The notes beneath the pieces were generated by a model that was not told the DNA's origin, made no database searches, and was given only the letters and a program-made list of their open reading frames with translations. The position numbers and the translations under genes are program-made. A stretch of DNA of 64,000 nucleotides, from contig CAWDOD010000010.1 in assembly GCA_963803805.1 (NCBI GenBank), positions 160,001-224,000 on the forward strand, read 5' to 3'. Every line of letters starts with the position of its first letter. Position 1 is the first letter of the stretch. This document shows positions 1 through 64,000 of this stretch, in pieces. This stretch comes from an uncultured cyanobacterium (GTDB lineage: Bacteria; Cyanobacteriota; Cyanobacteriia; Cyanobacteriales; CAWCAG01).

Positions 1-519
1 TAAAAAACACCTCGATTTGCAGGGGAAGAATATAGAGTTAAGACATCCGATGGAATTGCTAGATTATTCAATTCGGGGCGTACAATTACATTTTTAAGAA
101 GGTTTCAGGCTCTTTATAAACTCTACCTTAATTCTTGAAGAAGGATAAAGTAGTAAAATTTCTTATGGTTTCATGTTTTTTTTATGTTGTAATATTGAGA
201 TTAGATACTACGCTTCTCTACCTGAAAATCAGCATTTCCTCAGTTTTGACTCCAAACTAGAGCAAGAGCTATCAGCAAAGTGAAGTTAACAGGCTCCATT
301 GCATAAAACAAAGTTGTTATACAGTAGGCGAAAGAACGAGAGTACTAATAAAGGGAAAAATAATAAATCTCTAACCGTCTCCTAATTAAATAGTTTGGAC
401 TCTGATAACTATTAGTCAGTTGGATTTAGTGCTATCAACCGATGGCACCTTAAATACTATGCAAATATATCCTCCTAATGGTTGCCTTTTAATTGCTAAG
501 CAACCAAGGCTGACAACCA

Positions 520-999
520 ATGACTACTATCAAAAAATTAAGCATGGATGTTAATCAAATAAACAATTCCTCTTCTCCCCCGGCGGCAAAAAAGCCTCCC
601 CTTATTTTAGTAGTAGAAGATAATCAAGATAATCTTTTACTTATTTCCTATGCTTTGATAGTTTTCAACTATACTTTTATTACCGCAGTTAATGCTCCGA
701 CTACTTTAACCCTAGCTAGGAAATATCAGCCTGATCTAATTTTGCTAGATATTGTTCTATCGGGGATCAATGAAGTTAAGTTGATTTATAATTTAAAACA
801 AAATTACCAAACTAGCCATATACCAATTATTGCTGTAACTGCTTTAGCTATGGAACAAGATAGTACTGGTTTGATGAGATCAGGCTGTGATGATTATCTA
901 CGCAAGCCTTATTTACTCAATGATTTGAAAAATAAGATATCTCAGCATCTATCTCCTGTGGAGCAGTCAGCTTACAAAAATTTCTATAAACTTTTGTAA
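520..999 (+). CDS. Single-domain response regulator (CheY/DivK-like receiver)
   Basis: Receiver motifs LVVEDN, PDLILLD, IIAVTA and YLRKP are present; there is no output domain. Confidence 0.88.
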   Translation: MTTIKKLSMDVNQINNSSSPPAAKKPPLILVVEDNQDNLLLISYALIVFNYTFITAVNAPTTLTLARKYQPDLILLDIVLSGINEVKLIYNLKQNYQTSHIPIIAVTALAMEQDSTGLMRSGCDDYLRKPYLLNDLKNKISQHLSPVEQSAYKNFYKLL

Positions 1000-1073
1000 C
1001 AAAAATCTCTGATTTGCAGAAAATTTGGATTCCTCTGTTGAAAGAAAGTATTTATAAGACCTTGGATGTTCTT

Positions 1074-1102
1074 ACCGTCCCCCTTGGTGGGGGCGGTTTT
1101 TT
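1074..1102 (+). terminator. Rho-independent terminator
   Basis: Stem ACCGTCCCC / GGGGGCGGT (9 bp, one G-U) followed by a T run, about 75 nt after the receiver gene stop. Confidence 0.85.
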
Positions 1103-1181
1103 GCTGACTTAATTCTAACAACAAATATGCCCTATTTTTTGGTTTAGCATTAGGGTGCTGATTTATAGTAACTAACTTAGC

Positions 1182-3251
1182 ATGGAACAAATCCTCAAAC
1201 TAATCCCAAACAGCCCTATTGTTGGCTTTACCATACTTCTTTTAGTCATATTGACTGTACCACCCATCTTTGAAAGGTTGCGTCTTCCTGGATTAGTGGG
1301 ATTGCTAGTAGCTGGAGTCTGCCTTGGATCTAGTGGGTTAGGTTTGCTAAATGCAGAATCAGAGATGATGAAACTGCTTTCGGATATAGGCAAAATATAT
1401 CTGATGTTTGTTGCTGGTTTAGAAATTGATTTAGAAGATTTCCGTAAAACGAAAAACCGTTCTTTGGGTTTTGGGATGGCTACCTTTTTGATCCCCCTAA
1501 TTTTTGGTACTTTCGTAGGCCAGTTATTTGGTTTAAGCTTCAATGCTTCGATTTTAGTGGGTTCCTTACTTGCTTCTCATACTCTTTTGGGTTATCCCAT
1601 TGTGAATCGTTTGGGGGTGGCAAATAATGAAGCAGTTACTGTTACTATCGGAGCAACAATTTTTACTGATATTGCTGCCCTTTTAGTTTTGGCTATTTGT
1701 ATATCTATTCATGGGGGCGATTTTTCAACAACTAGTCTAGTTATGCAGTTAGGGGCTTTAGCTATTTACTCAGTAATTGTCCTGTTTGGTTTCGATTGGG
1801 CAGGTAAGGAATATTTTCGTCGTACCGGAGAAGATGAAAGTAATCAGTTTTTGTTTGTTCTTTTAGCTGTATTTTTAGCTGCGGTGGGGGCGCAACTCAT
1901 TCAAGTAGATAAAATTGTCGGGGCTTTTTTAGCAGGTTTGGCTGTTAATGATGTGGTAGGTAGAAGCCCAGTTGAAGAAAAAGTAGAGTTTGTGGGCAGT
2001 ACTTTATTTATTCCTTTTTTCTTCGTTGGTATGGGGCTACTTCTTGATGTAGCTGGTTTAGTAGATTCTTTGACTTCTAACCTAGTGATGACTTTAGCAA
2101 TTGTTGGAGCCTTAATTAGTAGCAAATTTTTGGCTGCTTTGGTAACCAAAGTTCTCTATCACTACAGTTGGGATGAAACTTTGACCATGTGGTCTTTATC
2201 TTTACCCCAAGTGGCTGCTACCTTAGCAGCAGCCCTGGCAGCTAAAGAGGCTGGTTTAATTGAAGATTCAGTGTTTAATATTGTCATCGTTTTGATGCTA
2301 GTAACATCAATTCTCGGCCCAGTTATAACAGCCAAGTATGCTAGAAAAATATCGCCACCAAAAGCACCTCTTCAAACAGAATATGAAAGTTGGGGAACAA
2401 CTAAAACGTCTTTATCTGTTCAGCTTGAAGAAGATAGTGTTTTCACTGTCTTAGTTCCGGTGTACAATCCCCATACTGAAAGGTATTTAATTGAGATGGG
2501 GGCTTTGTTAGCCCGCCATGAGTCAGGTATTATAGTTCCTCTTTCTGTGGCTAAAGCCCGTGTCAATATGGATGAACCGGAATTAAATGCTATTTTGAAG
2601 AAAAGCAAGAAGTTGCTCCAGCGATCGCTAGAAGTAAGTAAAGAGTTTGGGGTAGAGGCTAAGCCAGCAATCCGCATTGATGAAGATACAGCACAGGGTA
2701 TTAGCCGCGCAGCTAGGGAACAAGATGCCGATCTGATTATTATGGGTTGGAGTCCTACGAGGAGTTTGCAAGCTCGCTTATTTGGTAATCTTATTGATAA
2801 CGTTTTTTGGTCTGCCCATTGTCCAGTGGCAGTGATGCGCTTGTTGGATGAACCCATAGATATCCAAAGTGTTTTAGTACCTATTAAAAACCTCACACCT
2901 CAAGCTTTGCACGTTATTAAGTTTGCTCAATTGTTTGCCGATACTAATCAGGCTAAGATTACTTTGCTACATATATGCGATCGAAAAACTCCCCAAAAGC
3001 AAGTTGATGAGTTTGAATCTGAACTATCTAAAATCCTTGTATCCAATCAATTTGAAGTGAATTTAACCGTTGAAACTCTACGCCGAGATGATGTTGCTAG
3101 TGCAATTATTAATGCAAGCCATTCTTGCGATTTGGTGATTTTACGTTCTATACGTCGTCGTACTGCAGGAGGACTTGCAGTTAGCGATATTACTACGAAG
3201 ATTATGCCTAAACTTACCTGTTCTATGATTCTGTTTGGGGAACCTAATTAG
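1182..3251 (+). CDS. Cation:proton antiporter (CPA2/NapA-like) with C-terminal USP-like domains
   Basis: About 12 hydrophobic helices with motifs LMFVAGLE, ATIFTD and GAFLAG; soluble C-terminus with USP-like ADLIIMGW...FGNLID...AHCPVAV. Confidence 0.9.
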   Translation: MEQILKLIPNSPIVGFTILLLVILTVPPIFERLRLPGLVGLLVAGVCLGSSGLGLLNAESEMMKLLSDIGKIYLMFVAGLEIDLEDFRKTKNRSLGFGMATFLIPLIFGTFVGQLFGLSFNASILVGSLLASHTLLGYPIVNRLGVANNEAVTVTIGATIFTDIAALLVLAICISIHGGDFSTTSLVMQLGALAIYSVIVLFGFDWAGKEYFRRTGEDESNQFLFVLLAVFLAAVGAQLIQVDKIVGAFLAGLAVNDVVGRSPVEEKVEFVGSTLFIPFFFVGMGLLLDVAGLVDSLTSNLVMTLAIVGALISSKFLAALVTKVLYHYSWDETLTMWSLSLPQVAATLAAALAAKEAGLIEDSVFNIVIVLMLVTSILGPVITAKYARKISPPKAPLQTEYESWGTTKTSLSVQLEEDSVFTVLVPVYNPHTERYLIEMGALLARHESGIIVPLSVAKARVNMDEPELNAILKKSKKLLQRSLEVSKEFGVEAKPAIRIDEDTAQGISRAAREQDADLIIMGWSPTRSLQARLFGNLIDNVFWSAHCPVAVMRLLDEPIDIQSVLVPIKNLTPQALHVIKFAQLFADTNQAKITLLHICDRKTPQKQVDEFESELSKILVSNQFEVNLTVETLRRDDVASAIINASHSCDLVILRSIRRRTAGGLAVSDITTKIMPKLTCSMILFGEPN

Positions 3252-3271
3252 TAAGTAATAAGTAATAAGTT
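3252..3271 (+). repeat. Heptameric short tandem repeat (TAAGTAA)n after the stop codon
   Basis: gtaagtaataagtaataagt. Confidence 0.7.
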
Positions 3272-3496
3272 GGGGTAGGGAGCAGATGGCAGTAGCTACT
3301 TTCCTTTTACCTTATAAGGGATTATGTATTTACGAATCTAATGTTATTCATTAATTTGACTAATGTGAAAAGTCTGATTAAGCAACTATAATTAAATACA
3401 TTATATAAGATATCAGAATTTTTTTAAATTTCTCCCGCCAGGGAATCTACTACAAGGAAAATTGAATAGAAAGCTCATAAAAACCGTGACTATAAA

Positions 3497-5125
3497 ATGA
3501 TAGCATTAAGAACAGCCGTTTCAGCTAATTTTTTTTCTCATAGCAAATATCTCTTTGGCAAACCAGGATTACTTGGATTACATTTTATCTCTGGAACTTT
3601 AATTATCCTGTCCTATTACTTTGCAGCTTTTGCAATTATTTATTTTACTCAAAATAAAAAAAACTTACCAAACCAAACTTCAAGTTTACTAACTGGTACA
3701 TTTATTGTTTTTGCCTCTTGTGGAACTCAACATTTAGTAGAAGTCGTAGCTATTTGGTATCCTGTTTACTGGATTTTGGAACTAGCACAAGCTATTCATG
3801 CCACAGCTACTGTGTTTGTCTTCCCTTTCCTGTTTTTCCCTTTACTACCAGATTTGTTTTTTTATGAACATAAAAAGAGTAATTGTTTAGACTGTAACCA
3901 AGAAAGCTATTTAGCTGGTTTAAGGAGTGGGGAATTAATTGTTCCAGAAATAGTAGCAAAGTTTTGTAATCAAAGTTGGGAAGTTATTCAAAACAAAAAC
4001 ACCAAGAAGCATCAACAATTATTAGATTATACTGATAGCAAATATCACTTTTTTGAGGGTATTGAATCTCCTATTTTTAGTATTCAAGATGAAACTCCAG
4101 CCCCAGTTGGCATTAGTGTTGAGATTAAACAATGCCATAGAAAGGAACAGGAATTGCAGGAAAGAGTTGAGGAACTTGCTTCAGAACTTTCTCATGCCAA
4201 TGAAAAACTACACAAATCGGAAGATGAACTGCGCCAAAAATCTAGAGAATTAGAAATTACTTTATATCAGTTAGGACGAACTCAAACTCAATTAGTACAA
4301 ACCGAAAAAATGTCTAGTTTAGGGCAGTTAGTCGCTGGAGTTGCCCATGAAATAAATAACCCAGTTAATTTCATTTACGGGAATTTAGTACCTGCTCAAG
4401 AATATACCAAGGATTTATTAAAACTTCTCAGTCTATATCAAAAATACTATCCTGAACCCCAAGTTGAAGTCCAAGAATTTGCTAGAAAAATTGAACTCAA
4501 TTTCCTGATTCAGGATTTGCCTAAAGTTTTAGATTCTATGTATATGGGAGCAGAACGTATCCGAGAAATTGCTCTTTCCTTGCGTAATTTTTCTCGCCAG
4601 GAACAAAAGGTAATGAAAAAGGTGAATATTGAAGAGGGAATTGAGAATACTTTAATGATTCTCTGTAATCGTCTCAAGGCTCAAGCTAATTTTCCTGGGG
4701 TTAAAATAGTTAAAAACTATGTAACCCAAAATCCTTTAGTTGAATGTTATCCTGGACAAATCAACCAGGTATTTATGAATCTTCTTACTAATGCTATTGA
4801 TGCCTTAGAAGAGTTATCAACTCTTAAGAATAAGTTTCCTCTTCATGACAGAAGAGGAAATTGGCAACCTACTATTACCATTGGCACGAACTACAGTTCT
4901 GAGTGGGTTATCATTACTATCGCCGATAATGGAGCAGGAATTAAAGAAGAATTACGAACTAAGTTATTCAATCCCTTTTTTACAACTAAACAAGTGGGCA
5001 AAGGAACCGGATTGGGTTTAGCAATTAGTTACCAAATTATTGCTGAAACCCATCATGGCAAACTATATTGTAATTCACACTTAGGTAAAGGAACAGAATT
5101 CGTAATTAAAATCCCTTTAGGTTAG
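3497..5125 (+). CDS. Sensor histidine kinase (NtrB-like) with a degenerate ethylene-binding-like N-terminal membrane domain
   Basis: H-box [11 protein letters not shown]-box [11 protein letters not shown]1 DNGAGI, F-box PFFTTK, G2 GTGLGL; N-terminal three helices with FASCGTQHL. Confidence 0.88.
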
Positions 5126-5485
5126 AAGCTCCCGGTAAGCTAAGACGCATTGAAACTGGGATTTCTGACCTTAATTGAATAACTATCAATATCTTTACTG
5201 TTCTCTGTTACCTACCCTCGTAAACCCATTGAAAATCATAAATCAAGCATTAAAGAAAGATTACAGGCTGCTTTAGAAGCAAAGGAAGTTGATGAGGTAG
5301 ATAGTTTTCTTTTAAGTAGTTATCAACGTAAAACCAAAAAGAAAGATAATCTTCCTTTTTAGGGAAACAGTTTTGTAAAATAGTTGTCTAGTATAAAGTA
5401 AACTCCTACAAATGATTTAGTTAAACCCCCTACAGCATGATTTAAAACTTGTTGCTCAACTTTATAAATTAAACCAGGTTTATCT

Positions 5486-6079
5486 ATGTTCTTTCTGATA
5501 ATTGCTTTAATTGACTTACAGCCAATTGAATTGCTATCATTTCGTCTGAATTATAACCAACCTGCTTTAGCAACAGAAGCAGCGTTGATTAAAGCTATAA
5601 ATAATCAACCTTTACCATATTTACCTACAGAAGAAGAGATTTATGAAAATTTTTGTCAAGAAGTTCCTGTAGGTATAGGAATACCAGGTTTTAAACCAGG
5701 TATCAATAAAAACCAAGTATTACAAATGTTTGGCACTCCAGCCAAAATACTACCTGGTTATTGGCAAGATACTATTGCTGTAAGCTATGATTTAATTCCT
5801 GATCGGGTTAGTTTAGGTTTTCTTTTTGATAAAGAATCAAAAATTCTGCGACAAACTGAAGCTGCTTTTGCTAACTCTGTTAAATTAAAGACGGTTATAG
5901 CAACTTTGAATAGTATGTTGGGTTGTGAGATTAATGAAGAAATCAAAGAGGGTTTGAGGAAAGTTTGGCAGGATAAAAATTCTCAATATGGCTTTAATCT
6001 TAATACCTTAGAAGGAATTGTCCAATGGGAAGAACGTAATCGTCTTTATATTGGTATTTGGCAGCAAGATTTACATTAG
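5486..6079 (+). CDS. Hypothetical secreted protein resembling the C-terminal domain of cyanobacterial Ser/Thr kinases
   Basis: Hydrophobic N-terminus; GYWxxT...LGFLFD...LRQTEA...YIGIW pattern recalled from such domains. Confidence 0.6.
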   Translation: MFFLIIALIDLQPIELLSFRLNYNQPALATEAALIKAINNQPLPYLPTEEEIYENFCQEVPVGIGIPGFKPGINKNQVLQMFGTPAKILPGYWQDTIAVSYDLIPDRVSLGFLFDKESKILRQTEAAFANSVKLKTVIATLNSMLGCEINEEIKEGLRKVWQDKNSQYGFNLNTLEGIVQWEERNRLYIGIWQQDLH

Positions 6080-6176
6080 CTTAATTGAGAATACGGAATA
6101 GAGGTGATTGCAGTTAAATATCTAAATTGATATTGAGGAAAGCTAAGAATATCGAAGTTGAAGCTAAATTAACTGC

Positions 6177-8417
6177 ATGAAAATGAGCGATCGCACCTCT
6201 TTATTTAAACCAATCACTTTACTCACTTTACTTAGTTTGCTGACATGGGTAGAAAAGGCTGATTCTCAGATAATACCCGATAATACCCTGGGTTTAGAAA
6301 GGTCTGTTATTAATACTATTAACCCTTCTACTACAGTAATTCAAGGTGGTGCTGTTCGCAACATTAACTTATTTCATAGTTTTCAGGAATTTAATATTGG
6401 TGGAAATCAAACTGCTATTTTCCAGCAACTTCCTTCAATTGAGAATATTATTACCCGCATCACGGGGGGAAATCCTTCTTATATTTTTGGAACTCTTGGA
6501 GTTCAAAATAACGCTAACCTAATCTTAATTAATCCTAATGGTATTCACTTTGGTCCCGATGCTCAATTAAACTTAGGAGGTTCATTCACTGCAACCACTG
6601 CTGATGCAATTCAATTAGGAAATATTGCCTTTTATAGCGCTATCGATATTGCTAATAGTAGTTTGCTGAATGTGCAACCTGGAGCCTTATTTAACCACGC
6701 CTTGGAAAACCAGCAAAGGCAAATCGCTAGTCAAGCTAATTTAGAGGTTAATATCGGACAAAGTTTAATTCTCCAAGGAGGACAAGTTACTATTGGAGGT
6801 TCTTTAAGCGCGTCAGAGGGCAAAATTCAAATAATCAGTGATCAATCGACTCTCCTAAAAAATGCAACCATTGATGTTTCTACAGATTTGGTAGGAGCAA
6901 TTGCAGGTAATATTATTTTTCAAACGGGAGAAAACCTTACCTTAGAAAACAGCTTCCTCTATAGTGATGGGGAGAAGGGCTCTGCCGGATTAATAGAGGC
7001 AACAGTAGCTAATTCTATCACTGCCATCAATACTGAAGTTAGTTCAATCAGTTTAGGCTTTTCCCGTCGTGGCGGCGGAGGAGAAATTGCTTTTACAGCC
7101 AACTCTGGTTCCCTGAATCTGCAAAATACTATCTTCAGTGCTACAGCTTTCGATAATGGGTTTGCAGGGAACATTAACCTTAAAGCAGGTAAAGACATAA
7201 ATTTAACTAATAATAGCTCATTAGAAAGTGGTGCAGACAAAGGGCAAGCAGGATTAATAGAAGTTCAAGCAGGTAATTCAGTTTTCCTTACTAATAGTAA
7301 AGTTGCCTCAGAAAGCTTTGGTTTTACTGACTTTGCTGATGGAGGAGCAATTCATGTCACGGCTAGTAACGGTTCAATTTTACTCAACAACGGTAAATTA
7401 AGTACTGCGGCTAAAGGGGAAGGATTAGCAGGTATCATTGAACTTAAAGCAGGAAATAACATTACCCTCAGTAATCAAAGTTCCATTTCTAGCAACGCAG
7501 ACTTAGGTGCAGCAGGATTAATAGAAGGTGAAGCTGTTAATAGAATTACCCTCAGCGACAGTACCATCACCGCTAAAACCGTTAGTTTAGATAGCTTAGA
7601 CAGCAACGATAATGAGAACTTCGACTTGGTAGGGGACATTTATTTAAGCAGCAACTATCTCACCTTAAATCGAAGTTCGATCATCGCAGAAACCCAAAGC
7701 GGTATCAGTGGAGATATTACCCTTGATATCTCCCATATTCTCCTTTTGCGTAATGGTAGTAAGATCAGTGCCAGTGCTGGTATTCCTGGGCAAGTTGCCG
7801 GAGATGGGGGCAACATTAACATTATTTCTCAATTTATTGTTGCCCCTCCTGAAGAAAATAGCGACATCACTGCCAATGCTTTTGATGGGGAAGGGGGAGA
7901 AATTATTATTACAGCCACCAGCATTTTCGGCATTGAATTTCGTACAACTCAGAGTTCTTTGAGCGATATTACCGCTTTTTCTAACCTGGGGGCGCAAGCT
8001 AATGGTTTAGTAGATATTGAACTTGGAGAGGTAGATGCAACTCAAGGCTTAAATGAATTGCCAGAAAGCCCCATTGATGTAGCATCATTAATTGACAAAG
8101 ATAGCTGCAATCTTAATAAGGAAGGAAACTTTGCTGATGGTAGTACTTTTGAGATAGTAGGTAAAGGTGGTTTACCTTTATCTCAACAGGGTAGTTTGAC
8201 TCCTGTTAACCCTATGGTAGAGTGGGCAACGGTTGAAGATAATGCAACAGAAAAAGTTGATTCAGTTACAGAAATGCAACCAACATCTCCTGAGAGATTT
8301 GAACAGGCTAGAGGTTGGCAAGTTACTGAGGATGGTAGAATCTTTTTGATTGCTGATGTAGCTCAATTAACAGGGAACAGTGATGGGTTAAATCATCCTC
8401 TTTGTTCAAGTTTCTAA
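6177..8417 (+). CDS. Filamentous haemagglutinin-family (TpsA-like) exoprotein
   Basis: Signal peptide followed by QIIPDNTL; TPS motifs NLFHSFQEFNI and LINPNGI; Gly/Asn/Ser-rich beta-helix repeats; typical ENSDITANAF...GGEI C-terminal segment. Confidence 0.9.
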   Translation: MKMSDRTSLFKPITLLTLLSLLTWVEKADSQIIPDNTLGLERSVINTINPSTTVIQGGAVRNINLFHSFQEFNIGGNQTAIFQQLPSIENIITRITGGNPSYIFGTLGVQNNANLILINPNGIHFGPDAQLNLGGSFTATTADAIQLGNIAFYSAIDIANSSLLNVQPGALFNHALENQQRQIASQANLEVNIGQSLILQGGQVTIGGSLSASEGKIQIISDQSTLLKNATIDVSTDLVGAIAGNIIFQTGENLTLENSFLYSDGEKGSAGLIEATVANSITAINTEVSSISLGFSRRGGGGEIAFTANSGSLNLQNTIFSATAFDNGFAGNINLKAGKDINLTNNSSLESGADKGQAGLIEVQAGNSVFLTNSKVASESFGFTDFADGGAIHVTASNGSILLNNGKLSTAAKGEGLAGIIELKAGNNITLSNQSSISSNADLGAAGLIEGEAVNRITLSDSTITAKTVSLDSLDSNDNENFDLVGDIYLSSNYLTLNRSSIIAETQSGISGDITLDISHILLLRNGSKISASAGIPGQVAGDGGNINIISQFIVAPPEENSDITANAFDGEGGEIIITATSIFGIEFRTTQSSLSDITAFSNLGAQANGLVDIELGEVDATQGLNELPESPIDVASLIDKDSCNLNKEGNFADGSTFEIVGKGGLPLSQQGSLTPVNPMVEWATVEDNATEKVDSVTEMQPTSPERFEQARGWQVTEDGRIFLIADVAQLTGNSDGLNHPLCSSF

Positions 8418-8502
8418 TATCTCTAATGTTATTTTCATGCTATAAAAACGGTGCATTCCCAGAGGTTAAGCAAACCTGACTGAATATTTATTCTTTTTCC
8501 TT

Positions 8503-10518
8503 ATGTCTTACTGGCAACAAATTAGCGGCATTTACCAAAACAACCAGGATCTTATTAATACTCTTCTTTCTGGAACTATTCCCGTAGTTCTTCCTGGCAC
8601 TTTGGGATTAATTTGGTGGTTAAGACAGCAGAACCGCGATCGCTTACTCCCTCCCAACCGCTATCCTTTTGAGATTATCTCCCCAGGAAAAAATCTTTTA
8701 GCAAAATTGGTGGGAGGAGAAGAAAAAGATCCTTTAGCCGATGCCCGTATTCCCTACCAAAAACGCATTGCAGGGCGAGATATAAAAGAGGAGTTAGAAG
8801 CACAACTAGAAGCAGAGCGTTGGTTATTAATTATAGCAAGAACAGGGGTAGGAAAAACGCGAGAAGCTGCCGAATTAGCACAACTTTATAGTAGCAATGG
8901 TTGGACAATTTTGTATCCTAAGTTAGGGGAATGGTTAGATGTACCGACGCGGGAACAATTAGGAGAAATTGGTACTAACCGCAAGTTGCTATTTTTCCTT
9001 GATGATTTGAATCAACGGATGTATTTTGGGCAAGATGAGTTATCACCACGGGCAGAAAAATCTCCTTTAGAACCTTTGAATGTTCCTTTACAATTACGTT
9101 TATTGCGGGCATTAGAAGCATACGAAAAGTTTTGTGGTAGTGGAGAAATTCGCATCGTTGCTACCGCTAGAAATGAGAAACAACCAGACTATCCAGGGGA
9201 ACCTAGTGCTTGGGAAAAGTTACAATGGGAAAAGTATCCTCAATTATGGCAACGTTTTGCTGTTTATGAATTACCAGAACCAGAAGATGAAGCGATAATT
9301 AAGTTATTGCAAGCCACAGTCAATCAAAGTAAAATTTCTGCTCAAGCTGAAGATTATCCCCAAATAGCAAGGAGAAATGATTGTACTTTTCGCAATATTG
9401 TCGAAAATTTGCGTAACTTAAAAAGCCGCCATTTGCCCTTAACCATAGATAATTATCGAGACACTTTAAAAACCACTTGGCGTAAGCGTTACGAAGAAGT
9501 AACTAATAAGTATCCCTTGGCTATTTATGTTTACGATGCTATAGATTTATTAGAGCAATTCAATTTACCGTTACAGCATTTTATTATTGAACCAACTGCT
9601 CGATTAATCATCAAAGAAAACTCTCAACTTTGGCAACGCTACACTTTTCGCCGTACCTTAGATTATCTCATTGAATCGGAACGTATTCTTACTCCTAGGG
9701 ATGGACAAATTGAGTCAAAAGGAAACCATGTTAAAGTAAAAGAATATCTTCCTGGTTTAACAAAAGTAGTTTTAGAAGTCACTGAAAAACATCCCGAAGA
9801 GATGCTAATATATTTACTCAACTTTGGGGTCAAACTAAGTAACTTAAATCATCAACAAGAAGCCTTAATAACTTTTGAGAAAGGGACAAAAATAGCACCT
9901 CAACTCTTTATTATTTGGTACAATCAGGGCATTATTCTGCGGAAATTAGAACGCTATGAAGATGCGATCGCCTCCTATGATCAGGCTTTGGAAATTAAGC
10001 CAGAAGCTTACGAAGTTTGGAATAATCGTGGTATTGCTTTAAGGAAGCTAAGTAAGTTTGTTGAAGCAGTAGCTTCTTTTGACGAAGCTTTAAAACTCGA
10101 ACCATTACTAGATAAGGCTTGGTACAATCGCGGTATCGCCCTACGGGGGTTGGGAAAAACGGAAGCTGCCATTGCCTCCTATAACAAAGCTTTAGCCATT
10201 AAGCCTCAATTTGCAGAAGCTTGGTATAATCGCGGTATTTTATTAAAAAAATTAGGCAAATTAGAAGCTGCGATCGCTTCTTATAACCGAGTGTTAAAAC
10301 TCCAACCTAACCATGCTGCAACCTTATATAATCGCGCCTGTATTTACGTTTCACTTAATAAAATAGAACCTGCATTAAAAGATTTACAACAAGCTTTAAG
10401 CTTAAATCGTGATAAATACCAAGGGATGGTAGAAAATGATCGTAATTTTGATAAATTGGGAACAAATGAAGAATTTCAAAAGCTAGTTGGTAGTAGGGAT
10501 AAAAATAAAAATTTATAA
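8503..10518 (+). CDS. Membrane-anchored P-loop NTPase with C-terminal TPR repeats
   Basis: N-terminal hydrophobic segment; Walker A ARTGVGKT; Walker B LLFFLDD; about 6 TPRs (WYNRGIAL...AIASY..AL). Confidence 0.8.
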   Translation: MSYWQQISGIYQNNQDLINTLLSGTIPVVLPGTLGLIWWLRQQNRDRLLPPNRYPFEIISPGKNLLAKLVGGEEKDPLADARIPYQKRIAGRDIKEELEAQLEAERWLLIIARTGVGKTREAAELAQLYSSNGWTILYPKLGEWLDVPTREQLGEIGTNRKLLFFLDDLNQRMYFGQDELSPRAEKSPLEPLNVPLQLRLLRALEAYEKFCGSGEIRIVATARNEKQPDYPGEPSAWEKLQWEKYPQLWQRFAVYELPEPEDEAIIKLLQATVNQSKISAQAEDYPQIARRNDCTFRNIVENLRNLKSRHLPLTIDNYRDTLKTTWRKRYEEVTNKYPLAIYVYDAIDLLEQFNLPLQHFIIEPTARLIIKENSQLWQRYTFRRTLDYLIESERILTPRDGQIESKGNHVKVKEYLPGLTKVVLEVTEKHPEEMLIYLLNFGVKLSNLNHQQEALITFEKGTKIAPQLFIIWYNQGIILRKLERYEDAIASYDQALEIKPEAYEVWNNRGIALRKLSKFVEAVASFDEALKLEPLLDKAWYNRGIALRGLGKTEAAIASYNKALAIKPQFAEAWYNRGILLKKLGKLEAAIASYNRVLKLQPNHAATLYNRACIYVSLNKIEPALKDLQQALSLNRDKYQGMVENDRNFDKLGTNEEFQKLVGSRDKNKNL

Positions 10519-10520
10519 AT

Positions 10521-13149
10521 TTAAAACAAGCTTTGTTGCTGAATTAACTTGGCGATTAATGCTGTCCAGCCAGTTTGGTGACTAGCCCCTAAACCTGCCC
10601 CGTTGTCACCATGGAAGTACTCGTAAAAGAGAATGAGGTTGCGCCAATGGGGGTCTTGCTGAAACTTTTCTAAATCCCCATAGAGGGGACGTTGCTGTTT
10701 TTCGTCTCTTAAAAAGATGCGGATCAGTCTTTGGGATATGTCTGAGGCCACTTCCCAGAGGTTTTTGAATTGCCCTGATCCGGTGGGACATTCTACTTTA
10801 AAGTCATCCCCGAAATAGTGATGGAATTTTTGCAAAGATTCAATGAGGAGAAAGGTGAGGGGAAACCAAATCGGGCCACGCCAATTGGAGTTACCGCCAA
10901 ATTGATCTGTAGTGGACTCGGCAGGTTCGTAGTCTACTTGATACTGGCTACCATCCCATTTAAAGATGTAAGGATGTTCCTGATGATAGCGAGAGAGGGA
11001 ACGAATACCATAGGGAGAGAGGAACTCTTTCTCATCAAGCAAGCGGGTTAACAAGCGCCGGAGTTCATCAGGATGGGTTAAAGATAGCAACCGCCTGGCC
11101 CCTTTGCCGGGACAGTCCATACTAGCAATGTTTTTAGCTAAGTCCGGGCGGTGGGATAAAAACCAGTCAATTTGTTCTTTGAACTCTGGGATAATCTCTA
11201 ACAAGTCGGGTTCAAGGGTTTCTACGGCCAATAAGGGGGTTAGTCCTACGATGGAACGCACTTTCAGTAAGCAGCAGCGACCGCTTGGTAAATTTAAAGC
11301 ATCGTAGTAGAAACCATCTTCTTCATCCCAAAGGGGCATTTGCTGGCGACCAACATTGTTGATAGCATCGGCAATATAGATGAAGTGTTCAAAGAATTTG
11401 AGAGCCATATCGCTATAGATTTGATCTTCCCGACTTAGTTCAAGTGCGATCGCCAGCATATTAAGAGAAAATAATCCCATCCAAGCCGTACCATCAGCTT
11501 GTTCTAGTTCTCCTCCTGTGGGTAAGGGTTTGTTGCGATCAAAAACACCAATGTTATCTAGTCCCAGGAATCCCCCGGTAAAAATATTATCCCCGTGGGG
11601 ATCTTTACGATTAATCCACCAAGTAAAGTTGAGTAAGAGACGATGAAACATCCGTTCTAAGAAATGGCGATCGCCTTTACCAACGCGCTTCTTTTCAATT
11701 TTATAAACTCGCCAAGCAGCCCAAGCTTGAACAGGGGGATTAACATCCCCGAAAGCCCATTCATAGGCGGGTAATTGGCCGTTGGGGTGCATATACCATT
11801 GGCGGGTGAGAAGAAGGAGTTGCCTCTTAGCAAAATCGGCATCTATTATAGCCATTGGTAGGCAGTGAAAAGCTAAATCCCAAGCTGCAAACCAAGGATA
11901 TTCCCAGGTATCTGGCATGGAAATTACTTCTTCAGCGTAGAGACTTTGCCAGTCAGAGTTACGACCATCCAGACGGCTATCAGGTGGTTGTAGTTGAGCC
12001 GAATCCCCCTGCAACCAGGTTTTAACATCATAGCAATAATATTGCTTGCACCATAATAACCCGGCGAGGGGCCTGTCGTTGTACGTTGCAAGAGTCGGCA
12101 TCAAGGTTGGGAGTTAAGCTGTGGTAAAATTCATCGGCTTCCCCTTGACGTTGTGAGAAAATGTCTTTGAATTCTTGGTTAAAAGGGTTATCTAGTTGCC
12201 GATCTACAAATCGCAACTCCACAACTTTAGTTTCCCCTGCTGCAATTTCTAAATGATAATGGGCCGCTGCTTTCGTTCCTAGCTGATTAGGATTAACCGC
12301 CTCCTTTTCCCCCTTAATAATATAGTTGTGGAAAGCATCTTTAACATAGGGGGAAGCATTAGCTACACCCCAGAGACGCTGTTGGTTAGTCTCGTTATTG
12401 GTAAATAGTAGGGGGGGTTGTTCTTGACAATATAAGAAGCGATTACCATATTTAGGATTGTAGGCTTTAACTATTCCCTCCGCTAACTTAGTTACCTGGG
12501 CTTTTGGTTTGTCCCCCGTCCACGACCAAGTATTGCGAAACCACAAAGTAGGTATTAAGTCAAGCTTAGCTATTTCTGGGCCTCGGTTAGTAATGCTGAA
12601 GCGAATACAAATATCTTCCGGACTAACTTTGGCATACTCCGCCACCACATCAAAGTAGCGATCGCCAGTAAAGATGCCCGTATCAAGCAACTCAAACTCC
12701 CTAGCTTCTTTGCTCCTGCGCCCATTTTCTGCCACTAGTTGAGTATAGGGAAACTCCTGTTGGGGGTACTTATATAACCAGCGCATATAAGCATGACTAG
12801 GGGTATTATCCAAGTAAAAATAGTATTCCTTAACATCTTCCCCATGATTGCCCTCATTATTAGTTAAACCAAACAAGCGTTCTTTTAAAATGGGGTCTTG
12901 GCCATTCCACAAAGCCAATGCAAAGCAAATTTGACCATGGCGATCGCAGAACCCACCTAAGCCATCTTCACCCCAACGATAAGCCCGCGATCGCGCCTGA
13001 TCATGGGAAAAATAATCCCAAGCTGCACCATCAGCAGAATAATCTTCTCGAACAGTACCCCACTGACGTTCACTTAAGTAGGAACCCCAGCGATTCCAGT
13101 GGGCTTGGAGTTGAGTATTTTCCTGAATTCTTTGCTGTTCAGCGTTCAT
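10521..13149 (-). CDS. GH63 / MGH1-like glucosidase, split by one frameshift near 12070 (probably a sequencing error)
   Basis: Two overlapping ORFs (12028-13149 and 10521-12104) join into one protein of about 875 aa: [58 protein letters not shown]. Confidence 0.88.
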
Positions 13150-13198
13150 GATTTAACGGTTATTTTGAATAAAAAAAAATGATTAAGTGTAAATATTT

Positions 13199-13813
13199 TT
13201 AGGTTCGCCAAAGATAGAGTAAGGAGAATAAAATTACCCAAATACCATCAACAAAGTGCCAAAATAAAGATACACAAGTAACTCCGTAGTGACCGCGACT
13301 ATAGTTACTAGAAACAAAAGAACGAACTAACATCAGCATTTGTAAAAAGATGCCAATAGTAATATGTAAAGCATGAAAACCAGTTAACAGAAAAAAGGTT
13401 GCACCGACCAAACCTGTAGATAGTTTAAAATCAAGTCCCTGCCATTCTTTAAGTGTACCGGCTAAAAAGTACGCTCCCATTACTGAAGTAGTTAGCCACA
13501 ATAGGCGAAATAACCATAAATGATGCTTTTTGAGAGCCTGTTCTGCAAAATAAATAACTAAACTACTAGAAAGAAGAATAATAGTATTAATTATTATCGG
13601 CGTAGATAATTCTGGCCCTAAAACTCCAGGAGGTAGCCATTGAGAAGTAGTTGAGCGCAGTATAATATAGGTCAGTAAAAAACTGACAAAGACCATACTT
13701 TCCGAGAGCAAAAAGATGGTGAAACCAAATAGGACATTACCTTTTCGTTGCTCTTTTTTGCTACTGGGTTCGTTGGGAGGAATACCAGAGGATTGCTCAA
13801 TAGAACTTGTCAT
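13199..13813 (-). CDS. ctaE: Heme-copper oxidase subunit III (ARTO type)
   Basis: Motifs FLLSESMVF, TGFHALH and FWHFVD; lies downstream of ctaD. Confidence 0.92.
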   Translation of the reverse strand: MTSSIEQSSGIPPNEPSSKKEQRKGNVLFGFTIFLLSESMVFVSFLLTYIILRSTTSQWLPPGVLGPELSTPIIINTIILLSSSLVIYFAEQALKKHHLWLFRLLWLTTSVMGAYFLAGTLKEWQGLDFKLSTGLVGATFFLLTGFHALHITIGIFLQMLMLVRSFVSSNYSRGHYGVTCVSLFWHFVDGIWVILFSLLYLWRT

Positions 13814-13833
13814 AATTTAGATTGTTTTCATGG

Positions 13834-13948
13834 TAAGTAGTCGTAGAAAATTATTTGTATATTTACTATTTAGTTATATATCAACTGTTCCCTATTGCCT
13901 ATTCCCTACCCCAACAAAATGTTAAATTAATTATTGCTCAAGTACTTA
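13834..13948. mobile_element. MITE-like short element (TAAGTA...TACTTA ends)
   Basis: Begins taagtagtcgtagaaaatt and ends aattattgctcaagtactta (imperfect terminal inverted repeats); non-coding interior. Confidence 0.5.
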
Positions 13949-13954
13949 TGTGGT

Positions 13955-14057
13955 TAAGCTGATGTGCATTTAAACTATGTATTACTCAACTAGGAAATAA
14001 GCCCTAAAACCCTCCCCCCATCAAACCTAATAAGTAAATTAAATGCCTGACAGCTTA
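13955..14057. mobile_element. MITE-like element, copy 1 (TAAGCTG...GCATTTAA termini)
   Basis: Terminal inverted repeats taagctgatgtgcatttaa and ttaaatgcctgacagctta; a near-identical inverted copy lies at 52133-52261. Confidence 0.8.
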
Positions 14058-15734
14058 CTTACCATGTCTGCCAATTGCCTCTTCATCACTTGTATCAACT
14101 GTAGAATATTGCGGTAGACCATAGCTATAAGGAGCTAAGGTAACTCTAGGAATTTGTTCAAAATTTTCTTTTGGCGGTGGTGAAGTAGTTGTCCATTCTA
14201 ACCCTGTAGCGTGCCAAGGGTTGTTTGCTGCTGACTCGCCGTTGAGCCAGGAAGCAACCATATTGGCGATAAAGGGCAAAGTGGCCATTCCTAATAAAAA
14301 TGCCCCAAGACTAGCAACAATGTTTCCTCCTGCATACGGAGGGTCATAGGAGGAGATGCGGCGTACCATTCCTTGCAGTCCTAAAGGGAACATCATTGGG
14401 AAAAAAGTTAGGTTTGCACTGATGAAAGTTAGCCAGAAGTGAATTTTTCCCCAAGCTTCGTGATACATCCGTCCAGTCATTTTGGGAAACCAAAAATAGA
14501 TGGCGGCGAATATCGCCATGGTGATGGTGTTAAAGACAATGTAGTGAAAATGCCCCACCACGAAGTAAGTATTATTGACGTGCAGATCAAAGGCCAATGA
14601 ACCCAGCATGATGCCAGTGATGCCACCAATCATAAACATAATAATCCCCCCCAGAGCAAAGAGCATCGGTGTATCTAGATGTAGCTTACTTCTCCATACT
14701 GTAGCTGTCCAAGCAAAAACCTTAATTCCCGTCGGCACGGCAACTAACATAGTTGTGAACATAAAGAGGATTCGCATCCAACTAGGAGTACCACTAGCAA
14801 ACATATGATGTACCCAGACTACAGCACTAAATATAGATATACCAAAAGAAGCGATCGCAACTGATTTATAACCAAACAAGGGGTTACGAGTGAAGGCAGG
14901 AAGAATTTCTGAAAACACCCCAAAAGCAGGCAAGACCATCACGTAAACCGCAGGATGGGAGTAAAACCAAAAGAGGTGCTGGTAGAGAACAGGATCTCCC
15001 CCGGTTGCGGGATTGAAAAAGTTTGTACCAAAACAAAGGTCGAAAAATAGCATGATTGCTGCACCAGTTAAAGCGGGTAAACAAAATAGCTGCAATAGCT
15101 GGGCGCTAAGTACTGTCCAGACGAAGATCGGCATTTTAAAAGGAGTCATGCCAGGGGCGCGCATTCTGACAATGGTAGAGACAAAGTTGACTCCTCCCAT
15201 AATTGAAGATACGCCGATCAAAACAACACTCAGTAGCCAAATCGTTTCGCCATTAATGAGTTTACCTGAAGGATTTTGAATACTTACAGGGGGATAAGAC
15301 CACCATCCCGCCTGGGCTGAACCACTAGGCAACAAAAAGCTGGATATTAGCAAAACTCCCGCGACAGGTATAATCCAAAAAGCGATCGCATTCAATTTTG
15401 GAAAGGCCATATCCTTGGCCCCAATCATCAAAGGAATTAAATAGTTAGCTAAGCCTACTTGGGAAGGGATGATCCACAAGAAAATCATCACCGTACCATG
15501 GAGGGTATACAAGCCGTTATAAAGAGTGCGATCAACTAAATCGGATACAGGGGTAATCAATTCCGCCCGCAGGATCATCGACATGATGCCAGCGATGAGA
15601 AAGAAGATAAAAGTCGTGACGAGATACTGAATGCCAATCACTTTATGGTCAGTATTAAAGCTAAAGTAGCGTTTCCAGCTATCTTGAGAAGCTTCAGACT
15701 CGCCAATATTTGTCAGATTTGAATTAACTGTCAT
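14055..15734 (-). CDS. ctaD: Heme-copper oxidase subunit I, type A2 (ARTO)
   Basis: His ligands TLHG, WFYSHPAVY, VWVHHMF and GHFHY; A2-type YS motif; HVNNTYF instead of the Mg-binding HD. ATG at 15734 preferred over the ORF-track start at 15749. Confidence 0.95.
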   Translation of the reverse strand: MTVNSNLTNIGESEASQDSWKRYFSFNTDHKVIGIQYLVTTFIFFLIAGIMSMILRAELITPVSDLVDRTLYNGLYTLHGTVMIFLWIIPSQVGLANYLIPLMIGAKDMAFPKLNAIAFWIIPVAGVLLISSFLLPSGSAQAGWWSYPPVSIQNPSGKLINGETIWLLSVVLIGVSSIMGGVNFVSTIVRMRAPGMTPFKMPIFVWTVLSAQLLQLFCLPALTGAAIMLFFDLCFGTNFFNPATGGDPVLYQHLFWFYSHPAVYVMVLPAFGVFSEILPAFTRNPLFGYKSVAIASFGISIFSAVVWVHHMFASGTPSWMRILFMFTTMLVAVPTGIKVFAWTATVWRSKLHLDTPMLFALGGIIMFMIGGITGIMLGSLAFDLHVNNTYFVVGHFHYIVFNTITMAIFAAIYFWFPKMTGRMYHEAWGKIHFWLTFISANLTFFPMMFPLGLQGMVRRISSYDPPYAGGNIVASLGAFLLGMATLPFIANMVASWLNGESAANNPWHATGLEWTTTSPPPKENFEQIPRVTLAPYSYGLPQYSTVDTSDEEAIGRHGK

Positions 15735-16338
15735 ATTTTGGGTTATCAACTATTGGTTTTGCTTCAGCTTGCTCCAAATTCTCTTGCAAAATATCGAGGA
15801 CAATCTGGGGATCGGTTGCCTGCTGCATAATTTGGGCTTCTTGATCATAGCGATCGCGTATAGTGGGAATATCTGTTCTCAATTTTTCTACTAACTCAAT
15901 TAATTTGGCAATTTTTTGTTCTGTTAACAAATTGATTTGTAAGATCAAATGAGAACGTTGTTCAGCTAGTTTATTTTGACGAGTTTGTTGTACTAATACT
16001 CCTGTAGCAATTAGCAAAGCAGCAGTGTCTACTCCCATATTTTGTAGCTCGAATTTAGGGAAACCAAATGGTAACAGTTGTGGTGCTAGATGGCTGCACA
16101 AACCCCAGCTAGCAAAGAATAATAGCTGTAAATACAAAAATTCTGATTTGCTGAAGAAAGCAGCTATCTTTTCAATCAGGCGCTCATGTAGAGGTAGCTT
16201 ATTTTCCTGTTTGGCTTGAAAGCCAATTATTGTCTCTATATTTTTGACAACTTGTTCCGATAAAGGATACTTCTCTCCGTTAAGATTAAAAGACTTCGCT
16301 GGCAGAGAAGTTAAAGATGGTTGCTCAGGAGAAATCAT
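15724..16338 (-). CDS. DUF1003-like membrane protein
   Basis: NIETI...RLIEKIAAF, two TM helices, VLVQQTRQ...LQINLLTEQKIAKLI. Confidence 0.75.
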   Translation of the reverse strand: MISPEQPSLTSLPAKSFNLNGEKYPLSEQVVKNIETIIGFQAKQENKLPLHERLIEKIAAFFSKSEFLYLQLLFFASWGLCSHLAPQLLPFGFPKFELQNMGVDTAALLIATGVLVQQTRQNKLAEQRSHLILQINLLTEQKIAKLIELVEKLRTDIPTIRDRYDQEAQIMQQATDPQIVLDILQENLEQAEAKPIVDNPKYDS

Positions 16339-16377
16339 ACAGTTAAGATCCTTGTTTTTGGTAAAGAGTATAAGCTT

Positions 16378-17280
16378 TCAAAATTTTCTATTTTCAGAAG
16401 CTACTAAAGGTGAGTATGGTTCAACAGTTTTCCAGTTGCTTTTGATTAGTTGTTGAGGTTTGTGGGCGTGTTCTGTGGCTGCCAAGTTTGGCTGCATCCC
16501 TTTGTGCGCAGCCGACTGCAACCACTGACTGTAGGCTTGGGGGGAATCCACATATACATCTGCTTCCATCAAAGCGAAATACGTCCCGCTAAACTGAGAA
16601 TCGTGAAGCTTATATTTACCTTCAGTTATCGGGGTAAAAGTAAAATCAAGAATATGATCAGGAATAATATCTTGTTTAAAGCGGAATTCGGGAACGTAAA
16701 AACCGTGAATTACATCCTCTGACTCAAAGATAAGATGCACAGGTTTATTTTGTGGTAAGTGCAGTTCAGAGGTTGTGATATTTTCTTGGAGATAGCGAAA
16801 ATTCCACTCCCATTGTTTAGCATTTACTTCAATTTCTTCTACAGAATTAGGAACTGTTTGAGTGACTAAGGGGGTATCTGGATTATTTGCAGCATTTGAG
16901 TCCATTATTGTATTCAACCCTTCAATGTTTAACTTCTGATAAATATGAAAGTTTTGCCAAGCAATCCATAAGACTAAGACCGTAGGTATGGCAGTCCAGA
17001 GAAATTCCAAAGTGTTGTTGCCTCTGGCTGGGTGTCCTTCAGTGTAGTCATTTGGGGCTGCCCGACAGGTGATAATTGAAAAAACCATCATGCCCACAAC
17101 GCCAAAAAAAACAACCGCCCCCAAGGTTACCAAAAAGCTAAACAAATCATCAACGTGCTGGGCTTCTGCGGTGGCTGCGGTTGGCATCCAAGAGTATGCC
17201 TGTTGTCCCAACCAGTAACTAACTATAATACTTGCTGCAACACTAATTAAGATGGCAATTTTTTCTAAGGTGTTATTCAT
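16378..17280 (-). CDS. ctaC: Heme-copper oxidase subunit II lacking CuA cysteines (ARTO)
   Basis: Motifs LEFLWTAIP, AKQWEW and DVIHGFYVP; the CuA motif CxExCGxxH is replaced by DSQFSGTYF. Confidence 0.93.
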   Translation of the reverse strand: MNNTLEKIAILISVAASIIVSYWLGQQAYSWMPTAATAEAQHVDDLFSFLVTLGAVVFFGVVGMMVFSIITCRAAPNDYTEGHPARGNNTLEFLWTAIPTVLVLWIAWQNFHIYQKLNIEGLNTIMDSNAANNPDTPLVTQTVPNSVEEIEVNAKQWEWNFRYLQENITTSELHLPQNKPVHLIFESEDVIHGFYVPEFRFKQDIIPDHILDFTFTPITEGKYKLHDSQFSGTYFALMEADVYVDSPQAYSQWLQSAAHKGMQPNLAATEHAHKPQQLIKSNWKTVEPYSPLVASENRKF

Positions 17281-17316
17281 ATAATACAGTTAGTAGCCTG
17301 AAGAGCTTGAAAATAA

Positions 17317-17922
17317 TTATTTAAGAATCATATTGGGATTTTTGCCCTCTTGCAACAACCCCGCAGCCGTATTGTGAATAGCAAACTCATTCCCCATTTG
17401 CGCTCCTAAAGTACCATGAACAAAGAGAAGGGCAAACATCAACAAGCCAACTAATAAATAACTCCACTGCACTTGTCTTACCTTGTGTTTACGCCAATGG
17501 TAACGCTGATAACCCCGCCACAAAGTTAAACCGGCGATCGCAGCCAACAACAAAACTCCGCCAATCCCATGCCAAAGAATGGTTGTACCTGCCCCCAAAC
17601 CCCAGATACTTTTTTTAGTAACAGAAGGTTGAGCTAGCATAATCTCAAAAAAACCGGCTGCTACAGTAAAAAAGGTAATCACAGCAGCAGCGACTAAATT
17701 ATACCAGCCTAAATCATAAAAACCGGTGCGAGTTGCCCTTAAACCTAACAACTTAAGAATGGGCTTTTCTAGAGGAAATAGGGTTCCTGCCCAATCAAAA
17801 ATGACGGCAATAATAAAGAGTCCCAGGGTAAAGTGAACCAGTAGGGGATGAATAGGAAACTCATAGGGCAAACCGTTTGCACCTATATTTAATCCTAATT
17901 GCTTAATTAACTGTTCGTTCAC
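17317..17922 (-). CDS. DUF2231-like membrane protein
   Basis: IHPLLVHF motif, four TM helices, conserved His (WHGIG); in the ARTO operon. Confidence 0.8.
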   Translation of the reverse strand: MNEQLIKQLGLNIGANGLPYEFPIHPLLVHFTLGLFIIAVIFDWAGTLFPLEKPILKLLGLRATRTGFYDLGWYNLVAAAVITFFTVAAGFFEIMLAQPSVTKKSIWGLGAGTTILWHGIGGVLLLAAIAGLTLWRGYQRYHWRKHKVRQVQWSYLLVGLLMFALLFVHGTLGAQMGNEFAIHNTAAGLLQEGKNPNMILK

Positions 17923-18413
17923 TATAAAATTCCTTCTTGGGCAGCTTGTACCACAGGTTCAATATGCAGCCCGTAAACCCAAACCAAACGAGTACCAAGG
18001 TAAACCTGAAAAGTTACCAAAAAAACTAAAATTGTGGCTACTCCTAAATAAGCAGGAGGAATTTTTTTAGCATGACGAATCCGAATAACAAACCGCCAAG
18101 CAGTGACCGCCACAATAATACCTGCTAATGACCAACCGATTATGGTATGTAAATTTAATACGGGTTTTACTGCCTCATAAGGTTGAGCTAAACCTGCTTC
18201 AAACTGACCCACAATAATCGCTAGAAATATCGATACCGAAGCGACAAACAGATTCCAAAAACTTACCTCAAACATCTTGATATTATGAGTTAAATAGCCT
18301 ACTACATCGCAAAAGAAAGAGAAAAAAACCATGGCGATGACAAAGTGAACAATAATAGGATGAAGAGGATCAGGATAGGGTAAATTGCTACTGTTTAAAG
18401 ACAAATTAAACAT
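17922..18413 (-). CDS. DUF2231-like membrane protein
   Basis: LHPIIVHF, LHTIIG and LGTRLVWVYG motifs; first gene of the ARTO operon. Confidence 0.8.
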   Translation of the reverse strand: MFNLSLNSSNLPYPDPLHPIIVHFVIAMVFFSFFCDVVGYLTHNIKMFEVSFWNLFVASVSIFLAIIVGQFEAGLAQPYEAVKPVLNLHTIIGWSLAGIIVAVTAWRFVIRIRHAKKIPPAYLGVATILVFLVTFQVYLGTRLVWVYGLHIEPVVQAAQEGIL

Positions 18414-18655
18414 AGTTTATATGGCTAAAAACAAGCCAGAGGGAGAATCATTTTTATTTTCTCATGCTTTATTAATCTATATCAAGAATGAATACATAGT
18501 CCACTTAAATTTAGATAAGAAGACCGCCAAATCTTTACCTGCTGTCCCCCTCAATCGCTTCTATCACAGGGAAGATAAATAGTTTCATGGGATCAATAAC
18601 GATCACATATGTAGACAAAAACTCTAGAATTAAAAAGTAAATATACTTCCCATAA

Positions 18656-20083
18656 ATGAATAACTCAACCGCTCCCACTATTATTGTCGGCGGAGGCTTT
18701 GTTGGACTTTTTACTGCTTTACATTTAAGCCATCGTCATTACGGTGATCCCGTTATCCTCATTGATTCTCAAGAACGTTTTGTTTTTAAACCCTTACTCT
18801 ATGAATACTTAACAGGGGAGATGCAAGACGAACAGGTTTTACCCCGCTACGAAGAACTATTAGAAGGTAGTGAGGTGACTTTTGTACAGGCTCAGGTAAA
18901 GAGTATTGATTTAGAGCAACATCAAGTAGAATTAGCTTCGGGTTTACATTACAACTATCGTTATCTGGTGTTAGGAGTAGGGAGTACCCAAGGCTATTTT
19001 GGCACGGAGGGAGCCAAAGAAAACGCTTTTCCCTTTCGGACTCAAGAAGATGCAATCAGCTTAGAACGACACCTCAGAGATTGTTTGCAGCAAGCTAGCC
19101 ACACCGAAGAGCCGCAAGTACGTCGCTCCTTACTAACTATAGCAGTAGTTGGGGCAGGGCCTTCAGGGGTGGAGATGGCAGCTACCCTGGCTGACTTATT
19201 ACCCAGTTGGTATGACAAGTTAGGCGGCAATATTCAAGATATTCGCATTGTTGTAGTTAATCACTCTCAAGAAATTTTATCCGGTGATGTCAACTCTCAT
19301 CTACAAGAAACAGCCCTTGAAGCTTTGAAAAGTCGTACTGTACCTGTTGAATTAATGCTAGGGGTAAAAGTTACCGGTGTAGATTCAGGCTGTTTGCAGT
19401 ATCAACACAAGGATAAAGAGGAAGCAGAAACCTTATTTACCCAAACTACAATTTGGACGGCTGGTACGGCAACTAACCCTTTAATTGAATTTTTAGAGGG
19501 GATCAAACCAGAAAATAAAGATAAGCATGGTTTACCTTTGGTAACTTCTGCCTTGCAGTTACCTGACTTTCCCGAAGTATTTGCAGCAGGAGACTGTGGG
19601 GTAGTAAAGACACATCCTCTACCCCCTGTAGCCCAAATTGCCTATCAACAGGGTGCGGGTATTGCCGATAATTTGATTGCCCTGTCTCAGGATAAAGAGC
19701 TTCATGCAGTTGAAGTAACCATGAAGGGAACCCTAATGAAATTAGGCATTAATAACGGGGTTGCTAATCTGTTCAATAAAATTCAGGTAACAGGAAAAAC
19801 TGGAGATTTAATTCGCAACGGGACTTATTTAGAACTGTTGCCAACTCCTGTTCACAACTTCAAAGCTACTACCGATTGGCTAATAGACGAAATCTTTGCT
19901 CCTCACCAGCCACCAGAATCGATTACAACTCCGACGAGAAAATCTCAACTCAATCGAATTGCTGTCTGGGTTAGCGGTACAATCGCTGCGATCGCCTTAA
20001 TTGCTGGTTCGATAGTAGTATGGCGCACAACTCAACCTTCCCCTCCCCAACAACCTACCCAAGAACAAGATGTGGGTGAATAA
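18656..20083 (+). CDS. Type II NAD(P)H dehydrogenase-like FAD oxidoreductase with a C-terminal TM helix
   Basis: Motifs VGGGFVG, FKPLLYE, VGAGPSGVE, WTAG, FAAGD and AQIAYQQG; hydrophobic C-terminal helix. Confidence 0.85.
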   Translation: MNNSTAPTIIVGGGFVGLFTALHLSHRHYGDPVILIDSQERFVFKPLLYEYLTGEMQDEQVLPRYEELLEGSEVTFVQAQVKSIDLEQHQVELASGLHYNYRYLVLGVGSTQGYFGTEGAKENAFPFRTQEDAISLERHLRDCLQQASHTEEPQVRRSLLTIAVVGAGPSGVEMAATLADLLPSWYDKLGGNIQDIRIVVVNHSQEILSGDVNSHLQETALEALKSRTVPVELMLGVKVTGVDSGCLQYQHKDKEEAETLFTQTTIWTAGTATNPLIEFLEGIKPENKDKHGLPLVTSALQLPDFPEVFAAGDCGVVKTHPLPPVAQIAYQQGAGIADNLIALSQDKELHAVEVTMKGTLMKLGINNGVANLFNKIQVTGKTGDLIRNGTYLELLPTPVHNFKATTDWLIDEIFAPHQPPESITTPTRKSQLNRIAVWVSGTIAAIALIAGSIVVWRTTQPSPPQQPTQEQDVGE

Positions 20084-20163
20084 GATCCAGTCCGTTTAAA
20101 TACTGATGATTTATTTTAGGAGCTAGGGAAGTAGAGAGTTTTTGTAATCATAGCTTGTTCTTT

Positions 20164-21613
20164 CTATTTCATTTTACCTCGCAACTCCATTGTCCAAACC
20201 ACAGCACTAACAACTACTGCCCCACAAAGAATCAGTGTCGCAACATGAAAAGCACCTTGCAGCCCTTGCACTAGAGCTTCAGGGGGAGCATTGGTAACAT
20301 CGATTTTTCCTGCCCCTTTAATACTAGCGATCGCAAAGGTTGAAAACAAAGCTCCAATTAAAGGCACACCAGTGGTTTGCCCTAAAGTACGTGATAAAGA
20401 TAATAAACCAGAAGCAATACCTAATCTTTCTCGCGGTACTCCCCCCATGATAGCACTGTTGTTAGGGGATTGAAACATACCTAATCCCAAGCCAAAAGGA
20501 GCAACTCGCAGGATGTAACCTAAGTCGGTTAACTGAGTATTGAAAGTACTTATTAACCCACAGCCAATTACCATCAAAATCAGACCCATTAAACTAATTA
20601 ATCGGGGGCCAAAACGAATCCGATAAGCGGCCGGATATTGGTGCAACTATACCACCCAAGATTGGTGCTACAGCCAGAAGTAAGCCCACTTGTTGGGTAG
20701 AATACTGTAATACTAATTCCAGGAAAAAAGGTAAGACAAAAATCACCCCAGCAATAACCACAAAAACCAAAACTCCAGTCAACAAACCCAGGCTAAATTG
20801 CAAGTTGCGAAAAACTGCTAAATCTAACATAGGTTGTTTGAGGCGTGCTTGTAAAAAGACAAAAGCTATTACACAAATGGCAGTAATTGCTAGCAGAGTT
20901 AAAGTTATAGGACTGTTAAATCCTTGTTTTTGCCCCTCTGTCATGCCAATAGCAAAGCAGGTAAGAGTGACTACTGCTAGCAAAGCCCCCAGAAAATCAA
21001 AACGCTGTCCAGCGCTGCTACTACTAGAAGAAGGGACAAAACGAAAAACAATAAAGCTAGCCAAAATACCAATGGGTACATTGACTAAAAACAGACTACG
21101 CCAACCTGACAAACCGATTAGTAAGCCCCCTACAGTAGGGCCTAGGGATACACCTAAAGAAACAACCGCCCCAATAATTCCTAAAGCTTGGCCTCGTTCC
21201 GATGCTGGGAAAACTTCGGTAATAATTGCTGCACCAAGGGCAGAGATAAACACAGCACCCATACCTTGCAAAGCTCGAAAAGCAATGAGAAAATATTCAG
21301 AAGAGGAAAGCCCACACAATAAGGAACTGATGGTGAAAATAGTCAACCCACCTAAGTAAAGTTTTTTCTTGCCATACATATCTCCCAACCGTGCTGCACC
21401 GAGAACAAAAGCAGTCACAACCAGTAAATAACTCAGGACGACTAATTGAATAGTTGCAAAGTTAGTCTGGAAAGCCTTAACTAAAGTGGGTAATGCGATA
21501 TTAACAATACTGCTGTCAATGGTGAACATAAGCACTCCCAAACCAACGCCCAGCATTGCCCACCATTTTTGGTTAGGAGGAGTCGCATTAGTAGTTGCAC
21601 GAGTATTTCTCAT
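20164..21613 (-). CDS. MFS transporter (DHA2/EmrB-QacA type), split by a frameshift near 20615
   Basis: IDSSIVNIALP, ARLGDMYGKK, FRALQG, GPTVGG; the second part continues RFGPR...FQSPNNSAIMG. Confidence 0.88.
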
Positions 21614-21698
21614 TGAGTTTCGGTTATTTGGTTATTAGTTATAAAATTCTCTTTTCTAACCTAGCTAATTCCGTGGTAGGAAAGAAACATCATATAAG

Positions 21699-21941
21699 CT
21701 ATGCAGTGAGAAAAAAGAGAATCAATACTAAACTAAGACTCGTGGCAAAAAGCAAAGCATACTCTAACTTGCGACTGAGTACACCTACAATAATAATTAA
21801 GCCAATCACAAGCAAGAAAACGCCAGCATAAATTAGATGTTCGGCTTTGTAATTCATTAAAGGATCTTTTTGAGTTGGTTGTTCTGCAATCAGCGAATTG
21901 AGTTCTAATTTTCTGTTCATGAAAAAGCTTGCTTCTCTCAT
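21699..21941 (-). CDS. Small two-helix membrane protein (start uncertain)
   Basis: ORF abutting the GMC gene, with two hydrophobic segments. Confidence 0.55.
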   Translation of the reverse strand: MREASFFMNRKLELNSLIAEQPTQKDPLMNYKAEHLIYAGVFLLVIGLIIIVGVLSRKLEYALLFATSLSLVLILFFLTA

Positions 21942-23518
21942 TTTCCTCTATTTAAACGCTCTTTTAAATGCTCTGCTATCCTGATAGCATTGGCAATAAT
22001 CGTCAAAGTAGGATTTACTCCAGAATTAGAAGGAAAGAAACTACCATCAACGACATAGAGATTATCTACGTCGTGGGTGCTACAGTTAAGGTCTAAAACT
22101 GAAGTTTTGGGTTCTTCCCCAAAGGGACAAGTGCCGCACTGATGAGCCACAGCCGATAGGTGCATTTCATTACGAGGATAGATGCCAAAGGGAAGAATGT
22201 GGTGTGCTGTTTTGTCAACTTGTTTTAATACTTCACTCCAACGATGAATTAGTCTATCTCTGGCTTCGATGTTGTTAGGAGTGTAGTGAAGCTCTAAAGT
22301 ATCACCGTGGGCTTTAACCCGATTGTTAGGGTTTGGTAAATCTTCGGTTTGCAGCCACCAACCAGTTGCATGGCGGGACAAAGCCTCTAACCCTGCCCCT
22401 GGTATCAATTTAACCAAAGGAGCTAGCAATGGTGGTGCTTCTGCTGGCATCATGTCGGCTTTAACGTTACCGGTATTCTGCACCATGCCCATGGGATAGG
22501 GGAAATCGCTTTCTCCCCAATAAAAATCATTAAAAGCAATAGTTTTTTGATAAACTGCGGGGTTAGGTTCTTCACTAAAAGCAACCAAGGCAGTTGCTAG
22601 GTGTTTCATCAAATTACGTCCCACCAAATCGGAACTATTTGCCAATCCGTTGGGATGTCTATCATTTGCAGAACGTAATAGCAAAGCTGCCGAATTGATT
22701 GCACCGCAGGAAACAACAACCACATCTCCCTTAAATCTTTGGCTGTAACCGTTAACTTCTGCCCTGACTTCGGTGATTTCTCGACCAGATTCGCTAGTAT
22801 AGAGTCGCTCCACTTTTGTTCCTGTTAACAGAGTAACGTTAGGATATTCTAAAGCAGGACGAATCCCATTGACTTCCCCATCAGCTTTAGCTTGAACTAA
22901 ACAGGGATAACCATCACAGGTATCGCAGCGAATACAATTACTGAGAAACGAATTGACTTCGTTTAGTTTGATTCCCAAGGGGAGGTGAAAGGGATTGTAA
23001 CCCAAACTTTGCAGGCGATCGCTAATCTCCTGCATCCTTGGTTCATGGCTAACTGGTGGATGGTAATAATCCTCAAACCTCTTAGGTTCAGTTGGATCTT
23101 CACTCCTTTTGCCGTGTACGTTATAAAGTTTTTCTGCCTGGGTATAGTAAGGTTCAAAGTCGCGATATTTAAGGGGCCATGCGGGAGATATCCCCCCTTT
23201 ATGCTGCACTTGTTCAAAGTCTCTTTCTCTCAAACGTAATAAGGCTGCACCGTACACTTTGGTGTTGCCACCGACAAAATAGCAGGTTTGAGGATGAAAG
23301 GTTTTACCAGTTTTGTCGTACCATTGTTCATTGGTAAAATAACGCTGGTTTTGATAAACTTCTTTGGCATTCCAATTATCCTTTTCTCGCGGTAGAAACT
23401 CGCCTCGTTCGAGAATCAGGATTTGTTTACCCGTTGGTGCTAATTGACGGGCTAAAGTACCGCCTCCTGCCCCTGTACCAATAATAATTAGATCGTAGTG
23501 TTGGTTATTAACGCTCAT
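21938..23518 (-). CDS. GMC-family FAD oxidoreductase
   Basis: IIGTGAGG, VGGNTKVYGA, Cys cluster CIRCDTCDGYPC, VGRNLMKH, AHQCGT, NPTLTIIANA. Confidence 0.92.
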   Translation of the reverse strand: MSVNNQHYDLIIIGTGAGGGTLARQLAPTGKQILILERGEFLPREKDNWNAKEVYQNQRYFTNEQWYDKTGKTFHPQTCYFVGGNTKVYGAALLRLRERDFEQVQHKGGISPAWPLKYRDFEPYYTQAEKLYNVHGKRSEDPTEPKRFEDYYHPPVSHEPRMQEISDRLQSLGYNPFHLPLGIKLNEVNSFLSNCIRCDTCDGYPCLVQAKADGEVNGIRPALEYPNVTLLTGTKVERLYTSESGREITEVRAEVNGYSQRFKGDVVVVSCGAINSAALLLRSANDRHPNGLANSSDLVGRNLMKHLATALVAFSEEPNPAVYQKTIAFNDFYWGESDFPYPMGMVQNTGNVKADMMPAEAPPLLAPLVKLIPGAGLEALSRHATGWWLQTEDLPNPNNRVKAHGDTLELHYTPNNIEARDRLIHRWSEVLKQVDKTAHHILPFGIYPRNEMHLSAVAHQCGTCPFGEEPKTSVLDLNCSTHDVDNLYVVDGSFFPSNSGVNPTLTIIANAIRIAEHLKERLNRGK

Positions 23519-23540
23519 GTTTGGTATTTATTGAATTAGT

Positions 23541-23644
23541 TATAGCGTTTCTCAAGTTTATGAGGTACATTTACCCGTAGCCTAAACGCTTCCGGAACCT
23601 AAAACCAAAGTTTTTGCACCTCACCAGTACAAGAATTGCCATAT
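23541..23644. mobile_element. MITE-like element (TATAGC...TGAGGTACA family)
   Basis: Left end tatagcgtttctcaagtttatgaggtaca; right end tgcacctcaccagtacaagaattgccata(ta) is an imperfect inverted counterpart. Confidence 0.6.
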
Positions 23645-23646
23645 AT

Positions 23647-24414
23647 CTACTGTTCCTGATAGTTCCACAGCAAACCCCCATCAACGTAAAAAGTTGAACC
23701 TGTGATATATTTAGCTTCATCGGAAGCCAAGAAAGCTACAAGCCCAGATACATCTTTTGGTTCTCCCAAACGTCCTAAAGGGATGTTTTTAGTAACTTTT
23801 TGTAGTAGTTCGGGATTGTTGAGTAAGTCGTGATTAATCGGAGTTGCGATCGCGCCGGGAGCAACATTATTAATCGTAATACCCATAGAACCCAACTCTA
23901 CTGCCAGATTGCGAGTGATCATCTTCACACCACCTTTGCTAGCACAGTAAGAAGTAAAGTGAGGAAAAGGTAGTTCTTCGTGTACGGAACTAATATTGAT
24001 GATTTTGCCTTGATTATTTGTGGCTTTAAAATGCTTAACTACAGCTTGGGTAGCAAAAAAGACGGCTTTAAGATTAACATTTAATACCAAGTCGTAATCT
24101 GCTTCAGTTACATCCCAAAAGTCAGCACGTTTTTCTAGCCCAGCATTATTAACTAAAATATCTACTTTGCCAAAATGATTAATGCTTTGTTGAACTAAAT
24201 TGTTAATCTGTTCTACTTTGCTTAAGTCTGCCTGAACTATATAACCTTGAGAACCAGCTTGTTCAATTTTTGCTTTAGTTTTTTCCGCTTCATCAGGGTG
24301 AGTGTGATAATCAACTACAATTTTTGCTCCTTCTTGGGCTAAGCGTTGACAAATACTCTGTCCCAGCCCCCCGCTACCACCAGTTACAATTGCAACTTTT
24401 TCTGCTAATTTCAT
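23647..24414 (-). CDS. gdh: Glucose 1-dehydrogenase-like SDR
   Basis: TGGSGGLG, NNAG, IINISSVHE, catalytic YCASK, PGAIATPIN, and ITGSTFYVDGG typical of Gdh-type SDRs. Confidence 0.8.
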   Translation of the reverse strand: MKLAEKVAIVTGGSGGLGQSICQRLAQEGAKIVVDYHTHPDEAEKTKAKIEQAGSQGYIVQADLSKVEQINNLVQQSINHFGKVDILVNNAGLEKRADFWDVTEADYDLVLNVNLKAVFFATQAVVKHFKATNNQGKIINISSVHEELPFPHFTSYCASKGGVKMITRNLAVELGSMGITINNVAPGAIATPINHDLLNNPELLQKVTKNIPLGRLGEPKDVSGLVAFLASDEAKYITGSTFYVDGGLLWNYQEQ

Positions 24415-24455
24415 TGTTTAAGCTCGTTTAAATTAATAGAGATTTCTATCCTTAA

Positions 24456-25025
24456 TTAAAAGGAAAGATTGGGAGAAATTATGGCATCAAGAGAATATAA
24501 TCCTGGTCCAAAGATGGTAATTACAACCATGATCAAAATATAAACAAAGGCTTTTTCATAACTCGGTTCTTCAGCTTTCCCTTTTGGTCCTTCATACATT
24601 CCTGGAAGATTCAAATAAGGATCACGGGCGATAAAAGGTTCCCCTCCTAAAACTTCTAACACTAAGGCAAATGCCATTGAACCTAAAATACCAATACTAG
24701 CTAAGGGAGTAAGAAAACCAGCAATCAAACAAAAACCGCCAACAAACATGGTTGTAGCACCAATAAAACAGAGAAATATTGGTATGTTATTAAGTGAGTC
24801 AGACCATTGTTTTAGGTGGGTTAATTTAGGGTAGCTGTGAAGGATAAAGATAATGCCAATGCAGACGCGAAAGATTAACAAAGTCCAGCTTTTTAGTTCT
24901 CCAGGAAAACTACTACTGGGATAAATCCAAGCTAGAGAAGTCGTCGTTGCTGATAGGGCAGGAACTTTAAATAAGATGCCGCTAGTTAAAAGAAAAGCGA
25001 CTACAGCGTAAATAAATTTAATCAT
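24456..25025 (-). CDS. DoxX-family membrane protein
   Basis: LIFRVCIG...HSYPKL, GFLTPLAS, GPGLYSLD. Confidence 0.85.
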   Translation of the reverse strand: MIKFIYAVVAFLLTSGILFKVPALSATTTSLAWIYPSSSFPGELKSWTLLIFRVCIGIIFILHSYPKLTHLKQWSDSLNNIPIFLCFIGATTMFVGGFCLIAGFLTPLASIGILGSMAFALVLEVLGGEPFIARDPYLNLPGMYEGPKGKAEEPSYEKAFVYILIMVVITIFGPGLYSLDAIISPNLSF

Positions 25026-25036
25026 TTTTTTAATCG

Positions 25037-25945
25037 TTAAGGTTGTTGTACACCCCTGGTATTAAGATCGATTGCATATAAAGAAGTTTTAGCGGTAATA
25101 AACAAGCGATCGCGATTTTTGCCGCCGAAAGTAAGATTAGTACATACTTCCGGCACAAGAATTTTTCCCAGTCCCTTACCATCAGGAGCATATACCTGTA
25201 TACTGTCAGCAGAACTGGTGAAGATGTTGCCATGTACATCGACACGCAAACCATCGGGTTCACCAGGCTCAACCTTGGTAAAGACTTTCCCGTCTTCAAC
25301 GTAGCGATTCTCTCTCACTTCGTAGACGCGGATGTAATGATGTTGCTGGGGATGCTCAAAAGCTGAAGTATCAGAAACGTATAAAAGAGTTTCATCAGGG
25401 CTGAAAGCAAGCCCGTTCGGTCGTTCCATCTCCTTAATAACTGCATCTATTTCCCCGGTTGTGGGGTCGAAACGATAGACAAAATCTCCCGCTTGTTCCT
25501 GTTCACCTCCGTATCCCTGATCTTCCTGGGTAAGACCAAAAACAGGGTCAGTAAACCAGATTGTGCCATCGCTTTTAACGACCAAATCATTGGGACTATT
25601 CAAACGCTTACCCTGATAGCGATCTACCAAAATTCGCCATTGCTCATCCTCTTCCCGTCGAATGATTGCTCTTTGCCCTGATGAACAGGAAACAAGACGA
25701 CCTTGTAAATCACGATAATTGCCACTTTGATAATGGGATGGTTGACGAATAACTTGATTACCATCAGCAGGACTCCAACGCAACAAGCGGTTGTCGTGAG
25801 CATCACTCCAGATTACACTATCATCCTCATAAAAATAAACTGGCCCTTCTCCATGAACTGCACCACTTGTAAGTTTTTTTAGGGTGGCATTTGGGGGCAA
25901 CAAAGCTTTGGCGCGATCGTCATAAATTTCAATAGCTTCAGGCAT
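25037..25945 (-). CDS. SMP-30/gluconolactonase family protein
   Basis: EGPVY, LNSPND, WFTDP, PNGLAFSPDE, PDGLRVD, TNLTFGG. Confidence 0.92.
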   Translation of the reverse strand: MPEAIEIYDDRAKALLPPNATLKKLTSGAVHGEGPVYFYEDDSVIWSDAHDNRLLRWSPADGNQVIRQPSHYQSGNYRDLQGRLVSCSSGQRAIIRREEDEQWRILVDRYQGKRLNSPNDLVVKSDGTIWFTDPVFGLTQEDQGYGGEQEQAGDFVYRFDPTTGEIDAVIKEMERPNGLAFSPDETLLYVSDTSAFEHPQQHHYIRVYEVRENRYVEDGKVFTKVEPGEPDGLRVDVHGNIFTSSADSIQVYAPDGKGLGKILVPEVCTNLTFGGKNRDRLFITAKTSLYAIDLNTRGVQQP

Positions 25946-26000
25946 GACAAGATTGGTTGATAAGCTAATAACTTTCAGAAGATTACCTTAATAATTTGCT

Positions 26001-26447
26001 TTAGGCAAAGTCCCCAGGTTGTGCTGCTAGCCATTGCTTATCCTTTAACTGCACCACCATCAACACTGCTGGCTCATTACCTACTGTACCTGATAGATGT
26101 CCTTGATGTCCTTGACTGTTTGCTTTGGTGTTTTGGTCACCACCAAAAGAAACTTCACCGGGACCCATCTCTACACGAGTACCATCCATGGTTTCCACAA
26201 ACCATCGTCCCGATAAAGGTACAATCCACTGGGGCTGGGGATTTTCATGCCACTCACCAACCCAGCCCACTGGCTGCACCGTAAATAAAACTTCAGCATT
26301 GCTACTAAGCAAGCGATTATTCCATTGGGGATCTGCATCCCCTCCCATACTTTCTTTAGCAAAGTCTGTTAACTCACAGCGAGTCTGGTGGCTAATACCC
26401 TCTTCATCAGTCCAGACGTGCCAGTATTCTACTTTTGGTTTACTCAT
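26001..26447 (-). CDS. Cupin-domain protein
   Basis: WHENPQPQW...LSGRWFVET...GED/GGD...GH cupin pattern. Confidence 0.75.
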   Translation of the reverse strand: MSKPKVEYWHVWTDEEGISHQTRCELTDFAKESMGGDADPQWNNRLLSSNAEVLFTVQPVGWVGEWHENPQPQWIVPLSGRWFVETMDGTRVEMGPGEVSFGGDQNTKANSQGHQGHLSGTVGNEPAVLMVVQLKDKQWLAAQPGDFA

Positions 26448-26490
26448 CTCAAATTCCTTATTATTAGTTTAAAGCTTATAGAGTGGCAGA

Positions 26491-27443
26491 TTACAAAGCA
26501 ATTAGCATCATTGCGTGTCCGTTAGGATCTTTAACCAAACAACCTTGACTATAAGGATAGGAATTGGGAAACTGAACGATGTAGGGCGAGATGATTTCAA
26601 CTCCACTTTCTCGCAGTACCTTAACGGCTTGCACAATATTATTAACAACAAGCTGTACTTGCATCGTGGCAATGTCGTAACTTTGCCAATTATCGGGGAA
26701 CGGACGACCTGTTTCAGGGACGATGTAATCGAGTAATTCTATTCCCAAACCTCCTTGTTTGGGTCGCGTTGCCGTTACTCGCACTTTAGCTTCTGGTAAG
26801 CCATCAAGATGGGCCTGAATTTCTCCAGAGTTAAGATTGCTTTGTTCAATCTCCATCCCCAACAAGTCCCGATAAAAGGTTAGACTCTGTTCTGTATTGG
26901 CTACTGCGATCGCACTATGATCAATTCCTAAAAATAATTCTTCTGTGTTTTGTTGCCACTTAACTTTGCTTTGTTCTGGTGGAAACCAAATTATTTCTAA
27001 ATCATGACCGTCTGGAATCTTTGAATTTAAAAGCACGTATACCTGAAGGCAGGGTTTGTAGGCCCCTAGAAATTGGCTTGATAGAAAAAGATTTTAGATG
27101 ATCGTAAGCGCAATCTATATCCCTAACAACAATGGCCAGATGTTGAAACCAAAGGTCATTACTTTGGGAATCTTCAGGAATCGGTTTTCCTTTGGTATGG
27201 GAATACTCGATTAATTCAACAAGTTCATCCCCAAGCTGCAAGGTAACAATGCGAATCTCAGTCGGCTTTATTCCTTCAAGTTTGCTATAAAAATCTCTTT
27301 TAGCAACAGAGATCAGAAACTAGTTTAAACGAAAGTGCTTGAGTGTAAAAATTTAGGGATTGGTCAATATTGGTTACTGTTGAACTAATCCCTCGAATTT
27401 TTTCTACTTGGATGCCTTTGCAAGAGTTGAATGTAGTTTCCAT
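26491..27443 (-). CDS. VOC/glyoxalase-family protein, split by two frameshifts (near 27310 and 27015)
   Basis: Three ORF pieces give V.NIDQSLNFY..LSF, ELIEY, QHLAIVV, F(K)DPDGH.LE, IDHSAIAV, FYRDLLG, KDPNGH. Confidence 0.8.
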
Positions 27444-27577
27444 ATTCTTTTCTCTAGCTTGGATACTTTCTAGTTTACTTTGAGGATATGACAAACAAGT
27501 TTTGATGTTGTGTCAATATTGTGTACTCGTATTAAAAGATTAAAGTGACTAGGAGTAAAATTGATCATTGTTCATGA

Positions 27578-29062
27578 CTAACTGATTAACCCCAACTCCT
27601 GACGCAAGCGATAGAGAATCGTATTCGGTTCCACTTGAGAAAGAATTTCTTGAATCACTGTACTGGGGCCTAAATTTCCCCAACTACAACCTCTTTCTAA
27701 ATATTCTTGGGCTACTTTCCCCACCGCATAAGCCCCATAACCAGCAATGCCTCCTTGGGTTGCAGCGGTAGTTGCATAGGTGGCAATACCCATAGGACTT
27801 TCTAAAATAGCTGTCTTCCCTAAACCCAAAACCGCACTACTACCAATTTCTCCTAACAATAAACCGCCAGAACTAACCAGAATTTTACGCCATAACTTCC
27901 CGGCTTCAAAACTTGTCATGGGTAAACCATACAAACGTGCCAACGAACGAATTAGGGCTAAATCGGCGATCGCACCTCCCAAGACATCAAGAATCGCCAA
28001 AGGATTGAAAGCGACTGCTACGGCTTTATACTTGGCATAGCGCCAAATGATTTGTTCTGCTTCGCTTTGCCGCAACTCTAAGGTTTTCTTGGCGATTTGC
28101 GTTTCTGCTGCTTGGGCTTGAAAGAGGGCATTTATGGCTAATAGGGATCGCCCTTCTCGATTTAAAATCTGAAAAATCTTTTCTTTGAGTTCATCTATTT
28201 GAGGTGGAGGGGTTTCCCACTCTTGGGTTTCGCTACCATCAGGCCATTCTACCCGAACTCGAATAGGTTTAGGTTCTGCGGCAATGAGAACAATTTCTTC
28301 AGGGGACAATATCTGGTTGATTTGTCCACCATCACTTGCTTCTAATTGTTGTAGCTGTTGATAAATTTCTTGACGATCTTTTTCAGGGAAGAGGTCAATT
28401 TTGTTAAATATAAGAATTAAGGGCTTATGGCTATCCCGCAATTCTACTAAAGCATCGTATTCTGTCCGAGTAATATCCCCAGCAATAATAAACAGAATCA
28501 AATCAGACTGGCTAGCTACTTCTTTCGCCATCGCTGCCCTGGCTTCCCCTGCTATCTCATCTAACCCCGGAGTATCCACCAACTCCACTTGAATTTTACC
28601 CCCAGGATGCCAACGTACAGCTTTGGGCCATTTAGTTACGCCGTTTAGGGGGCCAGTTTCTAAGACATTCTGCCCCAACAAAGCATTAACCACAGAAGAT
28701 TTACCTCGACTAACCAAACCAAAAGCAGCGATGCGAATAACTTTTTGGTCTAATTTTTCCAGGGCAGATTTTAAAGATTGTAATTCTTGGCGTACAGAAG
28801 CTTGCAATTCTAAATCTGGGGTACGATCACCATGGCGGCGAAACTTACCATACCAAGATAAAGCTTGTTGTAAGCTAGCCCTAGCTTGATTAAAGTGGGT
28901 TTCTTGGCAAGAATAGCTGGTAGTTTCTGGGGTATCAGTAGGAGAACTCAAGGTTAAAGGAAATTGAATATTTCTATCTACTATTGTGGCCAAAGATCCT
29001 ATCTCGGAGGAAAATAAAAAGGTGCGGATCTCCCTAGTATTGGTAATACGGGTTGCCCCCAT
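27578..29062 (-). CDS. GTP-binding protein (Era/HSR1-like) with a DUF697-like C-terminus; the true start is probably downstream
   Basis: G1 GLVSRGKS, G3 DTPG, G4 NKID; hydrophobic C-terminus NPLAILD. Confidence 0.85.
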   Translation of the reverse strand: MGATRITNTREIRTFLFSSEIGSLATIVDRNIQFPLTLSSPTDTPETTSYSCQETHFNQARASLQQALSWYGKFRRHGDRTPDLELQASVRQELQSLKSALEKLDQKVIRIAAFGLVSRGKSSVVNALLGQNVLETGPLNGVTKWPKAVRWHPGGKIQVELVDTPGLDEIAGEARAAMAKEVASQSDLILFIIAGDITRTEYDALVELRDSHKPLILIFNKIDLFPEKDRQEIYQQLQQLEASDGGQINQILSPEEIVLIAAEPKPIRVRVEWPDGSETQEWETPPPQIDELKEKIFQILNREGRSLLAINALFQAQAAETQIAKKTLELRQSEAEQIIWRYAKYKAVAVAFNPLAILDVLGGAIADLALIRSLARLYGLPMTSFEAGKLWRKILVSSGGLLLGEIGSSAVLGLGKTAILESPMGIATYATTAATQGGIAGYGAYAVGKVAQEYLERGCSWGNLGPSTVIQEILSQVEPNTILYRLRQELGLIS

Positions 29063-29104
29063 ATTTCACGCTGTAGCTTTTGTCCTTAGTCATTTTTGAG
29101 AATT

Positions 29105-29857
29105 ATGAAACCATTTTTATTTGTTACTGATTTAGATAATACTCTGGTAGGAGATGATGCTGCTTTGGCAACTCTTAATCAAAAGTTAAGTAAACATCGT
29201 CAAGAAAATGGTACTAAAATAGTTTATGCTACCGGGCGATCGCTCTATCTCTATCGGCAATTAGCCCAGGAAAAAACTCTTTTAACCCCCGATGCCCTCA
29301 TCGCTTCTGTGGGTACAGCTATTTTCAGTAACCCCGAAGATGATACCTACGATCCTCAATGGGCAGAGGTGCTATCTCCAGGGTGGGATAGGGAGAAAAT
29401 TGTCGAGATTGGCACTAGCTTTACTCAATTAGTCCCTCAGCCAGAATACGAACAGTTTGAGTATAAGGTTAGTTATCATATTCCCGAAACCGAAGCAAAA
29501 GAAGTTATTCCCGCTTTGAAAGAGAAGCTAACCAGTGCAGGTTTTAAAATTAATCTGATTTACAGTGGTAGCCTTGATCTTGATATTTTGCCGGAAAATG
29601 GCAACAAGGGTTTAGCGGTAAAATTCCTTCAGGAGAAGTTGGGATTCCAACCTGAAGATACAGTTGTCTGTGGTGATTCCGGTAATGATATCGCTTTATT
29701 TAAGGTTGGTAAGTCGCGAGGAATTATGGTGGGCAATGCTAAACATGAACTTCGGGAATGGTATCAAGCCCAAGGTAAGTCTTATCATTATCTTGCTCAA
29801 AGTTCATGTTCAGGAGGAATTTTAGAAGGATTGAAGCATTTCAAGTTCTTACCATAA
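29105..29857 (+). CDS. spp: Sucrose-phosphate phosphatase (HAD)
   Basis: FVTDLDNTLVGD, YATGRS, K(VS)Y, NKG, VCGDSGNDIALF. Confidence 0.92.
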   Translation: MKPFLFVTDLDNTLVGDDAALATLNQKLSKHRQENGTKIVYATGRSLYLYRQLAQEKTLLTPDALIASVGTAIFSNPEDDTYDPQWAEVLSPGWDREKIVEIGTSFTQLVPQPEYEQFEYKVSYHIPETEAKEVIPALKEKLTSAGFKINLIYSGSLDLDILPENGNKGLAVKFLQEKLGFQPEDTVVCGDSGNDIALFKVGKSRGIMVGNAKHELREWYQAQGKSYHYLAQSSCSGGILEGLKHFKFLP

Positions 29858-29859
29858 AA

Positions 29860-30070
29860 AGAACTGTGGTTAATTTTGCTCAAACCATGACTTGGAAAGG
29901 AAAACATCCAGAAGTTAAGTTGGTCAAGCAGACTTATCATACAGGAGTAAAGCTAATACCCAATCAAATGAAGCAAGTTGAATCTCATCTAGAGCGTTTT
30001 AGGGAGTTAGGTCGATGGTTGGTGGACATCTTTTGTCTTTGACGGAAGATTTTATTTTCTTGACTTCCCA
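29860..30070 (+). mobile_element. ISAzo13-family transposase 3' remnant with probable right end
   Basis: Reading frame FAQTMTWKGKHP.VKLV..TYHTGVKL...LGRWLVDI matches the C-terminus of ISAzo13 transposases as I recall it; the N-terminal and catalytic part is absent. Confidence 0.75.
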
Positions 30071-30083
30071 TAAAGCCATAATT

Positions 30084-31079
30084 TTAGTTCAAATTAGAGA
30101 TTTGAGTTGCTGTAGCTAAACCTGATGCTAGGGCAGATTCTATTGAATTGCCCCCACACCAATCGCCACAACAAATCAGGGGCAAAGGTTGATTAGTTTC
30201 TAGATAAACTTCATTAATAAATTGCTCAGGAATACTATAACGCCAGCGATGAATTTGATACCATTGAGGCTCTTTTAATTCAATACCGAAAAGTTCCCCA
30301 GTGCGAGACAACAATTTTTGTGCTACAGGTTCTAAATTAGTTGTGTCTAAATACTTTTGAGCAAATTCTGTTGTGCTGTGAATAACTAAAACTGGTACTG
30401 GAGATTGACTTCTTTTGCTACTATCTAAACTCAGCCAGGCTAAGTAAGAATCTTCTTGAAGAGAAACAAAAGGTTGCTTATTTAATTGCTTGGGTAAAAC
30501 CGTAGCAGTATTGTAACCAGCCATAACGCTTAAGCAAGGATTGAACTTAATCTGATGTAACTTCCCTAGAAAATCAGGATTTAAACCTTTGGTAATTAAA
30601 GGTTCTAACAAAGTTACTGCTTGGGGGGCTGGTATAGCCATGACGACAGCTTTAGCAGTTAAATTCTCTTGAGAATCTAAGGTTAAATGCCAAGTTTGTG
30701 CTTCAGTCGGTTCAATTTTTTCAACCCGACTTTGCCGCCAAACTTCTAAATCCTTGCCGATGAATTTAGCGATTTCGCTCATACCTTGGGGAGCAATATA
30801 GGTATCAGGAAATTGGCTGTGCCAAGGTTGAATAATATTTTCTTGGTGGAGGCGCTGAATAAGCTGCCCAGACAACTTACCTTGGGGTTGTAGGTAAGGT
30901 AAGCCATGATCTACCCGTAAGTCATTAATACGTCGCGTTGCAACCCTTCCTCCCAAACCGCGAGACTTTTCTAATACCACAACTCGGCTACCGAGTTGAG
31001 AAAGTTCCTTGGCGCAACTCAGCCCCGTTAAGCCAGCACCAATCACCGCAACATCAAATAAGGTTAAGTTATTATTCAT
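30084..31079 (-). CDS. Renalase-like NAD(P)/FAD-dependent oxidoreductase
   Basis: IGAGLTG, EKSRGLGGRVATRR, DHG, HRWRYS, CGDW, ESALASG. Confidence 0.88.
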   Translation of the reverse strand: MNNNLTLFDVAVIGAGLTGLSCAKELSQLGSRVVVLEKSRGLGGRVATRRINDLRVDHGLPYLQPQGKLSGQLIQRLHQENIIQPWHSQFPDTYIAPQGMSEIAKFIGKDLEVWRQSRVEKIEPTEAQTWHLTLDSQENLTAKAVVMAIPAPQAVTLLEPLITKGLNPDFLGKLHQIKFNPCLSVMAGYNTATVLPKQLNKQPFVSLQEDSYLAWLSLDSSKRSQSPVPVLVIHSTTEFAQKYLDTTNLEPVAQKLLSRTGELFGIELKEPQWYQIHRWRYSIPEQFINEVYLETNQPLPLICCGDWCGGNSIESALASGLATATQISNLN

Positions 31080-31335
31080 TAACTGCTTTCACTTATGGCA
31101 ACTCAAATAATTTTAATGTTAGAATTTATTTCATCTGCCTTAAGATAGAAGTAGGAAATATTTGAAGAATTAACTAGTGTAGAAGAACAGCAACCTCTTA
31201 GGATTGTTTATTCTTTTTCAATCTACCCTTAAATTATTCACCAAACCAATCTTCTATTTCTGCCTTAGAGACGCCCTTACTAAATCTAAATTTTGCAAGT
31301 ATTCATCAGGCTGAACCATCTACCTCAAAAACTTT

Positions 31336-31818
31336 ATGAAAGACTTTCAACTAATAGATGCCAAAATCTCTTGCGAGTTACCTCCTAGCCAGTTAATACC
31401 CAAGTTCCAAATTGCAGTAAGAAAACTTGTGGATACATGGCACAAGTATAAACCCAATGATTCTTTGTCAGGAACTAGGAAGCAAGATTTACAAGACCTA
31501 CAAAGTATTCTCCACCAATATCAACAATTTTCTTCAGAAGAATTGCAGCAAAAGTTTTGGCAAGGTTATTTTGAAGGAAAAAGCAATCGCAGAACGATCA
31601 AAAAAAGCACCAACCTCACTCCTTCTTTGCTATCTTCTTTGTTCAGCAATCAAAAAAAAGAAGCTTTCGCTTTAGGAGTAAAAACAGGCTGGCAGTACGC
31701 CCGACTCAAAAGCTATTTAGTTAGGATTGAAAATATCGAGAAAGAACAGCTTAAAAGATATAAAGAAATGATGTTATCTCAAAAAGCTAATCCTCACAAT
31801 CTTGATTATACTTTTTAA
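31336..31818 (+). CDS. Hypothetical protein
   Basis: 160-aa ORF with an ATG start; no family recognised. Confidence 0.55.
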   Translation: MKDFQLIDAKISCELPPSQLIPKFQIAVRKLVDTWHKYKPNDSLSGTRKQDLQDLQSILHQYQQFSSEELQQKFWQGYFEGKSNRRTIKKSTNLTPSLLSSLFSNQKKEAFALGVKTGWQYARLKSYLVRIENIEKEQLKRYKEMMLSQKANPHNLDYTF

Positions 31819-31850
31819 TGGCTAATGGCTAATGGCTAATAGCTAGTGGT
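31816..31850 (+). repeat. Heptameric tandem repeat (TAATGGC)n
   Basis: taatggctaatggctaatggctaatagctagtggt. Confidence 0.75.
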
Positions 31851-31871
31851 TAAAACTGATAAGGAGAAAAA

Positions 31872-32122
31872 ATGCCCCCTCGCTGGCCACGCCAACCTGA
31901 CCGCAACGACTTAGAATATCGTCGTTTAGATGACCGGATGAACTTTGCTATTCATGTTGCTTTCTGCGCTACTTGCAATTCTGGTTTGTGGTTTTTTCAT
32001 CAACTTAAACAAGCAACCTGGCCTTGGCCAAGTGGGTAACTCTGGTTTGGTTGATGGTTATATTCCTTCATGGCATTTATATTTTTGGTATAGCAAACTA
32101 TTCTGTTAAATCAAATGGCTAA
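31872..32122 (+). CDS. Small 2TM-domain protein missed by the ORF track; frameshift near 32026
   Basis: RBS aaggag then MPPRWPRQPDRNDLEYRRLDDRMNFAIHVAFCATCNSGLWFF...; continues in another frame KWVTLVWLMVIFLHGIYIFGIANYS; overlaps the next gene start. Confidence 0.75.
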
Positions 32123-32423
32123 TTACAATACGACTGAGACAATTGAAGCCCTAGCAGCGGAAATTGGCGAAAATATCTATATGGATATAGCTAAATGGCA
32201 TCTTTATTTGTCTAACGCGAAGCTACATACTGTGGTAGCAGAAAAAGTTTATCCCTTACTAGAAGGTAATTCTTTAACCCAGGATAAGGTAACAGCAATT
32301 TTGCAAGATATCCCTATCCAGTTGGGAGGTGGAAAAAAAGAACTCCCTTTAACTGAACTTTTGCCAAACCAATGTCAGAGTAATTTGATGGAATTGCTAC
32401 GAGAATATCAAAATAAGTTTTAG
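32115..32423 (+). CDS. DUF3181-like conserved cyanobacterial protein
   Basis: LAAEIGENIYMDIAKWHLYL...LGGGK..LPL pattern. Confidence 0.75.
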   Translation: MANYNTTETIEALAAEIGENIYMDIAKWHLYLSNAKLHTVVAEKVYPLLEGNSLTQDKVTAILQDIPIQLGGGKKELPLTELLPNQCQSNLMELLREYQNKF

Positions 32424-32444
32424 CTATTAGCTAATGGCTAGTTG

Positions 32445-33380
32445 CTAGTTGTTTGATAGAGATTGTTTAGCTAAATCAGTGTAAACAATCTCTAAAAACT
32501 TTGCTGGTGGGAGAAAACCATCTCCCCAAGTAGAATCTAGATCAGCAGTTGGTTCAGAAGCAATGAAATCTTCCAGGGAAATATTTTGGGCGATCGCAGA
32601 CCTAACTCGATCTCGTACTGTTTTTAACATATTAAGATAAGCAATCAACTCACCACGGTTAGAAAGAGGGCCGTGACCGGGAATAATACTAGTCTGATTA
32701 TCCACCATGGTAAGTAGCTGTTCCACCGCTAAAATCATGCCATCAATGGAACCACCATGTTCAACATCAATGAAAGGATAAAAGCCATTAAAATAAACAT
32801 CTCCGGTATGGATGATATTGGCTTCTTGAAAATGGATAATTGAGTCACCATTTGTATGGGCAGAGTTAACGTGGAAAGCCTCAATTGTTTCGCCATTGAG
32901 GTGAAAAGTCATCGTCTCATTAAAAGTAATTGCCGGTAGGGCAACTTCCGGTGAGGCAGGAACTTCCCGATTAAAAACTGCCATTACCTGGTCTGTACTA
33001 AGAAGTTCACGCACATTATCATGGGCAAAAATAAGAACCCCTGCCTTACCCAAATTTTCATTGCCTCCAGTATGATCGGAATGCCAATGAGTATTAATCA
33101 AGAAGCGTACTGGTTCAGGGCTAATTTCACCCACAGCATTAAGGATTTTCTCTGTTAAGGGTGCAAACTGATCATCAATGAGGAAAACTCCATCCTCCCC
33201 AGCAGAGACACCAATATTGCCACCTTCTCCTGTCAACATATAAATACCATCCCGAATCGGAATAGTTTCAATTTGAACTTGCTCAAAATCTTGATCTTGG
33301 GCTATTGCTGGTGTAGCACAACAAGCTAAGGCAATGCCAGCAAAATAGGAACAACAACGATATTGGGAACGAGTAAACAC
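32445..33380 (-). CDS. Secreted MBL-fold metallo-hydrolase (cyclase-like)
   Basis: Signal peptide; NTHWHSDHTGGN, AHTNGD, HTGD, PGHG. Confidence 0.88.
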   Translation of the reverse strand: MFTRSQYRCCSYFAGIALACCATPAIAQDQDFEQVQIETIPIRDGIYMLTGEGGNIGVSAGEDGVFLIDDQFAPLTEKILNAVGEISPEPVRFLINTHWHSDHTGGNENLGKAGVLIFAHDNVRELLSTDQVMAVFNREVPASPEVALPAITFNETMTFHLNGETIEAFHVNSAHTNGDSIIHFQEANIIHTGDVYFNGFYPFIDVEHGGSIDGMILAVEQLLTMVDNQTSIIPGHGPLSNRGELIAYLNMLKTVRDRVRSAIAQNISLEDFIASEPTADLDSTWGDGFLPPAKFLEIVYTDLAKQSLSNN

Positions 33381-33483
33381 AATCTATATGGGAAAACTTG
33401 AAGAGTGACTTTCTAACTATATAATCAATTGAGTTATTTATTGCCTAACTTGGCTAGCAAATCACCTGATAGTCTAATTCAGT

Positions 33484-34218
33484 ATGACCTATTGCTTAAG
33501 AATTGCTGACATTCCCAGCAGCGAACGCCCTCGCGAAAGGCTGGTTGCTTTAGGGGCAAAAAATCTCTCAACAGCAGAGTTAATAGCGATGTTGTTGAGA
33601 ACAGGACAGGGATCGGGAAAACTTTCTGCTGTGGGCTTAGGGCAGTATATTCTTCAGGAATTAAGCAAACATCAAAGAGATCCTTTAGAAGTTCTGCGTA
33701 ATGTTACCCTCCAAGAGTTGATGCAAATTCCTGGCATTGGTCCGGCTAAGGCAACTACCATCGTAGCTGCGGTAGAATTAGGGAAACGAGCTTTTCAATC
33801 TCAACCGAAAGAACGCACTATCGTCGACAGCCCCGAATGTGCTGCCGCAACTTTGAGCCATGAGTTAATGTGGCAAAGTCAAGAAAAGTTTGCTGTAATC
33901 CTTTTGGATGTCAATAATTGTTTGGTTGGGACTCAAATTATTACCATCGGCACAGCTACAGAAACCTTAGCCCCTCCCCGCGAAATTTTCCGAGAGGTAT
34001 TGCGTCAAGGAGCAACACGGTTAATTATTGCTCACAATCATCCTTCAGGAAATATCGAACCAAGCGAGGAAGATATTGGTTTAACAGAACAGCTTTTAAA
34101 AGGGGCGCAGTATTTAAATATTCCTTTGCTAGATCATTTAATTTTAGGCAACGGCGATCACCAAAGTTTGCGGCAAGTTACGGATTTGTGGGACAAGTAT
34201 CCCCAAGGAGAGAGTTAA
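33484..34218 (+). CDS. radC: RadC (JAB/MPN domain) protein
   Basis: ERPRERL, HhH GIGPAKA, AHNHPSG..EPS.ED, LLDHLIL. Confidence 0.95.
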
Positions 34219-34362
34219 ATCAGATATCTGAAATCTCATTTCAGGGACAAGGGGGAACTAGAGAGAATAGTTGCAGTCAAAAAAAGCAACTAAATGTTAG
34301 TATTTTTTACATTTAGGGTTCACTCCCGATTGGGAATATGAAATTGTGGGGAATTAAAAAAT

Positions 34363-36224
34363 TTGAGGCTGATTTACCAAATCCAAAATAGCTGGAAGTC
34401 TTTTGAACAACATCCTAAAAGTAGCTGGTGGTTCTCGTTTTTTTGGTTGTTATTAATTGGTTTTTTCGCTTTTATTTGGAACTTAGGTACTACAGGTTTG
34501 GTGGATGAGACAGAACCTCTTTTTGCTGAAGCGGCACGTCAGATGGCAGAAACCGGAGATTGGGTTACGCCTTATTTTAATGGGGAAACTCGCTTTGATA
34601 AGCCCCCTCTGGTTTATTGGTTAATGGCCATTGGTTACAAAGTAATTGGGGTTAATGAATGGGCAGTAAGATGGCCCTCTGCTTTCGCGGCGATCGCCCT
34701 AATGGCAATGGTGTTTTATACCCTGCGGCGTTATGGTTTTGCAACTCCTGGGACAGCGAAACAAGGAGAGGGTGTAAGTCGCCCTCAAAGGCAGTTATGG
34801 CTGTCTGCTTGGCTTGGTTCAGCTTTAGTTGCTTTGAATATTCAAACTTTGGTTTGGGCCCATACAGGGGTTTCTGACCTGCTTCTGAGTGGCTGTATGG
34901 GTTGTGCGATACTCTGTTTTTTTCTTGGCTATGCAAAATATCGAGGTGAAGGGGGTTGGTTTGCTTGGCCTCGTCCTTGGTATCTTGCTTTTTATATTCT
35001 CACTTCCCTAGCTGTTTTAACCAAAGGGCCTGTAGGTATCGTTATACCAGGAATAGTTATTATCCCTTTCCTGTTGTATGTCGGGGGACTTTGGCAAGTA
35101 GCCAAAGAAGCTGGGTTAGTTGTGGGTAGCATTCTCTTCCTGATTCTCAGTGTCCCTTGGTTTGTTTTAGTAAGTTTAAGAAACCCTGATTACCTAGATT
35201 CTTTTTTCGGCTACCATAACTTTGAGCGCTTCACCGGTGTAGTTAACCACCATGCCGCACCTTGGTACTTTTATTTCCTGGTGGTACTTGTTGGTTTTGC
35301 CCCCTACTCAGTTTATCTACCCCAAGCAATTTTTCGTTTAAAGTTTTGGCAACCTTCTTTTTGGCGTAAGCAACCTCGTTCAGCACAGTTAAGCTTGTTT
35401 GCCCTTTTTTGGTTTGCTGCTATTTTCCTGTTTTTCAGCGTCGCTGTCACCAAGCTTCCTAGTTATACCCTCCCTTTATTACCCGCCGCTGCTATTCTGG
35501 TTGCTTTGTTAGGAAGCGAAGAGTTAACCAAAGTTAAACAACTGACCAACAAAACGAAACCCAACCGAGGTTTATTAATCACCAATCTGGTTAATATTCT
35601 CTTTCTTTTCGTCTTAGCTGCTGCCCTCGCTTATGCCCCAACTTTATTGGTTATGACCCCGCCGCCCCCAACTTGGGGGAATTAGTAGCAGAATCTGGTT
35701 TACCCAAGGTTGGGGGTCTAATTTGGCTGATAGCAGCTTTGGTTGGGTGTGTATTTTGTTGGCGATTCCAGTTAAGATCCTGGCTAATGGGTATTAATCT
35801 ACTAGCTTTTTTCGCCTTCTTAATTTTCGTTATTCATCCTGCTTCTTTCCTTCTTGATCAAGCCCGGCAACTTCCTTTAAGGGAACTTTCTCAACTTGTT
35901 CCCCAAGTGGAAAAACCAGGAGAAGATTTTTACATGGTCGGTTTTAAAAAACCCAGCGTAGTTTTTTATTCCCAACGCCCGGTTAAGTATTTTACCCATA
36001 TAGAACATCTTTTACCTAAGCTGGTGACAGAAAATGGCTTGGGCTTTTTCAAAAATTATGCCCAACAAAATGACTCTCTATTAATCCTTAGTGAACCAAG
36101 TTCATGGGAAAACATCAATCTGCAACCCCAAGATTACCAAAAGCTTGATAGTCAAGGGTCTTATGATTTGATTCGGGTTTCTAAAGAAGTTCTGATCAGC
36201 AAAATAACTAACAACTCTAATTGA
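34363..36224 (+). CDS. GT39/ArnT-like glycosyltransferase, split by a frameshift near 35638
   Basis: LVDETEP, RFDKPPL, LTKGPVG, TKLPSY; restoring one C in gcccca gives YAPNFIGYDPAAPNLGE and joins the two ORFs. Confidence 0.88.
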
Positions 36225-36260
36225 CGGGCAAGAGATCAGGGTTGGTAGAGTTAGCAAGAC

Positions 36261-36308
36261 CATTAGCCCTTAGCAACTAGCAACTAGCAATTAGCAATTA
36301 ACAATTGA
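36261..36308 (+). repeat. Heptameric tandem repeat (CAAYTAG)n
   Basis: cattagcccttagcaactagcaactagcaattagcaattaacaattg. Confidence 0.7.
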
Positions 36309-36365
36309 CACCTCCAAAGCGGTATTAGCGTATGATCGGGATTAATAGATAAATGTTCGTTCCTC

Positions 36366-39258
36366 GTGACCCAATCTAGCAATAATACCCATTCATTCCC
36401 GGATCTTGCCAATCCTTGGCATACTCAGTCTGTTGAGAAAACCTTAGAAACATTCCAAAGCGATCCCGAAACTGGTTTAACCTCTCAACAAGTACAAGAA
36501 CGTAGGCAAAATTACGGTCTTAACGAAATTGAAGAAGGGCCAGGCCGTCCTGGCTGGGAAATATTTGTTGATCAGTTTAAAGATATTATGCTGATCATGT
36601 TGATTGCTGTGGCAATTATTTCCGGTGTCTTAGATTTAGTGGATTTACAAGGGGGAGGGGCGACGGCCGGAGAGTTCCCTTTCAAAGATACCATCGCCAT
36701 TATGGTAATTGTGATTCTTAACGGTGCTTTAGGTTATTTCCAAGAAAGTCGGGCGGAAAAAGCCTTAGCAGCCTTGAAAAATCTTTCTTCTCCTAAAGTA
36801 AGGGTGATTCGAGAAGGAGAACCCACCGAAATTGAAGGTTCCCAAGTTGTTCCTGGAGATATTATGTTGGTGGAGTCGGGAACTCAGTTAGCAGCAGATG
36901 GACAATTAGTTGAGGTTTCTAACCTCCAGGTAAGGGAGTCAGCTTTAACCGGAGAAGCCAAAGCTGTGAAAAAGTCTCCTGGGGAGGAGGGTTTAGAAGA
37001 AGATACTCCCCTTGGCGATCGCCGCAGTATGGTATTTACTGGTACAGAAGTTATCCAAGGCCGGGCTAAGGTAGTGGTTACAGCTACGGGCATGGCTACA
37101 GAATTGGGGAAAATTGCCCAAATGTTGCAAGGGGTGGAAAGTGAACCGACTCCCCTACAACAGAGGATGAATCAGTTAAGTAAGGCTTTGGTGACAGGTT
37201 CTCTCTCTTTGGTGGTTTTGGTTATTGCTGTTGGGGTAATTAGTACCGGCAACTTTAGTCGCCTACGAGAATTAGTGGAAGTTTCTTTAAGTATGGCGGT
37301 GGCAGTAGTTCCAGAAGGTTTACCTGCGGTGGTTACGGTAACATTAGCCTTGGGAACCCAGCGTATGGTACGTCGCCATGCCCTGATTCGTAAACTTCCG
37401 GCGGTGGAAACTTTGGGTTCGGTAAGTGCTATTTGTTCTGATAAAACCGGAACTTTAACCCAAAATAAAATGGTGGTGCAGGAAGTTGTGACCTTAGAAA
37501 ACAGCTTTAAGGTGACAGGGGAAGGTTATAACCCTACAGGAGATTTCTTAGCTGAAGAACAAACTGTGAAGAGTCAAGATTACCCTGAACTACAAACTTT
37601 ACTTCTGGCGGGAGTTCTTTGTAATGATGCTTTTTTACAGTACAAAGATGTTGAGGATGTTGAAGGGGAAAATCGCAATCCTCACCCGGAATGGATAATC
37701 TTGGGAGATCCTACCGAAGGTGCGTTACTTTCTTTAGCAGGGAAAGCTTCCTTAGAACAACAATCTTTAGGCCGTCAGTTAGTCAGGATGGGAGAATTTC
37801 CCTTTACTTCTAGCCGCAAGCGGATGAGTGTTATTTGTCAAGGTAAGGGGGAAGCAATTCAAGGGGCTATTAATACTACCGATTTGGTTCCGGCTAGCCC
37901 TTTCGTAATGTTTAGCAAAGGTTCACCAGAATTAATTTTAGAACGCTGCGAATCTTTTAAATCTGGTGATTCTCCTTCGGAGACGCTACGCGAACACTTC
38001 GTACCCTTACAAGAAGAACATCGGCAAAAAATTCTTAATGACAATGATAGGATCGGCCCAAAGGGGGTTGCGGGTTTTAGGTTTGGCTTATAAACCTGTG
38101 GAGGAAATTCCTTCGGCTGATGGGGAAGAGAGTGCTGAACAAGAACTAATTTGGCTAGGGTTAGTGGGAATGCTTGATGCCCCACGCCTAGAAGCGAAAG
38201 AAGCAGTACACCAGAGTAAGAAAGCCGGGATTAGAACCCTGATGATTACAGGAGATCATCAACTAACTGCTAGGGCGATCGCTTCCCAGTTAGATATTGC
38301 CACAGAGAAAGATAGAGTTCTCAGTGGACGGGAGTTGCAAAGGATGCCGCAATCGGAATTAGAACAGGAAGTTAACCAAGTTAGCGTTTATGCCCGTGTC
38401 TCCCCAGAACATAAGCTACGCATCGTTCAGGCCCTCCAGAAACAGGGTAAATTTGTTGCCATGACGGGGGACGGAGTTAATGATGCCCCGGCCCTTAAAC
38501 AGGCGGATATCGGTATTGCCATGGGTATTACCGGAACTGATGTTAGTAAAGAAGCTAGTGATATGGTTTTACTAGACGATAACTTTACTACCATCATTGC
38601 CGCAACAGAAGAAGGAAGGGTTGTTTATGCAAACATCCGCCGCTTCATTAAATACATTTTGGGCAGTAACATCGGCGAAGTGATTACTATTGCTGCTGCC
38701 CCCTTAATCGGTTTAGGAGAAGTTCCTCTCGTTCCTTTACAAATCCTCTGGATGAACCTGGTTACGGATGGTTTACCCGCTTTAGCCCTAGCGGTAGAAC
38801 CTGCTGAACCCAACGTTATGTCTCGCCCTCCTATTGATCCTAGCGAGAGTATTTTCGCCAGGGGCTTAGGTTCCTATATGATTCGTATCGGCATTATTTT
38901 TGGGTTAGTAACTATTGCCCTGATGTGGTTAGCTTTCAATTATTATCCCGATCATTGGAAAACCATGGTCTTTACAACCCTTTGTATTGCTCAAATGGGC
39001 CATGCGATCGCCGTGCGTTCCCATTCCCAGTTAACCATTGAATTGAATCCTTTTTCCAATCCCTATTTACTAGTGGCGGTGATCGGGACAACGATTTTAC
39101 AATTAATGTTAGTTTATGTCCCAAAATTGCAGAGCTTTTTTGGCACTGATTATTTAACCTTAGAAGAATTAGGGCTTTGTTTCGGTTTCAGCGCCATCAT
39201 TTTCGTTTGGGTAGAGTTAGAGAAGTTATTCATTCGCTGGTTCTTAACCAAAAAATAA
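36366..39258 (+). CDS. pacL: P-type cation (Ca2+, PacL/SERCA-like) ATPase, split by a frameshift near 38054
   Basis: [58 protein letters not shown]. Confidence 0.85.
37971..37994 (+). repeat. 24-nt SDR-like small dispersed repeat inserted in frame (encodes SPSETLRE)
   Basis: tctccttcggagacgctacgcgaa with a TCTCC/GGAGA hairpin; removing it leaves the palindrome GTGATCAC. Confidence 0.75.
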
Positions 39259-39299
39259 CTAAAGTTACTACAAAAAACTAATTAGATTAAGTCTAAAAA

Positions 39300-39336
39300 T
39301 TATTACTTATTACTTATTACTTATTACTTATTACTT
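39300..39336 (+). repeat. Heptameric tandem repeat (TTATTAC)5
   Basis: ttattacttattacttattacttattacttattactt. Confidence 0.85.
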
Positions 39337-39337
39337 T

Positions 39338-40114
39338 TTGAAAATGCCCCATGAACAACTAATTGAAGAGTGGCAAAAAATGGCGCGAGATTCAATTATG
39401 TTACTACGTCGTTTGTTAATCATCTCTCTACTTAAAACCATTGGCTACTGTATTCTTTCTTTGTTCTTGTTTAGCGTAGCAGCAGCGATTATTTTCCATG
39501 TCAGTCTTGAGAGCGCCGGAAGTTTTAGCTTTGCTACTTTTTTTAAGTTAGTTGCTTTGATGATTCTTTATTTAATCGCGGGGATTATTTGTGGGGTGAG
39601 CTTAGCTATTTTATCTGGTTATCAGAACTTAGTTAGTAAAATTTTGCGCCACTGCTTACAACCTTTATTTTCTTTAGTTATTGAGGCTGTTTTTGAGCAA
39701 AAAGAAAGTATGAATATTTACTTTTTCCAGCAAGGTCTTAATCAGTTAGTTGTGGAAATATCGAGGGTTTTAGAAGAAACTTTCACAACTATGGAAAGAA
39801 CTATCAAAACTCCCATAAAAATATTCACTATTTTCAAGAAGTTTGGTATTAGAGTATTTCATCTACAATCATCTTTATTAATTCACCTTAATCAACTAAT
39901 GCTGGATTTAACTATCAATAAACTATTAAAGAAATTGAAGAAAGAAGGGCGAACTGATGTCAACATTGTCGAAATTGGACAATTTATCACCGAACAACTA
40001 CCTTCTTTAATTGAAGAAACAGCCAGCAAAAAAACTAAATCCTATCGTCGCTTCGTTTACGTTATCGCCGGCTCATTTCTCTTTGTCCCTATAGCCATAA
40101 CAGCACTCAACTAA
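39338..40114 (+). CDS. Hypothetical membrane protein
   Basis: 258-aa ORF with two N-terminal and one C-terminal hydrophobic helices. Confidence 0.6.
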   Translation: MKMPHEQLIEEWQKMARDSIMLLRRLLIISLLKTIGYCILSLFLFSVAAAIIFHVSLESAGSFSFATFFKLVALMILYLIAGIICGVSLAILSGYQNLVSKILRHCLQPLFSLVIEAVFEQKESMNIYFFQQGLNQLVVEISRVLEETFTTMERTIKTPIKIFTIFKKFGIRVFHLQSSLLIHLNQLMLDLTINKLLKKLKKEGRTDVNIVEIGQFITEQLPSLIEETASKKTKSYRRFVYVIAGSFLFVPIAITALN

Positions 40115-40203
40115 GTAATAAATAATAAGTAATAAGTAACTTTCCCTATTTTACGACAAGGTTTACACGAACGCGAAACGCGAACCCTATTCCCTATTAT
40201 TTA

Positions 40204-41328
40204 ATGTTTCTTAAAAAGCTCCATCTACGTTCCTTTCGTAATTACCAAGATCAAGGCGTTAACTTCATAGCCAGGAAAACAATTTTGGTTGGTAATAATG
40301 CTCAAGGAAAATCTAATCTGTTAGAAGCAGTAGAATTATTAGCAACTTTAAAAAGTCATCGTACCTCTCGCGATCGCGACTTGGTTTTGGAGGGGGAAGA
40401 GGACGGTAGAATCAACGCTATTTTAGAACGAAAGTATGGTAGTTCAGAGCTAACTATCACTTTAAAGTATAAAGGTAGACGAACATTAGTTTTAAATCAA
40501 GAAAAATTACGCCGTCAAACCGAATTTCTGGGAATATTAAACGCCGTACAATTTTCTAGCTTAGACTTGGATTTAGTGAGAGGCAGTCCTGAAACTCGCC
40601 GTAGTTGGTTAGACTATCTCCTCATTCAACTAGAACCAATTTATGCTTATATTTTGCAACAGTATAATCAAGTTCTACGCCAAAGAAATGCTTTTTTAAG
40701 GAGACTTCGCGACTTAGAAGTAGATATTAATAATTATATTGACCAACTTGCTTTATGGGATGCTCAACTAGCTGCTACAGGTTCTAGGATAACCCGTCGC
40801 CGAGCTAGAGTTTTACAGCGAATTGCTCCTTTAGCTGCTGCTTGGCACGCTAGTATCAGTGGAGAAACAGAAGTTTTAGCTATTAATTATCATCCTAATA
40901 TTAATTGGCAAGAAGATAATCCTGAACACGTCCAACAAGCCTTTTTAGAAAAGATTCAACAACGTCGTATTCCAGAACAACAACAAGGTACAACTTTAGT
41001 TGGTCCCCATCGAGATGAAATAGAATTAACTATCAATAAAACCCCGGCTCGTTCCTATGGTTCCCAAGGGCAGCAACGTACTTTGGTTTTAGCCCTTAAA
41101 TTAGCAGAATTAAAGTTAATTGAAGAGGTGATTGGAGAGCCGCCCCTACTCCTTCTCGATGACGTTTTAGCTGAATTAGACCTCAATCGCCAAAACCAAC
41201 TCTTAGAAGCAATTCAAGACCGCTTTCAAACCTTAATTACTACAACTCACCTCAGTGCTTTTGATAAGCAATGGGTGAAAGATTCACAAATTTTAACTGT
41301 GGAAAAAGGGTTAATCATTGATCGTTAA
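40204..41328 (+). CDS. recF: DNA replication/repair protein RecF
   Basis: [36 protein letters not shown]. Confidence 0.97.
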
Positions 41329-41573
41329 AACTTCAATTTTTTAGGCTAGACTCGAAAAGACTTTCTTTCGGTGGGACAACACTAATCTCATCTAACCTCA
41401 CTTTTGTCTTTGCTTTCAAGAAATATCCTTGATGAAACCTTGTAAAATCGTGCGAATGCAATCTTAAGTATGTGTCAAATCTTAATTTTTCATTTTGACT
41501 TGATGCGACTCCCTTACTGACAGGAAGACAAAGTGATGGAAAGAACAAGAGAGACAATTTACTTACTACGAAG

Positions 41574-42425
41574 ATGAAATACAACACATTATTAACAGTC
41601 GTTTTAGGATTAAGTTTGGGAACTTTAGTAAGCTGTACCCAAAAAACAGAACCAGAAGTTGTAGTTCCAAAAGAACAGCAAGAAATAAAAATCACTGGTG
41701 CTGGTTCTCCTTATCCAGCCTTAGAAGCTTTGGCTAAGGCTTATGAAGAGCAAGAAAATGGTGTTAAGATTAACTTCCTGCCACCGAGTCAAAGTCCAGG
41801 GGGTATTGATGGCACTAAAAATGGTTTAGTCGATTTAGGTTCAGTTACCAGGAAACCTAAACCAGAAGAAGATGATGGTTCCCTAGAATACCAAGAATTA
41901 GCCCAAGATGGTTTAGTTGTAGCAACTCATCCCAGTGTTGAAGGTGTTACGAACTTACAAACAGAGCAGCTTAAGGGTATTTATAGCGGAGAAATAACCA
42001 ATTGGCAAGAAGTTGGTGGCCCTGATGCACCTATTGTCTTACTAGATCGACCGGAAGATGAATCGGCGAAGAAACTTTTACGGGAATACTATTTAGGGGA
42101 AGACTTAAAAACTTCGACCGAGGCAATAATTCTGCGCCAGGAAGGGGATTTAATTGACACTATACAGAGTACTGAATATAGCATCGGTACATTTTCCCTC
42201 GCCTATGCTGTAGTTAATGACTTAGCCATTAATCGCCTTAGTCTTGATCAGGTTGAGCCTACTGCTGAAAATGTTCAAGCAGGGAAGTATCAAATGACGC
42301 GCAAACTCGGCATTGTTTTGAAAAAAGAGGGCATTTCCCCAGAAACTCGCCAATTTGTTGATTTTATGTTTAGTGAAGAAGGAGCTAAGGTACTACAGCA
42401 AGCTGGTTTTGTACCTTCGTTGTAA
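41574..42425 (+). CDS. PstS-like periplasmic binding lipoprotein, paralogue 1
   Basis: Lipobox LVSC; AQDGLVVATHP, IYSGEITNWQEVGGPD, DRPE.ESA. Confidence 0.85.
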   Translation: MKYNTLLTVVLGLSLGTLVSCTQKTEPEVVVPKEQQEIKITGAGSPYPALEALAKAYEEQENGVKINFLPPSQSPGGIDGTKNGLVDLGSVTRKPKPEEDDGSLEYQELAQDGLVVATHPSVEGVTNLQTEQLKGIYSGEITNWQEVGGPDAPIVLLDRPEDESAKKLLREYYLGEDLKTSTEAIILRQEGDLIDTIQSTEYSIGTFSLAYAVVNDLAINRLSLDQVEPTAENVQAGKYQMTRKLGIVLKKEGISPETRQFVDFMFSEEGAKVLQQAGFVPSL

Positions 42426-42522
42426 TTTAAAGCTCTTGTTTTTCAAGCTAGACTCGAAAAAACTCTCTTTCCGGGGGCAGTACCAATTTTTGAGCTTAAT
42501 TCACCTGTGAGAAAATAGTCTG

Positions 42523-43380
42523 ATGAACAGTAATGCACTATTAATAATATTTTTAGGATTAAGTTTTGGGATTTTGCCAAGCTGTACCTCAGAAAAAGAA
42601 CCATCAGTAACAGCATTTCAAGAACAGCAAGAAATTAAAATTGCTGGTGATGGTATTATTTATATCCCTTTGCAGGCTTTAGCTGAGGCTTATAAAAATC
42701 AAGCAGACAATGTTGAGATCAGCTTTTTGCCACCAAATCGAAGTCTAGAGGGAATTGCTGGTGTTAAAAATGCCATAGTAGATTTAGGTGCAGTTACCAG
42801 GAAACTGACACCAGAAGAGAATGATGATTCTTTAGAGTATCGGGAATTAGCTCAAGATGCTTTAGTAGTGGCAACCCATCCCAGTGTTGAAGGTGTCACT
42901 AACTTACAAACAGAGCAACTTAAAGCCATTTATGGCGGTAAAATAACTAATTGGCAAGAAGTTGGTGGTCCTAATGCACCTATTATCTTACTAGATCGAC
43001 CTGAAGGTGAATCGGGGAAAAAGCTATTACGGGAATACTATTTAGGTGAAGAACTAAAAAAATCTTCAGAAGCAGTAATCCTAACCAAAGAAAGCGATTT
43101 AATTGAAACCCTACAGAGTACTGAATATAGTATTGGTGCATTTTCTCTTGCCTATGCTGTAGTTAATGACTTAGCCATTAATCGCCTTAGTCTCGATGGG
43201 GTAAAACCTACAATAGCGAATGTTCAAGCAGGGAAGTATAAGATGACGCGCAAACTCGGTATTGTTTATCCCAAAAAAGGTGCTTCCGAAGCAACTTACC
43301 AATTTATTAATTTTGCGTTTAGTGAAGCAGGGGCAGCAGAATTATTGCAAGCTGGTTTTGTGCCATCTCGCCAAAAATAG
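42523..43380 (+). CDS. PstS-like periplasmic binding lipoprotein, paralogue 2
   Basis: Lipobox LPSC; long stretches identical to paralogue 1. Confidence 0.85.
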   Translation: MNSNALLIIFLGLSFGILPSCTSEKEPSVTAFQEQQEIKIAGDGIIYIPLQALAEAYKNQADNVEISFLPPNRSLEGIAGVKNAIVDLGAVTRKLTPEENDDSLEYRELAQDALVVATHPSVEGVTNLQTEQLKAIYGGKITNWQEVGGPNAPIILLDRPEGESGKKLLREYYLGEELKKSSEAVILTKESDLIETLQSTEYSIGAFSLAYAVVNDLAINRLSLDGVKPTIANVQAGKYKMTRKLGIVYPKKGASEATYQFINFAFSEAGAAELLQAGFVPSRQK

Positions 43381-43392
43381 GACAAAAAAGAA

Positions 43393-45939
43393 ATGCTCCG
43401 TAACACTTACTCAAAACTCTCTTTGAGATTAAAGATACTTTTGCCCTTGCTTACCCTGTTTCTCTTAATGTGGGGTTTAGGCGCTCTTTCTATGGGCTAT
43501 TTTTTTACGAAACGCTTAGAAAAACATAGCCAAGAAGATGCTGAAGGGATTGCTTCTATAGTTTTAGAAAACTTTGAAAGAAAGAAAGAATTACTCTTTT
43601 TACAAGCAAAATGGGTAGCTGATAGTCAAGAGATTCCTGAGTTAGTAGCTGCGGGTAATAAAAGAAAATTGCAACAAGTTTTATTGCCTTTGCGTACGAC
43701 TCTCAAACTTGATTTTATTGAAGTTGTTAATAGCAATGGAAGTGTATTAGTAGAAGTTAAGGGAAAAGAGATAGTTAAATCTGAGTTAAGGGATGAATCT
43801 GTTCAGAGAGCAGCTAGTGTGGGTATGGATTTATTTGATATTGTGCTAGCCCAAGAGAATAACCCTTCAGTTTTAGTTGGCTTAACTTCGATTAAATCTT
43901 CAGAGGAAATTTTAGGAGGAGTCATTGTTGGTATTGCCATTAATGAGAAATTGCTCGATGAAATTCGCGCTCAAACAGGCTTACATTTAGTTGCTTTATT
44001 CAATTCTCAAGTTACAGCTTCCACTTTACCCCAAGCTAAAAATATTTCCTGGCAAGTATTTGATCACAAATCTTCTTCCCATAAAAAAGTCACTATCGGC
44101 AAGCAAGATTACTTTGCCCACCCTATAGAATTAGCGGGAATTAATAGTATAGATGGTAAGTTGGCTGTTCTCTATTCTACCCAAGAGTTAGATGAAGCAG
44201 AACAGCAACTTTGGCTAGGTATTGGTATTTTTTGTTTATTGGGTTCAGGGGTTACTACTGCAATTGGTATTCGGGTAACAAAGTTGCTTATCAAGCGTCT
44301 TGAACAAGTAACTGAAGTTGCTAAGCAAGTAACTGAAAAAGCTGATTTTTCACTCCAAGCTCCTGTTACAGATAAGGATGAAGTAACAGTTTTAGCTACC
44401 TCTTTAAATCAGTTAATTGGGCAAGTTGGGCAGTTATTAACAGAGAAAGAAGCAGAGGTAGAAAGACAACAAACTCTTAGTGAAGAATTACAAGTAGCCA
44501 AAGAAGCTGCTGAAGTTTCTAATCGCTCTAAGAGCGAGTTTTTAGCTAATATGAGCCATGAATTGAGGACTCCTCTTAATGGCATTCTTGGTTATACTCA
44601 GATTCTGCAAGATTCTTTGAATATGACCGATTCTGAGTTACGAGGGATTGATATTATTCATCAATGTGGCAACCATTTACTAACCTTAATTAATGATATT
44701 TTAGACCTTTCTAAAATTGAAGCTGGGAAAATGGAACTCTATCCCAAAGAATTTTATCTGGTTTCTTTGATAGACAGTATTGCGAATATTTGCGAAATCC
44801 GCTCCCAAAAACATCATATTTCTTTCCATTGCCAGCTTAGCCCGCAACTACCCCAATGGGTTTATGGTGATGATAAACGCTTACGACAGGTATTAATTAA
44901 TCTTTTAGGTAATGCTATTAAGTTTACTAAATCCGGAGGAGTAACCTTAAAGGCTAATGTTTTAGAAAGAAGTTTAGGAGATAATCACCAACCAAAAGCT
45001 AAAATTCGCTTCCAAATAGAAGATACTGGCATTGGTATGACCCCAGAACAATTAAAAAGAATTTTTTTACCATTTGAGCAAGTAGGGGAAGTTTCTCGAA
45101 AAGGAGAAGGAGCAGGTTTAGGGTTAGCTATTACGAAAAAGATTCTTACTTTGATGGATTCTAAGTTAGAAGTACGCAGTCAGTTGGGAGAAGGAAGTGT
45201 ATTTTGGTTTGATGTCTTTTTGTCAGAAACTGCTAACTTGACTGAGGTTAAATCTACTCCTCAAAAAACTCAGAATATGATCGGTTTTACTGGGGAGAAA
45301 AACAAGATTTTAATAGTAGATGACCAGTGGTCTAATCGTTTAATTGTTATTAATATGCTGGCTCGTTTAGGGTTTCAAATTGCCGAAGCAAATGACGGTA
45401 GTGAAGGTTTGCAACAAGTTGAAAAATTTCAACCTGACTTGATTATTATGGATTTGATTATGCCTAAAATGGATGGCTTTGAGGCTATTGAAAAATTGCG
45501 CCAATCTCCTCAAGGACAATCATTAAAAGTTATCGCTTCTTCTGCAAGTGTATTTGATAAGGATAGATACAAAAGCCTTGAAGTGGGGGCAGATGGTTTT
45601 CTGCCTAAACCAATCGATAAAGAAGATTTATTGCAATTATTGCAGCAACATTTGCAATTAGAATGGATTTATCAACAACCAAGCCAGGAAAGGTTAATTC
45701 GCCAAAACCAAGAGCCAGAGAAAGTTATTTGTTTACCTACACCTAAAGAATTAAACGAACTTTACGACTTAGCTAGATCCGGATTAATCAGCGATATTTT
45801 GGAACAACTTGATACTCTAGAGGAAAACAATCCTAATTTAAGTCCTTTTAGCAGCCAGCTTCGGCAGTGGACTAAAGGGTTTCAACTGAAAAAAATTAGA
45901 GATTTTCTTCAAGAAAGCCTCAAACAAACTCCTAATTAA
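43393..45939 (+). CDS. Hybrid histidine kinase (periplasmic Cache-like sensor, HAMP, HisKA, HATPase, REC)
   Basis: Two TM helices around a periplasmic domain of about 230 aa; [34 protein letters not shown] / IMDLIMP. Confidence 0.92.
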
Positions 45940-45955
45940 AATCTTCAGGTCAATT

Positions 45956-48196
45956 ATGATCCCTCAACCGCCGAAAACAAACCCTTTCTTAAATTGGTTT
46001 GCCCAACGCCTAGACAGCACTAAAATTGAACGCCAAATTGTCTATGGATATTCTTTAGCCGTTGGTATAGCTGTTTTGGGGACAACAGCAGGACTAATTA
46101 TTGGTAATTCTTACCAACAGTATGCTTATGAATTAAGGGAAGATTTCTTAGAAGAAGTAGAGTTAACTCTGCAACTACAAAATCAATTATTACACTTACA
46201 AAAACATCAGCAACAATTTTTAGTTTTATTAGATAAACCAGAGCTTTTTCGCGAAGAATATCTACTTTTCAAAAATCATCAAAAAGAAGTCTATGAAGTT
46301 TGGTCATTATTCAAAGATTCCTACCAAGGATTTAAGCCAGGGGATAATAATGAAGAGTTGCGCATCATGGAGAGTATCATTGCCAATTATGATGGATTAG
46401 AAGTAGATTATACCAGACAGCTAGACGCAGTTTTACAAGTGATGGATGGTGATAATCCCTCTCCAGAAGAAAGAGCAAGACTGCAATCTTTACTGCTAGC
46501 ATTTGGTAAAAATCCTCTCTCTCTGCAACTTAGGGAGTTTGTGATTAGTTTAGAGGAATTAATCGCCGAAGTTGAAGAAGAACGTTTGCCAGCAGAAGTA
46601 GCTTTAAGAAGGGCTACCCAATTACGTAATTTTATTATTATTAGTAGCATACTATTCTCGATTTTAATTGCCACTTTACTCGCTTCTTATACTAATAAAA
46701 CAGTGCTATCTATTCAAGAAAAGGAGTTGCAAAATCAAAAGCTGTTAAGCACACAATTGCAGGAAGCAAAAGAAAAAGCTGAAGTTGCTAATCTGGCTAA
46801 AAGTGAATTTCTCACCAATATGAGTCATGAGTTAAGAACTCCCCTTAATGGTATTTTAGGCTACACTCAAATCATGAAAAATTCCTCTACCATGACTGCT
46901 TCCGAGAGTAAAGGAATTGATGTTATTAATCAGTGTGGTAAGCATCTACTGACTTTAATTAATGATATTTTAGATTTGGCAAAAATTGAAGCAGGGAAGA
47001 TGGAACTTGAGGCTGGTAGTTGGCATTTTCCCTCTTTTTTAAATGACTTAGTTGCGATCTGCAAAATTCGAGCGCACAAAAAGAATATAGCTTTCCTTAA
47101 GCTACTAGAAACTCAACTACCTGAGCATATTTCTGGTGATCAAAAACGCTTACGACAAGTACTGATTAATCTGTTAGGTAATGCTATTAAGTTTACAGAT
47201 GTGGGTAAAGTAACTTTTCGAGTAGATGTCCTGAAAAAAAGTTTAAATAACAACCAGCAATTAATTAATAAAATCCGTTTCCAGGTAGAAGATACGGGTA
47301 TTGGCATGACACCACAACAGTTAGAAACAATCTTTTTACCTTTTGAACAAGCGGGGGAAGTTTCTCGTAAAACAGAAGGGACTGGCTTGGGGTTAGCTAT
47401 TACAACAAAAATCCTCTCTATGATGGACTCTAAACTTGAAGTACGGAGCAAGTTAGGAGAAGGGAGTGTATTTTGGTTTGATTTGTTTGTTCCGGAACTT
47501 GATATTCAAGAAGATGCTGAGGCTTCTGTCCCGAAAAATATTATTGGTTTTACTGGTGAAAAAAAGAAAATCCTCATAGTAGACGATCGCTGGTCTAATA
47601 GGTTAATTATTATTAGTATGTTATCCCCTTTAGGGTTTCAAATTACTGAGGCAAATAACGGACAAGAAGCTTTGCAAAAAATTACCGGTTTTCAGCCTGA
47701 TTTAGTGATTATGGACTTAGTTATGCCTCAAATAGATGGTTTTGAGGTGATCCGAAGATTGCGCAAATACCCTCAGTGGCAATTATTAAAAATAATTGCT
47801 TCTTCTGCTAGCGTTTTTACCAGGGATCAGCAAAAAAGTATTGAAGTAGGAGCAGATAGTTTTTTACCAAAACCAATAGATAAAGTTAAGCTAATGGAAA
47901 TGCTGCAAAAGCATTTGCAATTGGAGTGGGTTTATCAACAAGAAAATCAAGATATATCCCTAGAAGAAAAAGCCCTAGAAATTCAAACTTTAGTTTTACC
48001 TTCAAATGAACAAATCAAAGAACTTTATGACTCAGCAAGAGCAGGTTTAATTAGTGACATCTTAGACTTAATTACTGATTTAGAAAAAGACAATGCTGAT
48101 TTAATTCCCTTTGGACAAAAAATCCGTCACTGGGCCAAAAACTTCCAAGTTAAAGAAATTCAGAATTATCTTAAATCCCTTACTAAACAAAACTAA
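45956..48196 (+). CDS. Hybrid histidine kinase (helical periplasmic sensor, HisKA, HATPase, REC)
   Basis: Two TM helices; [39 protein letters not shown]. Confidence 0.92.
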
Positions 48197-48231
48197 GTAA
48201 TAACTATCGCTTATTACTCATTACTTATAAA

Positions 48232-50040
48232 ATGCTTTTTCCTTTATTATTACAATTCATTCCCCACGGACATTGTTATCTTTGGCAAACAGGGCTGGTT
48301 AGCCTACATCTTATCTCCGATGCAACTATAGCCATTGCCTACTTTTCCATCCCCTTAACTTTGTTGTATTTAGTCCACAAAAGAGGAGATATTCCCTTTG
48401 ATTGGATCTTCTTCTGCTTTGCTGCCTTTATTGTCTTGTGTGGTACAACCCATCTCATGGGAATTTGGACTCTTTGGTATCCTAACTATTGGGTATCTGG
48501 GTTAATTAAAGCCTTTACGGCTATAGTTTCTGTCGCTACAGCAATCCTCTCTGTTTACCTCGTACCTAAAGCCATTGCCTTACCTAGCCCTGCCCAATTG
48601 CAAGCGGCAAAAGAAGCTGCCGAAGTTGCTAACCTTTCTAAAAGCGAATTTCTAGCTAACATGAGCCATGAATTAAGGACTCCCCTTAATGGTATTTTAG
48701 GTTATGCCCAAATCCTGCAAAAATCTCCTACCATGACTGCCAAGGAGATTAAGGGTATTGATATTATCTATCGTTCCGGTAATCATCTCCTCACTCTCAT
48801 CAACGATATTTTGGATTCTTCCAAAATTGAAGCTGGGAAAATGGAATTGTACAAAACTGCATTTAATCTTTCTGGCTTCCTAGAAAATATCGTTGATATT
48901 TGTCGCATTCGAGTAGAAAAACAGCACATTACCTTTGCATACCACCCTAATCCTCGACTACCTGAATTTGTTAGAGGAGATGAAAAACGTTTGCGACAGG
49001 TACTAATTAATCTTTTGGGCAATGCTATAAAATTCACCAACACTGGAGGAGTCACCTTTTCTGTTGATGTTATAGAAGAAGACAAGCAACAACTAAGCAA
49101 TAAAATTCGCTTTCAAATTGAAGATACTGGTGTTGGAATTGCCCCGGAGGAATTAGAAAAGATTTTCCTTCCTTTTGAACAAGTAGGCAGCCTTTCTCGG
49201 CAAGTAGAAGGAACAGGTTTGGGGTTAACAATTACTAACAAAATTCTTTCTACAATGAATACCAGCTTACAGGTACGTAGTCAATTAGGAGAAGGAAGTA
49301 AGTTTTGGTTTGATTTAGTCTTATTAGATGTTACCGAAAAACCCGATTTAAGCAGAAATCATACTCCTATTATAGTAGGATTCAAAGGAGAAGAGCGTAA
49401 GATTTTAGTTGTAGATGATCAGTGGTTAAATCGCTCAGTAGTTAGAAAACTTCTTACTCCCCTAGGCTTTAAAGTTGCCGAAGCAAGTAACGGAGAAGAA
49501 GGTTTAAAAAAAGTAGCCGAGTTTAAACCTGATTTGATTATTTCTGATTTTGTGATGCCAGAAATGGATGGCTTTGAAATGCTACGGCGCTTACGAAATT
49601 CTTCACTAGTGGATTCTACTATTTTAATTGCTTCATCTGCTAGTGTTTTTGATACCGATAAGCAAAAGAGTTTACAAGCTGGGTTTAACGATTTTCTCCC
49701 TAAACCAGTAAGCCAAGATGAGTTACTAGAGAAATTAGAGAAACATTTACCAATCGAATGGATTTATCAACAGCAAAACGAAACACAGCAAATTAGCGAT
49801 CGCCTAGAAGCAGAAACAATGGCAGCTAACAACTCACTAGTGTTTCCTCCCCCAGAAAAAATATCTCAACTCTATGATTTAGCTAAGGGAGGTCTTATTA
49901 GTGATATTTTGGAGGAAGCAGAAAAGATAGCAACATCAGATGCGAAGTATACACTTTTTGTTGCAAAGTTAACTCAATTAGGGCAAGGTTTTAAGATCAA
50001 ACAACTACAAGAATTCCTTAAGCAGGCTGTTGGTAATTGA
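48232..50040 (+). CDS. Hybrid histidine kinase with an ETR1-type ethylene-binding domain
   Basis: PHGHCYLW...[13 protein letters not shown]...[32 protein letters not shown]. Confidence 0.9.
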
Positions 50041-50207
50041 TAATTGATAATTACTAGTGGCTGAACAGATTTTAGATAATTTTTCTGTTTTGTTTAAGAG
50101 AACTTCAATAAATAAAATATCCTCACCAAGTATTAAGATTTGAGCAACTAGCAACTAGCCATTAGCTTATCGCTTTTGGATAAGTCTTTTCTTAGTTCTC
50201 TGTTAGA

Positions 50208-50657
50208 TTATTTATCATTTAACGAATCTATACCTTGCTCTTTAAGTTTTTCAAGCTGGTCTTTCATTGCTTTAACTTGTTCGGCTGGGTGTCCTTGCCA
50301 AATCGTAACTTCTCCTACAATTTTAAATGGTTGTGTCGAACGATAAGATTTAGTAGGATTACCTGGAAATTTTTTATCTGTCAAGTCTGGATCGTCTTCA
50401 AGTTCTCCTGTTGCTTCTACTAAATAAATTCTTTCCCGTCCTTCTCCAAGTGCAAGTTCAGCTCCCCAAATAGCTGCATCCAATGTTGCTGTCAAGAAGA
50501 TGTATTTTGCATTTTTCTTTCGTCCAAAATTTGAATTGAAACCAACTTTAATTAAGTCGCCAACTTTCAAGTCAGCCTTCGTTCCGTGAAAATAGGCTTG
50601 AACGAAAGGTGTTGCACCTTGTCCGTTTGATTTCTTATCCTTTTTGTTTTGTTCCAT
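50208..50657 (-). CDS. arr: NAD+--rifampin ADP-ribosyltransferase
   Basis: FHGTKADL, AAIWGAELA, RIYLVE, EDDPDLTDKKFPGNPTKSYRS. Confidence 0.92.
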   Translation of the reverse strand: MEQNKKDKKSNGQGATPFVQAYFHGTKADLKVGDLIKVGFNSNFGRKKNAKYIFLTATLDAAIWGAELALGEGRERIYLVEATGELEDDPDLTDKKFPGNPTKSYRSTQPFKIVGEVTIWQGHPAEQVKAMKDQLEKLKEQGIDSLNDK

Positions 50658-50812
50658 TGGTCAAAAGTTAAAGTAGTCTGTTATTTTTTGATATGGCATT
50701 ATATTTCTCTATCCCACTGCATATTTACTATCTGGGTTAAATACAAAATCAATAATTTGTCTTGATAGTTACTCTTCTAGTTTTATTCTTCGTGTTTCTT
50801 GCCAACTAAACT

Positions 50813-51855
50813 TCAGAAAACCAATGTCCACCCTTCCTGACGAGCCTGTTCACGGGTATAGGAAACACCATCAACTTTGATGCCATCGTTGTTGAGCAAG
50901 GTGATAATCCCGCCTCGATTGCTCAATTGGACAGTTTGGGGCAAAACAACCTGCAAAGTGTCTCCTGGGGGGAGGGTGTTGCTAAGAGTAAATTTGTTCT
51001 TGTACCTATCTGCAAGACTCCAGCCCTCTAAATTGAGGGTTTGTGAGGTAGTATTAATTAGAGTAACTGTCTCTGCTTCTGGGGAAGGGCCAATCGGATT
51101 AACCAAAGCAGCAATGATGCGGACGCTTCTCTCTAGTTCCAAAGGTTCTGATGGTTCTAAGGGTTCTGATGGTTCTGATGGTTCTAAGGGTTCTGGTGGA
51201 GGGGTAGCCAAGCAATGACCAGCCTGGTCATCTGTATGCCAACATTGAGATTGAAACTTAAGAAAAATAGCTATCCACTCATTTTCTTGAGGAAAGTGTA
51301 TCAACAAAGCCCCATCTTGATAAACTCCATCATCTTTGCGGAAACCTTCAGAATTGCCCTGATTCATGTGGATATCATGAATGCCATTACCTGGTATGAA
51401 GCCAAAAATCTTGTCTTTTTTGGACTCCGACCCCACCTTTCTCCAAAAGCATAAATAATCGCCTCTTCATCAGACATTGCCCGCCGTATATGCCTGTCAA
51501 TTTTCTCGTTCAAGTCATTGTCTGGCCCTACAACATCAAAGGGAAGGGGTATCATTATCTCAGGATTCGGAATCAAGTTACCGCGAATAAAGTCTAGGGC
51601 TAATCCCCCCGGTTTAGTTTCCAATTCATGAAAACCGGCACTCAATTCAGAAAGTTCTTCAATAATCGGATACTGGAAATTTTCATCAATCCAATACTCC
51701 AGTTCCGAGGGAAAGAGTTTAGATTGGACATTAACAGCAATTCGATAGTCAGTGTCTTGGTCAACAACATGAATCTGATAGTGGGCATTGCTAGTCACAG
51801 CTAATCTTCTGTCAACTACCCACCCTTTTAAGACACCGTAATTTTTTAAAGGCAT
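50813..51855 (-). CDS. DUF2278 (YukJ-like) protein fused to a lamin-tail-like domain; frameshift near 51430
   Basis: MPLKNYGVLKG, YRIAVNV, LDFIRG, GIHDIHMNQGN, DGAL; an EP(L/S) repeat linker; then IIAALVNP...LSNRGG.ITL...VSY. Confidence 0.82.
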
Positions 51856-52132
51856 TTTGGCGATCGCTCCACATCTGCAAGCAATGTTTAAGCTCAATAT
51901 TAGGAAGCACTTTCTGACAAGTTTGTCGGTGAAAGGTTAGTTAATTTGCGTATCTAATGTCAAGACCTCTGTATGAAGATTTAATTATTTCGTACTTCCT
52001 ACCATCTAGTATAAAGCTGAGGTTACTAGAATTAAGATTAAGAATATTGGATTTTTTTTGCTAATAGCAGAATTTCCCTGCAATCTAGAGCATAATCAAA
52101 CCTAAATATCGTCCCTAAAGCTACGGCTTCAG

Positions 52133-52261
52133 TAAGCTGTCAGGCATTTAATTTACTTAACTTAGGTTTGATGAGGAGATAGGGGGATAGGGAGATGGGG
52201 GAAGGGTTTTAGGGCTTATTTCCTAGTTTAGTAATACACAGTTTAAATGCACATCAGCTTA
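52133..52261. mobile_element. MITE-like element, copy 2 (inverted relative to 13955-14057)
   Basis: taagctgtcaggcatttaa ... ttaaatgcacatcagctta; the interior matches copy 1 plus extra purine-rich 8-mers. Confidence 0.8.
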
Positions 52262-52423
52262 GCAGAAATAGATCAATTAGCAGAAGCAACAGAAACTCTC
52301 CAGAAAATTTCAATGCAAACAATTAAAAACTGCATACATAACTTAAGCTTGCAAAGAAATATATACAGGTACAATTTTGCTAAAGTTTACCTTCTTTATC
52401 GTTAAGTTTATCCTGTTTAAATA

Positions 52424-55400
52424 ATGTCTGACTTTTCTCTGTTACGCTTGTTGGGTTTGCAGAATCTTTCTCGCCTTAGTTTGGTTTTGTTGCTGGCGGT
52501 TGCGGCTCCTTTTCTGCCTTTAAGTTTTGGGTTGCAACCTGGGTTGGTGAGGGCGGAAACGGTTGAGGAGAAGGATGCTAGGGCGCGGCAGTTATATTCT
52601 GAGGCTGGTGATTTGTGGCGTGTTAGCAAGTTTGCAGAAGCATTTGAGAAATTGCAGGAGGCTTTGCAGCTTTTTCGAGAAGCGGGTAATCAGCAAATGC
52701 AAGGTAATACGCTTAGTAGCTTGGGGGAAATTTACAGAAGTACAGGAAAATATGAAGAGGCAATTAATTACCATCAGCAAGCTCTAGCTATTACTCGGAA
52801 AATTGGTGACCAATCTGGAGAAGGTACTATTCTTAACAATTTAGGATTAGTTTATCGAAATTCAGGAGAATATAAGAAGGCAATTAATTACTATCAGCAG
52901 GCTTTAGCCATTGTTCGGGAAGTTGATAACCAACCGACAGAAGGTGCTACTCTCAGTAATTTAGGGTCAGTCTATCAAAGTATAGGAAAATATGAAGAGG
53001 CAATCAATTACCATCAGCAAGCTCTAGCTGTTACTCGGAAAATTGGTGACCAATCTGGAGAAGGTACTATTCTCAACAATTTAGGAGAAGTTTATCGAAA
53101 TCTAGGAGAATATAAGAAGGCAATTAATTACTATCAGCAGGCTTTAGCTATTATTCGGGAAGTTGGTAATCGCGCTGGGGAAGGTGCTATTCTCAACAAT
53201 TTAGGATTAATCTCTCAAAGTATAGGAGAATATAAGAAGGCAATTAATTACTATCAGCAGGCTTTAGCCATTATTCGGGAAGTTGGTAATCGCGCTGGGG
53301 AAGGTGCTATTCTCAACAATTTAGGATTCATCTACAGTGACTTAGGAAAGTATGAGGAGGCTATTGCTTACTACCAGGAAGCTTTGGCTATTACTAGGAA
53401 AGTTGGTAATCGCGCTGGGGAAGGTGCTATTCTCAACAATTTAGGAGAAGTTTATCGAAATTTAGGAAAGTATGAGGAGGCTGTTGCTTACTATCAACAA
53501 GCTTTGGCTATTCGTGAGGAAGTAGGTGATCGATCTGGAGAAGGTACTACTCTCAACAATTTGGGAGCAGTTTATAGAAGCTTGGGAAAGTACGAGGAAG
53601 CCATTACCTACTATCAGCAAGCTTTAGCTATCCACAGAGAAGTAGGTAATAGCCCCGTGGAAGGTACTACCCTTAACAATTTGGGTTTAATTTATAGTGA
53701 TTTAGGAAAATATGAGGAAGCAATTACCTACTACCAACAAGCTTTAGCTATTCACCAAGAAGTGGGTAATCGCCAAATGGAAGGCAGTACCCTCCACAAC
53801 CTCGGCTATCTCCTCCAAAACCAAAACCAACCCCAACTAGCCATCATCTTCCTCAAACAATCAGTCAACATCTACGAAACCATCCGCGCCGATATCAAAG
53901 GATTACCCACCGACCAACAAGAATCCTACACCGCCACCGTAGCCAACACCTACCGCAAACTAGGCGACCTTCTCCTGCAACAAAACCGCATCCTTGAAGC
54001 CCAACAAGTCCTGGATCTCCTCAAAATTCAGGAATTGGAAGACTACCTGCAAAACGTCAGGGGAGAAGGGGATGAGAAAGTAGTTAACTTAGCCCCAGAA
54101 ATCAACATCATCACCGAATATGCCCAACTGCAAGACAAAGCCATTGCCAACGGTAAAGCCCTAAGCCAACTGCAAGAGGAAGTCAAAGGTATTCCCCTGG
54201 CACAACGCAGCGAAGCCCAACTGCAACGCCTCAAAACTCTAACCAACCAACGGGAAGAATTAGTTACTTTGCTCACTAGCTTTGCAAAAAGGGAAGACGT
54301 GCAAACTTGGGTGCAACAACTGAGCCTCATTTCCCAAGGCAGAAATGTCCCCCTCGACCAACTCAAAAGCATCTCCGATGACTTACAAGACATCGACCAA
54401 AACGCCGTCCTCCTCTATCCCCTCATCCTCGAAGACCGCCTCGAACTCCTCCTCACCACTCCCAACTCTCCCCCCATCCGTCGCACCGTTACTGTGAGTA
54501 GAGAAGAATTGAACCGCACCATAGTTGCCTATCGCCAAGCTTTGAAGCAACGTTCCCCCGATGTGAGAAAACATGGTCAAAAACTCTACAACTGGCTGAT
54601 CAAACCCCTAGAAAACGACCTAGCCACAGCAGAAACAGAAACCATAATTTATGCTCCCGACGGGCAACTGCGCTACATTCCCCTTGCCGCCCTCCACGAT
54701 GGGGAACAGTGGTTAGTAGAAAGGTTCCGAGTTAATAACATCACCGCCCGCAGCCTTACGGATTGGGATGATAAACCATCCCAGGAACTAAATATCTTAG
54801 CCGGGGCATTTGTAGAGGGAAATCATGAGGTGAAAGTGGGCGATCACACTTTTCCTTTTTCCGGGTTAAAGTTTGCTGGGCGGGAGGTAGAAATTCTTGC
54901 TTCTACGATTCCTACCACCGATAAGTTAGTGGATGAGGCGTTTAATAAGGATACCTTTGAAGACAACATGGACACCTACACAGTGCTTCACTTCGCCACC
55001 CATGCGGCCCTAGTTCCCGGCAAACCGGAAGAATCCTTTATCCTCTTTGGCAATGGGGAAACTGTCTCCCTCAAGGAAGTAGATGAGAAATGGAGTATCA
55101 ACAACGTTGATTTAGTCGTCCTCAGCGCTTGCCAAACGGGTTTAGGGGGAGAATTAGGAGAAGATGGCAGGGAAATCCTGGGTTTCGGTTACTTAATGCA
55201 GGATGCCGGAGCAAAAGCTGCGATCGCATCATTGTGGTCAGTGGATGATGGGGGAACCCAAGCTTTGATGAATGCCTTCTACGCAGCCCTAGCCACCAAG
55301 AAATACACCAAAGCCGAAGCCCTACGTCAGGCCCAAATTGCCTTAATCACCGGGGATTATAGCGCCCTTAGCGATGACCCTCGTGGTGCAGTGGAGATTC

Positions 55401-55498
55401 GCGCCAGATTTGAGGAAGGCTTAGAAGGATTAACCCAGAATAGTTTAGCCCATCCTTACTATTGGGGCCCGTTTATTTTAATTGGCAATGGTTTGTAG
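52424..55498 (+). CDS. Secreted TPR-repeat CHAT-domain (caspase-like) protein
   Basis: Signal peptide; about 10 TPRs of 40 aa; CHAT motifs PDGQLRYIPL, LHFATH, LVVLSACQT, SLWSVDD, HPYYWGPFILIG. Confidence 0.93.
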   Translation: MSDFSLLRLLGLQNLSRLSLVLLLAVAAPFLPLSFGLQPGLVRAETVEEKDARARQLYSEAGDLWRVSKFAEAFEKLQEALQLFREAGNQQMQGNTLSSLGEIYRSTGKYEEAINYHQQALAITRKIGDQSGEGTILNNLGLVYRNSGEYKKAINYYQQALAIVREVDNQPTEGATLSNLGSVYQSIGKYEEAINYHQQALAVTRKIGDQSGEGTILNNLGEVYRNLGEYKKAINYYQQALAIIREVGNRAGEGAILNNLGLISQSIGEYKKAINYYQQALAIIREVGNRAGEGAILNNLGFIYSDLGKYEEAIAYYQEALAITRKVGNRAGEGAILNNLGEVYRNLGKYEEAVAYYQQALAIREEVGDRSGEGTTLNNLGAVYRSLGKYEEAITYYQQALAIHREVGNSPVEGTTLNNLGLIYSDLGKYEEAITYYQQALAIHQEVGNRQMEGSTLHNLGYLLQNQNQPQLAIIFLKQSVNIYETIRADIKGLPTDQQESYTATVANTYRKLGDLLLQQNRILEAQQVLDLLKIQELEDYLQNVRGEGDEKVVNLAPEINIITEYAQLQDKAIANGKALSQLQEEVKGIPLAQRSEAQLQRLKTLTNQREELVTLLTSFAKREDVQTWVQQLSLISQGRNVPLDQLKSISDDLQDIDQNAVLLYPLILEDRLELLLTTPNSPPIRRTVTVSREELNRTIVAYRQALKQRSPDVRKHGQKLYNWLIKPLENDLATAETETIIYAPDGQLRYIPLAALHDGEQWLVERFRVNNITARSLTDWDDKPSQELNILAGAFVEGNHEVKVGDHTFPFSGLKFAGREVEILASTIPTTDKLVDEAFNKDTFEDNMDTYTVLHFATHAALVPGKPEESFILFGNGETVSLKEVDEKWSINNVDLVVLSACQTGLGGELGEDGREILGFGYLMQDAGAKAAIASLWSVDDGGTQALMNAFYAALATKKYTKAEALRQAQIALITGDYSALSDDPRGAVEIRARFEEGLEGLTQNSLAHPYYWGPFILIGNGL

Positions 55499-55518
55499 AA
55501 CTGAATCTACAAACTTTG

Positions 55519-55624
55519 CTACCAGGGGTTACAATCATGGTGAAACCACTCCAGTAATAGGGATGAGTTAAATCTTGATTTCCTAAAGCTGCCAAAGCAT
55601 TAGGTAAAGCTATTCGGCGATCGC
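55519..55624 (-). pseudogene. 3' remnant of a second CHAT-domain gene
   Basis: Minus strand reads LPNALAALGNQDLTHPYYWSGFTMI(G)NPW* with a one-base deletion; similarity ends at a HIP1 site (55617-55624). Confidence 0.7.
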
Positions 55625-55784
55625 ATACTATACAAAAGCCCTGGAATTCAGAAAGGAAACTGACCTTTCTTGTAACATTGTCTACCGCACTTAGAACACT
55701 TCCAGCCAACAGTTTCTTTGGTTGCAAAAGCAATTTCTGTCCAGTTATCAGGGTAAATGTTAGTACTTCGCTAGCCAAGTTTTG

Positions 55785-56825
55785 CTATTGATGTACTTTA
55801 TTAACAAACTCTAAAGTATAGGCATCTTGATAATTAATGCTGTCATCCAAAACACCAACTGCTACTAACTCCTCAAACAAACTTTGCCAACGCCCGTCAC
55901 TCATCGCACCTATACCAAGTTTAGCTGCATCGCCAGAGGTAGCAACTTCATATTCTTTAAGTTTGGCAACTCCGTAAGCGAGAAGATCATCGGGCATTTC
56001 TGGATTAGCTTGCTTAATTAACTCATTACCCAATGTAGGATCTTCTAAATAGCTATACCAACCTTTAATAGAAGCTGTAACGAAACGCCTGACTAAATCT
56101 GGATTTTCCCCTACTAATTTTTGAGTTGTTTCAATGGTAAAAGCGTAGGGATTATAACCTGCTTCTGATAATGGTAAAATAACTGGTTTAAAGCCCCCTT
56201 CTTTCTCTATAGTATAGGGTTCAGAAGTTAAGACCCCTTGTTGAGCCGCATTTTTATCTGCTAAGAAAGGACTAACATTAAAATTGTAGGGACGTTGTTG
56301 ACTATCACTGAAGCCGTATTTTTCCTTTAATACTGGCCAATAGGTAGTATTAGCCCCTGGAGTAAGATAAATTGGCTTACCCTGAAGATCCTTAAGGGAT
56401 GCCACTCCTGTATCGGGATGGGCTAGCAAAACTTGTAATTCTTGTTGGAAAGTAGCAGCCACCGTGACAACAGGGACACCTTGTTGAATAGCTTTTAAGG
56501 CATTAATAGAATGCCCCATAATAAAATCAGCCAATCCACCTACTAAAAGCTGAGTCGTGTTAGTTTGGGGGGCAGTAGCTTGGATATTAACATCTAAACC
56601 ATAATCTTCATAAATACCTGTAGCCACAGCTTGGAAAAAGCCACCATATTCTGCTTCGGCTTTCCAACCAAGGGCAAATTCAATTTTATCTAGTTCTTTG
56701 CCACTTTTTGTACCTTTAGTATCAGAAGTCTTTTGCTGATTACAAGCCGCTAAAATGCTACTACCAACAGCTAGGGAACTAAGTTTGAGAAATTGGCGGC
56801 GTTTGAGACTAAAAATTTTGTTCAT
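55785..56825 (-). CDS. ABC-type substrate-binding lipoprotein (NMT1/THI5-like), Tat-exported
   Basis: KRRQFLK twin-arginine motif plus lipobox LAAC; W.AEAEYGGF.QA..G.Y..GLDV. Confidence 0.85.
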   Translation of the reverse strand: MNKIFSLKRRQFLKLSSLAVGSSILAACNQQKTSDTKGTKSGKELDKIEFALGWKAEAEYGGFFQAVATGIYEDYGLDVNIQATAPQTNTTQLLVGGLADFIMGHSINALKAIQQGVPVVTVAATFQQELQVLLAHPDTGVASLKDLQGKPIYLTPGANTTYWPVLKEKYGFSDSQQRPYNFNVSPFLADKNAAQQGVLTSEPYTIEKEGGFKPVILPLSEAGYNPYAFTIETTQKLVGENPDLVRRFVTASIKGWYSYLEDPTLGNELIKQANPEMPDDLLAYGVAKLKEYEVATSGDAAKLGIGAMSDGRWQSLFEELVAVGVLDDSINYQDAYTLEFVNKVHQ

Positions 56826-57205
56826 TCGTCTACAGATTGGGCAGGAACTTCTACCGCTTCTACATCAATAGTTCCAGGGGGCGTTAGGCGAGTAAAGTTG
56901 CCCTGTTCAACTTGTAATGCTTCTCCACAATTAGGACATTGTATAGAAGTTGTCTTTAAAGCAGGAAACTCGTGGTTACACACAGGACATTGACTTTGTA
57001 CCAAGCTACGCTGCAACCACCAACGAAAACCAAATAAGGCGATCGCTGGGGTGATTAAGATTAAACCCAAAACAATTAGTAACCCCTTAGCTAACCAACC
57101 AAAGCCCACCGAACCTAATAACAAAAAGCTTAATATAAAAGTTAACCAACAGCCAAGACCGGAAGGGTTCAGCCGTAGTAGTTTAGGAACTTGGTCTTGA
57201 TTCAT
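56822..57205 (-). CDS. Conserved membrane protein with a zinc ribbon
   Basis: Two TM helices; CPVC...CPNC; PGTIDVEA tail. Confidence 0.75.
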   Translation of the reverse strand: MNQDQVPKLLRLNPSGLGCWLTFILSFLLLGSVGFGWLAKGLLIVLGLILITPAIALFGFRWWLQRSLVQSQCPVCNHEFPALKTTSIQCPNCGEALQVEQGNFTRLTPPGTIDVEAVEVPAQSVDE

Positions 57206-57309
57206 TGGCTTTCTCCTTAATGTATACTCCCATACTTAACTTTAACTCTTGGTTTACTTTTTGAGTGATAGGGAGGTGGGAAGTAAGGAAAGTATGGGAA
57301 ATCGGTGTT

Positions 57310-57477
57310 TTATTCAGCGAAACACCAAGCGATAATTGCCACGGCTACGATGGCTACACTATACCAAATGAAGCCGTTCAGAGTATTAAGGAGAAGACGT
57401 ATAGGCCACAAAACCAAAGTCTCTGAAAAGAAAAAGTTACAGATTAAGAGGAAAATAAGTAGAAAAACTAGTTGCAT
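57310..57477 (-). CDS. Small (55 aa) two-helix membrane protein below the ORF-track cutoff
   Basis: MQLVFLLIFLLICNFFFSETLVLWPIRLLLNTLNGFIWYSVAIVAVAIIAWCFAE*, co-oriented with the downstream genes. Confidence 0.55.
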   Translation of the reverse strand: MQLVFLLIFLLICNFFFSETLVLWPIRLLLNTLNGFIWYSVAIVAVAIIAWCFAE

Positions 57478-57742
57478 AAAAGGTGGGAGTAACTAAGCTG
57501 TCAGGTATTTAGGTGAGTTAATAGGTAATGGGGAAGAACTACAGCCTATTTTACAGTCCCTAATTTCAGTATGGGTGTAAAGGTTCAAATCAAACCCTTT
57601 CCCTTTTCCTTTACCCCGTCACTCTTTCACCCATGTGTCAGAGTAAATACCGTCCCATCTCTTCCTCAAGTATTACGAAATTAGACTATAAGTTTATGTA
57701 TAAGTACTAATAATAATACTCAATTATCAAAAAGGAACAGCC

Positions 57743-58240
57743 ATGCCAAAGTTAAAAGCTAGTGTCTTAATTGGTTTTCTCGCTGCTTTAAGCACAGCCC
57801 CTGTTTTAGCTGAGGCCAACTTCGCTCAACTAATTTTGACCAGTAATCCTGAAACAGCCAACCCTGTAGTTTCTGGTAATACCCAAGGGGCATACGACTT
57901 AACTATAATTGCACCGAAAGATATTAGAGGAAATGACTGTCTAGGTTGGGCAACCCAACAGCCAGATCATATTTTAGTTCTAGAAGAAGACTTTTCTCGC
58001 TTGGAGTTAAAGGTCAATAGTAGAGGTAAAGATACAACCTTAATTGTTAAAAGTCCTGGCGGTAAAGTGCTTTGCGGCGATGATTCTGGTTCTAATCCTG
58101 ATGCCAGCATTGTAATTAAAAGTAACGATGATGATACTCAAGATGATGAATTTTTAAAAGCTGGCAAGTTTGAAGTTTGGGTAGGTGCAAGCGATCCTAA
58201 TCAACGCTGGAATTATAGTTTGTCTGGTAACGCCCAGTAG
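57743..58240 (+). CDS. Secreted protein with a PPC-like beta-sandwich domain
   Basis: Signal peptide; CLG.....PDH, DTTLIV..P.G...CGDD, G.FEVWVG. Confidence 0.7.
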   Translation: MPKLKASVLIGFLAALSTAPVLAEANFAQLILTSNPETANPVVSGNTQGAYDLTIIAPKDIRGNDCLGWATQQPDHILVLEEDFSRLELKVNSRGKDTTLIVKSPGGKVLCGDDSGSNPDASIVIKSNDDDTQDDEFLKAGKFEVWVGASDPNQRWNYSLSGNAQ

Positions 58241-58299
58241 GGGAGGGTTTGGAGAAAAATTGAGACATTAACAATTAAACTACATAAACCCGCCCTAAC
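58237..58299. repeat. REP/REPIN-like inverted pair (GTAG family)
   Basis: gtaggggagggttt ... aaacccgccctaac separated by about 35 nt. Confidence 0.6.
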
Positions 58300-58306
58300 G
58301 CCCTTT

Positions 58307-58972
58307 ATGGAAATTAATCATCCCCCTGCTTGGCCTCAAAATACAGAAGATGCCAAGGAAATGCAAAATCAATTACAACCCCAAGTTATTACCGAAGATC
58401 GTTTCGATGAAGTGAAATATGTGGCGGGGGTTGATGTGGGGTTTGAAAATAATTATGCCATCAGCAAAGCGGCTGCTGTTATTTTGAGTTTTCCTCAACT
58501 AGAATTACAGGAGAAGGCGATCGCCAAAATCCCGACAACTTTTCCCTATATTCCTGGTTTCCTTTCCTTTCGAGAAATTCCCGTTATCCTCAAAGCCTTA
58601 GAGAAGTTAACCATAGTTCCTGATTTGATTTTATGTGATGGTCAAGGAATTGCCCATCCCCGTAGGTTTGGTTTAGCTTGTCACTTAGGGGTTTTACTCG
58701 ACTTGCCAACTATTGGTGTAGCTAAGTCCTTATTCATTGGTAAGCATGAAGCTGTAGCTACAGAAAAAGGAAGTTGGCAACCGTTGCTGGATAAAGGAGA
58801 AATTATTGGGGCGGTTTTGCGTTCTAGAAATGGGGTTAAACCTTTATATGTTTCCCCTGGACATCGTATCAGTCTATCTACAGCCCTAGATTATGTCCTT
58901 CGTTGTACTCCTAAATATCGTTTGCCAGAAACAACTCGCTGGGCCGACAAATTGGCATCTCATACTCCCTAA
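58307..58972 (+). CDS. nfi: Endonuclease V
   Basis: AGVDV, FPYIPGFLSFRE, CDGQGIAHPRRFGLA, IGVAK, YRLPETTRWAD. Confidence 0.96.
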   Translation: MEINHPPAWPQNTEDAKEMQNQLQPQVITEDRFDEVKYVAGVDVGFENNYAISKAAAVILSFPQLELQEKAIAKIPTTFPYIPGFLSFREIPVILKALEKLTIVPDLILCDGQGIAHPRRFGLACHLGVLLDLPTIGVAKSLFIGKHEAVATEKGSWQPLLDKGEIIGAVLRSRNGVKPLYVSPGHRISLSTALDYVLRCTPKYRLPETTRWADKLASHTP

Positions 58973-59089
58973 GAAGGGAATAGTCACTCTTTCAATATAG
59001 AAAATAGAGGTTTCTAAAAGCTTAGTGCCTAAGTCCTGGGAAAGCAGGAATCATATTAAAATAACGGATAACTGTTACAGCGAAAAATT

Positions 59090-59962
59090 GTGGTAGAAGC
59101 AAAAATCGGTATTATTGGTGGTAGCGGGCTTTATAAAATGGAGGCCCTTGAGGATGTAGAGGAAATAAAGGTAAACACTCCTTTTGGTTCTCCTTCTGAT
59201 GCTCTCATTGTTGGCAAAATAGCAGGTATTCAGGTTGCTTTCTTAGCCCGTCATGGGCGCAACCATCATCTGACACCTTCAGAATTACCTTTTCGGGCCA
59301 ATATTTATGCCATGAAGCAGCTAGGGGTGGAATATCTCATTTCTGCTTCGGCTGTGGGTTCGTTAAAAGAGGCCGCTAAACCTCTAGATATGGTTATTCC
59401 AGACCAATTTATTGACCGTACCAAAAATCGCATTTCTACTTTTTTTGGTGAGGGAATCGTGGGGCATATTGCTTTCGGTGAGCCAATTTGCCCTAACTTG
59501 GCAGAGGTTTTAGGAGATGCTGTGGCCAGTTTGCAGCTATCAGAAGTCACTTTGCATCGTGGTGGTACTTATGTTTGCATGGAAGGGCCAGCTTTTTCTA
59601 CCAAAGCAGAATCCCATCTTTATCGCAGTTGGGATGCAACGATTATTGGTATGACCAATTTACCAGAAGCTAAGTTAGCCAGGGAAGCAGAAATTGCCTA
59701 TGCAACTTTAGCCTTGGTGACAGATTATGATTGCTGGCATCCTGATCACGACAGCGTTACAGTCGAAATGATAATTGGCAATTTGCAGCGCAACGCGACA
59801 AATGCTCAAAAAGTGATTCAAGCGGCTGTTAAAAGTTTAGGCAGCAATCCCCCAGAATCCCTTGCTCATTCCGCCCTTAAATACGCTATTATCACTCCAC
59901 TAGCTACAGCCCCCCAAGCTACAAAACAGAAGTTAGAGATTTTGTTGAAGAAGTATTTGTAA
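59090..59962 (+). CDS. mtnP: S-methyl-5'-thioadenosine phosphorylase
   Basis: [36 protein letters not shown]. Confidence 0.95.
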
Positions 59963-60228
59963 TGTGGGCGTTGCTAAATGAGCAGATGAATCGATGTGGA
60001 AGCAGAACATCCCAAAACTTAAGGTGGTGAATCAGCTAATCGGATAGAGTGTTTTAACCTCTCAACCGACTTGGAATAGCACGTAGAAAATCATCTTTTA
60101 TTTAGGCGTTGCCTAAATAATTCATTCTTGAGACAGAACTATAAATTCTCCACTTTGACCCCTCAGTCAGAAGAGAAAACCCCTTAAGTTTCTTAGGATT
60201 GAAAGAAGCTAATATAGGAGATTAAAAT

Positions 60229-60771
60229 ATGGCTCAAGCATTGCAAGGTAAAAAAATTGCTATCCTAGTAGAAAGTGGTTTTGAACAGGTGGAAATGACC
60301 AAACCCCGGCAGTCCCTTGATGAAGCTGGCGCTAAAACTGAATTAATTTCCCCTCAAAACGAGAAAGTACAAGGGTGGAACCATTTTGATAAAGGTGATG
60401 AGTTCCCCGTTGATGTCCAGCTAGATAGTGCTGATCCTACTAGCTATGACGGACTATTACTACCTGGAGGCGTTGCTAACCCAGACCAACTACGTACCAA
60501 TGACAAAGCTATACAGTTTATCGCTGCTTTTTTCGCTGCCAATAAACCAGTTGCTGCTATTTGCCATGGCCCTTGGACTCTTATCGAAGCAGGTGTAGTT
60601 AAAGGCCGTACTGTAACTTCTTGGCCATCTCTGAAAACTGACTTGAAAAATGCTGGGGCAATTTGGGCCGATAGAGAAGTTGTGGTAGATCAAGGTTTAA
60701 TTACTAGCCGCAACCCTGATGATATTCCTGCTTTTACTGAAAAGATCATTGAGGCTTTAGCAACTAAGTAA
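60229..60771 (+). CDS. pfpI: PfpI/DJ-1 family protein
   Basis: GFEQVE, LPGG.ANPD.LR, AAICHGPW, TSRNPDD. Confidence 0.9.
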   Translation: MAQALQGKKIAILVESGFEQVEMTKPRQSLDEAGAKTELISPQNEKVQGWNHFDKGDEFPVDVQLDSADPTSYDGLLLPGGVANPDQLRTNDKAIQFIAAFFAANKPVAAICHGPWTLIEAGVVKGRTVTSWPSLKTDLKNAGAIWADREVVVDQGLITSRNPDDIPAFTEKIIEALATK

Positions 60772-60906
60772 TGATTCAGCGTAAGGGGGCAAAATCAGAT
60801 CCATGATTAGCAACGCTGTAATGTCAAATCTGGTTTAGTTACCAAGGTATTTATGAGGGTAGGGTTAGTAAGACGATTATTAATTATTAATTATCAATTA
60901 TCAAAC

Positions 60907-62907
60907 TCATCCCTTCATTTCCGAAAGGGCATTTTTCGTCATCGCGGCGATCGCCTGATCATTAGCTTTAGGGAGATGGTAATATTTGCCCCTTGCTTGC
61001 TTAGCTAACTCCTTGGCAAAGCCGGTGGAGACAAACTTATTTTCTGTATCAATTACCAACATTTGCATTCCTAAAGCCGGGATTCTCGCCGCAATGTCGA
61101 GTAATTCTGCTTTAATATCTGGTTTTTCATCTTCTGGTAAAGTATCTCCTAAAGAACGGGCTAAAGGAATATTGCCCCTACCGTCGGTAATGGCAACAAT
61201 AACCACCTGGCCAATATCCCCTGACATTTGGGCATTAGTCCCCACATGAACAGCTTGGGTTAAGCCGTGGGCTAAAGGAGAACCGCCACCGCAGGGAAGT
61301 TGTTCTAACCTACCTTTTGCTAGGGCAATAGAACGGGTTGGGGGCAGCAGGACTTCAGCCCTTTCTCCCCGGAAAGGAATCAAGGCCACTTGGTCACGGT
61401 TTTCATAGGCTTCGGTCAATAGGCGTAATACGGCCCCTTTTGCTGATTGCATTCGGTTTAGGGCCATCGAACCAGAAGCATCTACCACAAATACCACTAA
61501 AGAACCTGCTTTCCTAACTAAGCGCTTGGCCCGTAAATCAGTTTGTTCGACAATAACTGTACGGTTGGGTTGGCGCAGTCTCCGGGATTTTTGATAAGGG
61601 GCAGCAGCACGTAGGGTAGCATCCACAGCGACTCGGCGTACTTTCCCTTTGGGCAACATCGGTTTGATATAGCGTCCTCGATCATCGGAAAAAATAACGC
61701 TGCGACTACCGGATTTTCCTTGACGCTGGGTCATTTGAGCAAAATAAAGGACGCTAGGATCAAGAATTACCCCTTCTGCATCAAAGAGGAATTCTTCTGG
61801 TATGGCTGGGGGTTCTTGTTGTTCTTCTTCCTCTGGTTTCTCCTCATCCGGTTCTTCCTCATCCGGTTCCTGCTGATTTTCATCTTGATTTTGAGAAGGT
61901 GGGGGTGGCGGGGGCGGTTGTTGTTCTTCGGGAGGGGTTTGTATGACCGTAGAACGAGGTACAATCACCAATTCCACTGCCCGCCTTAAGTCCTCGGCTG
62001 TCACCTCATTCCTCCCTTCTAAAGCCGCAGCAGCTTTAGCAACTCTAGCCGCAAATAGTTCGGCCCGATGTCCTTTTACTTCTCCTCTGACAGCTTCTTC
62101 AACTAAATAGGTAATTTGTTCTTTATTGATGTGGACATCCTTTAACCATTCCCTCGCGAGGATAATTTCTGTTTTGAGGTTATCCATGTCTTCTTGATAC
62201 TGAAGGAGAAAATCTTGAGGAGAGTAGGTATAACCAATGGCTTGTTCTACGGCTTGAACTCGTTGCTCTAAGGCTAACACGCCATCGGCAGAAAGGGTGA
62301 TGGCGATCCGATCTAACAAATGTTCTCGTAAAGTCCCTTCTTCTGGGTTATAGGTGGCGATTAAAAGGGGTTTGCAAGGATGTTCAATACTAATGCCTTC
62401 TCTTTCTACCCGGTTGCATCCTTCTGTTAAAACCGTTAAAAGCTGGTTAGCAATTTGGTCATCAAGGAGATTGATTTCATCAATATAAAGTACTCCCCGA
62501 TGTGCCTTTGCTAATAGTCCCGGCTGGAAGATAGGTTCCCCTTGTTGGACAGACTTTTCTACATCCACCGAACCTAAAAGACGATCTTCTGTAGTTCCTA
62601 AAGGAATTTGTACAAAGGGGGCCCGAATAATTTCTACTTCTTGATCTGAAGGTTGAATTAAACTTGTCCCCTGAAATTCTTCAACTGGTTTGAGGTTACA
62701 ATAAGAACCTTTTACCACTTCAATAGGGGGTAGAAGGGCGTGAATTGCCCTAGCCATAACTGATTTAGCTGTCCCCCGACGACCAGCGATCGCCACCCCC
62801 CCCAATCCCGGATCTACTGCTGCTAGTAACAAAGCTAGCTTAATAGCATCTTGTCCCACCACAGCAGTGAGAGGGAAAGTTGAGTTGGCAGTATTTAATG
62901 CAACCAT
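60907..62907 (-). CDS. chlD: Magnesium chelatase subunit D
   Basis: AAA domain GRRGTAKS and DEINLL, Pro/acidic linker, vWA domain DASGSM. Confidence 0.97.
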
Positions 62908-62908
62908 A

Positions 62909-62936
62909 TATCAGTTATCAGTTATCAGTTATCAAT
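62909..62936. repeat. Heptameric tandem repeat (ATCAGTT)n upstream of chlD
   Basis: tatcagttatcagttatcagttatcaat. Confidence 0.75.
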
Positions 62937-63044
62937 GATGTCTTTGACAAGGGTAAACCCTACAATGTACAACTTGCTGTTGCTGTTAGGTGTCACTTGT
63001 CAATGCGGTATTTTGTTGAAAGCACTTTCGTAACTTATTACTTG

Positions 63045-63980
63045 TTACTTGTTACTTATGCCAATGCAACCTAAAGCAAGACCAATTTGTTGGGCTACAG
63101 AATTGATTAATTCTATATTTTCTTCCCTAACTTGGTAATCTTTTCGCCATTGCACCGAAAGAATTGCTTCTAATTGGTTCCGGAAGAAAGCCGGGGCGGC
63201 GATATGGACTTTGAGGTCTGTACCTTGATAATATTGACTTGTGGTGGCATTGGAGTCAACCAAAGCTTCTATCCAAACCTGAAGTTGCCCTGCCTCTATA
63301 ACTTTAGTCACTAAAGGATCTTGGTCAAGGAAATCTGCGGCTAACTCGCCGTTGCTATATTTACCTTGGGTTGATACTAAGCTTTTATTTTCCACAAGCT
63401 GTAAAATACAACCATCCCCTTGTAAACTTTCTCCTATAGCTGTGGCGATGGGTTCTAAGCTTGCTTCAATAGATGTGGCTGTTTGGGCGATTTCGCCAAT
63501 TTTCATTAATAAGGCAACTTGTTTGTTGTTACGGTGTCTTTCTAGGCGACGACCTCTTAATGTATCATAGGTTTCAGCCGCATCTTGAACCACCAGCCTT
63601 AAGGTTTGGGGGTCCCAAGGTTTGGTGATATATTTATAGACTTGTCCAGAATTAATCGCATCAACCAAGTCTTCCACATCGCTAAATCCAGTTAGAATTA
63701 TACGCATGGTATCGGGAAATTGGGGAACAGTTTTGCTTAAAAATTCTGTCCCTTTCATCTCCGGCATTCTTTGATTGGAGATAATTACTGCCACTTCCCC
63801 CTGATTGGAAAGCACTTCTAAAGCCTCTACACCGCTATTAGCTTTATAAACCTGGAAACTCCGCCTAAAAGTACGATAAAGTAAGTCTAAATTATCTGGT
63901 TCATCGTCTACCACCAGCATTTTCGGTTTTTTTGCTTTTTCCATCTGTTTAAGTAATTTGTTAATATCATTTGGGTTCAT
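63045..63980 (-). CDS. Response regulator (REC + GAF-like domain) with Asn at the phospho-acceptor position
   Basis: LVVDDE, IISNQRMP, ILTG, YITKPW; GAF-like C-terminus ending AQQIGLAL. Confidence 0.85.
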   Translation of the reverse strand: MNPNDINKLLKQMEKAKKPKMLVVDDEPDNLDLLYRTFRRSFQVYKANSGVEALEVLSNQGEVAVIISNQRMPEMKGTEFLSKTVPQFPDTMRIILTGFSDVEDLVDAINSGQVYKYITKPWDPQTLRLVVQDAAETYDTLRGRRLERHRNNKQVALLMKIGEIAQTATSIEASLEPIATAIGESLQGDGCILQLVENKSLVSTQGKYSNGELAADFLDQDPLVTKVIEAGQLQVWIEALVDSNATTSQYYQGTDLKVHIAAPAFFRNQLEAILSVQWRKDYQVREENIELINSVAQQIGLALGCIGISNK

Positions 63981-64000
63981 ATCAATAAAATTAAATTAGC

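Follow-up and report, generated by a model that had tools for sequence, protein, structure and literature searches.

A cluster of sugar-oxidizing and respiratory genes in an uncultured cyanobacterium raises the question of whether glucose oxidation and oxygen reduction are joined there in one dedicated pathway. The initial annotation had tentatively read this cluster, which lies in the 64,000-nucleotide stretch analysed here (the window), as a self-contained route from glycosides to oxygen. Our analysis instead describes a loosely assembled regulon that falls short of a self-contained operon. The reading towards which we lean, with somewhat better than even confidence, is a recurrent, freely rearranged gene set forming a night or dark catabolic regulon, in which alpha-glucan would be converted through glucose to gluconate and NADPH electrons would reach O2 by way of NDH-2, quinone and the oxidase ARTO.

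Gene order and integrity

All 16 genes originally listed were recovered from the open reading frames of the window and Pfam/NCBI profiles, in the order and on the strands described, from VOC at 27443 down to GH63 at 10521 (Table 1). VOC, cupin, SMP-30/gluconolactonase, DoxX, a Gdh-like SDR, GMC, an 80-aa membrane gene and MFS run on the minus strand, NDH-2 stands alone on the plus strand, and a second minus-strand run comprises two DUF2231 genes, ctaC, DUF1003, ctaD, ctaE and GH63. Frameshifts absent from the initial annotation split GH63 and MFS once each and VOC twice. At each of 12068, 20617, 27016 and 27309, contigs of short-read run X1 contain exactly one base fewer; in run X2 this single-base difference recurs at 20617 and 27016. 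The comparison comes from one study at depth 3-8, and X1 may be the source sample. Because these contigs lack the four extra bases, GH63, MFS and VOC are most likely intact, and the splits are likely assembly errors. The canonical ctaD on contig C6 is split in the same way, as are 7 of 100 genome loci tested.

The MFS protein best matches the DHA2 efflux family (TIGR00711, 238.1 bits against a cut-off of 230.2), and not the sugar-porter importers; the genome holds no full-length PF00083 match, and the gene seldom belongs to related clusters. A Pfam search with the 80-aa membrane protein returned no match.

Table 1 Features of the cluster, with positions in the window.
Feature	Position	Strand	Remarks
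GH63 alpha-glucosidase-like, ~875 aa	10521..13149	-	PF22422 and PF03200 above cut-off; split near 12068 (likely assembly insertion)
ctaE, ARTO subunit III	13199..13813	-	PF00510
ctaD, ARTO subunit I, A2-type (YSHPAVY)	14055..15749	-	metal-ligand His and cross-link Tyr kept
DUF1003 membrane protein between ctaC and ctaD	15724..16338	-	PF06210
ctaC, ARTO subunit II without CuA	16378..17280	-	both Cys and one His lost
DUF2231 protein b, 4 TM	17317..17922	-	PF09990; His25/His118 invariant in 46 rows
DUF2231 protein a, four-helix bundle	17922..18413	-	His18, His23, His89 near-invariant in wider family
Type-2 NAD(P)H dehydrogenase, likely NdbC-like	18656..20083	+	C-terminal membrane helix; Asn202-His203 fingerprint
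DHA2 (EmrB-type) MFS exporter	20164..21613	-	TIGR00711; likely assembly insertion near 20617
80-aa two-helix membrane protein	21699..21941	-	recurs beside NDH-2/ARTO, 13 loci
GMC flavoprotein, Fe-S dehydrogenase type	21938..23518	-	Cys195/198/201/206, His459, Asn502
Glucose 1-dehydrogenase-like SDR (Gdh)	23647..24414	-	closest solved: Bacillus GlcDH, E 1e-66
DoxX membrane protein	24456..25025	-	PF07681
SMP-30/gluconolactonase	25037..25945	-	PF08450; PDB gluconolactonases, E 3e-63 and 4e-53
Cupin	26001..26447	-	PF07883, 24.7 bits, under cut-off 27.2
Two-domain VOC/glyoxalase-family gene	26491..27443	-	likely assembly insertions near 27016 and 27309

Enzymes of the sugar half

The GH63 protein combines an N-terminal beta domain with an (alpha/alpha)6 barrel carrying the catalytic acids. 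Profile searches match it to alpha-glucosidase I, with which its C-terminal Glu motif aligns, and an intact orthologue in another genome (G123) shares 75-78% identity. An orthologue model (pLDDT 72) resembles glucosidase I (E 2.5e-14) and YgjK (E 2.5e-11) in fold, and no MGH is among the sequence or fold matches listed. The suggestion that this enzyme acts on compatible solutes is weak, given the two-domain alpha-glucosidase I/YgjK fold and the alpha-glucan enzymes found as neighbours.

The Gdh-like SDR passes the NF005559 profile (257.5 against a cut-off of 215), falls below NF006493 (278.5 against 420), and keeps the catalytic Ser-Tyr-Lys and the glucose-site motifs. Its nearest relatives, the Bacillus glucose dehydrogenases, support its assignment as a candidate glucose 1-dehydrogenase. 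The protein carries an NADP(H)-type fingerprint; glucose oxidation has been demonstrated for cyanobacterial SDR GDHs of other strains, and the assayed enzymes prefer NADP+. The accessions of the assayed Spirulina and Lyngbya enzymes were not among the 10 related SDRs looked up. For the step after the lactonase, no GntK-type gluconokinase was matched in the genome, and an FGGY gluconokinase-like gene on another contig scores just below its cut-off (590.7 against 648.55 bits).

The GMC protein has the FAD motif, catalytic His/Asn pair and Cys-rich loop of the FAD-GDH/FDH type, and its closest solved relatives are the catalytic subunit of Burkholderia FAD-GDH (E 6e-39) and fructose dehydrogenase (E 3e-28). 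It shares the GMC fold, Cys-rich loop and His/Asn pair with the Burkholderia enzyme and the Gluconobacter-type FDH (PDB 6a2u, 7w2j), but the relationship is distant, the four Cys are spaced differently, and there is neither a Tat signal nor a recurrent cytochrome or small subunit. The Tat motif is absent from every GMC row compared, and no cytochrome c or Tat-bearing small subunit was found in the window or the recurrent neighbours scanned (53 of 118 clusters, Pfam).

The respiratory half

Aligned with caa3 subunit II, the window ctaC has both Cys and one His of the CuA site replaced, a change seen in related ctaC genes as well, so the oxidase is indeed CuA-less as originally described. In ctaD, H106, H284, Y288, H333, H334, H419, H421, D135 and K362 (E. 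coli numbering) are invariant; we take these to be the six metal-ligand His, the cross-link Tyr and the proton-channel residues. Arg71, Asp75, His98 and Gln101, presumably the bo3 quinol site, are absent from subunit I, where the columns hold Ile, Met, Leu and Gly. The oxidase may nonetheless oxidize quinol. The DUF2231 pair precedes ctaC in the window and in 45 of 48 ctaC loci, giving the ARTO operon form of two genes heading subunits II-I-III.

NDH-2 contains two Rossmann folds and matches a solved NDH-2 over its full length (E 6e-38). Its fingerprint is of the neutral-plus-basic, NADPH type, and 74 of 81 orthologues have Asn/Gln plus Arg/His in place of the Glu of NADH enzymes. In the S. 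elongatus table the two DUF2231 genes bear the labels sll1485/sll1486, numbers that adjoin ndbC (sll1484), and the position of the window NDH-2 beside this pair makes it likely that it is NdbC-like (cf. Sll1484). With NADP(H)-type fingerprints in both Gdh and NDH-2, the two enzymes may be coupled through NADP(H).

Linkage of the two halves across genomes

Near-complete clusters occur in different gene orders in G123 and at loci L264, L257 and L173. The G123 cluster comprises VOC, NDH-2, Gdh-like SDR, GH63, both DUF2231 genes, ctaCDE, GMC, lactonase and DoxX, and in L173 all genes share one strand. The linkage of the halves therefore extends beyond the window, as the neighbours of two ARTO clades in a subunit I tree also indicate. 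In the window's clade (clade I), the same NDH-2 lies nearby in 23 of 34 loci (16 of 27 when loci picked by NDH-2 are removed), and GH63, GMC, Gdh, lactonase, VOC, DoxX or cupin genes in 16 of 34. In the other clade (clade II), NDH-2 is nearby in 1 of 56 loci and sugar genes except GMC in none of the 56, with GMC near 36.

Within a set of 150 genomes, all 14 with window-type Gdh have GH63, and in 14 of 22 a Gdh-like SDR is found no more than 15 kb from GH63. ARTO is present in 18 of the 24 genomes with window-type NDH-2, against 7.0 expected, although kin among these are not independent; the two are linked in 7 of the 18. Of the 24 genomes having both GH63 and ARTO, only 2 place them less than 15 kb apart, and window-type Gdh and ARTO are that close in 0 of 10; the Gdh search missed the subfamily at 39-41% that flanks ARTO in L112-L115.

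The term 'self-contained' does not survive these comparisons: close relatives scatter the parts, the cluster has no sugar importer, and the gluconokinase-like gene is remote. In the closest ARTO relative (L231), NDH-2 and the small gene are all that accompanies ARTO over 10 kb; two genomes (G521, G522) keep VOC-cupin-lactonase-DoxX-Gdh as one block with the remaining parts elsewhere; and the entire set is missing from G001, of the same genus as the window. Recurrent neighbours include glycogen debranching enzyme (14 loci), GH15 glucoamylase (11), Zn-glucose dehydrogenase (11), gnd (7) and zwf, tal-pgi, glk and tkt (3-4). The sugar half also occurs on plasmids, in copies that are surrounded by general-stress genes and lack an oxidase.

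Night expression

Data from S. elongatus support the expectation of co-regulation: genes likely to be orthologous to the two halves rise jointly at subjective dusk. In the supplementary data of PMC11889915 considered here, dusk log2 changes are +3.47 for GMC, +2.73 for gdh, +2.58 for glucosidase and +3.07 for debranching enzyme, alongside +2.99 for NDH-2, +2.95/+2.90 for the DUF2231 genes, +2.71 for ccoO and +2.42 for ccoN, compared with +1.17 for coxB; all the raised genes drop again at hour 8. NDH-2 and GMC correlate with r = 0.87 across 24 samples, and cbb3 stands where ARTO would be. The same supplementary data show a dusk rise of zwf, gnd, opcA, glgP and kdp, a broad dusk regulon, so the joint induction is no proof of coupling. 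In Synechocystis, NdbC and ARTO decrease in glucose-fed cultures (PMC9175036), and the NDH-2s are interpreted as regulatory in the relevant part of PMC6553663.

Proposed function and alternatives

In the regulon that we favour, GH63 would act on the products of alpha-glucan breakdown and set free glucose, which the SDR (probably also the Fe-S GMC) would oxidize to gluconolactone, and the lactonase would yield gluconate. The gluconate would either be exported or be recovered through the gluconokinase-like gene on the other contig. NDH-2 would pass NADPH electrons to quinone, from which they would reach the CuA-less oxidase and then O2; the plasma membrane is the likely site of this chain. We infer the substrate of every enzyme in this organism, the NADP(H) coupling and the quinone step, and also that the halves share electrons and not only a regulator. 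VOC, cupin, DoxX, DUF1003 and MFS have no place in the glucose-to-O2 scheme. More tentatively, the set could be a modular night respiratory circuit apart from the thylakoid chain, in which free glucose derived from alpha-glucan is oxidized in unphosphorylated form, NADPH enters through an NdbC-type NDH-2, and the DUF2231 pair ties in an exchangeable oxidase (ARTO in most, cbb3 CcoNO in one genus); the clade-II GMC would then be a fixed operon member that, having lost the Fe-S loop and in many cases the catalytic residues, has become a non-catalytic oxidase partner.

A rather unlikely alternative is a general stress or dormancy island, where small units (NDH-2 with the DUF2231 pair and oxidase; VOC-cupin-lactonase-DoxX-Gdh; GH63) gather by common regulation and joint travel with no dedicated electron flow. 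Gene order is never repeated between loci, close relatives separate the blocks, same-genus G001 lacks the whole set, BON, CsbD, MscS, fasciclin and 'general stress protein' genes are among the neighbours, and NdbC and cbb3 also increase under oxidative stress (PMC13683863). Such an island sits poorly with the restriction of the sugar genes, GMC aside, to one ARTO clade, with the matching cofactor fingerprints of Gdh and NDH-2, and with recurrent carbohydrate neighbours that are consistently alpha-glucan or glucose enzymes.

We consider it improbable that GMC is the dedicated electron source of ARTO, oxidizing sugar and passing electrons through its Fe-S cluster to quinone or the DUF2231 pair; in clade I, NDH-2 would offer another point of entry. 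In 22 of 48 ARTO loci GMC does share the strand of ctaE and lies no more than 4.5 kb from it, and GMC is also near most clade-II oxidases. On plasmid A of T. variabilis it has ctaE on one side and two cydAB operons on the other, and its nearest solved relatives feed respiratory chains. The ARTO-operon GMCs group as a single clade (SH-aLRT 100) within a larger cyanobacterial one to which the window GMC also belongs, but the latter falls outside the operon clade and 3.5 kb from ARTO, and the neighbours scanned have no recurrent cytochrome c or gamma subunit. Moreover, the whole Cys loop is gone in 32 of 36 operon-type GMCs, and in the 36 GMC rows without a complete Cys motif, Asn replaces the catalytic His in 16 and Ser replaces the Asn in 29, losses that argue against simple electron supply. 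In the literature searched we found no description of this ARTO-GMC operon and its decaying active site. Least probable of all is a keto-sugar pathway independent of gluconate, in which GMC would oxidize C2/C3 of a glycoside or aldonate, leaving the product to be processed or detoxified by VOC, cupin, lactonase and SDR. It would explain VOC and cupin, which otherwise lack an explanation, and is in keeping with GMC-VOC-GH63 recurring in Acidobacteria, Planctomycetes and Verrucomicrobia without ARTO and with structural relatives such as fructose dehydrogenase and pyranose oxidase; against it, the best SDR matches are glucose 1-dehydrogenases, and where the SDR is absent a Zn-glucose dehydrogenase often substitutes (11 loci).

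Relation to known systems

Both halves are partly known, from the S. elongatus GMC-Gdh-glucosidase cluster and the Synechocystis NdbC-ARTO chain; no paper joining them was found in the literature searched. Synpcc7942_1571-1575 of S. elongatus PCC 7942 encodes MIP, GMC, Gdh, glucosidase and debranching enzyme, and a night glycogen-to-gluconate cascade has been proposed for it; in the portions of PMC11889915 considered here, the cluster has neither oxidase nor NDH-2 and no tie to a terminal oxidase is drawn. GMC, Gdh and glucosidase are co-located in both, but of the two clusters only that of the window has lactonase, VOC, cupin, DoxX and the respiratory half, and only that of S. elongatus has MIP and debranching enzyme. 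In another genome (G181), GMC, SDR and GH63 follow one another as in S. elongatus and are 64%, 64% and 59-63% identical to their window counterparts.

The NdbC-quinone-ARTO chain of Synechocystis PCC 6803 likewise pairs NDH-2 with a CuA-less oxidase, both located in the plasma membrane, and no sugar source is assigned to it in the parts of PMC6878006 and PMC6553663 considered here; in the window, by contrast, the NDH-2/ARTO genes are contiguous with sugar-oxidation genes. A GDH/gluconate kinase shunt, in which an SDR GDH converts glycogen-derived free glucose to gluconate, is described in Lyngbya (bioRxiv 10.64898/2026.04.01.715859) and methanotrophs (PMC8062543); the kinase of the window organism lies outside the cluster. 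The Lyngbya study shows this bypass there and rules it out in Synechocystis, which lacks it despite having NdbC and ARTO.

The plasma-membrane chain of ARTO, CuA-less and without the bo3 site, is called poorly characterised in the part of PMC6878006 considered here, and the Synechocystis-Lyngbya contrast raises the question of what the GDH/gluconate bypass is for (bioRxiv 2026). For both questions the cluster supplies candidate donors and partners (Gdh, GMC, NDH-2 and the DUF2231 pair), and the linkage suggests a testable role for a poorly understood oxidase. S. elongatus is tractable here, with likely orthologues of both halves dusk-induced and cbb3 replacing ARTO.

The Anabaena PCC 7120 operon alr2729-alr2730-coxB3-coxA3-coxC3, a type-1 ARTO operon with a heterocyst O2-protection role (PMC6616624), likewise has two genes followed by subunits II, I and III and lacks CuA. 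The window operon, a member of the NDH-2-linked clade, differs in its DUF1003 gene, inserted after ctaC and before ctaD, a place where none of the fetched ARTO loci has it. On a Nostoc plasmid, DUF1003 adjoins sugar genes.

Loose conservation of the two halves

The initial annotation had placed a sugar half (VOC, cupin, lactonase, DoxX, Gdh-like SDR, GMC and GH63) and a respiratory half (NDH-2, a DUF2231 pair and ctaC-ctaD-ctaE) in one 17-kb region, and both the genes and their order are borne out by gene reading and annotation of the window. The halves are also linked in other genomes, as had been asked of a neighbourhood check: near-complete clusters, with their genes in other orders, occur elsewhere (genome G123; loci L264, L257 and L173). 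This link is conserved, loosely. Our survey of ctaC took in 150 genomes of the order, 44 of which yielded 48 loci; a DUF2231 pair stands ahead of ctaC in 45 and GMC just behind ctaE in 22. At 60 NDH-2 loci (60 of 90 matches among 400 genomes of the class, many on short contigs), the neighbours include GMC (15), SDR (16, some weak), the DUF2231 pair (11), GH63 (10) and ctaD (9).

ARTO, a heme-copper oxidase without CuA, falls into two clades in a subunit I tree (FastTree, 0.99 and 0.98). Within clade I, that of the window, NDH-2 lies nearby at 23/34 loci (16/27 once those chosen for their NDH-2 are left out), with sugar genes at 16/34, while clade II has GMC at 36/56, NDH-2 at 1/56 and no further sugar gene. 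Across the 150 genomes, all 14 with window-type Gdh also carry GH63, the Gdh-like SDR and GH63 lie at most 15 kb apart in 14 of 22, and ARTO is present in 18 of the 24 with window-type NDH-2, linked in 7; the Fisher significance of this co-occurrence is overstated because kin are not independent. Several findings speak against a fixed unit: just 2/24 genomes of this set link GH63 to ARTO, 0/10 link window-type Gdh to ARTO, and the blocks are split in the closest DNA relatives (locus L231; genomes G521 and G522).

Clustering of 4078 ORFs from the fetched loci, with 53 of 118 representative clusters scanned, reveals further recurrent neighbours, with aquaporin at 28 loci, a lactonase of a second type at 17, debranching enzyme at 14, glucoamylase and Zn-glucose dehydrogenase at 11 each, and gnd at 7. 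Acidobacteria, Planctomycetes and Verrucomicrobia also carry GMC-VOC-GH63 and SDR-GMC cores, and cyanobacterial plasmids carry the sugar half without an oxidase, GH15 substituting for GH63.

Integrity and genomic context

The cluster lies on contig C10 of the source genome (G000), a cyanobacterial genome of 5.3 Mb that is 97% complete. Four frameshifts in the window split GH63, MFS and VOC. Short-read contigs of sequencing run X1 differ from the region by about a dozen substitutions and by one base fewer at each of four sites, and those of run X2 have the same missing base at two of them. Pseudogene decay is rejected, given the absence of the four frameshifts from the short-read contigs; together with splits of similar kind in 7/100 other loci tested and in the canonical ctaD on contig C6, where the same assembly fault is likely, this leads us to read GH63, MFS and VOC as intact.

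The region has a GC content of 0.415 (genome about 0.40), neither flanking repeats nor IS were found in window 9800-28200, and a promoter and terminator scan stayed at chance level (43 versus 39.2; 16 versus 17.3). At the thresholds used, ARTO, window-type NDH-2, window-type Gdh and GH63 are all absent from a genome of the same genus (G001), in which the matches to the two genes flanking the cluster are separated by about 297 kb. The whole block was gained or lost together between these two genomes.

Coordinates of features in the window, the source genome (G000) and related loci
Feature	Location	Remark
Gene cluster	window 10521-27443	
Missing bases in X1 contigs	window 12068, 20617, 27016, 27309	
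Repeated element	window about 13830-14060	between ctaD and ctaE; X1 depth 55 versus about 6; several partial copies in G001
Sucrose-phosphate phosphatase	window 29096-29857	TIGR01485 over cut-off; 1.6 kb past cluster end, DUF697 GTPase between
Sole other heme-copper oxidase found in genome	G000:C6, about 59.8-63.2 kb (L318)	
Gluconokinase-like candidate	G000:C2:401.5 kb (L315:6469-8049)	from FGGY search
Second lactonase	G000:C2:849.7 kb (L317)	glucokinase-like ORF (by its sequence) two to three genes away
Second GMC	G000:C2:1379 kb (L316)	stand-alone; common to G001
TreY-like malto-oligosyltrehalose synthase	L257:22-3561	directly upstream of GH63
ccoN-ccoO-DUF2231-DUF2231-NDH-2	L184:5595-10691; also L183	one tight operon; C-family oxidase replaces ARTO
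ARTO operon and GMC, followed by a convergent pair of cydAB operons, hypB and feoAB	L351:15001-22049	T. variabilis plasmid A

The sugar half

The nearest relatives of the SDR are Bacillus glucose dehydrogenases; a cofactor position that is Arg in most subfamily members is His in the window protein. Nearest to the GMC are the catalytic Fe-S subunits of two dehydrogenase types, FAD-glucose and fructose; the window protein retains four Cys and the His/Asn pair and has no Tat signal. In four GMCs near the window's (L113, L160, L236 and L257) Phe replaces Cys number three, and the three Cys that remain match the expectation for a 3Fe-4S site. Structure and profile work on GH63 was done on the intact G123 orthologue, for which a single-sequence search gave no PDB match; the profile matches alpha-glucosidase I, and both domains of the predicted model align with glucosidase I and with YgjK.

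The MFS protein is a DHA2 exporter. No sugar porter was found in the genome, which favours an internal sugar source. A GntK-type gluconate kinase was likewise not found there, and the gluconokinase-like candidate lies on contig C2, outside the cluster. The unit is thus not the self-contained pathway that had been suggested.

The respiratory half

The CuA ligands are gone from CtaC, in agreement with the proposed CuA-less oxidase. CtaD is of A2 type, with every metal ligand retained and the four bo3 quinol-site residues missing. NDH-2 matches solved NDH-2 enzymes, with Asn-His replacing their Glu-Ala. At this cofactor fingerprint 74/81 orthologues have Asn/Gln and then Arg/His, a pattern that in this family points to NADPH.

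DUF2231a is predicted with confidence as a four-helix bundle (pLDDT 94.9) and has three near-invariant His. Foldseek returned zero matches to the model at E ≤ 0.001, and the best VIA match (Z 13.7) is to designed bundles, uninformative on heme versus copper; the full-text literature searched, which takes in few subscription papers, holds nothing on DUF2231 beyond a database list. The pair occurs with both A- and C-family oxidases. Its persistence with NDH-2 alongside a C-family oxidase is better matched by a function linked to NDH-2 or to the assembly of CuB/heme than by an ARTO-specific docking site. At L185, L188 and L126 the pair and NDH-2 remain together, with ctaC or ctaDE placed elsewhere.

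The ARTO-GMC operon

Clade-II ARTO loci (L122-L158, L256-L298 and L351) carry the operon DUF2231-DUF2231-ctaC-ctaD-ctaE-GMC, which was not found in full-text literature covering few subscription papers. The GMCs that immediately follow ctaE make up a single clade within the cyanobacterial group that contains the window GMC; of the two trees behind this, the second is a quick, midpoint-rooted one of 47 of 133 rows. The Cys loop is deleted in 32/36 operon GMCs and kept by four basal members, and the catalytic His/Asn pair erodes. Judged by sequence, the operon-type GMC is possibly a pseudo-enzyme partner of ARTO. The GMC operon clade, together with the cbb3 swap, suggests that the DUF2231 pair plus either NDH-2 or GMC makes up the constant portion of a module.

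Expression at dusk

A search for RNA runs of this organism found none. According to PMC11889915, S. elongatus Synpcc7942_1571-1575 (MIP, GMC, Gdh, glucosidase and debranching enzyme) is a co-located, night-induced glycogen-to-gluconate set. Genome G181 carries GMC-SDR-GH63 in this sequence, 59-64% identical to their window counterparts, and separately ccoN-ccoO-DUF2231-DUF2231-NDH-2; gene lengths in the latter set (1437, 927 and 537 bp) equal those in the table of that source, and orthology to PCC 7942 genes rests on this match. The co-induction that had been named as a check is seen for likely orthologues of both halves, which rise together at dusk, cbb3 genes included. In the same table, the start of subjective night brings GMC to +3.47, debranching enzyme +3.07, gdh +2.73 and glucosidase +2.58, with NDH-2 at +2.99, DUF2231 at +2.95 and +2.90, ccoO at +2.71 and ccoN at +2.42, and coxB at only +1.17. 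The raised sugar and respiratory genes all stand in the first 67 of 366 rows, and all listed changes reverse at hour 8. Over 24 samples from this source, NDH-2 has r = 0.87 with GMC and 0.73 with glucosidase, values that carry no genome-wide background. Since zwf, gnd, opcA and glgP show the same dusk behaviour, on our analysis these data show a shared regulon, not direct coupling of the halves.

A candidate route from glucose to oxygen

On balance we lean towards glucose release and oxidation to gluconate, with NADPH passing via NDH-2 and quinone to ARTO, where we infer each substrate, the transfer through quinone and the coupling. GH63 would liberate glucose from alpha-glucan fragments, Gdh would oxidise it using NADP+, the lactonase would yield gluconate, and NDH-2 would hand NADPH electrons via quinone to ARTO. 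Earlier studies report that Spirulina and Lyngbya SDR glucose dehydrogenases oxidise glucose with NADP+ preferred and that gluconate kinase is active in Lyngbya (bioRxiv 10.64898/2026.04.01.715859), that a GDH/gluconate shunt removes glycogen-derived glucose in methanotrophs (PMC8062543), and that NdbC and ARTO are located in the Synechocystis plasma membrane (PMC6878006, PMC6553663). A contrary observation, from PMC9175036, is that added glucose lowers NdbC and ARTO in Synechocystis.

A co-regulated stress island, its halves working side by side and uncoupled, is an unlikely alternative; the splitting of the blocks in close relatives would accommodate it, and the gathering of sugar genes around clade-I ARTO counts against it. 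That GMC is the dedicated electron donor of ARTO seems improbable: its place behind ctaE would suit such a role, and the Cys loop is lost from most operon members. Least probable is a keto-sugar pathway, with which the fructose dehydrogenases among the GMC relatives would be compatible; the SDR relatives are glucose enzymes.

The full-text literature searched, which takes in few subscription papers, contains neither the union of the sugar cluster with the NdbC-ARTO chain nor the two clades of ARTO and their differing partners. The sugar cluster is already known in one strain, the NdbC-ARTO chain as a proposal, and the ARTO operon form from PMC6616624. At two verrucomicrobial loci (L032 and L052), SDR-GMC stands next to a distant ctaCDE set, and the sugar-oxidase pairing may reach beyond cyanobacteria.
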